This document shows positions 1 through 55,679 of a stretch of DNA of 55,679 nt, in pieces. Below the pieces are notes generated by a model. That model worked only from the letters and a program-made list of their open reading frames with translations, was not told the origin of the DNA and searched no databases. The stretch lies in the NCBI RefSeq assembly GCF_004010195.1, contig NC_057743.1, forward strand, positions 13,974,422 through 14,030,100. Reading direction: 5' to 3'. How positions within the stretch are numbered: position 1 is the stretch's first letter; each line of letters opens with the position of its first letter. Position numbers and translations under genes: made by a program. The DNA is from Chiloscyllium plagiosum. Lineage: Eukaryota.

Positions 1-365
1 ATTGGAGAAAAGGAGGAGAAGAGGGGACCTAATTGAGGTATACAAGATAATGAGAGGCATAGATAGGGTCGATAGCCAGAGACTATTTTCCAGCGCAGAA
101 ATGACTAACACGAGGGGTCATAGTTTTAAGCTTGTTGGAGGAAAGTATAGAGGGGATGTCAGAGGCGGGTTCTTTACACAGAGTGTTGTGAGACCATGGA
201 ATGCGTTGCCAGCAGCAGTTGTGGAGGCAGGGTCATTGGGGACATTTAAGAGACTCCTGGACATGCATATGGTCACAGAAATTTGAGGGTGCATACATGA
301 GGATCAGTGGTCGGCACAACATCATGGGCTGAAGGGCCTGTTCTGTGCTGTACTGTTCTATGTTC
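1..365 (+). mobile_element. CR1-clade (HER1-like) LINE 3' end
   Basis: ORF 2..286 RRRRGDLIEVYKIMRG...TRGHSFKL...FFTQSVVRPWNALP is the CR1 ORF2 C-terminus; tail (tgttcta)n. Confidence 0.9.
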
Positions 366-723
366 TATGTTCTATTTTTGTCCATTTTTCTTCTTCTAAA
401 AGATTGGATCCTGTTAGAGAGACTGAATGTCAGATAAGGAACTACCTCAATTGTCTTTACCAAAGAAAGTGAAGTATCCCTGCACCAAACACCAGCATTG
501 CCCCAATCTCCTTTACCCTCACATCTGGCATCAGTTACCAGGAGAAGACTACTGAATAACAGTTCAAGGGGAAAGCATCCTGGTTTCTGAACAGAGGGAA
601 ATGGGCAAGATGTCTGATTGATGAGGATCACTTAGCAGACCAGGACCAAACAGCGACCCGGGTTTCTGACCTGGCCTTAATCACCAATTACAACTGGACT
701 TGTGGTGAGACTTTGACTCTTAC

Positions 724-776
724 TTTTGCTTCTCTTTGAGTTTAACTGGCATCACGTCCTCAGGGGTCCACTTGTC
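724..776 (-). CDS. P3H1: P3H1 coding exon 7 (gene continues beyond the left edge of the window)
   Basis: tttcag|DKWTPEDVMPVKLKEKQ(K)|gtaaga; 53 nt, phase 0-2; resembles P3H1 DSWTPEEVIPKRLQEKQK. Confidence 0.94.
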
Positions 777-897
777 CTGAAATAAAGAGAAAGAAGTTTA
801 ATTGGAAATGAACTATTAGAAATACTGGAGTGAGGTGACATTAAATCCTTACGGCTATTTTCCCAGATGATGCTAAGGCAGCAGACTGGATACTCAC

Positions 898-987
898 TGG
901 ATCTATAAAGGTGACTCCAAAGATCTCATTGGCAAAGTACAGCAACTCCTTCTCCAGTAATGAGTTGTTGATGTATCTCTGGATATT
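898..987 (-). CDS. P3H1: P3H1 coding exon 6
   Basis: tgatag|NIQRYINNSLLEKELLYFANEIFGVTFIDP|gtgagt; 90 nt; resembles P3H1 SLLEKELLFFAYDVFGIPFVDP. Not in the ORF track. Confidence 0.95.
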
Positions 988-1364
988 CTATCAGAAATGA
1001 TCAGAAATTGTCAGATCAGATTAAAACACAGTGGACCTTTGAGGTCATTGCAGGAATTTGATGGCATCTTTAAAAGCACCCGTTGCAGAGAATTGAAAGA
1101 TCCAAAACATTACTAAACAAAAAGCCAAATGAACTGTGGATGCTGGAAGTCAGAAACATTCATAGAATCATAGAATCCCTACAGTGTGGAAACAAGTCAT
1201 TGGGCCCAACAAGTCCACACTGACCCTCCGAAGAGTAACCTTCCCAGACCCCTTCCCCTACCCTACATTTACCCCTGACAGAAACAGAAATTACTGGAAA
1301 AACTCAGCATGTCTGGCAGCTTCTGTGGAGAGAAATCAGAGTTACTGTTTCTTGTCCGGAGGAG

Positions 1365-2270
1365 AAATGATTAGTAAGTTTACAGATGACACCAAATTGG
1401 TGATGTAATGAACAATGAAGAAGGTTTTGTCAGAGTTCAACAGGACATTGACGATATAGGCCAAGGAGTGGTAGATGGAGTTTAATTTAGATAAATGTGA
1501 GGTTAACATTATGGTAAGGCAAACCAGGGCAGAACTGATATACTTAATGGTAGGGTGATGGAGAGTATTACCAAACAAAGAGACCTTGGAGTGCAGATTC
1601 GCAGTTCCTTGAAGATGGAATCACATGTAGAAAGGATAGTGAAGAAGGGGTTGGTATGCTTGCCTTTATTGGTCAGTGCATTGAGTATAGAAGTTGGGAG
1701 GTCATGTTGCGGCTGCATAGGAATTAGTGAGGCCACTTTTGGAATTCTGCATTCAATTCTGGTCTCCCTGCTAAAGGAAACATGTTGTTAAACTTGAAAG
1801 GGTTCAGAAAAGATTTACAAAGATGCTGCTGAGGTTGAAGAGTTCGAGCTATAGGGAGAGGCTGGATAGGCTGGGATACTGGAGGCTGAGGAGTGGCCTT
1901 ATAGAGGTTTATAAAATTGTGAGGGGAATGGATAGGATGAATAGCCAAAGCTTTTCTTTCCCAGGATAGGAGAATCCAAATTTAGAGAGCATTGGTTTAA
2001 GGTGAGAGGGGTAAGATTTAAAAAGTACCTGCAGAGCAACATTTTAATGTAGAGTGGTGTGTGTATGGAATGAGCTGCCAGAGGAAATGGTGGAGGCTGG
2101 TACAACAACAGCATTTAAAAGGCATCTGGATGGGTATATGAATAGGAAGGGTTTAGAGTGATATAGGCCAAATGCTGGCAAATGGGACGAGACTAATTTA
2201 GGATAGCTGGTCAGCATGGATGAGTTGGACCAAAGGGTCTGTTTCGTGCTGTACAACTCAATGACTCTAT
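1365..2270 (+). mobile_element. CR1-clade LINE 3' fragment, degenerate
   Basis: SKFTDDTK and RDLGVQI motifs with frameshifts; typical 3' UTR and tgactcta tail. Confidence 0.88.
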
Positions 2271-2918
2271 GAGCTGAAATGTTAACTCTGATTTCTCTCC
2301 AGAGATGATGCCAGGCCTGCTGAGGTTTTCCATCAATTTCTGTTTTTGCTTCCAAAACATTACGTTGGGTTTGTGCATACCAGTACTTTCCAGCACTGTC
2401 TGTTTTGGGGGTCCTGATGCCCTGCCTAGGAAGCACCACACCGGGTTGGGGAGGGAAAAACGTACGTGACACCACAATCATCTTTATCACAGCTTACTTG
2501 GGCTACCCCATCCAACTCATACACCAGGCACTGTGCCTATCTGCAGACACTGGCAGTGAGAGGTTGGCAACATCTCTCCCATGTCCACAGGGTGTCTGCC
2601 TAGAACCTCTCACCTAAAATACATCGGAACACAGGAGGATAAAGGAATGGGACTCAAGATGGACACATGAAATTAAATTAATATGGGCATGATGAGAGAT
2701 ACCAGCATTGACTAGTTGGGCCAAATGGCCAGGCCAAGATGCTATAATTTGTTTGTAATTCTCTTAAAGGCCCCTACTAGGGAGGGAGAGAGATTAAAAG
2801 TTCTCAATCCTATGGTTGTAAAAGATACTATATAAATGCCACTGGCTTTTGTTTTTTACTTGAAAGAATATTTAATATAAGCAAGATATTGGAGCCTCAG
2901 TATTTGGAACAGATCTAC

Positions 2919-3058
2919 CTCTCTGTGATTGAGAGATGCGGCCTGTTCTTCTCCCAGTACTGCCTGGTAATACTGTAGGTTCTGGTTCATTACTTCATCA
3001 TTGGGATAGAAAAGCAAATAGGTTTTGGCACATTCGATAGCCTTGGAGTAGTCTTCAG
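2919..3058 (-). CDS. P3H1: P3H1 coding exon 5
   Basis: ttccag|(T)EDYSKAIECAKTYLLFYPNDEVMNQNLQYYQAVLGEEQAASLNHRE|gtagat; 140 nt, phase 1-0. Confidence 0.97.
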
Positions 3059-3665
3059 CTGGAATCAGAATAGAAATAAAGTTGTTCAAAGCTCAGCTTC
3101 CAGAATGAGAATGAGTGTTTTAAACGGAAAAGGAAAAGATAATTAAACCCAATAAACAATTTTTTTTATCTCAACAGCAAAACAGAATAGGAAAGTAAAT
3201 GTTTGCCACCTTCTATCCCAACTTTCCAAACACAGTTACGACAACTCTTATTCAATAGTTGGTCATGAATTTAAGCTGGTAAATGCAATCATTATCCAAA
3301 TCTATCATAGCTGATTCACAGAAACAGGCTATTCAGTCCATCATGCCAGTACTAATCAAACAGCTATCCAACTAGCCCCACTGCACTGTCCTTTTGCTGT
3401 AGACCTATTTTTTTTTATCAACTATGTCTAACTATCCCCAAAGCACATTTTTTGTAATCATTACTTCTGGTCACATGGCACTTTCATTGACAACAGATGC
3501 ATTTAATTTACCCACAACATCAGGATTGGTGACACTTCAACCGTTTGAGAGTGAAAGTTTTCTGGAACCCAACTTGCCTACAAGAGCTAACTCCTCCCTC
3601 CCCTGGATCTAGTGAGGTGACACTGTCCCTTTAAGCTGCATTACCAAGGACACTAGACACTCAAC

Positions 3666-3797
3666 TGTTGTAATATGCAAATTGAAGGTAGTCAAAATGG
3701 GTGGGCAGGAAGTCATCAATGGGTGTTTCTCTGTCAGGCCGACTCGCCAGCTCTGTCACACAGTTCTGTTTGCAGTTGAGCACCTGAATATAGTGAT
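3666..3797 (-). CDS. P3H1: P3H1 coding exon 4
   Basis: tttcag|(D)HYIQVLNCKQNCVTELASRPDRETPIDDFLPTHFDYLQFAYYN|gttgag; 132 nt, phase 1-1. Confidence 0.97.
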
Positions 3798-4219
3798 CTG
3801 AAAGTGAAAACAATTGTGAGTAAGATGTACGTATCACTCTGCAACGCACCAATTCCGATCCATTTGCTCCAGATACATTCAACAATCTTTGCAGAGATTT
3901 GGTACATTTCTGTACATGAAGCTGCGGTCACATCCCACGTCAACATTGACATCTCAAGGAGGAGTAGTAAGTGACAATATCAGAGTCATGTCTGGATGTG
4001 TGAAAGATAAGTTATCATTACCAAAGCCTAGCTACACTGTCAATAACAGAGGATTGTACATACCACCTCGGATGGTCTATTTCACGTGCACCCTTCAAAG
4101 TGATTATTTTGGTCTCTACTAGAACAGTTGGAACTGAGCCACACAAACCAAGGAAGTCCCAGATTCAGCTGTGCTCTGCACTAAGTTTAAAGGTCTTTGT
4201 TTGAGAAGCAATTACTTAC

Positions 4220-4525
4220 AGCAGCACATTGGCTCAGTGGCTAGCATGGCTGCCTCACAGTACCAGGGACCTGGGTTCAATCCCACACTTGGGCAACTAT
4301 CTGTGTGGAGTTTGCATATTCTCCCCACGTCTGTGTGAGCTTCCTCCGGGTACTGCAGTTTCCTCCCACAGTCTAAAGATGTGCAGGTTAGGTGGATTGG
4401 CCATGGGAAATGTAGGTTTACATGGACAGGTTGGTGGGTCTGGGTGGGATGGTGTTTAGGAGGGGGTTGGTGTGGATTTGATTAGCCAAATGGCCTGCTT
4501 CCACACTGTAGGGATTCTATGATTA
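4220..4525 (+). mobile_element. HE1-like V-SINE
   Basis: tRNA-like head (tggctcagtgg ... gggttcaatccc), V-domain (ctgtgtggagtttgcatattctcccc...gtttcctcccacagtc) and CR1-like tail. Confidence 0.85.
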
Positions 4526-4619
4526 TATCAGTGACCTGGATCCCAAAGGGGAAATAGAACTTGGACTCCATTGTGTGAAGCCCCACCATTGCATACAAAT
4601 ATAAAGATTGGAGTCATGA

Positions 4620-5110
4620 CACAATTGTACACAGCAAGCTCCCACAACCAACAAAGTGGTAATGGTGAGAGTTTTGTTATAAGTCACATTGGCTGAGGGA
4701 TACGTATTGGCGAGGACACCCAGGAGAACAGTAGGACTCCTCTTGAAACACAGGGTAAAAACAATGACTGCAGATGCTGGAAACCAGATTTTGGATTAGT
4801 GGTGCTGGAAGAGCGCAGCAGTTCAGGCAGCATCCGAGGAGCAGCAAAATCGACGTTTCGGTCAAAAGCCCTTCATCAGGAATCTTGTTGAGAGAGGAGG
4901 AAAACTTCTTCAGTGATGTGATCTTTTAAATTCTCCTCCAAGGCGGACAAAGACTTCAGTTTAGCCACTCAGCTGAAAGGTGTTTCCTCCAACAATGCAG
5001 CACTCTGTTTCTACTGCCTTGGAGCATTAATCTGAATTAGGTGTTCAAATCTACAGAGAGGGACTTAAACCCACTGTCTCAGGGGTACAACTGTTACCAA
5101 ATGAGCTAAC
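4620..5110 (-). mobile_element. DeuSINE (SacSINE1-like) remnant interrupted by a Penelope-type end
   Basis: Reverse-complement Deu-domain-like text (cagcaagctcccaca ... ggacacccaggagaac ... tgcagcactc ... gggacttaaaccca). Related copies at about 25375-25825 and 28380-28790. Confidence 0.55.
4755..4886 (-). mobile_element. Short Penelope-like terminal fragment with hammerhead motif
   Basis: Minus strand reads agattc CTGATGA AGGGC TTTT GACC GAAA CGTC gatttt, followed by the family tail ...ccagcatctgcagtc. Confidence 0.75.
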
Positions 5111-5178
5111 GTTGGAACTGCTGATGAAAGGTTCCCGGACAATATTAACACCTGGAGGGAACGAAATGTAAGTGTTAC

Positions 5179-5368
5179 CTGTTATAGCCTGAAACAGGTC
5201 CGCATTGTATTCCATATAACTGTAACCGTCAAAGTTGTATGGACCCTCACAGAGAGCACGACACTCCATGTCCGCCTTGAAATATTCCCCTAAAGCATTT
5301 TCCAAAAACTCAATTGCTGGCTCAAACTGCTCATCTGAGTAATATCGGACTCCCGTACGGAAAGCTTC
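5179..5368 (-). CDS. P3H1: P3H1 coding exon 3
   Basis: ttttcag|EAFRTGVRYYSDEQFEPAIEFLENALGEYFKADMECRALCEGPYNFDGYSYMEYNADLFQAIT|gtaaca; 190 nt, phase 0-1. Confidence 0.97.
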
Positions 5369-5569
5369 CTGAAAAAAAACAATACAATAAAACTGGGATC
5401 AACAGAATATCAATAGAAGCTAAAGCACGCACAATATACACCCGCCTTTGAGTTTCTGTACATAAGAGCGATCTCTGGCTGTGCAGTACATTGCGGGCAT
5501 AGAGTTCAAAGCACCAATTTTGAAAGTGAGAATGCCAGTTGTAATGTTGGATCAGTAGCAAGTCTTTAC

Positions 5570-5722
5570 CATGTGGGGCTTGGCTTCCAAGTCCCTGAAG
5601 TCGGAATCTTTCACGCCAGCCATCATCCTGTAATACTCCAAATTCTGCCTCATCTCCATGTGTTCAGGGTTCACTACATAGAAGGTGTAAGCTGCAGCCA
5701 CTGCCTTATCCAATTTCTTAAT
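5570..5722 (-). CDS. P3H1: P3H1 coding exon 2
   Basis: ttacag|IKKLDKAVAAAYTFYVVNPEHMEMRQNLEYYRMMAGVKDSDFRDLEAKPHM|gtaaag; 153 nt, phase 0-0. Confidence 0.97.
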
Positions 5723-5904
5723 CTGTAACACAAAACGCATTTTACACACCATCATCAGGGCATCACAGAAAAGAGTATGCAGCAAGTCATAAAGGGAGAG
5801 GTTTTTCAGCGAAAGGCAATCTGATAAATATTTTTCAATGTTTGATTCACAGTCAGAAATGTTCTGCTGTGAACTCACTGCCCGGTTTACTGAGCTCAGA
5901 AATC

Positions 5905-6445
5905 AAGCACTGATGCCATGGTAATCCAGACTAATGTTCTGGGGACATGGGTTAGAATCCCACTATAACTGATGGTGAAATTTGAAGTCAATTTTTAAAA
6001 ATTTGTATTGAAAAGACAGTTAGCAATCAATATTGTAAAAACTCATCAGATTCACTAATGTCCTTTTCGGGAAGGAAATCTGCCATCCTTACCTGGTCTG
6101 GCCCACATGTGACTACAGACCCACAGCAATGTAAGCTGATTCAGTTGCTGTCTGAGTATTTAGGGTTGGCAATAAATGCTGAGAAAAATTTAAAAAGATC
6201 ATGGGGGAATCTTTTTTACACAGAGAGTGGTTCGTGCATGGAATGAACGGTCAGAGAAAGTGGTGGATGCAAGTACAATGTTTAACAGACATTTGGATAA
6301 GTACATGACTAGAAAAGGTTTGAAGGTATATGGGCCAAGCGCAGGCAGGTCGGCCTAGTTTAGTTTGTGACCATGGTTGGTGTCGACCAGTTCGACCGAA
6401 GATTCTGTTTTCATGCAGTATGACTCTTATGATTCAATGACTCTA
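5905..6445 (+). mobile_element. SINE-like repeat (about 5905-6180) followed by a CR1 3' end (about 6180-6445)
   Basis: ttcactaatgtccttt..ggaaggaaatctgccatccttacctggtctgg recurs at about 13390-13640 (+), 19490-19830 (-) and 29555-29862 (-); CR1 3' UTR follows. Confidence 0.65.
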
Positions 6446-7339
6446 TGGTGCAGAGTGAGCTACTTCCTAACAGAGGCAATAGAAGGAGCTCTCTGAGTGG
6501 ATTCAACATTCCTGGTTTGGGAAAGTAAAATGGGCCACAAAGGTTTTCCCATATGGGGCAACCTCAGGATTGAACTCTGCTCACACACTCCCCGTGGCAA
6601 CCCTCAGTGCTGAGGTAAACAAATGAATACTGGCTATTTGGAATCACCCAGAGGCAGGGAGATGGTTCTAGCAAGCAACCCGTGATATCAGTAGGAGGAA
6701 AAAGAAAGACAACAGGAATTTCAAACATGCAAATCAGTCTCATGCTTCAAGCAATATTTTTAAGGAGCTTTAGATTCATTCAGTTCCTCAAGATACAGAA
6801 AGAACTGCAATTTGCCATTTGATAGCAGCTTGAATATCAAAATATAACAGAGCACACATCATAGAATGCATATAGTTGAGAAGAACTCTGGTCCAACGAA
6901 CAAAGGCAAGCTCCCAAGTCGGTGAGTCGATGTCTGAAGGATTGGTTAAAAATGTGGGATTCAAGAAACCTTCTAACTGTGAATAGGGCAGTAAAGAGGC
7001 AGAGAAAATTTAGGGGTTGGGACTTCAGGAATGAGATGATGATGGTCTAATTCTTACTTATTCCCAGTGAAAATCTGGCAATTTAAACTTCATTCCAAAA
7101 AGTGACCAAAGGTTTGTACTCAACATGTTCATGCTTGACTTGAATTGTTTGCAGAACTCAAACCAGTTACAGTGCAGTGTACACCAGCCTGGAATCATGT
7201 GCTAACTTCTGACAAGATTTGTACTGTATTTAGGCTGAAGGTTCCTGTTGATCCATAGCCTGACCTGCAGCAAGGTCTGCCGTGTTACATCCCACAGCTT
7301 GTGTACAGTGTACCTTTCAGAGATATGCTCATGATGTCC

Positions 7340-7855
7340 GTGTACAATTTTGGTCTCCTTACTTGAGAAAGGATGTACTGCAGGGGCTGCAGAGGAGTTT
7401 CTCTGGGTTGATTCTGGATTTGAGAGGGTTGGCTTATGAGAAGAGACTGAGTAGACTTTAATTGTACATCTTGGAATTTAGAAGAAAAAGGTGGGGGGTC
7501 TTATAGAATCATATAAAATCATGAAGGGAATAGATAAGATAGAAGCTCGGAGGTTGTTTCCACTGGCGGGTGAAACTAGAACCAGGGCATTGCCTCAAAA
7601 TAAGGCAGAGCAGATTTGGGACCGAGTTGAGGAGGAACTTCTTCACCCAAAGGGTTGTGAATTCCCTGCCCAGGGAAGCAGTTGAGGGTACATCATTGAA
7701 TATTTTTAGGGCAAAGATAGATTTTTGAACAGTAAAGAAAATAAGGTTATGGTGAGTTGGCGGATAAATGGACCTGAGCCATGATCTTACTGAATGGTGG
7801 ATCAGGCTCGAAGGGCCAGATGGCCTACTCCTGCTCCTATTACTTATGTTCCTAT
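7340..7855 (+). mobile_element. CR1-clade LINE 3' fragment
   Basis: GLIESYKIMKGIDK...LFPLAGETRTR; 3' tail ggcctactcctgctcctat. Confidence 0.85.
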
Positions 7856-10379
7856 ATCATTGCCATATTGTAACAGATGGTATTAAGGTCTCGGATCCGT
7901 GTTAGTTGGGGTCACTTGAAGCATGACATGCTGATGTAGTTATGCTCTATAACTGGCAGCAAAGACTCTAGCTCAGGTCAGACAGTGAATGATAGGTTAG
8001 GTTTTGATCTAACTATTTTCTGCAAATGGTGTGCAACTGTGTGAAATTGATTGCTCAGGAAGGTTCTGACAATTCAGACTTCTGGCAATGTTTTAATTAG
8101 TAACCATAGCATATATGTCTTGTAACTGAAATGACATTGCTATAAGAGAGCAGTGAACCCACCAGGTTACGCACCAAATATAATGTTTCCAACCTGATAT
8201 GTCCCCTTGACCATTCTGAACTAGCATCAAATCCCATGCTTTCAGAGTCTCCTGTACAGCTCTGATAGAAACTACAGATCATTACCATGAAGAATAGGAG
8301 ATTAGATATATTTGGTCAGCAGATTAGGGAGCAATTCATTACTTAACTTTCACAAATACTTTAACAATCTAAGCCCCTTTCTCAGTAACCTCCTTCAGCT
8401 TCAGAACCCTCCGGGGTCTCTATGCTCCTCTTGTTCTTGCCCCTTGCACATTTGTGATTTTCTTTGGACTACCATTGGTATCTTCAGCTACCTAAATCCC
8501 AACCAATTCTTAATTATGTTTCTCTCCCTAACCCTGTCTTCCTTTAAGACACTCCTTAATACGCATCTCCTTAACTGTGCTTTGATTCCTGACTTGTTGG
8601 GATCTTTCTGAGTAATCACTTTCACTCAGTCACACACTATTTGCATGAAATAGTTAAATCAAAACCGGCCATCCACCCTCTCTGTCCTGAGCTGGAATCT
8701 TTACTGCCAGTTGAGAGCACTGCTGCATCTGCAGTCCTCACTGTCTCCTGTGACCTACTCCATATACCATTCTATACCTTTACCTCATAAACTATAATAC
8801 TTTCATGATAACAAAAATCTATCCAATCTCAGATACAAATTTATCGATTGACTTCACATTGATGTTGATCTTGCTTTCATGCACCCCCTGTGCAGCCATG
8901 ACCCTGTGTGCCTCACTCTGTCCAAACACCCTATGATCTACCTGTACTGCAAGCAAAACCCAACTTTTCACTGTACTTAGGCACATGTGGAAATAAATCA
9001 AATCATTTGTGAAAGCAAATTTCAAACATCTACCAGCTTTTGTTTTTAGATATGTTTCCTAGTGTCACTCCTAAAGGTTTAACTTTACTGCGCAATGGCC
9101 CCGATTCAGATTCCCCAAAAGTGTAAAAAAAAAGTTTATTTCAATCTGCCCTTGAAAGCTTTGATCAAAACAGCCCTTTACCCTTCAAAATTCCAGGTCA
9201 TGCAACACCACCCTGTGGGAGTTTTCAACGATTTTCCAAAGCTGGGAGAAGTATGGATGGAGTTGTTGAAGAATCTGAGGACCGTGTAAAATGATGTGAG
9301 GGAAAACGATGCATTAGGCAGGATAAGGAGACTGAAGAAAATTGCAATGAGCTGAAGGAATTTGCAGCAACCAGCTGGCCAGTGGGAGATAGAAGCTGAT
9401 TTATTTTTAAAATTTCTTTTCAGACAGAGTTGGTGAAGTTCTGCAAACCGTGGAAGGGAAGCTACAGGCAGTAAGACAGAGTTACAACTAAGAGCCGGCT
9501 TCTACGTGGCACTCAGGCTAATAGTGGGCTTGGCTGGGGGAGGGAGGGATGGGTGGGAGAGAGGCCCAGCTGCAAGGCATGATTAAAACAGACTCAACAT
9601 ATCACTAGCAGACAGTAAGCTGGGGCAAGCAACATAATGTACCCCATTCAACACTAAACCAAGCAAGTGGGAAAAGAAAAGGGTGTTACTGTCCACAACA
9701 CACCCCAGCCAAAGCTCAGTGGCAGCTCAGACATTTGTATCAAATCTGACATAATCCTATGGGATGCCACAGGGCGGAGAACAGTTTGTACAATCTGCAG
9801 AGTGGAAATAAGAAAACAGAGCATTTGAACTTTCTCTCGACTAGCATTCAGAGCTGAGAGACCATTGCTGGACCGGGATAAAATAAATAACATTCTTCGT
9901 CCCATGTGTCATTTCCTATATCTGCCGGGCAGGGTAGCTGAAAGCATTCCCTACTGTGACACATTCCAGCTCAACTCCAGAAGGTATTTTAATAGCTGGA
10001 GGAGTTGGTAGCTTTGATCATGAAGATGGAACCTGCATTTCTCTGTACTAATGCAGCAAGATCTCTTTTAAAATGTCTGTACTGTTGGAAGAGACCTTGC
10101 TGCATTGGTACAGAGAAATGCAGAGATGTCACCCCAACAGCAGCAGCTCTCACTATCGAGGACAGGAATGTGGTAATCTCCTCCCAAAATTGCAGGAAGA
10201 AGCAAGGTGTGAGTTGTTGATATTGCTGTGGGATTTCAGAAACAAAGAGGTGGACTCATTACAGTAAGAGAGATCAAGATGACTGATTATTGAAAAATGG
10301 CTGTGTGAATCGGTACCAATGCCAGACAGCAAGACATAGACGGGTTTGAAAGCATCTTGGACAATGCAGGTAACATTAC

Positions 10380-10820
10380 CTTGAAATATGCCATTTGCAG
10401 GTAATTGTAGGGGTTCCTCTTCTGGAACTCAAATAGCATCTCCTCGGAGATCTGATGCATGGAGTAAGGCCCCAGCTTCTCTTCCTCACACTGCTTCAGG
10501 CAGTCGGCCTTCTTCAGCACCGTGTTGAAGAAGTTAGTGTCGAAGAAGAAGTTCTGCTCGCTGCTGGAGATGGCAAACCTCGTGTTGTTGTTGCAGAGGG
10601 TCCAGCAATGGACCTTAATCCATCGCAGTTTTACTTGGTTCTGCAGGGCCCTCTCCATGTTGATGATGACCCCTTGCCAGTCATTGCGGTAGTAGGCCTC
10701 CACTGCAGCGCTGAATAGGCGGTCGTATGGTTCCAGTGGTGCCCAGCCTTGCTCCTGTTCTTGGGCCCAGCTCCCGGCAGCCAGGAGGAGGGAGATGGAC
10801 CAAGAGAGCCAGAGGGCCAT
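10380..10820 (-). CDS. P3H1: Prolyl 3-hydroxylase 1, coding exon 1 (signal peptide and two CXXXC motifs)
   Basis: ATG at 10820 gives MALWLSWSISLLLAAGSWAQ (signal peptide) ... WQGVIINMERAL ... CWTLC ... CLKQC ... EFQKRNPYNYLQMAYFK, matching the vertebrate P3H1 N-terminus. Donor AAG|GTAATG; 441 nt, phase 0. Confidence 0.96.
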
Positions 10821-11009
10821 GTCTGGAGAGACAGAGACAGCAAGGGGAGAGGGAGAGAGACAGAAAGAGGGAGAGAGGGAGAGACACAGGCACCGCAGCC
10901 TGGCGAGGAACACAGTTTCAGATGAAATTTGAACTGGAGAAAGAGCTTCCTCCCTGAAGGTGGAGCCTAGGCCTGTCTCCTCCCTGTAGCCACTCACAAC
11001 TGCTCACAA

Positions 11010-11070
11010 ACTCTTTAAACTCAGAATGCTCATGTCATACGGTCAGCATTACGCTCGGGGGGGGCGGGAT
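11010..11070 (-). promoter_or_regulatory. Putative P3H1 core promoter (GC box and TATA-like element)
   Basis: GGGGCGGG at about 11061-11068 and TTTAAA at about 11014-11019, roughly 200-250 nt upstream of the P3H1 ATG. Position and motif only. Confidence 0.35.
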
Positions 11071-11989
11071 TGAGATGGAATCTCCTGAAATGTGGGAGAA
11101 ACAAGGACTTACTTCTGAGAGGTTGAACAAAATTCAAACTACAGGCGGCTGGAGGGGGAAAGGCTTTCAACGCATCAATCCACTTTTGCAAATTTCAGTA
11201 AAAGCGAACTCTCTGGTTGTCTCCCATATCCCTTGTCCCTGATTGCTCCCTTGCTGTCAGATTCCCTCAGACTCAGGATAGTTCGCAATCTTAAACACGC
11301 TTTTAAAGTTTTAATAAGTTCCTGTATATTACACGCCCTTGCTCTCCAAGACAGGGAGCTCCTCAATTTTTATTTTTAGTTGTCCTGGCGACAGTGGGAG
11401 CTCAAAGAGTGCGCAAAAAAAATTAATTTGCAAATCTGGCAGGGATTCATATCCCCTAATCTCAAATGTTGCAGGAAGGGTGAAAGGAACTGGGCACCTC
11501 TGTCCACTTCACTTAAACAATCCCCATGTTACTTTTTGGCACTAAGTAGTTTGAAGAGAGCCTCCACTGAAATATACACATGACTTTTCATCCCTTGTTT
11601 ATATATCTCTGCTGTAGGGAAAGCCTGACTTTGAAAACAGTTGATTCTGATCCGTGTGGGCTCACTGCTCATGGGGGGAGGGGAACTTGAAACTTAGGAG
11701 CTTGGAAATGTAACCCTTTCATTCCCAGTCTGGACTGCCTAGACTTTAATTTTGCCAAGTTGGTACAAGGTGGTATACCTGGCACTGGCAAATCCTTATG
11801 GCCTGCAGGAATAAAAAACTGTCCTCCTAAACATGGAGTTTGTGTGTGTGTGCACAAGACTCTGTTTAGTGCCAATGCCTGCCATAGTTAAATATGCTGT
11901 TCTGGTATGTGTTCAAGGTTCATGAGAGAGGAACAGTTTTTGAAGTGACTTTGCATAAGATGTTATTCCTTCATGCCATCCTCCGGCTA

Positions 11990-12975
11990 TTTTTCCACAT
12001 TCTTGAACATCATTTGTATCTAAATGCCCTCATCCAAAACCCTTTTAAATACTTCAATTAAAACTGCCTCCACCATATATCCAGGCAGTGCATTCCATGC
12101 TCTTAACTCCTCAATGCGTAAAAAAGTTGTTTTCTGAAGTCGACTTTGCTTCTTTTGCACGTCATTTCAAATTTACACCTTCTTGTTCTATTTCCTTTAC
12201 CAAGCAGCGGCATTTTCTCCGTGCTACTTTGCCCAGCCCACTCACGATTATCAAACCTCCTCTCAGCCTTCTTTCCAAGGAAAACAGTCCTAATCCATCC
12301 TCATCACTGAAATTTCTCACCCCGGAACCATTCAAGTCAATCACTTCTGTGCTCTCTCCAATGCATTCACATCTCTCCTTTAGTGTTGCATCCAGAACTG
12401 TCCACTTTATTCCAGCTGAGGTCTAACAAATGCCCAACATCAAGGGGCAGCACAGTGGCTCAGTGGTTAGCACTGCTGCTTCACAGAGCCAGTGACCCGG
12501 GTTCAATTCCCAACTCGGGCAAATGTCTGTGTGGAGTTTGCACATTCTCCCCGTGTCTGCGTGGGTTCCCTCCGGGTGCTCCGGTTTCCTCCTACATTCC
12601 AAAAATGCAGGTCAGGTGAATTGGCCATGCTAAATTGCCCATAGTGTTAGGTGCATTAGGTAGGGGAATGGATCTGGGTGGGTTGCTCTTCGGAGGGTCG
12701 GTGTGGACTTGTTGGGCTGAACGGCCTGTTTCCACACTGTAGGGAATCTAATCTAATAAAACCTCCTAGCACTTGCCTGTTATGCTCCTTAATAAGTCCA
12801 ATTACATTTTATGCTTTATTAACTGTTCTCTCCACCAGTCCTGCCAGCTTCAATGGTCTGTGCCCACATATGCACCCAGGCCCCTTTGTTCCTGCACCCC
12901 CTGTGGAAGTGTACTCACTATTTTCTATTGTCTTTCAATGTTCTTCCAGTCAAAGTGTATCACCTCAGACAATCC
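11990..12975 (-). mobile_element. CR1 fragment interrupted by a plus-strand HE1-like V-SINE (about 12445-12757)
   Basis: Minus ORF LGLFSLERRLRGGLI; full SINE with tRNA head, V-domain and (atcta)n tail nested inside. Confidence 0.8.
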
Positions 12976-13389
12976 TCTTGTCCTGTGTGAATAGACATTA
13001 TTCCCTGGGGAGGTTCTCAGTGGATCTATTCCTGACTGAAGCACTTAGATGCGTCCTTTCCAGCAAAAGTCTCAGAGAGCTATCTGGAATGGGAACCCTC
13101 AAAGATTGTCTACGTCTTTCCCCCCCCCCCAGGACTCTCTAGCGTGAAGAGCACTCAGACCAAGCCCAGTGCAAAACGGAGATCAAACTCATGATCTTTC
13201 TAACCTGGGGGTTTCAATATCACACCCTGCTGTGTTTCCATGGTGAACTGCGCACCAATACATTGACAAACAACACCCATTAATCTCATAATTAAATATT
13301 TCCAAATGATGGCTCGAGACTTTATGGTGCTCATCTCTGAATCAGTTGTGGTTTCAAATCCCACTCGAAAGTCCAGCGATCAAAATCTT

Positions 13390-15700
13390 GGGGAGCTGAT
13401 GGCGTAGTGATATTGTTGCTGGACTAAAAGTTCAGAGATACATATAACACTCAAGGGACACGGATTCAAATCCACCTTTTTTAAAAAAGTGGACTTTGAT
13501 GTCGAATGATGACCATGGAACCACTGCTATGAAAACTCTGATCTAGTTAATGAATTCCCTTTAAGGAAGGTAAATTCCATCCTTACCTAGTCAGAGGCAC
13601 AGCAAGCCCTTAACACAAAACTGCCCTCTGAAACAGCTGAGCAAGCCATTCCATTTTATCAAACTTTTTAACAGCCTCAAAATAGAAAAGAAAACTGAGC
13701 AGACTGCCTGGCATTGACTTAGGCACTGGAAACAACAACAGCAAACACTGCTCTCTCGACCCTGCAAAGTCCTCCTTACAGGGGGAATGAGTCCCTCTGG
13801 GGCTCATTCCAAAATGGAGAGAGCTATCTCACAGACTGGTCAAACAACAGCCTGAGATAGTCACCCTCCTGCAATCATACTTCACAGGTAATATTCCATC
13901 CCCGGCTTTGTAATTTCCCAGCCACAGACAGAGAGCAGCAGAGGTAGCCCCACTGGGGCTACAAAGTGAGGAGAGAGTCGGTCTGGGAGTCTTCAATGCT
14001 GCCTCTGAACCGCATGGAGGCTCATCACACCAGGCCAAAGAGGGACAAGGAGACCTCCTGTTGATTACCATGTACAGCTACAAGGAAGCACAGAATTGAA
14101 AAAAGTGCAAGATAATCCCTGGGTGGGTGCTGAGAGTGAATGCCCTCAACATTATGCCAGCATTTGGCAAAAGATTGCATCAGGGAGCACGAGCAAAGCT
14201 AGTGCCAGTGGAATGAGGGGAGAATTCTCCACCAGTCAGAGTCATACCTGGCAGGTAGGAAGATGATTGTGGTTGTTGGAGGTCAGTCATCTCAGCTCCA
14301 GGACGTCTCTGTAGGAGTTCCTCAGGATAGTGTCCTCGGCCCAACCATCTTCAGCTGCCTCAACCATGATCTTCCCTCCATCGTAATGTCAGAGGTGGTC
14401 ATTTTCACTAATGACTGCACAAGGTTCACCACCGACTGCAACTCCTTAGATACTGAAGCAGTCAATGCTCAAATGCAGAAAGACCCAGACAATATCCAGG
14501 TTTGCGCTGAAAAGTGCGAGTGATATCCCTATCACGCAAATGCCAGGCAATGGCTATCGCCAACAAGAAACAATCTAATCATCACCTGTTGACATTCAGT
14601 GACATTATATTGGTTTAGATTCCCTACAGCATGGAAACAGGCCCTTCGGCCCAACAAGTCTACACCGACCCTTTGAAGAGTAACCCACCCAGACCTATTC
14701 TCCTACATTTACCCCTGACTAATACACTTAACACTATGGTCAATTTAGCATGACCAGTTCACCTGACCTGCACATCTTTGGACTGTGGGAGAAAACCGGA
14801 GCACCCGGGGGGAACACACGCAGACATGGGGAGAATGTGCAAGTTCCACACAGATAGTCGCTCAAAGTGGAAATCAAACCTGGGTCCCTGGCTCTGTGAG
14901 GCAGCAGTGCTAACCACTGAGCCACCATCCTGAAGAAGGGCTTATACCCGAAATGTCGATTCTCCTGCTCCTTTGATGCTGCCTGACCTGCTGCGCTTTT
15001 CCAGCAAAACATTTTTCAGCTCTGATCTCCAGCATCTGCAGTCCTCACTTTCTTCTACTGAGCCACCATTACCAACACTGAATCCCACCCTTGTCCCCGT
15101 CTACATCCTGGGGGTTAGCATTGACCAGAATATGAACTGCATCAGCCATATGAATACTCTGGCTTCAAGAACTGGTCAAAAGCTGGGATTCCTGCAATGA
15201 GTAACTCACCTCCTGACACCCCAGAGTCCATTCATCATCGACAAGGCACAAGTCAGGAATACTGTCCAGTTGCCTGGATGGGTGCAGCCCCAACAACACT
15301 CGAGATGCTTGACACCATCTCAATGCAGCCCATTTGATTTATACCACATCTACAAGCAACCAGTCCCTCCACTGCTGATGCTCAGTAGCAGCAGAGTGTA
15401 CTATCTACAAAGTGCACTGCAGAAATTCGTCAAGGCTCCTCAGCTAATCCACAACCTTTACCATCTCGAAGGTCAAGCGACAGTAGATACATGGGAACAC
15501 CATCACCCGCAAGCTCCTGTCTGAGCCACTCACCACCCTGACTTGGAAATATATCGCAGTCCCATCACCGTCACCGGGTCAAAGTCCTGGAACTCCCTCC
15601 CTAACCAAATAGACTCCAGTGATTCAAGAGGGCCGCTCACCACTACCTTCTCTCCAGGCAACGTGGGATGGGTAATAAATGCTAGCCCAGCCAATGGCCT
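13390..15700 (+). mobile_element. Degenerate second-family CR1-group LINE with nested SINE (about 14610-14928, minus) and hammerhead fragment (14929-15056)
   Basis: ORF 14263..14523 VGVPQDSVLGPTIFSCLNHDLPSI...IFTNDC is a decayed RT (GVPQGSVLGP, FADD); GSKSWNSLP near the 3' end. Confidence 0.75.
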
Positions 15701-16809
15701 CCAATTCAGGAGCAGGGAAATGTAGGCCAGCGCTGCAGGGGGAGGGCTGCACTATTGCAACTGCTCTCTTTTGGGCAAGAAGATTTTCCAAGGTCCTGTG
15801 CCCTCTCAGTGGTTGGCAGAGATTGTATGGCATTCCTCTGAAGAAGGACCACGGGGCTGTCCCTATTTTCTTGGCAATATTCCCCCAGCTAGAGACTTCA
15901 CTAAGACTGAAAAGAGCCCAAGGTAATGCCTGGGTGAAAGCTGAGAGTGACTGCCCTCAACATTATGACAGCATTTGACAGAAGATTGCATCAGGGAGCA
16001 CAATAAACCATCGAGTTGTAATATTGTTGCTGTTTGTGGGATCATGCTGTGCACACATTGGCTGCTGCGTTTCCTGACGACATTGGCCATGCTCAATTGC
16101 CCAGTGGTGCCCAGTGTCGTGCAGGGTGGGTGGGTGAGCCACGGGAAATACGGGGTGACGGATGGGGGTGGGTGGGGACGGGATGCTCTTGGGAGGGTCG
16201 GGTGCCGACTCGATGGGCCGAACGGCCTCTGTCTGCATGGCCGGGGATTCCACGATTCGAAAGATTGCACTTCCGAACCTCCTTCTGTGGGGTGATCAAA
16301 TGGCGTGTGCTGGGTGCTATATAAATTCAAGTGCTTGTATTATTTACCACTTCAGTTAACGAAGTGACACAGATGTTTTGTACAGTATGCAGCATGCTCT
16401 CTGTCTGCACACGTCAGCTTGGGTTGAATTGCCTGCGTTCGGGGCTGATCTATTTGTTCTGTTGCTCTTGTGAGCTTTAGAACACGTGTGTCTGTGACAT
16501 AAAAGACAAAGTTATACAGGAGGGTGCCTATCGCTGCCCTGATCACAGCCCCCAGCGATTTCCCAGCTTCGGGGTATCCCCGCAATGGATACAATTTTCA
16601 CAGCTGGCTTTCTGTGAGGGCCCCCTCACTGACAAGGCGTTCAGACTCATGGTCACAGAGCGGAGAGAGCTGAGAGCTGCTGCTTTGTTCTAGGAGCTGT
16701 GAGGACAGCTTCTGTCGGAGGGCAGGCAAGGACCTTTAGACTGAAGCAGCAGTTTGTAATCAGAGTGGGGCAGGATTGGCAGCACAGAGAGTCAGGACTG
16801 ACAGCAACC

Positions 16810-16855
16810 ATGAACCAGGCTAAACCTGAAGACAACACGGGAAACAGCTCGGCTG
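16810..16855 (+). CDS. C1orf50: C1orf50 homologue, probable first coding exon
   Basis: gcaaccATG context; MNQAKPEDNTGNSSA + G|gtaaga, phase 1, which joins exon 2 in frame (G+TG = Val). The N-terminus is poorly conserved, so the call rests on frame and splice signals. Confidence 0.7.
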
Positions 16856-17061
16856 GTAAGAGAGAAGCCTCAATGATGGATATCGAGTGTCAGGGGATAT
16901 ATATATATATATATGCGAAGTGGTGTCAATCTGAAGCTAGCTGAGACTGCAACGGTTCTGACAAAACGATAGCACAGCAGAATGGCCAACAACCGCGGTA
17001 TTCACTTCAAATCTACTTATTTAAGTCCTGCTCCACTTGGAGAGGGTCCAAGGGCAGATAA

Positions 17062-19348
17062 CACACAGACAGCGCCAACACTCCCCGTGTTCACACACAG
17101 ACCATTAACACTCCCTGTGTTCACACACAGACCACTAACACTCCCTGTGTTCACACACACATGATGTGGAGGAGACTGGGGGTGGGCAACGTTAAAAATT
17201 ACACAACACCAGGTTATAGTCCAACAGGTTTACTTGGAAGAACTAACTTTCAGAGTACTGTTTCCTTCATTAGGTGGTAGTTTTATGACCAGGATCATAA
17301 GACAAGAGAATTTAAAGCAAAACATTAGTGTCATGCAACTGAAGTGATATATTGAACAAACCTAGATTGCTGTTAAGTCTTTCATCTTTTAGAATTGCAG
17401 GTTTTGGTTCATTCATATGTAAATCCCAGAACTTCTTTTAAGTCACATTCTTGAGATAACTTAAGGTTTTATTAAAAAAAAAGTGACATCTCAGCTCAGA
17501 AAATGCATTAAAGGTGTGAGGTTAGAGTCTGTCTGTATCCCAATCTTGAGTCAGACCGGTTCTATTCCAAGATGGAATTTTAAAAATATTACATGGATTG
17601 ACTGCCTGCAGGTTGTGCATTTTTGAGCAAAATAGAATGTACCTGCAAATATAGTTCTGCAAATGTAAATTTACTCCATAGACTTATATCTGTGTGCACG
17701 TACATGAGAGAGTGTGTGAGTGTGAGTGCGTGTGAGAGAGTGTGTTTGCATGTGTGTGTGTTTGGTAAAGTGTGTGCATGCTTGGCATGAGATAGGTTCT
17801 TTGTGAGTATGTGTATGTGACAGAGTGTATAGTGTAGTGTGACATGAACCCAAGGTCCCGGGTGAGACCATCCCCACGTGTACAGAACTTGGCTGTCAGC
17901 CTCTGCTCAACCACTCTGCGTTGCTGAGCATCTCAAAGTCTGCCTTGGAGGATGGTCATCCGAAGATCCGATGCCGAATGTCCCTGACCGCTGAAATGTT
18001 CCCCGACTGGGAGGGAACACTCCTGTCTGCCACAGAGTGGCTGAGCAGAGGCTGATAGCCAAGTTTGGTACCTATGAGGATGGCCTCAACTGGGACTTTG
18101 GATTCATGTCACATGACAGGTGATCCCACTGCACTACACACACACAATCTCACAGGCTTGTTCTCCATCACACTCACACACACACTTTACCAAGCTTGCA
18201 CACATCCATACACACAATCTGTCATATGCACTGATACTCATACGCACATACTCACTCTCTGTCTTTCTCTGTCTCTCTCTCGTGCACGCGCACACACGTA
18301 TAAGTCTATGGGGTGAATTTGTATTTGCAGAGCTATATTTGCAGACACATTCTATTTTGCTCAAAAATGCACAACCTGCAGGCAGTCAATCCATGTAATA
18401 TTTTGTAAGTCCCACTTTGAAAATAGAACCAGTCTGACTCAAGATTGGGATACAGATAGACTCTAGCCTCACACCTTTAATGCATTGTCTGAGCTGCAAT
18501 ACCACCTTTTCTATTTGAAACCTTAAGTTATCTCGAGAATGTGAGTTAAAAGAAGTTCTGGGATTTACATATGAATGAATCAAAACCTACAACCCATTCT
18601 AAAAGATGAAAGACTTAACAGCAATCTAGGTTTGTTCAATATATCATTTCAGTTGCGTGACACTAATGTTTTGCTATGAATTCTTATGGTCCTGCTCCAC
18701 AACTACCTGATGAAGGAGCAGCACTCTGAAAGCTAGTGCTTTCAAATAACCCTGTCAGACTATGGTGTTGTGATTTTTAACCACACACACACAACACTAA
18801 CACTCCCCGTGTTCGCTCGTACAGATAGCGTTAACACTCCCCATGTTCACACACACACACCGCTAACAGTCCCCATGTTCACACACAGACAGCGCTAACA
18901 GTCCCCGTGTTCACACACACAGTGCTAACACTCACACAGTGCTAACACTCCGTGTGCTCACACACACAGACAGCGCTAACACTCCCCATGTTCACACACA
19001 GGCATTGCTAACAGTCCGTGTTCACACATACAGACATCGCTAACAGTCCATGTTCACACACAGACATCGCTAACAGTCACCGTGCTCTAACACTCCCTGT
19101 ATTCACACACACCCAGCACTAATGCTCCCCATGTTCACACACAGACATTGCTAACACTTCCCATGTTCACACACACACAGCACTAACACTCCCTGTGTTC
19201 ACACACACAGTGTGAACATTCCCTATGTTCACACACACAGACAGAGCTAACGCTCCCCATGTTAGCGCTAACACTCCTTGTGTTCACACACAGTGTTAAC
19301 ACTCCCCGTGTTCACACACACAGACAGCACTAACACTCCCCGTGTTCA
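17062..19348 (+). repeat. Minisatellite (about 26-30 bp unit, cagcgctaacactccccgtgttcacacaca), split by an insertion at about 17162-18781
   Basis: About 3 units at 17062-17160 and about 20 diverged units at 18782-19348. Confidence 0.9.
17162..18781. mobile_element. Penelope-like element, two 3' ends in inverted orientation
   Basis: Arms 17191-17918 and 18033-18781 are reverse complements. The minus-strand centre reads SLPVGEHFSGQGHSASDLRMTILQ...RRVVEQRLTAKFCT..DGLTRD (GIY-YIG C-terminus). Hammerhead motif at 18707. Confidence 0.8.
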
Positions 19349-19973
19349 TTTTGTCCATTAAGAACTCCACACCAGTTCATTTAATGTTTAGTTTCTCACT
19401 TCCTGTGTCAGCTGCGATGTTGAAATGGCCCCTAGGGCTCTGACTGCCTTTTGCCCACAATTTCCATTCTTCAAGACTTTTCCATCTTCTTTTGTGGGAT
19501 ATGAGCATCACTGGCAAGGTCAGCATTTGTTGTCTATCCCTAATTGTCTGTAAGGAAGTGATATTGAGCCACCTTCCTGAACCTCTGGAGTTTGTTCTGT
19601 TGGTACAGTTGCGTTCAGAGGGCAGTTAAGAGTCAACAACAAAAACTTCCAGCTCGGCGAACAGAACCACAACAACGAGCACCCGAGCTACAAATTTTCG
19701 CACAAACTGTCAACTACACTGCTGTGGGTGTAGGCCATGTGTAGGCCAGATTAGGGAAGGGCACCAGATTTCCTTCCCTCAAGTACATGAGTGAACCGTG
19801 CGGGATTTTATGCAATAGGTTAATGAAGACTGTTCCTGAGACTAGTTTTCAATTCCATCCCAATCCATGTGACCAGAAAAAAGGCTAATGATGTTCAAAT
19901 ATGGGTTGGGGTCAAAGGTCAGAGGTGACACCCAGCTGGTTTTGGATTTCCCGCCCTGTGGCTTTGGGGCTAA

Positions 19974-20366
<393 letters not shown>

Positions 20367-20459
20367 TAGCAGGCCTGCACCAGAATAGCGTTGTGGAGGG
20401 GTTTGACCCTTCACCTATATGCATAGACCCAAAGAATGCAGGAAGGATGAGCAACCATG

Positions 20460-21290
20460 TCATGGAATGAGCTGCCAGAGGAAGTGGTGGAGGCTGGAAC
20501 AATTGCAACATTTAAGAGGCATTTGGATGGGTATATGAATAGGAAGGATTTGGAGGGATATGGGCCGGGTGCTGGCAGGTGGGACTAGATTGGGTTGGGA
20601 TATCTGGTCGGCATGGACGGGTTGGACCGAAGGGTCTGTTTCCATGCTGTACATCTTTGAGTCCATTGAAATGGAGTGTGACAATAGACAATAGGTGCAG
20701 GAATAGGCCATTCCGGCCTTTGAGCCTGCACCACCATTCATTATGATCATGGCTGATCATCCTCAATCAGTATCCTGTTCCTGCCTTACCCCATAACCCT
20801 TGATTCCACTATCCTTGAGAGCTCTATCCAACTCTTTCTTAAACGAATCCAGAGACTAGGCCTCCACTGCCTTCTGGGGCAGAGCATTCCACACACCAAC
20901 CACTCTCTGGGTGAAGAATTTCTCCTCATCTCTGTCCTAAATGGCCTACCCCTTATTTTTAAGCTGTGTCCTCTGGTTCGGGACTCACCCATCAGCGGAA
21001 ACATGTTTCTTGCCTCAAGAGTGTCCAATCCTTTAATAATCTTATATGTCTCAATCCGATCCCTTCTCAGTCTTCTAAACTCAAGGGTATACAAACCCAG
21101 TCACTCCAATCTTTCAACATAAGACAGTCCCGCCATTCCAGGAATTGACCTCGTGAACCTACGCTGCACTCCCTTAATAGCCAGAATGTCTTTCCTCAAG
21201 TTTGGAGACCAGAACCGCACACAATATTCCAGGTACGGTCTCACCAGGGCCCTGTGCAGCTGCAGAAGAACCTCTTTGCTTCTTGTTATG
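20460..21290. mobile_element. Two CR1 3' ends tail-to-tail (about 20460-20660 plus, 20685-21290 minus)
   Basis: Minus ORF LEFRRLRRDRIETYKIIKGLD...ESRTRGHSLKI; plus-strand tggaatgagctgccagaggaagtggtgg 3' end. Confidence 0.85.
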
Positions 21291-21829
21291 AAGGCCAGAA
21301 TGTGGTGGTGATAAATGACGCTATAGACAGGGGGTTAGAACCTGTTCTCTATAATTGCAACCAAAGACTCTGCAGGATTGTGCCAATGGAAGGTACCTCC
21401 TCATGGTGGAAGATGCATTTGCAGGGGGGAGGAGAAGGATTGCAACTGTCGTGGTCCACGTGAGAACTAAAAGCAGAGGCAGAACCAAAAATGAGGTTCT
21501 GCAGAAGGAGTTTGAGGACCCTGGTTCTGAATTAATAAACAGAAGCTCATGCATAATGAGTTTCAACGGGTTGAATATATCATGACATAAGTGGAGTAAG
21601 AGAAAGGGTTTTTGATGTGTGGGGCTTGGGAATGTTGTGGTTCATGAGCAAAGCGTTGGTTTGTGACATGCTCCGGTAAAACGAAACTGGGATCAGTGCC
21701 CTAGTGATCAAATTATTTGGGCAGTGAAAGATTCAAAGGTTGGGGTTTAGAAACGTGAACAGAAAAGTCAAGGGCACTGTGCAGCGAAATGGATAAAGAC
21801 AAGCAGATTGGGATAGAGAGTTTCAGCAG

Positions 21830-24020
21830 TTTATTTTCCCTGGAGGGGAGGAGGCTGAGGGATGACTTGACAGAGGTCCAGAAAATCATGAGAGGTGTTG
21901 ATAAAGTAGATCATCAACAGCTTTTCCCCAGGGTAGGGAAGTCTGAAACTAGAGGGAATAGGTTTAAGGTGGGAGGAGTCCCAAAGAGTGCACAGAGAGT
22001 GCTGAGTGTTCGGGACGGGCAGCCAGAGGTAGTGGTGGAGGCGAGTACAATTTTGTCATTTAAGTAACATTTGGACAGTTACATGAATGGAATAGGTATG
22101 GAGGGATATGGACCAAACACAGGGAAATGGGACTAGTTTAATTATGAGAACTGGGTGGTAGGGACAAGTAGAGCCAAAGGGCCTGTTTCCATGCTGTAAA
22201 CATGTATGACTCTCTGATTCTATTTACTAGGCTGATTCCTGGGATGAATAGGTTTAACTTATCAAGAATGGATAAACAGGACAGGCCTGTACAGAGTTAT
22301 AGAGATGTACAGCACGGAAGCAGACCCTTCGGTCCAACTTGTCCATGCCGACCAGATATCCCAACCCAACATAGTCCCATTTGCCAGAGCTTGGTCCATA
22401 TCCCTCCAAACTCTTTCTATTCATATACCCATGCAGATGCCTTTTAAATGTTGTAATTGTACTAGCCTCTGGCAGCTCATTCCCTACACATACCACCCTC
22501 TGCGTGAAAACTTTGCCCCTTAGGTTTCTTTTATATCTGTCCCCTCTCACCCTAAACCTATGCCCTCTAGTTCTGGGCTCCTCGACTCCAGGGAAAAGAC
22601 TTTGTCTATTTACCTATCCATGCCCCTCATGATTTCATAAACCTGTATAAGGTCACCCTTCAGCCTCCGACCCTCCAGGGAAAACAGCCCAGTCTATTCA
22701 ACCTCTCCCTATAGCTCAAATCCTCCAACACTGGCAACATCCTTGTAAATTTTTTCTGAACCCTTTCAAGTTTCACAACATCCTTCTGATAGGAAGGAGA
22801 CCAGAATTGCAAGCAATATTCCAACAGCGGCCTACAGCTGCAACATAACCTCCTAACTCCGATACTCTGTACTCTGACCAATAAAGGAAAGCATACCAAA
22901 CGCCTTCTTCGCTGTCCTAGCTACTTTCAAGGAACTATGAACCTGCACTCCAAGGTCTCTTTGTTCAGCAACACTCCCTAGGACCTTACCATTAAGTGTA
23001 TAAGTCTTGCTAAGATTTGCTTTCCTAAAATGCAGCACCTCACATTTATCTAAATTAAACTCCAACTTCTCAGCCCATTGGCCCACCTGGTCGAGATCCT
23101 GTTGTAATCTGAGGTAACCTTCTTTGCTATCCACTGCACCTCCAATTTTGGTGTCATCTGCAAACTTACTAACTATACCTCCTATGTTAACATCCAAATC
23201 ATTTGTATGAATGATAAAAAAGTAGAGGACCCAGCACTGATCCTTGTGGCAGTTCACTGGTCACAGACCTCCAGTCTGAAAAACAACCCTCCACCACCAC
23301 CCTCTGTCTTCTACCTTTGAGCCAGTTCTGTATCCAAATGGCTAATTCTCCCTGTATTCCATGAGATCTAACCTTGCTTACCAGTCTTCCATGGGGAACC
23401 TTGTCGAACACCTTACTGAAGCCAATGTAGATCATACCTACCACTCTGCCCTCATCAATCCTCTTTGTGACTTATTCAAAAAACTCAATCAAGTTTGTGA
23501 GACATGATTTCCCACACACAAAGCCATGTTGACTATCCCCAATCAGTCCTTGTCTTTCCAAATACATGTACATCCTGTCCCTCAGCATTCCCTCCAACAA
23601 CTTGCCCACCACCGAGGTATTTGTTAGAGTTTAGAAGAGTGAGGGGTGATCTTACTGAAACATACAAGATTCTGAGAGGGCTTGATAGGGTGGGTGTTGA
23701 AAAGGATCAATTTCAAACTAGGGGACACAGTTATGGAAAAGGGAATATTCTTTTAAAACTGAGAGGTGAAGCATTTTTGTTTATCTCCCAGAGGGCATTG
23801 AATGTCTGGAATCCTCTTCCTCCGAGATCTGTGGAGGCTAGATCACAGAAAGTATTTAAAGGTAGGTTTTTGAAGTATCAGAAAGTTAAGAACGATGAGG
23901 AACTGGTGTGGAGGAGGAGTTGAGGCCTGGGCCAGATCGGTCATGATCTTGTTAAATGATAGGGTAGGGTTTGAGGCCTAAGTGGCCTTGTCCCTGCTTC
24001 TATTTCCTTTGTTCTTATGA
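21830..24020. mobile_element. Cluster of CR1 fragments (about 21830-22215 plus, 22290-23612 minus, 23615-24020 plus)
   Basis: Minus ORFs FSKVFDKVPHGRL, PQGSVLGPLLF, SKFADDTKIGG, RDLGVQVH, KLERVQKKFTRM; plus ORFs RRLRDDLTEV and RRVRGDLTETYKI. Confidence 0.9.
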
Positions 24021-24559
24021 TCTAAGTGCTACAGATACTCAAGATAAGGGCTTGTTGAAGTTAGGGAAAGCATATCAGCCCAAATGAAGCCTTGTCTACC
24101 CAACCAAGAGCACTTGGTCAGGATAGTGGGGTATTTTCAAGTTAGCAAAACGTAACAAGTGGATTGTCAGTGGGATCATTACCGGGGCCTGAGCATCACA
24201 ATCTATATTGGTCTCCCCAACAGTGAGACCAAGAGTAATGTCTCTAACCTAGCCGAGGGAGACTGAATACAATTATCCCTGCTGCGACTCGGGATACACT
24301 CTGAAAGTAGCCATGGCTTATGACATGGTGTTATTGCCATTCTGTGCTGTGTTCTTGCTCACTGGGCCCATGAATACTCACAATCAGAGCGTAACTCTAC
24401 TTGTCACTCTGTTAACAACCCCTTTCTTATCCACTGTGGTACAGTATCTTTCTACTGCCAATCAACATAGCCCAGGGCTCAGAACTGGGGCTCCTATTGT
24501 TGAGGACACTTCATCTCAGTCCTTCATCCGTTACAATCTGACAAGCATTTTTGAGGAGA

Positions 24560-24788
24560 CTGTATTGAGAAAACAACAAGTGCTGAAGATCACAGTGGGT
24601 CACACAGCATCCATGGAGAGAGAGTAAGTTAACGTTTCAAGTCCAAACAACTTTTCATCAGAGCTCTGATGAACGGTCACCTCGACTCAAAACATTAGCT
24701 TGCTCCCTCTCCATGGATGCTGTCTAACATACTGTGATCTCCAGCATTTGTTCTTTTCAGTACAGATTCCAGCATCTGCAGTAATTTG
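24560..24788. mobile_element. Fold-back pair of Penelope-type ends joined at the hammerhead
   Basis: Centre TTCATCAGAG|CTCTGATGAA; flanks are diverged reverse complements for about 100 bp each side. Confidence 0.7.
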
Positions 24789-25021
24789 TTCCAAAGTATT
24801 TTTGAGGGTTTTGGTAATCAAGCACTTTTGCTGCAGAAAGAAAAACTCCATGGGCAAGAACATCCAATGATGGGTCCTTAAGTTAGCAAAGGAATGAGAG
24901 TGGTAATGAGGCCAGTGTTGATCTGGAGAATAACTAACCATGAGAATGTTATTTGAGGATCACAAGGCTAGAAGCTGGGCTGGCTGCAGTGAACAAAAGA
25001 TCTGCATTTATATATCGAGTA

Positions 25022-25235
25022 GGAGGCAGCTCGCTAAGTTGGCTGGATTGCTGGTTTGCACGTCAGAGGAACGCAAAGAGTGAGGGTTCAATACTCCTAC
25101 TGTCTGAAGTCCCCATGAAGACCTTACCTGCTCAGCCTTGCCTTTTCCCCTGAGACACAGTGAAACCCTCCACCAGTTGTCTCTCTTTTTCTCTGATAAG
25201 AGACCAGTGCTCCTCTGGGACAGTGGCAATTTACA
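25022..25235 (+). mobile_element. tRNA-derived SINE, further family; related copy at about 47870-48080 (minus)
   Basis: A/B-box-like head (gctaagttggctgg ... gggttcaat) and a shared body (cccctgagac..gtgaaaccctc..tctctc). Confidence 0.55.
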
Positions 25236-26514
25236 TTTTCACAACCAAGGTTGGTGAAACTCTCAAAGGTCTTGAACTGAAGACAAAAAATGCTGGAAAT
25301 CACAGTGGGTCAGGCAGCATCCATGGAGAGGGAACAAGCTAAAGTCTTGAGTCTAGATTGCTCTTCATCACGAAAGTCTTTACAGCCAATGAGGAACTTC
25401 TGATGCTGTAACACTATATCAGGCTTGCACAGCAAGCTCCCACAGATGTTAAGATGTCAACGACTAAGTAACTTTTTTTCTGTTGTTGATTGAGGGGCAA
25501 CTAATCATCAGGTACGTCACAAAACAACCAAATCATTACACAGGAGGCCATTCAGTCCATCATGTTTGTTCCCGTACTTGGGGAAACTCCCCTGCTCTTT
25601 ATCAAAACAGTGGCATGCAATCTTTTACAACCGCCCCCCCCCGCCGCCCCGCCGTCCCCCCAGCCCCGAACAAGCAGATCGAGTGTCAGTTTAGTATCTT
25701 AGCTAAATTTCAGCCCTTTCAACAATGCAGCCCTCCCTCAGTATCACACAGGAGGCTTGAATGGGGACCTGAACCTGGGAATTTTATGATTCAGAGGAGA
25801 GGGTGCTACCATCCGAACCGAGCGTATGAAAAGGTTGGTGGTTATGGATCAAAACAAAGGCAAACAGGACAGTATGCTGCGATGGCTAGTCGTATGTCAG
25901 GGACTTGTGGAATATAATATGTAGGTGTGAGGGAGAGTCAGTGAAGTATGCCTCCGGTGTACTACCTCTTATCACCAGCAGGAGGTTAAAAGTGATAGTG
26001 AGAGGTGTGGCTGGCTGTATTAAGGCCCAGGCCTCTGCCCTTTCCCTCCATAACTATAGTTTTTTTTCAAACTAGTTGGGCTGTTACATTTTAGAAGAAT
26101 GTCCCAGGTTTGTAGTGTAATTATACATTGCTTGTTATCTGAGAATTTAGAGGCGTTTCCTTTAATACCAGTAAGAATGTTATCGAGGGTTACAATAAAA
26201 ACAGTGAGATCATCACTAAAGATCCCCTATTAGAAGTTCCTAAAAAACACTATTTTAGCTCTGAGCACTAATTTTAACGGACAGTGCCCATGTACAATAC
26301 AAATTAATATACTTCACACATCTAGATTTCTGTAACACTGAATGATTCTAGAATGAATGAGGAAAAAGAAATACTTGCACATTCGACTTTTCGTTTAGCA
26401 GTTTAACTGAAAGCTGCACAAAATGTTCAGCTTCACAGGCATGTACAATGGCTGAAACCTGAAGAGTACTGATACACAGAGGGATCTGGCTGTGCAGGTC
26501 CACAGATCATTGAA

Positions 26515-27480
26515 TATGGCTCAGTGGTTAGCACTTCTACCTCACAGCACCAGGGATCTGGGTTCAGTCTCAGCCTTGGGTGACTGTGTGGAGTTTGCAC
26601 ATTCTCCCCATGCCGGTGTCGGTTTCCTCTGGGTGCTCCGGTTTCCTCCTGCAGTCCAAAGATGTGCAGATTAGGTGGATTGGCCATGCTAAATTGCCCA
26701 CAGTGTCCAGGAATATGGGTTAGGTGGGAAATACAGAGTTATAGGTTAGTGGGGTGAGTCTGGGTAGGATGCTCCTCAAAGAGTTGTTTTGGACTTGTTG
26801 GGCCAAATGGCCTGTTTCCACACTGGAGGGATTCTATGATGATTCAGTCTTTGATAAGGTAGTAAAAAAAGCCTATGGCATGATTGCCTTCATTGGAGGG
26901 GGCATTGAGTATAGGGATAGACAAGTTATGCTGCAGCTTTGTAGAACTTTCGTTAGGCCAGACTTGGAATATTGTGTACAGTTCTGGTCACCAGTTCTGG
27001 AGAAGGTACAGAAAAGGTTTACCAGGATGTTGCCTGGTAGGAGGGATTTTAGCTATGAAGAAAGGTTGGATAGACTGGGATTGTTTTCACTGGAACGCAG
27101 GAGGCTGAGGGACTACATGATAGAAATTTATAAGGTGGTGAATGGAATGGATAGAATGGAAAGTATGAGGCTTTTCCCCAGGGTGGAGGGATCAATTACT
27201 AGGGGACACAGGTTCAAGGTGTGAGGGGGGGTTTAAAAGAGATGTGTGAGGCATGTTTTTCACACAAAGGGTGGTGGGTGCCAGGAAGGCGCTGCCAGAG
27301 GAGGTGGTGGAAGCAGACACAATAGCAGCATTCAAGAAGCACCTGGACAAATACATGAATAGGAAGGGAATAGAGGGATACTGATCCTGTAAGTGAAGAC
27401 AGAGTATGGCAGGGCAAAATGTATCATTGCAAGCTTGGAGGACCGAAGGGCCTGTTCCTGTGCTATATTGTTCTTTGTAC
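26515..27480 (+). mobile_element. HE1-like V-SINE (about 26515-26845) followed by a CR1 3' fragment (about 26850-27480)
   Basis: V-domain; ORF VRPDLEYCVQFWSP..LEKVQKRFTRMLPG..YEERLDRLGLFSLERRRLR. Confidence 0.88.
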
Positions 27481-29954
27481 CCTGTGCACATATAAATATT
27501 GAGGTCACATGCCCATCTTTTATTTACAAATCAGAAATGATTCTTTACTCAGCTTCCAAGTTAGGCTAATAATGAAAGTGTTGGATATGGGAGGGTGAGG
27601 TGCAGTGTGGGTTAGCTCAGTTTGTTAAATGGTTGGAGTGCAGTGCAGACGTACCCCGCTGGTGAAGTTGCTACCCTCAAACTATACATCACCAACTACT
27701 TTGACCTAATGGATAGAAATGCCTTTGGAATTTTATGGACAATGTGTTGGATTAACACAAGGGAAGAAGGTGACAAAATGACTGATGGGAATTACTTAAA
27801 ATGTGCGGAGAGGAAGGAGCTGAATCAAAGGCTTTATGCAAATTATTTAAAAATATAATTGTGTTCCTCTTTGTCATTTGATTCTGGATTCCTGAGGGCC
27901 CTAAGCTCAGAGCATTAGGGTTACCCTGGTGGGGAAAGGGTTTGGAGTTGGTAGCTGAGGAACAATGTGGGAGATGGGGTGGACCGGGGTAGCCCTGAGA
28001 TTTTGAATGGATCAGAAAGTGTGAAACCTGAGGCTGCACAGCTCCATATTAGGAAAGAGAAAACAAATATAATGCACAATATAACTTCATAAATAAAACC
28101 TGAAATGCAACCTACAGCAATGGTTCTGGGAAATGCATCTAGGAAAAGCAACACTGCCACCTAGCATTTAAAATACAAGGACACACAGAACTGAACATGA
28201 TATCCAGGCTGTGTTGAAGTGTGACAATCCAGGAAGTGGACTCTAGGCTTTTTAACAGAGATAAGGTATGACTGTGTTACAGATTGTACCGCTGAATTCA
28301 ATATCCTGTTCTTTCAAACCAACTAACCGGTAGGCCTTTTATGACTGCTGATATGATTTATTTGAAGAAGGGATGAGACCTGCATTTATATAGCACCTTC
28401 CACAATCTCTCGGTATCAAATTGCTTCAGAACAAACCTCCATTCCTGTCACTTTTCTAACGTGCAGCTAATTTGCATGCAGCAAACTCCTACGAATTCCC
28501 ATGTAATTAAAGAACCAGATCACTTGTTTTTGGTGATATTGATTGCAGGTTGAGTACCAGCTAGGAAACCGATGGGAACTCACCTGCTCCTCTGTGAAAG
28601 AATACTGGGGGGGGGGGGGGGGTTGTTTATGTGTCCCAAGCTGGGGCCTTGGGTTTGATATCAGCACCTCTCCATCATAGTGGCGATCAGTCAATGTGAC
28701 ACAAGTCTAGATTTTCTGCTTCAGTTTCTGGAGTGTGTTTTAAAACTTTCTGACTCAGAGGCGAGCACAAACCCTTCTGAGCTACCGTTGCCACCTGATG
28801 ATTGGACATGAAAAATAACACTACCCGACTTCTGGTTTCCGGTGGTTTGTTGCAAGCCGCGGTGCATTTCCTTTCAAGTCTTGAACGGGTGTATGTCTGC
28901 CTTTTCAGCCAGGCGCTGGACTCAAACGGCTTCTTAAGCAGAAGTGAAACTTCCTTTTCTCTCTCCACAGTCATGCAGAGCAGGTCTAATCACGCAGAGA
29001 AAGGCAAGAACATAACCTTCACTTATCGTCTGTTCAGAACATCCCAGAGCGTGTCACATACAACGATGTAGGCAAATATATCATATTCAATTTGTACACA
29101 GAGCCAGCATTTATATAGTGTCCTTCATGACTTTATCAATTTATACCCATTTAAATATGTAGTTGCTACTGTCATGTAGGACTGGTTATGTAGAATATAG
29201 AACTTCATTGTGTTTAGATTGAAAGGCACGTGCTCTAGGACACTGGGACAGCCTGTACTGTATTCCCTTAATCTTTAGCAATCACCGGAAAGGGCAGAGG
29301 GAGCCTCGATTTAGCATCTCCCTGAACTCTTCAAAACTGCACAGAAGGGTCAGTCGAGGTCACGCTACTGTAGAGGGTGCCAGTGAGGTTTGAACTCTCA
29401 ATGTTCTAACTAACAAGGAAGTGTTTAGGACACACAATATTTGGTAATGACCCCCACTTTGTTTTGAGCTAAAGTCCATAAAAGTATCTCACAGGCAATC
29501 ACATGGTTACCAGAGAGTTTGGGATGTTGAAGCCCTCTGTTCCACCTCTTTATCATTGTGGGGGTCACTGGCTAGGCCAGCATGTATTGCTCAGAGGGCA
29601 GTTAAGAGTCAACCACATTGCTGTGGGTTCAGAGTCACATGTAGGCCAGCAGTTTCCTTTCCTAAAGAACATTAGTGAACCAGATCGGTTCTTCCAACAA
29701 TCAGTAAAAATTTCTCAGTCATCATTCGAATCTTAATTCCAGATTTTTATTGAATTCAAATTCCTCCATGTGCTGGTGGTGGAATTTGAACCTGGGTTCA
29801 CCAGAATATTACCTGGGTCTCTGGATTAGTAGCTAAGTGATAAACCACTAGGCTATCACCTCCCTAGTACATTGATCATTTGATCATCTTCCTAAGTGCC
29901 TGCCATGCTGTTTCCTCAATGCAGTAGTCTTGGCAATTCGGAGCTTCATCCGGA

Positions 29955-30071
29955 GGTTCACTGATGACGTTACCTAGTAATGGTGACGAAACGTCTGAAA
30001 ATAAACCTTCTAGCTCAGCGAGCAAACCTACATCCAGAACCTCAACCTGAGCTACAAATCTTCTCAAAACA
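29955..30071 (+). mobile_element. Penelope-type terminal fragment with an intact hammerhead core
   Basis: ttca CTGATGA c GTTACC tagtaat GGTGAC GAAA CGTC tgaa. Tail (cctgagctacaaatcttctc) is shared with about 19640-19710. Confidence 0.75.
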
Positions 30072-30279
30072 GTCTTGCCATTGTCATCCATTTTGAGGAG
30101 GGGTTAAGACGAGGAGTTGTAAAACAAGAACTGATAGAATAATGGAACCCCCATGATAATGACGTTGCCTGTGCTTTTGAACAGTTTGCATTGAAACATT
30201 TAGGCTTTATATCCGGATGAAGCTCTGAATTGCAAGACTATTGCATTGAGGAAACAGCATGGCATGTTAACTAGAATGG

Positions 30280-30780
30280 GAACTGAGTATACTGAGCCTC
30301 TGTTCCCTAGAATTTAGAAGACTGAGAGGTGATCCCGTGGGAACGTATGAAGTTTTTTAAGGGACTTGACAGTTAAGGTGCCGAGAGAGAATTTCCCATT
30401 GGTGTGTCTAGAAGTAGGAGTCACAGTCTCAGAAATGTAATGTCCTCACACACAAAGGTCTATGAATCATTGGAATTCACCAAGCCTGCAGAGCTCAGTT
30501 GCTGAGTATACTCAAGATGTGCAGGTGCCGGTGTTGGAGTAGGGTGGACGAAGTTAAAAATCACACAACACCAGGTTATAGTCCAACAGGTTTATTTGGA
30601 AGTGTAAGCTTTCGCAGCGCTGCTCCTTCGTCAAGTATATTCAAGACAAAGATTGTTAGGTATTTGGATACTTACAGATATGGGGATAGTGCAGGGACGT
30701 GAAGCTGAGGTAGATCAGCCATGACTGTAGTGAATGACAGTGGAAGCTGATTGAGGTATTCCTGCTCCTACTTCCTCTCC
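30280..30780 (+). mobile_element. Old CR1 3' fragment with nested Penelope-type end (about 30515-30634, minus)
   Basis: ctagaatttagaagactgagaggtgat; acacaacaccaggttatagtccaacagg motif shared with 17200. Confidence 0.7.
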
Positions 30781-32479
30781 TCAAACTTTATTTGAGGAGA
30801 GCCATGTGTGAATATTGTTATATCTGCAAATCCATTGTGAAGAATATCCTTGACCTGTAAGCACTTGCATGATTGGCAGCATAATTAAAATAGTTTGAAT
30901 GCTCAACAACAGAAGATTTGAATCTCTGTTGTTCTTCCTAGCTTCCAACCAACAGACTGAAATGGCAACTCCCATTGTGGTATACTTTCTGCTTATGAAG
31001 GTACTCTGGCTCCACCCAGGGTTTGTTTTCTGGCTCACAGACTGTTATACATTAATCACTGGATGAGGTAGCAACCATTGATGTTCCTCTGATTAAAATG
31101 GCACGTAATCTTGCTGTGACCTGTTCGTGCCTAAAGCATTTACTAACAATGAATTGTCCTGCTTTCAGTCAACAGGGATATCCAGCCTCCTCTTCAAACT
31201 TATATTTGGGGTTTGATCAATGACTGGAAAGGCTATAATTTCACATTCATCACAAAATCCCTGAAAAGGCCTTTCCTTAATGCTGTGTTAGCTGATACAG
31301 CTTAGTGTTTTCTAAACCATTTCACAGAGTGGAGCATGTCCAGGTGGGTTTATGGCGTTGTACACAGGTCAGACCAGGGCAGTACATCAGCTTTCCATCC
31401 CTAAAAACTTAGTTGGATTTTTATCAGCACATTTGACAGCATTAGGCTATTGATTCCACCTTTTTTTAATCTTTGTAACTACCATGGGAAATCAACTCAA
31501 GGTCTCTAGGGGAGCAGACTCCCCCTATGAGGTGGACAAAATCATTAGTCACATGACACCAGATTATAATCCAACAGGTTTATTTGAAATCACAAGCTTT
31601 CAGAGCATTGCTCCTTCATCATCTGATTTCAGGTCAACCCGTTGGACTATAACCTGGTGTTGTGTGACTTCTGACTTTGTCCAGCCCAGTCCAACACCAG
31701 CACCTCCACATTATGGCTTGCCCTATGGGGAGAGAGGGAAACAGGCTACTGAGTTGGATAATCAGCTAAGATCATATTGAATGGGGGAGCAGGCTCAGAG
31801 GGCCAAATGGCTTACTCCTGCTCCTATTCTCTGTTTCTATGGATCATTGGACCAGCTAGTCACTGGATTACTAACCCAGTACACTGCACCACTGTGTGGT
31901 TTCAAACTCAGAACTACCTCTTCTCAATACAACTTCCTGTTCCAATTAAAATGAGCTTTTCAGATGCAAACTGAATTCCCTTTTTAAAATGAGATTGAGG
32001 CTGCATCAACGATAACATCAAATTCCTCCCAGCCTCTCCCTGATCTTATCTCTTGATGTTCCTTCTGTCCTGCTTTTCAATTCTGTGTGAAGGCGCTGAA
32101 GGTTTCTGTTCTGTCGCTGTTATGTACTTTGGGTGTTTTCCAATCTGCTTTTATTTTCAGTTGCATGCGGTCGCAAAAGTGGAAAAAGAAGAAAAACTTT
32201 TCAAAAACTCCCCGGTGATGAACCCGCCCTCGCTGGAGCAGGTTTACAAACTGCGGTGGCTGCATGTTGAACCAGCTGCTTTACCCCCTCCCCATGTGTG
32301 GGCCTGCTCAATTGGCAGATGACCCAAGTAAATCCTGTTGCTCAGACACGCATTTTCTGTCGGCTGGTTATATTGTTTATCCTCTGCTCTGCATCCTCCC
32401 GAGTCCCCATGCCCAGTTGTAAACCCTACATTATACTTTGCTCCCAGTCTCTCAACTCAGTGCAGAAATTAGACCCAAA

Positions 32480-33010
32480 CAAAAACTGAAATTGATGGAA
32501 AAGTTCTGGCCGCATCAGTGGCGAGAAATCAGAGTTAACGTTCCGGGTCCAGAGACCGTTCCTCAGAACTGAGGATAACTAGGAAAATGTTGAGTATATG
32601 CAGAAGGTAGGGTGGGGTGAGGAGTAAACGATAGGTGGTGATAGAGCACAAAGAGAGAGAAAAACAGTTGGACAAAGGAGTGGATAATAATCTGGCAAGG
32701 AGGGTGAATAGCTAGTAATGGGGACAGTTAGTGGCTAACAGTGGGTTGTGTATAATAGCAGACTATGCGATAACAAGGGCTGTTGCGTGGGGATTGAGGT
32801 AAGGACATGGGAGAGCTCAAGACCTAAAGTTGTTGAGTTCAATTTTGAGTCCAGAGGACTGCAGGATCCCCAAGTGTAAAATGAGGTGCTGTTCTTCCAA
32901 TTTGCACTGAGCTTCGCTGGAGCACTGCAGAAAGCCTGAGACGGAGATATTGGCCAGGGAACAGGATGGGGTGTTAAACTGGCAGGCAACTGGAAGCTCA
33001 GAGTCTTTTC
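32480..33010 (-). mobile_element. Penelope-like 3' fragment (GIY-YIG C-terminus, 3' UTR, degenerate hammerhead)
   Basis: Minus frame GFLQCSSEAQCKLEEQHLILHLGILQSSGLKIELNNFRS; agtt CTGAGGA...GGAA CGTT aact at about 32533-32570. Confidence 0.7.
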
Positions 33011-33438
33011 TGTGGGCAGAAAATAGACCATTGACTCAGAGTGGGGAGCTGCCCTCAGTATTTCTGAAATACCAAATCCATGTTTACAGTAAACCACAAT
33101 AGGTGGATGACAAGGGAATGAATTGGGTACTTGCAGAATTGTTTTGTTTTACAAGCTCTGAAATAACCTTAAAATTACATCATTCTGGGTGATATTGAGT
33201 AGTGTATGCTCATACAAAGGGTTTGAACAATGTGGAACTCAATGACCCCAAAGGGCTGTCGCAATCAGTTCAGAATTTCAAGCCTGTGTTCGGCAAAAGT
33301 ATTATCAGTTATGGAACTAAAGCAGGTGGGTGGAGTTAGATCACAAATCAACCATGATCCGGTTGAATGGCAGTACAGGTTGGAGGGGCTGAATGGCCTG
33401 TTCATGTGTGTACGATTACTTGCTAATGGAATGGGTGA

Positions 33439-33765
<327 letters not shown>

Positions 33766-34646
33766 TAACCCGGTTCTGACAGATGCCTGAAAGGAAGCAA
33801 GAGGAAATTTAATATGGTTCTAGGTTGACCTATGCACAGGCATTGTAAATGCGGCTCGTCCACATTCCCAGATAGAATTGGGGGTCACTTGGATAGCCGG
33901 GATCACAACTGTAATTTTAACTTGCTGATGGCTGGCCTCTCCATTGTCAGTGTGTTTTACTGGGACACAGACTGAGCAATGTCTGGGCCTTGGGGACAGG
34001 GTGGGTCGAGCTCTCAAACTGTTGGCAATCAGAACAAAATGATGGTATCTGACCTCCAGGCTCACCAACAGCATCATTTACATTTGTCTCTGGTGACTTT
34101 GTCGTTAGTCATCGAGGTCCGGAACTCCCTTTCCAAACGTCATCACCTCTACGCTTCTTTCTCCTGCTTTAAGACTATCTCTTTTGGTCGTCTGTGCTAA
34201 TAGTTTTTTTTTATTCAGTTTGCCTGAATTAACAAACTTGTCTTCGGGCACTTAACTACAACAAGGTCATTATTTAAATGCAAACTGCATTTATGTGCGA
34301 GAGATACTCTTTAGTCTTCAACCTGGCACCATGAGTTCCCAAGGTCTTGGCAACGGGCGGTTTGACCAGCCTCTTGTGCCAGGCGTGACTTTGGAAACCA
34401 GGGCCACTGAAACCCAGCACTCAGAAACCTGAAAGGGCAAAAGATGAAGTCGACTAAACATTTGCTGACATTCTTTAGTTAATTCTTGGTCCATTTCCCA
34501 AAATAAGGAACTTTAAATTCCACCTTTTGTGTATTTTGTTCACCCAATTTATACAGAGTGTGTGAGAGATTATAGCCTGGCAAGGTCTCCTCTCCTCTTC
34601 ACATTCCTGAGTGCCACATCCCTGAATGCAGCATCTTAATGTTCAT

Positions 34647-36625
34647 TGCAACAAGGTCAGCCAAGTGGACCTCATAGAATATGAGTTCCCTGATTGGGGA
34701 ACCTGGTTAACCTGGTCCAATCAGGGAGCCCTGGCTGACAGATGTAAGCAGGAGTGTTGCTACAGTCGGTGTGCTCCTGCTCGTACTGAGGTGGAGAAGA
34801 GGCGTTTCTTTGTCTCTTTCCCCCTTTGTTTAGGAAAGATATTTGTTTCTTTTTTGTTTGGGTTTCTTTATTGTTTGTTTGTGTTTGTTTTTTCTTTATT
34901 TTGAGCTATGCCAAGCTATTTGGCAGCCACCACCATCGCTGCTGCTGCTGCAGCCTGGACTCTGCCTGGGCCACTGCTGTTGCTGCCTGGGGCCTGTATG
35001 TTACAAAGAAAAAAATAATTTTAAACAAGTATAAGCAGGAATGTCAGGGTCTGTGCTCACTCCAGGAGCAGGCTGAGGGAGCTGGGTCAGTGTCATGTAT
35101 TGTGTGTAAATGAAGGGCGGCTCGGTGACAAGACTGGCCTTTGTGGAGATATTTCAATGGCCAAGAGAATGCGATGTCTTCCTATGTGGCATCGGGGGAG
35201 TGTCAGCTCAACAGTGGCCCAACGGAGAAGAACGCCCAATATTGTATGCTTCCTGAGCTTTGATGCCAAACGCAAAGACACCCAGATAAAGAAGCAAGGT
35301 TTGGCGGTCATCTTTGGTGTGAGGAAGTTCCACTAGTACCATTGGATGTAAATTTACAATAGTAAAGGATTAGAAACCTCCGCTCAGGCTACTTAAAGAG
35401 GACAGGATTGTGCCACCCATAACCGCAGGTCAAATCCAGCAGTGGGCTCGTATTCTGAGTGTGTACAATGACAAACTGGAACATCATCCAAGAGGGCCAA
35501 GTCCAAATGCAGATGCTTTGAGTTGCATCCTACTGAAGGATGCACCACCGGTGGTGCCACCCCTGGAAGAGTCTGTTCTGGTTTAAATCTTTCTGGTCAC
35601 CGTGACAATATCAGATTGTGGACACAGAAAGATTCCATCCTGGCAAAACCAAAACAGCTGCTGGTGATGGGGGAAACACAATGGCCACCACAACCAGAGT
35701 TGAAAACTTTCTGGATCCGGTGAGACTAGGTCATCACAGAGAGCAGCATATTATTATGGGGAATGACAGTGATCAAAGGTCACCGCAGGTACTGGCTGAT
35801 CTCCACCAGGATCATCCAGAGGCTTCCAAAATGAAGATGTTGGTAAGACATTATGGCTGGTGGCCAGGATTGGATGCCGATGTAGCCATATTGGTGGGGC
35901 AGTACGCAGAGTGTCAACAAGGACAAAAATTACTGCAGCAGCTCCCCCCCCCCTGACATTTGAGGGACTAGCTGGGTAAGCCCTGGAGTTGGTTACACCT
36001 CGAAAATGCTGGTCTTTCTTGGGTTCTACATTTTGTAGTCACTGTGGACGCCTATTCAAAGTGGTAAGAAGTGTATAGAGTTCATTCATCAAACCCGGGG
36101 GAGGGGTGATGATTGAAAAGCTGCATCTTTTGTAATACACAGATTCCCAGTGGGGTTGGTCACAGACATCGCGCCATCATTCACCAGCAGTGAATTTGAG
36201 TATTTCCTAAAGTTGAATGGCATTTGGCATGTAAGGACAACACCATACCATCCATCGTTCAATGGTCTGGTGGAAAGAGCAATCCAAACTTCGAAGGCAG
36301 GCTTAAAGAAACAGCCTACAGCTTTACCAAATTCCCAGTTCCTGTTTGATTATAGGACCATCCCTCATGCAACGACAGAGAAAGCTCCTGCAGAGTTGCT
36401 AATGAGGAGAAGATTGCACACCATGCCATCATTAAACAAGTTCCCTGACTGGGGCTGTTAACCTGGTCCAATCAGGGAGCCTTGGCTGACAGGTAGAAAC
36501 AGGAGTATCAAGGACTCTGCTCATTCTGAGAGCTGGCTGTGCTAACTGGGTCAGTATCATACATTGAGCAATGTAAATAAAGGGTGACTTGGTGACGGGA
36601 TACCAGCCTTTGTGGAGCTGTTTCA
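34647..36625 (+). mobile_element. Internally deleted Gypsy-type LTR retrotransposon (5' LTR about 34647-35156, interrupted; partial 3' LTR about 36438-36625)
   Basis: RNase H remnant QIKKQGLAVIFGVRKFH; integrase remnants KMLVRHYGWWPGLDADV and LVTD..FTSSEF..NGIWHVRTTPYHPSFNGLVERAIQT; direct repeats ending TTTCA. No gag or RT seen. Confidence 0.82.
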
Positions 36626-37099
36626 AGTGTCACATCTCTGTGCCCTACCCCCTGTCTTCTGTTCCTGTCTACACTGGGAATGTCTGATTTCACAAGCAAT
36701 GATTCCAGTCCCTAACAGGACTAGTATAGCTAGACTTTTATCACCTTATCAGATATTTTAAAAGGTTTTATGTGTGGAAGATGCTGTTTTGGTAAAACAG
36801 TTGAAGCTTCTTGCAGGCTGCCTGTGAAGATCCCATGAGCTATTAAGTGGCCTGCTGCCCCTCAATTTGGACTCTACTGAGCTCCCAGCATTTGGAAAAA
36901 ACATGGGCATCAGGTCATTGGGAACCTTACCGTCACTAAGTTCCCTTCCAGGTCACACAGCATCTTTCACCACTGCTGGGCCAAAATCCTGGAACTCTAT
37001 CCCAAACAGCCAGAACGCCTGCTTCAGCTTCTCTTACATTGACATGAATTATGCTTAGTGTTTTCCCATCTTCACTATCAGTGGCAACATCATTTATAG

Positions 37100-37291
<192 letters not shown>

Positions 37292-37334
37292 TAAATATTT
37301 CCAAGGAAAGGGAAGGAGATCCACATGTATTGCA

Positions 37335-37755
37335 GCCTGGCTTGGAGTGTATGACCTATAAGGACAAACTTGGATTGTTTGTTTTCGCTGAAGTGTCAGA
37401 GGCTGAGGGGTTACCTGACAGAAGTACATAAAATTATGAGAGGCATGGGTAGGGTGGACAGTAGGTTTCTTTCCCAGGATGGAAATGTCAAACAAGAGGA
37501 GGGATAAGTTTAAAGTGAGAAGGGGAAGATGAAAAGAAGGTGTACAAGGACAGTGTTTTATACAGATGTGGCAAGTACCTGGAATGTCGTGTCAGGGGGA
37601 GGTGGTAGAAGCAGATATGGTAGCACCATTTTAAGAGACATATGAACAGGCAGGGAATAGAGGAATATAGACCATATGCAGGCAGATGGGATTAGTTTAG
37701 GGCCGCACAGACATAATGGGATGAAGGGCCTGTTCCTGTGTTGTACTGTTCAATG
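37335..37755 (+). mobile_element. CR1 3' fragment in the last C1orf50 intron
   Basis: gaggctgaggggttacctgacagaagtacataaaattatgagagg; tail gaagggcctgttcctgtgttgtactgtt. Confidence 0.8.
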
Positions 37756-37873
37756 TTGAAAGTACTTCCTTGGCACGTGAGTGCTTTGGAATGACCTGAG
37801 GCTGTGAAAGTTATTGTATATTCAAATCTTGATCTTCTTATTCAACCTGTTCTTTATTTATGATTCACATTAG

Positions 37874-38107
<234 letters not shown>

Positions 38108-39060
38108 AAAAGCGGCTTTGATTCCAGAAAATACCGAGTTCTCTGACAGTCACGCGGGATAATTTTAAAACCTTGTTTCATGCCTATTTCTTTGTAATTC
38201 ATGGTTCCATTTCTTTCAGCAACACAGCCTGGAAATGACTGCGCGCTAACACTGATATTTTCATTTGATTTCCCTTTTGTTTGTTTACATCAGAGGGTAG
38301 GTAGTATTCTATGTATAGGAATTGGAGCAGCGTTGTATAAAATAACACACCAGGGATGAGCATAAGGAAACAATAAGCATTTACCTGCTAATATCAGCGA
38401 CAGCAAACCTGGTTAAGAAGGGAAGGTTTCATTTTCCTGCATGATGCCAAACAACACAAATAGTTATAATCACCTGAGGTTCTCAGATACACAGATGAAA
38501 TTAGCAAATTGGACTAAGTTATTATTTTACTTACCTGCACTTTGAATGTGATAACAAGGGACCTGGTTATAAATTGCTCACCCCAAAGGTATCACTATTG
38601 TTAATTGTTATGAAATAAGAATATTAAAAATAAGCAGTAGGAAACTATACAGTCCCTCAGGTCTGCTCCATCCATTCATCATGGCTGATTTTTATCTCAG
38701 CTCCCCTTTTCTGCCTGTTACCATATCTCTCAAACCAAAAATCTGTCCTGCTGCCTTCTATTCAACGATGGTACATCTGCAACCTTCGGTGGTAGACACG
38801 TCCAAAGACTTTCAACTCTGAGTGAAGAGGTTCTTCCGAAACTCTGTCGTAAACGATTGGACCCTGACCCTTTAAGCTCCATACTCTAAATTCCTCCCAA
38901 TGTACTTAAACTGCACATCTTTAGACTGTGGGGGCGAACTGGAGCGCCCGAAAGAAACCCATGCAGTGACGGAAACTGTGATTCTAATGCTGTGTAGTGT
39001 GTGAAGGGACTGATGTGTTTCACACAGCCATCAGTTTACTGAAATCCCCTCTACAATGGA

Positions 39061-39066
39061 AATAAA
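39061..39066 (+). terminator. Candidate C1orf50 polyadenylation signal
   Basis: AATAAA about 950 nt after the stop codon; an ATTAAA near 38622 is an alternative. Confidence 0.35.
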
Positions 39067-39305
39067 CTTTGAGTTTTGAAAACTGACGATCAAAGAGAGA
39101 AGTAAACGTTTGGCCTATTACAGAATGGGTGTGACATCATAGACAACAGCTCAACATAGCTACAATGTGGTAGTTTTACCTAAGGGCCAGTGGTTGATAC
39201 AAGGTAAAATAAATTGGAGTAGTTTCATACTAATCCTAATGGGCATTGGTGCAAACTCTGCCCCAATTCCACACGGAATTTTCAGTCAGGGTTTCTACAG
39301 GGATT

Positions 39306-39929
39306 AAAAATGTGTTGCTGGAAAAGCGCAGCAAGTCAGGTAGCATCAAAGGAACAGGTGAATTGACATCTCGGGCATAAGCCCTTCTTCAGGAATGAGG
39401 AGGGTGTGCCAAGCAGGCTAAGATAAAAGGTAGGGAGGAGGGACTTGGGGGAGGGGTGCTGGGAATACGTTAGGTGGAAGGAGGTTAAGGTGAAGGTGAT
39501 AGGCCGGAGAGGTCGGGAAGAAGATTGCAGGTCAAGAAGGTGGTGCTGAGTTTGAGGGTTGGGACTGAAAAAAGTTGAGGGGGGAGGGGAAATGAGAAAG
39601 CTGGAGAAATTTGCATTTATCCCTTGTGATTGGAGGGTTCCTAGGCGGAAGATGAGGCACTCTTCCTCCAGGCGTCGTGTTGCCATGGTCTGGCAATGGA
39701 GGAGGCCAAGGACCTGCATGACCTTGGCAGAGTGGAAGGGGGAGTTAAAGTGTTCAGCCACGGGGCGGTTGGGTTGGTTGGTGCGGGTGTCCCAGAGGTG
39801 CTGTGTGTACTGCATCCGCTGCGGCCTCCTATACATTGGGGAGACAGGCCGCCTACGTGCGGAACGTTTCAGAGAACACCTCTGGTGTTTAAGCTCTGAT
39901 CTCCAGCATCTGCAGTCCTCACATTCTCC
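39306..39929. mobile_element. Rearranged Penelope-like insertion with 14-bp target-site duplication
   Basis: GIY-YIG pieces VYCIRCGLLYIGETGRLRAERFREHL (plus) and HLWDTRTNQPNRPVAEHFNS...RRLEEECLIFRLGTLQSQGIN (minus). TTTCTACAGGGATT at 39292-39305 and 39930-39943. Confidence 0.85.
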
Positions 39930-40079
39930 TTTCTACAGGGATTCAAAAGCACTTAGTGCAGACTGAGATTTTTTCTGAGATTGGTGCTGAAGCAGATTTG
40001 TAGAGGTCACAGGAGAAGGAGCCATATTGTCAAGCCAACCTGAACTGCGCGAGCATGATGCTCTTGTTTGTGGTGTATG

Positions 40080-41540
40080 AGCATTGCTGAGGTCACTATT
40101 TGGTGCCATCCCTAATTGCTTGGGAGGGTGATGATGAGCTGCTTGAAAGTCCAAAGTGATGTTAGGGAGGTAGTGCCAGGATTTTGACAATGACAATGAA
40201 GGAACAGTGATAGATACACAAGTCTGGATTGTTTATGATAGATGGGAATTTTCAGTTGGGGATGGTCCCATGCATCGACTGCTCTTGCCCTTCCAGGTTG
40301 TACAGGTCATGAATTTGAAAGGTTCTATTGAAGGAGCCTTGATGAGGTGCTGCAGTGTACCTTGCAGATGGCTCATACTGCTATGTGTATGTGCCAATGG
40401 TGGAGTATATGAATGTTGAAGCATGCCAATCAAATAAGCTACTTTGGTCTGGATGGTGTCAAGCTTCTTGAGTTTTGGTGAAGCTAGGTGAGGGGAGTTA
40501 TTGGGGTGTGTGTGTGTGTGAGAAGAGGTGCGGCAGTTACTTGCTGCTGAACTCCCAGCCTCTGATCTACTTTGTAATCATAGCATTTATATGGTTGGTA
40601 AATAGTAACCAAAATGCTGACAGTTGGGAGATTCAGTGATGATAAAGCACCAATCATGGAGGGGTAGTGTCCAATTCTCCCTGTTGGAAACAGTCATTGC
40701 CTGCCACTGAAATGATGTCAACCTTACTTGCTGCTTGTCAGTCCAAACCTGAATGTTGTCCAGGTCTTGCTGCACTTGGGCACGGACTGCTTCAATATTT
40801 GAAGACTGTGCAATAATTCAACACCGTTTGCAAATCTCCCTTCTGATTTAATACAGGAGGGAACATCTGTATTGCAGCAGCCTAAGGTGTTAGGCCCTAA
40901 CATGAACTCCTGAACCAGTGTCCTGGGATTGAGATGTTTGGCCTCAAACAACCACAATTATCTTCCATTGTGCTAGGTATGACTTCGACGACAGAGATTC
41001 TTCACCGCCCCCCCAAATACACATACACAAAAGGATTCCCATTGACTCCAAGTGTAGCTAGTGCTCCTTGATGCCATTCTTAGTCACATTCCATCTCACT
41101 GTCCAGGGAAGTCATTCTCACCTCACTTCTGGGGCTCAGCTCTTTAGGGAATGTAGATAGCCAGGTTGGAACAAGGTCAGGAAGTTGGCAGCTCGAGCCA
41201 AGCCCCAAACTGAGCATAAGCTAGCAGTTTATAGATACAGCCGTCAGTAATACCTTCCATCACTTTGCTGATGATCAAGAGCAGACTGCTGGGGCAGTAA
41301 TTGCTAAGATTGGATTGCCTTGGTTTTTGTGGACAGACCTGCACAATTTTCTACATTGTTAGGTACAGAAGCAGAGCCTTTAGTCCAACCAGTCCATGCC
41401 AACTATAATCCCAAACTAAACTGGTCCCATCTGCCTGCACTTGGCACATATCCCTCTAAACCTTTCCTATTCATGTACTTATTCAAATATCTTTTAAATG
41501 TTTTACTGTACCTGCATCCACCACTTCCTCTCAAAGTTCA
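40080..41540 (-). mobile_element. Degenerate LINE of the same family as 13390-15700, plus a short CR1 3' end (about 41360-41540)
   Basis: Minus ORFs QQDLDNIQVWTDKQQV and LGPNTLGCCNTDVPSCI; tail resembles 15650-15700. Confidence 0.7.
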
Positions 41541-43959
41541 TTGTGAGGTTTCAATATGACAACTGTCAATATTGCAGACGAGGACTGCAACTTTTGCAGA
41601 ATCCAGTACTGTCAGCTGTTTATTGATAGTAGGTGGAGTAAACTCCAATTACTTGAAGACTGGCATCTGTGATGCAGGGTATCTATGGAGCAGGCCAAGA
41701 GGGATCATCCACTTGGTAGTTCTGTTGAAGGTGGCTGCAGATGCTTCAGCTGTGCATGACATAGATATCTTAAATGGGGGGGCTTTCCTTCCAGAGCAAA
41801 TCTCCAACTCGTTAAGAACAAATGCTCTCTATGTTCCTAGTCAGATGCTGCAAATGTCAAGTAACAAGATCTACAACAGGCTCATAGGAAAAAAAAACAC
41901 TTGTACTGGGACAGGAACAGTATGTCTCAATTCACAATAAATGATGGACAACTTTTTTTTAAAAAATGCTTTGGTTACAAGAGTCAAGGGCTAACTTTCT
42001 CAAGCCCAGTAAAGAGTGGGTTAACATCTTTCAGGTGGTTGTGATGCTATTCTTCCCATTTTCTAAAAAAAAATCCAGATCCTCTGCCTGAAGGCTTTGA
42101 TATACTGTGACATGGCTCCACAATCTAGGCTGTCACTGTATTCAAATGTGTTGTTAGAAAGTGTGCTAATTAGGACGATCACCAATTTTTGACAGCCATA
42201 GCAACAGCAACCTAACTTAGTTTGGGGAGGCAGGGAAGGAAGTGGAGATGTGTGCCAGTCAGGGTTCAGAAAGGAGATCTATACACAACAGGAGAGATAG
42301 CCAAGGTATAAAATGAGTTTGTGTGTTTGATTCCTTACACATAGGACAGGGGTTTTATTCAATGCTTTAAAATGTCAGATCTGATGCTTATAATTGTTTA
42401 CTTCACTTTAGTTTTTGATTGTCAGGCACCACACTCTAGGAAACACACAGGACAGAAATCAGACACATTTAATCAAATATAAAAGATCCAAACCTTACAA
42501 TTTATATCCTTATCAAAGAAGATGCTGCCAAAGTCATTGAAGGGGATAATTAAGATTCCTCATAGGCTGAAAATTAATAAACAGGGAGGTATTTAAAAGG
42601 ATGATTGCCATAAACCTTTATAAATTATGACGAGATGGAATATATTGGAGGATGCTGAAGGGTGGGCAGTTTGAGTCATAATCTTCCAACTCTCCTTCGA
42701 TAATGGGTGGTGCCAAAGAATGGAGAATTGCAAATATTATACCATTGTTCAAAGTGGGTTATTGGTTTGTACTTGCTAGATTCATCCTATCAGCTAAATG
42801 TGTGCATTTGTGTCGGGGGGGGGGGTAGCAGAAGTGAGCATTTAGAAATAGCATTCGAGGATAAAATTAAAAATTGCTTTAGCATAGGTTCAATAGTTAG
42901 GGAAAGTCAGCGCAGGATCAGTGAGGGAAATTTGTGTTTAAGTATCAAAAACTGCACAGGTAGGGGAGAGATGTAGCAAGTAAAATTAATACAGCCTTCA
43001 TGGACTTTCAAAAGATATTTCATAACATGTCACATCACAGATTTCAAATTTGAGCCGTGTAGAATAAATGTGGCATTGGCAGAATCAGTACAAATGTTAC
43101 TGAATGACAGGAAACAGAATAGTGTGACTGGTTTTCAGACCGGAGAGAGAAACAGTAGTATGGCTGCCTAGAATTCGCAATTGGATTCACACTGATGTAG
43201 CACGTTTCCATGTACTGGAAACTATATTTATTAATAAGGAGGCCCCTCTCTTTGGAGACAGTAAGGACATTTACACACATTGCGCCTGTTTCAACTCACT
43301 GAAATAACTGATCGCCATTCACTTGTTCATTTTTCAAGAGAATGCCTTGATAAGTGAAGAGTTATGTAACGTAGTCAATGATTACCCCACCGCTGATTCA
43401 CACAGATCAATGGGAGCACATAGAGGATCTTAGCTCGTGTAGATGCTGATAGAACTAAATGGTTATTTCAGTAAGGCCACAACTGGAACTTCATGCTGTA
43501 TTCGTTTCACCCTAAAGTCAGCTGTGCTCCCATGGTTTCCAACTCTATCCTGGGAACAGTACAAAGACAGATTGATTTGGTGTGGAAGGGGAGTCAGACA
43601 GCTGCTCAGAGACACTCAGACTGAGCAGTGACCAATGCATTACCACAGCAGGCAATTTTCCCATTAACGCAGCAGGCCGGACACCTCTCTGGTTTAGTAT
43701 CTCAGACAGGAGAAAAAAGAAATGGGGCTTTATCAAAGCAGAGGCTTTGTATGCTCCAAACTCTGGATTTATATATTGTTTTATAGGCACCCTCTCATAT
43801 GGCTTCCCTTCAGAATGTGACAGAATTAGGATAAAATTACAAGGAAACTACAAATAACAGAAATACCAAGCTTTATATAAAAATATTTGTTTCCCCATAT
43901 TTACAATATCAAAATTAGGTGAAAAGGAAAATAGCAAACATTGGCGAATACTGATTGAT

Positions 43960-44260
43960 CATAGAATCCCTAGCGTGGAAGCAGGCCATTCAGCCCATTG
44001 AGTCTGCATCAACCCTCCAAAAAGCATCCTACCTAGACCCACCCTAACTCCACATTTCCCGTGGCTAATCCACCTATCCTGTCCATCACTGGACAATATG
44101 GGCAATTTAACAATGGCCAATTCACCTAAACTGCACATCTTTGATCTGTGGGAGGAAACTGGAGCGCCCAGAGGAAACCCAAAGCAGACATGGGGAAAAT
44201 GTGCAAACTCCACACTGAGGGTGGACTTGAACTTGGGTCACTGCTGCTGTGCGGTAGCAG
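43960..44260 (-). mobile_element. HE1-like V-SINE
   Basis: Reverse-complement V-domain (tgtgggaggaaactggagcgcccagaggaaaccc...gtgcaaactccacac). Confidence 0.85.
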
Positions 44261-44880
44261 TGATGCAGTTGAACAATTTATTTTCCTCATCACCGTCAAT
44301 CCCTCCACTTCTGAAGGTATCAAATACAATCCACTTACAGTGGCACTAACTGCCCTCCTGTACCTTACCTAACACAATGTATTTCCTGTGTAAGTTTGGA
44401 CAGGAAGCAACAGACTCTGCAGTTACAACAGGTATCATTTCCAACATGGATCCTATCCTTTCCAATTGATCTATAGACTGTCGAAGGGCGGTACTGTTTC
44501 ACCAACTAGAAATCTGGACAGTTTGATGTTATCCAACCTTCCAGCATTTCTTACTTAGGTTCTATAATGACCTGAATTAATAGCGCCTAATTCACCCCAG
44601 CCTGGGAAATGTCCAAACTGGGAATTTTCAGGGCATCAAATCTCCCCGCATTGAGTAAATTCTAGGCCTTTAAGACTCACTTGCATTAAAAGGAAACAGA
44701 ATGGGTATTACCCTAGCAATGGTCTCAAAATTCTGCACACTCAACAACTCAGTTATTACACACTCAGCAGTAATCCTCAGAAGACAACCTCGCTGCTTGA
44801 AGAAGGAAGTACATTTAAAGTGGTACCAAACAGAAAGAGTTTAATGGCTGCACTGTGTTCAGATGACAAGTTTGCAGCAG

Positions 44881-47514
44881 CTATTTTTCAGACGTTATGT
44901 CAATCAGGTAAGCATTAATGAAAGGTAAAAGCTGCCAGTTATCAGTGACAATATCAACCTTTGCCATATCGTGCGCCTGCTCCAGACTGAGCAAAAGGTG
45001 GACTCGAGGGGGTAGGAACAGAAAAACCTTGTAAGACTCTGGGTCTGACTGCTGCGAAACCACATATTTTTGAAAGTGCAGGTTTACGAGTTCACTCAGC
45101 GGTCTCTGAACTGTCGTAAAGCAGAAGCGACTGAGAACAGACTGGCTGGATCCAGTCTGGAGCAAGGATTCCCAGAACTGGTTAAAGAGTCGAGCCTTCA
45201 TTTCCAGCGGCCAATTTGTCGGAACGGGAAGGGCCAGGAACAAACGGGCGAAACCGATGTCAACAGGTTCAAGCTGGCTACAACACGTACTGCCGTCCTC
45301 CCTGGTAAAGACTGCTCTCGTGTGTAAAGTGACGGGAAAAGGTAGATGCGGCTTGAAAGCCAAGGAGAAAACATGAGGGTTTCTGCTTAGGAAGAGACAG
45401 GGTACATGGAGATCACTCAGTGGCTCGTAGTGGGTACTCCTCAGGTCAAAACAGAGATGCACAGTGTAGATTTTGTGATACTCAGGATCGACTTCCTCAG
45501 CAAAAGTCAAATGGAATTTCATCACAATAGTAGGAGCAAATCCGACATTTTGGAATTGGTTCAAGTAGTTCTGTAAGGAATCTTCTTCAAAGTCCTTCAC
45601 GGTTGTGTCTCCGGCAGGACCGAGATTGGAAAAGCCTTCTTCTGGGACTGGAATGAGTTTCAGTACGGGGTGTTTTATTGGAAGAACAGAGATGGAGTGA
45701 TCTGCACTCTCTGACATTAGGGATGAGAGTGATCGCGCCTTTGCCCGAATACAGTTCCCTGTCCCCGGTGCCACGATTCCTGCGAGCTTCTCGTGGGAGA
45801 GGCAGGTGAGTAAGGCATAATAGAAATGGGCATGGTCCTGAATGTCAATGTCCTGGAACTGGGCATGAACGTGCTGCAGGAGGTCTGCAAGGTCACTGAA
45901 GATGGGCTCCACGTTCTGGTGATGCAGAATGCTTTTGCACACTGACAGCACTGAGTTACCCATTCTCCAATCACCCTGCCTGCACAGGTCGGAAGCTTGA
46001 ACAACATTCAGTAAAAACTGAACTGTTGTCTTTTGCAATATGGTGGGTTCCTTGGCCACTCTTGCTAGGACCTTGAGGTGCCATATGAGTTTATGAGGAG
46101 ACAGTTGCTTTGGTGGGAGTTCCACAATCAGCTTGCGCAAAGCCTCCCCCAGTGAAACAGGCCATTTGGAATCCTCAAAGAGGTGCTGAATGCTGTCTAT
46201 GAGATTAATCATGTGTGGAGCTAAGGTGCAATGCCTCTGGTACAGCTTAACCATATATTGAGTCAGCTCCGACATATACATTTCACTGGCATGGAAGCAA
46301 CTCACAAATATGTACACGGCTTGGAAAAACGTCACAGTATGTCCTCGGCTTCCATTGGCATCCACCAGTTTGTATAAGGACACAAGGTAGTCAAAGATCT
46401 CAGCAAGTCCTCTTTCCTCCTCAGCACTGTCAAGGCACATAAGACTCACCAGGTTGAGACGAGACATCATTGTGCTGCTGTCGTTAAAAAGTGTGGGGAA
46501 AAGGCAAGCCGCCATCTTTGGCGTGAACAAAACTGGAAGATTCTCTTCCAGGTTAGAGTTAATGGGGCGGTTTTCAGGAAAGTGAAGCAAGCAGTCCATG
46601 TAGAAGAGCTTGACAGAATTGCTGAGCAGTGGATGCTGGGCCATGCAGACCAGACGCTTCAACAGGAAGTTCTCATCCTCGGCACTGAAGAGACTATCAG
46701 TGAAGCTGGCCTTCATGTGCAGCATGCTGTGCATCAAGGAGATATCCATTGTCCCAAACAAACGCAGTAACTGGGATCGGAAAATGGCTGGAGAAAGCGA
46801 GCGCACCATAAGGACCACCTGGATCAATTCGTGAAACAAAGCAGCTTGGGATACTGGAGTTAGAAGGAAGGACTCCTCCAACAGCAGAGTCACTGAAGAC
46901 TTCAACTCCTTTGTCTCAATGGTCGACGGTAATGGAGTCAGATCGGTGGTTGTGGTGATGGCTAATAAATCCTGTGGCTTTTCCATCACCTTCCATTTGA
47001 TTTCCTCGTTCCTTGTCAACAATTCTCGGATGGCTCCATCTGACACATCGCGCGACCCCGAGAGTGCGCGGACTGCATTTTTCAACGCTTGGATATACAG
47101 CAGCGTGTAGGCCTGGTGCAGCGGACTGACTTCCTTTTGCTGGAGGGTGTGCAGAAGTTCCAGTTTTCTTGACAGGAGCCCTGGGTGACATGTTTCAAAT
47201 TCTCGAAGGCAGTCGCACGCTAGGACCCTGAGGGGCCTGAAATGTCCCCCGTATTTGCGATCATTAGTGTCACACACTGCATCAAACAGTTGGGTCATCA
47301 GATTGTTCAATATTTTCACATTGCTGGTCAGGTGATCAGTGGCAATGACTATAGTGGTGACTGAAAGCAGCAAGTGGCATTTCAGATTGACCGACTTGGG
47401 TACAAAGGGCAGCTGTGAGTAGATGCTGAAGATTGACTCTGCTGCCTGCTCAGCCACCCGAGAGCTGGTGAACAGCCATCCTGGGAATTCCTGAATTATC
47501 CCGAGAATCTGTAT
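44881..47514 (-). CDS. AP5B1: AP-5 complex subunit beta-1, large terminal coding exon
   Basis: Acceptor ttgcatttcag|ATA, then 877 codons to TAG (IQILGIIQEFPGWL ... RPLRVLACDCLREFETCHPGLL ... LLHFPENRP ... DIQDHAHFYYALL ... FLPPRVHLLL ... TDNWQLLPFINAYL). These motifs resemble AP5B1. Confidence 0.93.
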   Translation of the reverse strand: MQILGIIQEFPGWLFTSSRVAEQAAESIFSIYSQLPFVPKSVNLKCHLLLSVTTIVIATDHLTSNVKILNNLMTQLFDAVCDTNDRKYGGHFRPLRVLACDCLREFETCHPGLLSRKLELLHTLQQKEVSPLHQAYTLLYIQALKNAVRALSGSRDVSDGAIRELLTRNEEIKWKVMEKPQDLLAITTTTDLTPLPSTIETKELKSSVTLLLEESFLLTPVSQAALFHELIQVVLMVRSLSPAIFRSQLLRLFGTMDISLMHSMLHMKASFTDSLFSAEDENFLLKRLVCMAQHPLLSNSVKLFYMDCLLHFPENRPINSNLEENLPVLFTPKMAACLFPTLFNDSSTMMSRLNLVSLMCLDSAEEERGLAEIFDYLVSLYKLVDANGSRGHTVTFFQAVYIFVSCFHASEMYMSELTQYMVKLYQRHCTLAPHMINLIDSIQHLFEDSKWPVSLGEALRKLIVELPPKQLSPHKLIWHLKVLARVAKEPTILQKTTVQFLLNVVQASDLCRQGDWRMGNSVLSVCKSILHHQNVEPIFSDLADLLQHVHAQFQDIDIQDHAHFYYALLTCLSHEKLAGIVAPGTGNCIRAKARSLSSLMSESADHSISVLPIKHPVLKLIPVPEEGFSNLGPAGDTTVKDFEEDSLQNYLNQFQNVGFAPTIVMKFHLTFAEEVDPEYHKIYTVHLCFDLRSTHYEPLSDLHVPCLFLSRNPHVFSLAFKPHLPFPVTLHTRAVFTREDGSTCCSQLEPVDIGFARLFLALPVPTNWPLEMKARLFNQFWESLLQTGSSQSVLSRFCFTTVQRPLSELVNLHFQKYVVSQQSDPESYKVFLFLPPRVHLLLSLEQAHDMAKVDIVTDNWQLLPFINAYLIDITSEK

Positions 47515-48839
47515 CTGAAATGCAAATTCAGACAAGAAATATTACAGACCCTGAGCACCAATTATTGTACAGCTCTCTGCCACATCTTTCTTAAGATCAG
47601 GTGACTAAATTGAGAAGCCCAGATCCCACTGAACGCAATCTACGATGAGGTCACGAGAACAGATGTGAGATAAATAAAGAGTTAGTGATTAGCTGATACC
47701 AAACTTGAATTCTGAAAGGCTGTAGATTCAAAGACTGGGCAGACGCTGGCTAGCATTAATAAACTCCTGAAAGTTACACTTTGGGGATGAATGAATTGAT
47801 ATGGGAAGGGGGTCTGATGAGACTTAATGTCAACGCATTGAGGATACAGAGAACGACAGAAGGTAAAGTCAGCATTATCCTAATGGACCAAAGGGCTGCT
47901 CTCCCATTAGAGAGAGATGATGGATGACTGTTTAATCTGAGGGTCACTATGCCTCAGGCGAGGGGAGAGAGGTTGAGAAGGAGAGTCTTTAATGGTAACT
48001 CGGCTCATGCGGGAATTGAACCCACACGGTTATTGTTGCTCTGTATAATAAACCAGCTATCCAGACAACTAACCAACCAACCAAACCCTGGCAAGTAAAC
48101 AAATATATTAAGGACTTAGATGTGACAAATGAGAAAAAAGATTAATTGAGTGATTCAACTGTTTAAAATGTTTGTAAGGAATAGATGAAAGATTACTACA
48201 GGACAATGCAACCTCATTGCCTGAATTTTGCAATGGCAGCACCACTATCCCAGTATAATCTAAAGTATTTCCTTTATCATTGCCCACTGGTTTTTAAAGA
48301 TTTTGATTCAGTGACCTCTGAAAGCCAATAAGGAGATTAACTCAGAACCTGATCCCTGACAGACTGCACGTTTACACTGTTAATTGGAAACAGTTTTACA
48401 GCAAAAGGAGGCATCTTCCCAATAATTCAGCTGTCACGCTGCGCAGTGAGAGCTTTACATACTTCAGGAAGATCCCAGTTTCAACACCTGGTCAGCGTTT
48501 GGGAAATCAGCATTAGCCCGGGCAATAGACAGGGGATCCAGTTGACCTCCCCTCCCCCCCCCACCCAACTGCTACCCAGATGAAAAGAACACAATGAGTG
48601 TATACAGTGGATGATGCTTTGACAGGCCTCAGCTGCGAGATTAAAACAGCCTGCTGATCTCTGGGCTGAAACGTGACAAATGGCCACTTTGTTGAGGTAT
48701 CAGATTGCATCTTAAACTGTGAATTTACAAAATTAGCAGAGAAAATTAAAGCATCAAAAGTCAATCCATGCGCTCTCTCAATACAGCAATCTTTCACTAA
48801 ATCAGGAAAGGAAGGCAAAGTGACAGGGTGGTGTCATAC

Positions 48840-48986
48840 CTTTACGTTTTCACTGATCTTCTCATCTGCCAGGACCCTCAGGAGATCGTAAACAAAGTTC
48901 TCAGTTGTTGTGCTGGCAAGAAAATGTGACGGACTGGCATAGAATGCTGCTACTTTCTGGGACCATTCAGAATTTGACACTGCCAT
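48840..48986 (-). CDS. AP5B1: AP5B1 first coding exon
   Basis: gccATGG Kozak; MAVSNSEWSQKVAAFYASPSHFLASTTTENFVYDLLRVLADEKISENVK|gtatga; resembles human WAQRLGAFRASPSAF...DLLSDLRSEKLSEQTK; 147 nt, phase 0. An acceptor (ttttgcag) precedes it, with the exon starting at 48998. Not in the ORF track. Confidence 0.93.
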
Positions 48987-51357
48987 GGCACTGGATTACT
49001 GCAAAATAGAATACATTGCAAGTTGAGCGTGTACTTGTGCCACAAACAAACCGAAATTGCTGGAAAAAAACTCAGCAGGTCTTGCTGCATCTGGGGCCAG
49101 AAAGCAAAGTTAATGTTTCGGGTCCAGTCACCTTTCTTCAGAACGACTTCAGAACTACTTTTGTGCTCCTTCTTCCCTCCCACCAAGTACTCACTTTCAA
49201 CTGAAGCAGGGCTGCAAAGCTAACCATCATCACTCTGGGCTCTGATCTTTCAGGGGCACTGAGATTAACAGCAGCTCAGCAAAGGCAATTAGTAAGTGTT
49301 ACAGTCATCGTGCATTTCCCCCAGCATTGTCGAATAATACTAACTCCCCAAACATGTTCCAATAAGAGAATCACACTCAATCAGGGCTGTTCATATTTGA
49401 TCATTGTGAGCCCCATGTTCTGTGTTCTTCAGTTATTTTATTGGGGGAGGGGGTAGGGCTGGAGGGCAGGTGAGAGTACATAAAGTGGAAAAGCCTCATC
49501 CACTATGGTGGTGCATACATTTCAAGGTGCTCATACCAACATACCTTGGTGCTTTCATTTAGGATTTATTTACAGAAGGGGCAACAGCACTGAAGTAACC
49601 CCTCATCACAGGGGTGCAATAATTCAAATAAGACTAAGCAGTAGATCAGAACAGTTAGGGACTAGATTGCTTGGACTCAGAAACCAGATTTCTTGAAGTT
49701 CGAGGGATTACATGGATCAAGATGGCAGCGTGAATACCATGCCGTGGCTAAAACCTAGGCCAAGGAACGTGCTACTGGAGATAGTTCACCATTGTTCAGT
49801 AGATGAGTGGTAGTTGAGAAATAAATTGTATCACACTGGGTAAACATTTAAGCTCACAGAGGGGCTTCAATCAGGCTGATGTGCCTGGTCAGTTCCCCTC
49901 CAACAAGGAGCCTCTGTGGACCAGTTTGTTGCTGAAATTGTTCACTGTCCAGTTCCAAACGAGAAGCACTGAGGGTTCTCTCTAACTGAGTAGAACAAAT
50001 GGATCTTTTGAGAATGTCATGTCCAAGCTGGTTTATGTTCAGCGCTGCACAGAATAGAGCTGCTGAGTCAGCTGGCTTCAAAGAATCCCACCCATAAGGT
50101 TAACCCTTTTCCTCTCCCTTTCAGTTGAATGAACTGCCTGCACATTTTGTCCTTCTGAGAACTTATCCAAAATGTTTAACATTCACCTCCAAATGAATTT
50201 TTGTATTTTAACAATTCCTTGTATGCGAAATGCTTTAAAAAATGTTTGAGACTTCGAGGCATTAAACTGGCAAAGAATTTTTTTTTTAATATTCATGCGA
50301 CTGCTACAAGTAAAGGAACAAAACAAGCACCATCTGGTATTTAGGTGACAGAAGACTATAAATTGAGTTTAATCTCTTGGCTTATTGACCTACACCAAAC
50401 AAATGGTCTTGACAGACACCCTGTCCCTGCTGTTTCACATACATCTCAAGTTTCTTTTCAGAACTTATTCACAATTGAGCTATCAGCACGGATAAGTCAA
50501 TTCCAAAACTCTAAGTTCCCAACTTGAAACAGGCAAACAAAAACTAAAACACAGGCGCAGACAGTAGCAAGTGGCCTGATGTTCAGTGACAAGACTATAG
50601 GGTTTGGGGTCCTTGTGACTGGATGCACATTCTTACATGGAAAATGTTAGCAAACCCTTGTACGTAAAAATGAGGGGATCAGTTCCTGCTATCAACAACT
50701 TGAATAGAAAAAAGGAAATAGCATTTACTTAGCAGCTTTAACACCACAAGCACATTACAAAGATTGACATCAAGCTACATGTAGGGCAAGATAGAAGCCA
50801 GGCTAGTCCAACTGGTTTATTGAAATCACAAGCTATCGGAGTGCTGCCTCTTTGTTACTGCGCCTGACTAAGGGTCAGCGCTCTGAAAGCTTGTGATTTC
50901 AAATGCATCTGTTCGACTATAACCTGGCATCAAATGACTTCTGACCTTGTCTACCCCAGTCCAACACCACATCATTTTAGGGCTGGAAATGAAAAGCTTT
51001 AAAGAATGCCTTAAAAGATGAAAGGGAAACAGAGACTCATCTGGTACAAATCCCATGTATGTTCAAAGTGCAGGTAAGGAAGAAAGATGGATAACAAATT
51101 CTACAACCTGAGGACATCCTGAAGTACTTGACAATGATACTTTTAAAGTGTATTCACTGTTGCAATGTAGGAAATTGGAGTTACTGATGACCAGCGTGCA
51201 GTTGCATCAGAGGAAGGAAAATGACTGTATATTTGTACAAATGTAGGCAAACTGCGAGAGCACAAAATCAGCACATGATTGGTTGGGGAGTGGGACTGGA
51301 TTTGTAAATGAGGCTCTACATTACCATATCAACAATAACTTACAATTGTACATTGAT

Positions 51358-52224
51358 GCATTTATTGTAATGTGGGCCCTCCATCTTGAGCGCAATGATT
51401 CTGACACAGCAATATGACAGTATTCTGTGAAAATGTATTTCTAACAGTATAATGATTATGTAAACAAGACAGACTAGTACACATCCTTCAGAAGGCAACT
51501 GGCTAAGTATTTGAAAAGGAAACATTTGCTAGGCAATTGCAACTCGAAGGGACTGGGCAATCCTTTTTAAAGAACTGACAGACACAATGGGCTAAACCTT
51601 CATGTTGAATTATAGATGAATGCTTTGTAATTAAAATTGATATAGATACATCACCAGAAAGATTAGACAAGGTAGATCAAGATGGTCATGTGCAGAGTTG
51701 ATTAATACCAATCTGGCCAGATTAAGGACAGCTACAATTAGCCATAGATTAGATCTAATTATAATTACAATTTCTACTTAACTTGAAAATGGACAGACAG
51801 CATTCACTGTTAAGGAAGCAAAGCAAAAACTACACTTCAACAAGGTATGGGAGCACATGCAGCAAGGGAGTCAACAACTTCAAGGAGGGAAGAGTGCAGC
51901 TGACAATGAGAGGGGAAAAGCAGCCATTAAAGACAGTACATTTCAGACTGGAAGAAATCCCACAATGACAGCAGCACATCAGTACACTTTCTCTCACATC
52001 AGTTCTGTAAAATGAGTTGTCCAGTATCTTCTAGTTGCAATTGCCCAAAGAAGGCTTTCTTTTCAAATACTTAGCCAGGTGTCTTCTGAAGGCTACAGAT
52101 TGGTCTGTCTAATTTATATATTCATTCTACAGTTAGAAATACTTGCTTTTTCACAGAAGACTATAACATTGGAGTGTCAGAATCACTGGGCTCAAGTTGC
52201 TGGGCCCACATTTCAATAAATGAC
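51358..52224. repeat. Diverged inverted repeat, arms about 51358-51562 and 52015-52224
   Basis: catttattgtaatgtgggccc...tgattctgacac...ccttcagaagg..ctggctaagtatttgaaaag...ggcaattgcaact is matched by its reverse complement about 450 bp downstream. Confidence 0.8.
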
Positions 52225-52424
52225 TCAAAAACAGCAGCAGCAACTTGCAATTATGCATCGGTTATGTACAGTCTCATTTCAAAACCTATTCCCACTCACC
52301 TACCCAATCCCGTGGCGATCTTGTGTTCCCAGAGTTTATCTGCATTTGCACAAATTTCTCCCATTCTGAACACAAAGTCCCTTTGTGCACCATTTTGGAC
52401 AAAGTAAAGGGGTAATTATGACAG

Positions 52425-52553
52425 GGAGAAAGTGAGGACTGCAGATGCTGGAGATCAGAGCTGAAAAATGTGTTGCTGGAAAAGTACAGGTCAGGCAGCA
52501 TCAAAGGAGCAAGAGAATCGACATTTCGGGCATAAACCCTTCTTCAGGAATGA
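52425..52553 (-). mobile_element. Short Penelope-type end with hammerhead motif and 7-bp TSD
   Basis: Minus ttc CTGAAGA AGGG TTTATG CCC GAAA TGTC gattc; ATGACAG at 52418-52424 and 52554-52560. Confidence 0.75.
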
Positions 52554-53189
52554 ATGACAGTATATTAAAGATGAAAGACTGCTGCAACTAGAAAAAAAAA
52601 TCAAGAATCATTAAACATGGACAACAACAGGTTTGAAGTTTTGCTATCACAGCTCAGAGAGGAAGAATAGCCACATGGACCAGCTTCTACACAGTATACT
52701 TATAATCAGAAGGCTTCAAAAACACTAAACCCATTGATTACTTTTCATGAAAATGCACCCTGTTACATGGGCAAGCATTTCAAACCAGAATACAGGGTCC
52801 AATAACAGCAATCAAATTAATGACCAATTATATTATTTTTAATCAGATGTTGACCAGGAGTCCATGCTTTATGCACTCCTTGACACAGCATAAAGTGTGG
52901 CACTGGGAAAGCACAGCACATCAGGCAGCATCTGATTTTGGACATAAGCCCTGCATCAGGAATTTATTTTTAAAAAAGTCACACTAGGTTATATTCCCAA
53001 CAGGTTCTTCTCATTAGCACACAAGCCCATCATGTAAAGCACATCCTCCCCCACCCCCAGTTTTAAAAAAACCCAGGCTGGACTGGAAACATTAACTGGT
53101 TTCTCTTTCCACAAACGCTACCAGACCTGCTGAGTTTCTCCAGCACTTGGTCATCATTTATGGGTCATACTGGGAAGCAACGAGTGTGT

Positions 53190-53460
53190 CTGCCTGGATA
53201 GGAGGCCCGGTGGGAGCAGCGGGCTGGCCTGGGTCGGGAGGGCCGAAGGAACCGGGTAGGACACCCACCACCACAATCAGGGCGACACGCTGCTGCGACC
53301 CCGGGAAAAGCCGCGACCTTCGCTCCACGAGTCACCTGATTGCAAGCACCGTCACATGACTGTAGCGGAAGGCAGTGACGTCATTGCGGGGCACGTCCCG
53401 CCGTGCTGCTTCAACGCCATCTTTGATATGGGCGGAAGCATTTACCCCTCCCCCCCCGTT
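53190..53460 (-). promoter_or_regulatory. CpG-rich AP5B1 promoter and probable non-coding exon 1 (ends at 53336)
   Basis: CpG-dense patch with CRE TGACGTCA (53376-53383), GTCACATGAC E-box (53351-53360), ETS CGGAAG (53366-53371 and about 53433-53438), YY1 CGCCATCTT (53415-53423) and a minus-strand donor CAG|GTGACT. Confidence 0.75.
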
Positions 53461-53904
53461 AAAGGCAGCTTCTTTTTCATAGAAAATTAACCTTCATCTC
53501 CAATCTCTGATCTAGTTGTTGCTCCTTCCTTCTGAGCAGCACAAGCAAAATATCTATTTATTTTCTTCTCAAACTGCTGAGAGATATTACACACTCTAGA
53601 GCAGGTGGGTCTTGAACCCAGGCTCAGAAGTAAGAACTTTACCACTGCATCACAAGAGCCTTTTCTGTTTAGTTTCTAACATTAGAGTGAGGGTGGCGAT
53701 TTTACATAAATGCTCACAGGTCCCACTTAATAGTTTTCTATAATTTAACAGGTCTATAATGATAAATTGTAATCTCTGTGAAATTTTAAATTTCCATCAC
53801 CAATTTTACAGTAAGTAAAATTCACTTTCAAATGAGTGGTAAAAGTGGTCACAACTGGTGTATTCATAAGCCTTTCAATTTCAGAGCAGGAGGAGGCCAT
53901 CACA

Positions 53905-54365
53905 GAGTCATCGAGATGTACAGCATGGAAAAAGTCTCTTTAGTCCAACTCATCCATGCCAACCAGATATCCCAACCCAATCTAGTCCCACCTGCCAGTA
54001 CCCATCACCCTCCAAACCCTTCCTATTCATATACCCATACAGATGCATTTTAACTGTTGCAATTGTACTGGCCTTCACCACTTCCTCTGGCAGCTCATTC
54101 CATTGACATACCACCCTCTGAGTGAAAAAGCTGCCCCTTGGGTCTCTTTTATATCTTTCCCCTCTCATCCTGAACCTATGCCCTCTAGTTCTGGACTCCA
54201 CCACCCCAGGGAAAACACTTAGTCTATTTATCCTATCCATGCCCCTTATGATTTTGTAAACCTCTATAAGATCACCCCTCAGCCTCCACGCTCCAGGGAA
54301 AACAGTCCCAGCCTATTCAGCCTCTCCCTTTAGCTCAAATCCTCCAAGCCAGGCAACATCCTTTT
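53905..54365 (-). mobile_element. CR1 3' fragment
   Basis: ORF ESRTRGHRFRMRG...FFTQRVVCQWNELPEEVV. Confidence 0.88.
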
Positions 54366-54701
54366 GATGTTTTATGCTATGTTGTATCACCCCTGGATTT
54401 TGAAATCATGTTTGTACATTAAGGTCTAGGGCATTTATATATATCAGGAAAGGAGAGTGTGGTGATTGGAACATGGTCATCCAAGTTTAGAATATCAGTC
54501 CTGATGAAGGGTCTTGGCCCAAAACGTTGACTTTTCTGTTCTTCATATGCTGTCTGACCTGCTTTTCCAGCTCCACATCTATTAACTTTGGTTTTCAGCA
54601 TCTGCAGTCCTTACTATCTCCTATAGAATATAAGTTCCCTGACTGGGGCTGTAAACCTGGTCCAATCAGGGAGCCCTGGTTGACAGACATAACCAGAATG
54701 T

Positions 54702-55206
54702 TCATCCTGGCCAAACTGGCGATTAACAGGTCCAGGCAGCGGGCCGTGGAGGGGGTCGTTAGGGCCGACTGCCTGCCCCTCTTCCGCGGTTACGTTAGAG
54801 CCCGGGTGTCCTTGGAGAAGGAGCACGCGGTGTCGACCAACACCCTGGAGTTATTCAGGGAGAGGTGGGCGCCGCAGGGAGTGGAGTGCATCATTTCTCC
54901 CTCCAACTCTATTTTGATTTAGTCCCTACCCTCCCCTTCACTGTTTTGATCACACATGTTGAAACTTTATTGCTGGAACAGCACAGCAGGTCAGGCAGCA
55001 TCCAGGGAACAGGAGATTCGACGTTTCGGGCACAGGCCCTTCTTCAGGATCACACAGCACTGCCCTCTGATGTGAAGGGCAGTGTTTGTCACTGGCCACC
55101 CGGGTGTTTTCCTATCTTCCTGGTGGTGGAATTGAATTAAAGATTAGTGCACTTTGTGTCTTTCACTGTGTCTCACACCTGCACACACACACACACACAC
55201 AAAAAA
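54702..55206 (+). mobile_element. 5'-truncated Tx1-like (L1 clade) retrotransposon 3' end inside an LTR-type repeat (about 54466-55365)
   Basis: LAKLAINRSRQRAVEGVVRADCLPLFRGYVRARVSLEKEHAVSTNTLELFRERWAPQG...* (stop at 54922) resembles the Tx1 ORF2 C-terminus. CpG-rich, so probably young; ends in (CA)n plus an A-tail. Confidence 0.7.
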
Positions 55207-55286
55207 AAACAGGCATGTGGACTATTCACTCTGAGAGCCGAATCTTGAGGGAGCTGGACCAGTGTGTGTGTGTGTGTGTGTGTGTG
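55182..55286. repeat. (CA)n and (TG)n microsatellites in inverted arrangement
   Basis: (CA)n at about 55182-55200 and (TG)n at about 55263-55286. Confidence 0.9.
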
Positions 55287-55467
55287 GAAAAAAGAAGAAA
55301 AAAAGACAGTGAGCCAGCGGTTCTGTCCACTCTGAGCTGGCTTTGAGGAAGCTGGATCAGTCTTTCCACGTGGGAAAAAAAACTGATCCAGTTTTAGCAT
55401 CATCTGAAACAGAAGGTTTCACAGTCACAGGTGACAGCTGCAAATTAGCAGATTCCAACTCACTCAC

Positions 55468-55521
55468 CTTCTCACCCTTGTTACCTGGAACCCCCTTCAA
55501 TCCGGGTAGACCAGGTGGACC
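55468..55521 (-). CDS. Collagen-type Gly-X-Y exon of an unidentified collagen-domain gene (upstream part outside the window)
   Basis: tctctctcgctgtag|GPPGLPGLKGVPGNKGEK|gtgagt: six perfect Gly-X-Y triplets, canonical 54-nt phase 0-0 collagen exon, strong splice sites. Confidence 0.88.
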
Positions 55522-55679
55522 CTACAGCGAGAGAGAGAAATAGGACATCAGAATCAGAAATTGAATTACATCATCAGACCATTCTGAGTAAAGGGAGCTT
55601 GACTCTATCTCTGTCTCTTCCCTGTCCCTGGAGTGTTTGAGGGAGAACAGTGTAGAGGATGCTTTACTCTGTATCTAAC

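Follow-up and report, generated by a model that had tools for sequence, protein, structure and literature searches.

The short stubs scattered through this stretch of Chiloscyllium plagiosum DNA, 55,679 nucleotides that we call the window, are probably the decaying remains of four families of hammerhead-bearing Penelope-like elements (PLEs), with the short stubs of three of them (A, B and C) copied from the capped and uncut 5′ end of the element RNA. The motifs themselves are supported as minimal type I hammerheads in the terminal repeats of PLEs; since they match the published minimal PLE hammerhead, the class is already known, as was thought when they were first noticed.

All 16 motifs listed in the initial annotation are present, within a few bases of where it had placed them and on the same strands, and the window holds 8 further arms or degenerate copies absent from its list. 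The features are given below, entries marked "added" being outside that list.

1282..1357 (−): C-like arm lacking the hammerhead's 5′ half; added
2271..2345 (+): C-like arm lacking the hammerhead's 5′ half; added
4754..4883 (−): A3 arm, long form, reference −4..+125, starting at −4 behind an extra G
4852-4879 (−): hammerhead of this A3 arm; core and palindrome intact, one mismatch within helix II
14928..15053 (+): long-form A1 arm; hammerhead 14930-14957 keeps its core and has lost the palindrome
17174..17905 (−): B arm, left half of a head-to-head pair; GIY-YIG C-terminal remnant 17648-17905
17244-17273 (−): hammerhead of this B arm; G5 changed
18031..18781 (+): B arm, right half of the pair with 17174..17905; GIY-YIG C-terminal remnant 18031-18339
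18707-18735 (+): hammerhead of this B arm; core and palindrome intact
19637..19708 (+): D1 tail-only arm; added
24571..24661 (−): C-like arm, facing 24666+ head to head; hammerhead 24631-24661 keeps its core (H17 = U) and palindrome
24666..24782 (+): old A/C-like arm; hammerhead 24666-24696, G12 changed
25273..25370 (−): degenerate arm with a decayed hammerhead; added
29943..30070 (+): D3 arm, reference −17..+108; hammerhead 29961-29995, helix II 6 bp, helix I 4 bp
30512..30636 (−): B arm, long form; hammerhead 30606-30634, C3 changed
31528..31715: B head-to-head pair with a 7-nt target duplication
31528-31621 (−): short arm of this pair; hammerhead 31594-31622, C3 lost
31636-31715 (+): long arm of this pair, partner of 31528-31621 (−)
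32483..33026 (−): C arm; GIY-YIG remnant 32826-33026; hammerhead 32537-32566, A13 changed
39298..39929: family A insertion flanked by 12-14-nt target duplications
39582-39809 and 39365-39392 (−): GIY-YIG C-terminal part and hammerhead (A14 changed) of the short arm of this insertion
39802-39885 and 39888-39929 (+): GIY-YIG N-terminal part and tail, the inverted parts of this insertion
49044..49144 (−): C arm; hammerhead 49112-49141 keeps its core and has lost the palindrome
50790..50968: B head-to-head pair made up of a degenerate arm, 50790-50860 (−), and its partner, 50863-50968 (+)
50864-50892 (+): hammerhead of B arm 50863-50968; G8 changed
52421..52553 (−): long-form A1 arm; hammerhead 52520-52547 keeps its core and has lost the palindrome
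53078..53148 (+): C-like arm lacking the hammerhead's 5′ half; added
54495..54621 (+): old A-like arm; hammerhead 54501-54528, G12 changed
54958..55049 (−): short-form A2 arm, 99% like its subfamily; hammerhead 55020-55047 keeps its core, helix II and palindrome

The A3 arm at 4754..4883 (−) lies 170 nt beyond an exon of the leprecan family on the same strand.

The core is complete in 8/16 sites (4879−, 14930+, 18707+, 24661−, 29961+, 49141−, 52547− and 55047−), the other 8 carrying a single core change each, and core and palindromic helix III are retained together in 5/16. The four copies originally named as keeping every core nucleotide (4879−, 18707+, 29961+ and 55047−) do so, and 24661− joins them with core and palindrome intact; the D3 copy at 29961-29995 (+) is the most complete hammerhead of the window. 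A descriptor search, proposed at the outset as a check, bears the motifs out: a strict descriptor (core plus helix II of at least 3 bp) finds 6 matches in the window against a mean of 0.12 and a maximum of 3 in 200 dinucleotide shuffles, and 4 of these matches are palindromic against a shuffle mean of 0.01. An Rfam scan of the window returned no hammerhead family up to E 10. On folding, the active-like structure lies above the minimum for 4/4 window copies, in monomer and dimer alike.

At least three sequence families had been proposed; we resolve four, A, B, C and D, with nine subfamily references. All nine subfamily majorities have the minimal type I core (C3-U4-G5-A6-N7-G8-A9, G12-A13-A14-A15.1, U16.1, H17) and one extra base between A9 and helix II, while the first helix II pair is G10.1-C11.1 in 4/6 distinct helices and G-U in 2/6. 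The helices change in sequence and stay paired, as the initial annotation had seen for helix II: between subfamily majorities 20/21 positions are paired in helix I (reached by 2/5040 permutations) and 23/24 in helix II (reached by 4/720), counts that come from related subfamilies and do not represent independent events. Pairing was counted by anchored positions because MAFFT misaligned a family D copy. Helix III is palindromic, as had been described, with C-G in 7/9 subfamilies (A, C and D) and G-C in 2/9 (B), and the flanks of B and D cannot be aligned with those of A or C.

The link to PLEs comes from what lies upstream. GIY-YIG remnants are found upstream of and co-oriented with 4/16 window copies (17273−, 18707+, 32566− and 39392−), in keeping with the first description. 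In families B, C and D such a remnant upstream of the motif is the only part of the ORF seen, and the GIY-YIG end of family D looks like that of the Penelope/Poseidon clade, to which the family may belong. Family A has, upstream of the motif, a reverse transcriptase (RT; PF00078), then a CX4CX2C linker (copies L122, L123, L124 and L140), then GIY-YIG; RT and the C-terminal GIY-YIG share one frame in copies L124 and L128, with the GIY-YIG read by eye, and a Pfam search of the family A frames gave no GIY-YIG match. A CX2-5CxxC linker before GIY-YIG is described as a Neptune/Nematis feature (PMC8557442), and judged by its linker family A would fall with Neptune or Nematis. Among 20 long candidates, in which assembly gaps and truncations interfere, none is a complete element whose ORF is joined to a 5′ repeat. 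Copy L128 was considered as a full-length tandem and rejected, its upstream motif being a separate insertion. An RVT_1 profile search of the genome gave no PLE lead from the top RT matches.

Genome-wide, four exact patterns give 77,862 matches, with 0 in controls. From sampling we estimate about 1 million stubs or arms, making up at least 4% of the sampled DNA, and we put the copies in which core and palindrome are both intact at about 150,000; of the hammerhead populations compared, this one may be the largest in a single genome. The closest published relatives are the minimal hammerheads in the terminal repeats (pLTRs) of metazoan PLEs (Cervera and De la Pena 2014, PMC4209133), described as type I, with an extra base after A9, a palindromic helix III, a short helix I and, in most families, a G-C pair at the base of helix II, and likewise occurring as several families per genome, mostly as dispersed singles with some opposite-strand pairs. 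They differ in scale, another descriptor having counted about 4,000 copies in coelacanth and 9,000 copies in Xenopus, and in the available text of that paper copy start positions are not discussed; a term search of one of its two supplements found no shark name, and a literature search for PLE hammerheads with shark names gave nothing pertinent. The original view of the motifs as relics holds, the dispersed copies being decayed stubs of PLE families: palindrome positions are changed in 66/342 cells, and CpG sites overall in 253/1348. Dispersed single copies are probably inactive. In long copies non-CpG core positions differ in 42/1711 against 356/5314 in the flanks, a lower divergence partly due to subfamily variation in the flanks, with some selection on copies possible.

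The stubs have the architecture of PLE insertions, whose hallmarks (inverted truncated copy, one-sided tail and target duplication) are all present. In every family the 3′ end lies at one of two positions, separated by about 30-40 nt. Among 258 adjacent arm pairs, 187 are head to head, 22 tail to tail and 49 on the same strand; a long arm is combined with a short one in 146/164 head-to-head pairs, where 50% would be expected, and target duplications of at least 7 nt occur in 94/178 against 2/178. Published PLE insertions (Craig et al. 2021, PMC8557442; Arkhipova et al. 2013, PMC3846280) are described with the same head-to-head arms, inverted 5′-truncated copies, palindromic junctions, 30-40-bp tail at one end only and target duplications. 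The latter paper proposed self-priming on an antisense template, whereas here two primings on sense RNA are proposed and the long-short combination has been counted.

The 5′ ends, counted on arms selected by their tail, pile up in A, B and C at 0-10 nt before the core, often with an extra G. In family A (n = 117), 51 lie in −10..0, 4 in −30..−11 and 5 in +26..+30, around the predicted cut; 22/42 in B and 11/37 in C lie just before the core, and family D has no such pile-up (0/21). The family A peak is broad (−8..+2), and many short arms have no extra G. Hand counts on listings put a G at −9 in 65/78 truncated copies of family B, or 25/36 once cases explained by neighbouring element sequence are removed, against 16/84 one base on; in family A a G stands at −5 in 70/100, or 41/57 on a stricter count. 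The excess has p values from 3e-25 to 6e-6, and long copies have G at the same positions in 0/33 (B) and 2/116 (A). A G at −9 in family A (9/9) was rejected as a cap mark, being templated by a subfamily, so that a hidden subfamily could inflate the other G counts. A TATA motif precedes an initiator-like A by 32 nt in B1, 30 nt in B2 and 29 nt in C; D1 and D2 also have one although family D shows no pile-up, and canonical TATA is absent from family A.

Starts before the core together with a non-templated G make the template look capped and uncut. A non-templated G at the 5′ end of full-length LINE-1 insertions has been read as a copy of the cap (PMC11702581), and that paper also describes twin priming with inverted arms within a 12-18-bp duplication; LINE-1 is another class of element, and the copies described here arrive at the capped end within just 90-135 nt. 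Titles and abstract openings in the literature show no evident mention of a cap-derived G or a start-site pile-up in PLEs. In raw RNA reads, molecule starts and ends do not pile up on a family A copy, positions that this library resolves poorly. Copy X21 has 2,496 raw reads in both orientations, 75% continuing into unlike sequence, with no start or end pile-up, and none matched copy X22; the X21 reads look like host read-through of many copies, uninformative on start site or cleavage.

The initial annotation took the elements to be ribozyme-processed, which is unsupported for most copies: they contain a whole uncut ribozyme and start just before its core, often with a cap-like extra G. The strongest form of that view, in which element RNA is routinely cut as a dimer, possibly religated to circles, and inserted after processing, seems unlikely to us. 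It has in its favour the covarying helices and invariant core across families, the circle model proposed in PMC4209133, and the long copies, which cross the cut site and are compatible with circles. It also has +28, the commonest start within +23..+33 (17/100), and 2/30 U6 copies (30 of 48 matches listed) joined exactly at the +28 cut, from which we would say that hammerhead cleavage probably occurs in some transcripts. Yet for 10/17 of the +28 starts there is either microhomology with the partner arm or a sense duplicate, and the remaining 7 are no excess when neighbouring positions average 5.8 (p 0.36); short copies stop before the core with an extra G, neither of which a circle or a 5′-OH end predicts; and no RNA ends at the cut are seen in our raw reads or reported for the anole (PMC11167929). 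Cleavage leaves only a faint genomic trace, starts at the predicted cut being a small minority and partly a matter of microhomology. A T-run followed by the A1/A2 tail pattern occurs at 13 places, none with U6, and titles and abstract openings show no evident literature on U6-hammerhead chimeras.

It is more improbable again that the pile-up reflects stalling or fold-back of RT at the hammerhead, or helix-related short homologies, with no transcription start. Short homologies and palindromes do occur at many junctions, self-priming has been proposed for rotifer PLE junctions (PMC3846280) and starts are scattered over about 10 nt; but this leaves unexplained the G at a single position in family B and the match in TATA/initiator spacing, and family D, with the longest helix II, has no pile-up. 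That the short copies are a separate non-autonomous unit, retrozyme- or SINE-like with its own short RNA, we regard as very improbable. They are short and very numerous, promoter-keeping solo repeats could supply short RNAs, and animal non-LTR retrozymes, whose type I hammerheads are likewise tied to PLE terminal repeats, are reported to derive from these repeats, in a survey that sampled one cartilaginous fish, with a positive result (Li et al. 2026, 10.64898/2026.07.22.740005). Retrozymes, however, form tandem arrays, while window copies are single or head to head: no tandem hammerhead array covers any motif within the window, the hammerhead-bearing tandem units that define a retrozyme are absent there, and same-strand neighbours make up 49/258 adjacent pairs. 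Subfamily sequence and both 3′ ends are moreover common to short and long copies, and stubs starting at −4/−8 have no upstream TATA.

On the capped-leader reading that we prefer, a promoter within the terminal repeat would place the transcription start 4 nt (A, C) or 8 nt (B) upstream of C3; the element protein would cleave both target strands and prime two cDNAs at two internal start sites. Many cDNAs would reach the cap and gain the extra G, and the two would then be joined via short homologies. Priming in the downstream repeat of a read-through transcript would account for the longer copies and for most of those in family D. The ribozyme would be maintained by selection in source elements, its cutting probably limited to protein-assisted dimers, and either to a minority of the transcripts or to a different step. 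We lean, on balance, towards the further proposal that the commonest PLE product is a 90-135-nt capped-leader copy made by two primings, at the two internal start sites, on both strands of one staggered cut, with the hammerhead a rarely fired decapping switch: it would form the first 30-40 nt of the mRNA, decapping would depend on protein or dimer, and occasional cuts would be recorded as U6 chimeras.

The anole Poseidon element PAc (Frangieh et al. 2024, PMC11167929) offers the nearest parallel: two internal RT start sites define a "tail," both target strands are extended, uncut RNA is the main template, and the hammerhead is protein-assisted, with no RNA ends at the cut. For PAc this was demonstrated in vitro, whereas here there is a genomic footprint alone; the available text of that paper reports neither the 5′ ends of genomic copies nor a cap-derived G, and the PAc ORF begins at helix II, while the A1 motif has no ATG.

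The class being known, the ribozymes themselves are unsurprising. The published activity of the PLE hammerhead is low, and insertion in vitro is independent of it. This genome gives in vivo counts that bear on the role of the hammerhead in the PLE cycle: most templates were apparently capped and uncut, the ribozyme would open the transcript, and the pairing of long with short arms agrees with the two RT start sites known in vitro. If the capped-leader proposal is true, each family has its start site, its cap and its two RT start sites mapped in vivo by copies that number in the hundreds of thousands.

All 16 hammerhead-like sites of the initial annotation are present in the window, with every core base intact in 8 of the 16 copies and both the core and the helix III palindrome in 5 of the 16. 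A strict descriptor matched the window 6 times, against a mean of 0.12 over 200 shuffles, and 100 dispersed genome tiles (951,432 bases) 75 times, 41 of them palindromic, against 1 match when the tiles were reversed. None of the hammerhead motifs was matched in an Rfam scan of the window. The copies fall into four Penelope-like element (PLE) families, A to D, whose exact patterns occur in the 3.56 Gb genome at 53,084, 17,018, 498 and 7,262 places, respectively, each with a reversed-pattern control of 0. Alignment to nine subfamily references (A1–A3, B1, B2 and so on) gave 353 arms (stub copies of the PLE terminal repeat) in tiles and window together, a sample of 1,201,046 bases. This density of about 294 per Mb, with arms making up at least 4% of the bases sampled, would correspond to roughly a million arms in the genome, provided that the tiles are typical; 20 of the 120 tiles flank the window and are richer in arms than the remainder. 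Extrapolated from the 41 in 951 kb, about 150,000 genome copies would retain core and palindrome.

Positions are numbered with C3 as 0, which places the predicted cut in family A after +27. The motifs of family A are located about 160 nt downstream of a frame with a reverse transcriptase domain (PF00078), a CX4CX2C linker, of a type described for Neptune and Nematis elements in PMC8557442, and, by eye, GIY-YIG motifs. Families B, C and D have GIY-YIG remnants upstream of the motif, and the proposal that such remnants lie upstream and co-oriented stands for 4 of the 16 window copies. Inspection of 20 long candidates turned up no intact full-length element. At about +45 in the family A tail (e.g., window 14975, plus strand), an ATG begins a stop-free frame running through the tail, which may mark where the ORF of the element begins; no copy was found in which this frame is joined to the reverse transcriptase frame.

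When subfamily majorities are compared, pairing holds at 20 of 21 positions in helix I, matched by 2 of 5040 strand permutations, and at 23 of 24 in helix II, matched by 4 of 720. Helix III alternates between C-G and G-C among subfamilies, and the sequences flanking the motif in B and D cannot be aligned with their counterparts in A and C; the motif has therefore been maintained in the source elements. In long copies not selected by motif, palindrome positions are altered in 66 of 342 cells, a rate equal to that of all CpG sites (253/1348), and the 11 scored core bases are intact in 111 of 174 copies. Non-CpG core bases diverge less than the flanks, which also contain subfamily differences (42/1711 vs. 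356/5314). We read these sequence changes as mostly neutral decay after insertion, with some selection acting on copies as a possibility.

The other features of the window are:
5051–5398, 5552–5902 and 10287–11003, minus strand, leprecan-family gene (PF23557), three exons
10034–10122, hairpin of 89 nt with near-perfect pairing, separated by about 165 nt from the first exon of the leprecan-family gene
35606–36461, plus strand, integrase remnants (PF17921, weak rve)
44881–47541, minus strand, AP5B1 open frame of 886 residues, matching all four AP5B1 Pfam domains

The intact-core copy at 4879 (minus) is on the same strand as the leprecan-family gene, 170 nt past its third exon, and probably lies within an intron. 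The hairpin has an Rfam miRNA match far under the family cut-off and is possibly a MITE; the integrase remnants probably represent an old LTR retrotransposon.

Two 3′ ends, 30–40 nt apart, occur in every family and define short and long arms:
Family A, about +81 to +94 and +125
Family B, +81 to +89 and +120
Family C, +90 and +122
Family D, +73 to +78 and +107 to +114

Adjacent same-family arms at most 1.5 kb apart, pattern-chosen loci included, comprise 187 head-to-head cases, 22 tail-to-tail cases and 49 with both arms on one strand. One long arm is combined with one short arm in 146 of 164 classified pairs (65 of 73 from tiles and window alone), and a target duplication of at least 7 nt is found at 94 of 178 pairs vs. 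2 of 178 controls; the insertion at window 39298–39929 has this layout. PLE insertions with inverted copies and a tail on one side only are already known (PMC8557442, PMC3846280). The long-plus-short rule agrees with the anole PLE, for which PMC11167929 describes extension of both target strands in vitro from two internal RNA sites. One family B head-to-head pair in the window is bordered on its two outer sides by the same CA-rich minisatellite with a 30–32-nt unit (17062–17161 and 18782–19346), and the pair may have inserted into it.

The 5′ ends were counted on tail-chosen arms from tiles and window, with identity of at least 85% and none at an edge. Among 117 family A arms, 51 start at −10 to 0, 4 at −30 to −11, 14 beyond −60 and 5 at +26 to +30; starts at −10 to 0 make up 22/42 in B, 11/37 in C and 0/21 in D. 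In B1, B2 and C, an A resembling an initiator, at −8 or −4, has a TATA motif 29–32 nt upstream; family A has such an A at −4 but lacks a canonical TATA. Drosophila PLE promoters sit within the terminal repeat (PMC2377424). Hand counts of the first 100 listed matches show a G preceding family B copies that start at −8 in 65 of 78 among the matches listed (22 of 100 rows, mutated long copies, being excluded). Once rows explained by adjacent element sequence are removed, the figure is 25 of 36; one base on, the control gives 16 of 84 among those listed (16 rows dropped). For family A, 70 of the 100 matches listed have a G immediately before −4; with the same filter applied, 41 of 57 do, vs. 42% expected. 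P values for these G counts run from 3e-25 to 6e-6. Long copies have C or T at this position. A G at −9 in family A was rejected as a cap mark, being templated. In LINE-1 insertions, an extra G marks a capped template (PMC11702581).

The copies had been annotated as relics of a ribozyme-processed system. Minimal PLE hammerheads described so far show no activity as monomers and weak activity as dimers (PMC4209133), that of the anole is protein-dependent and dispensable for insertion (PMC11167929), and only 1 of 9 Xenopus dimers cleaved (2026 preprint 10.64898/2026.07.22.740005). The active form is not favoured in the folds predicted for four window copies. Arms that start at about +23 to +34 are captured by a pattern occurring at 4,213 places, with +28 the most frequent start (17 of 100 among the matches listed). 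Of these 17, 10 have microhomology, owing in part to helix I, which renders the partner arm complementary at that point; the remaining 7 listed show no excess over neighbouring positions. In several of the listed rows, family A copies have the entire hammerhead deleted between two flanking copies of a five-base word. Of 30 U6 copies checked, 2 continue into family A3 precisely from +28, the base that immediately follows the predicted cut:
G000:C10:28341692, U6–A3 join at +28 (locus L310)
G000:C7:109202494, U6–A3 join at +28 (locus L327)

Two more U6 copies (L322, L326) seem, by eye, to be joined within the GIY-YIG frame; a tRNA-like SINE head follows many others. The +28 joins, two cases only, are compatible with occasional cleavage and ligation of the 5′-OH end. 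Raw RNA reads, uninformative here, gave no pile-up of ends, and the genomic traces of cleavage are faint.

The hammerhead observation was right, and its class already known (PMC4209133); one cartilaginous fish had previously been positive for PLEs and hammerhead repeats, according to the 2026 preprint. A literature search, whose reach stopped short of Luense et al. (2017), Repbase and Dfam, found no paper stating how numerous the copies are, that their start sites pile up behind a cap-like G, or the counted long-plus-short rule, and these three go beyond the papers compared. For most copies, ribozyme processing does not hold up; on the simplest reading, the RNA would begin just upstream of the ribozyme and be copied through to its cap while uncut.
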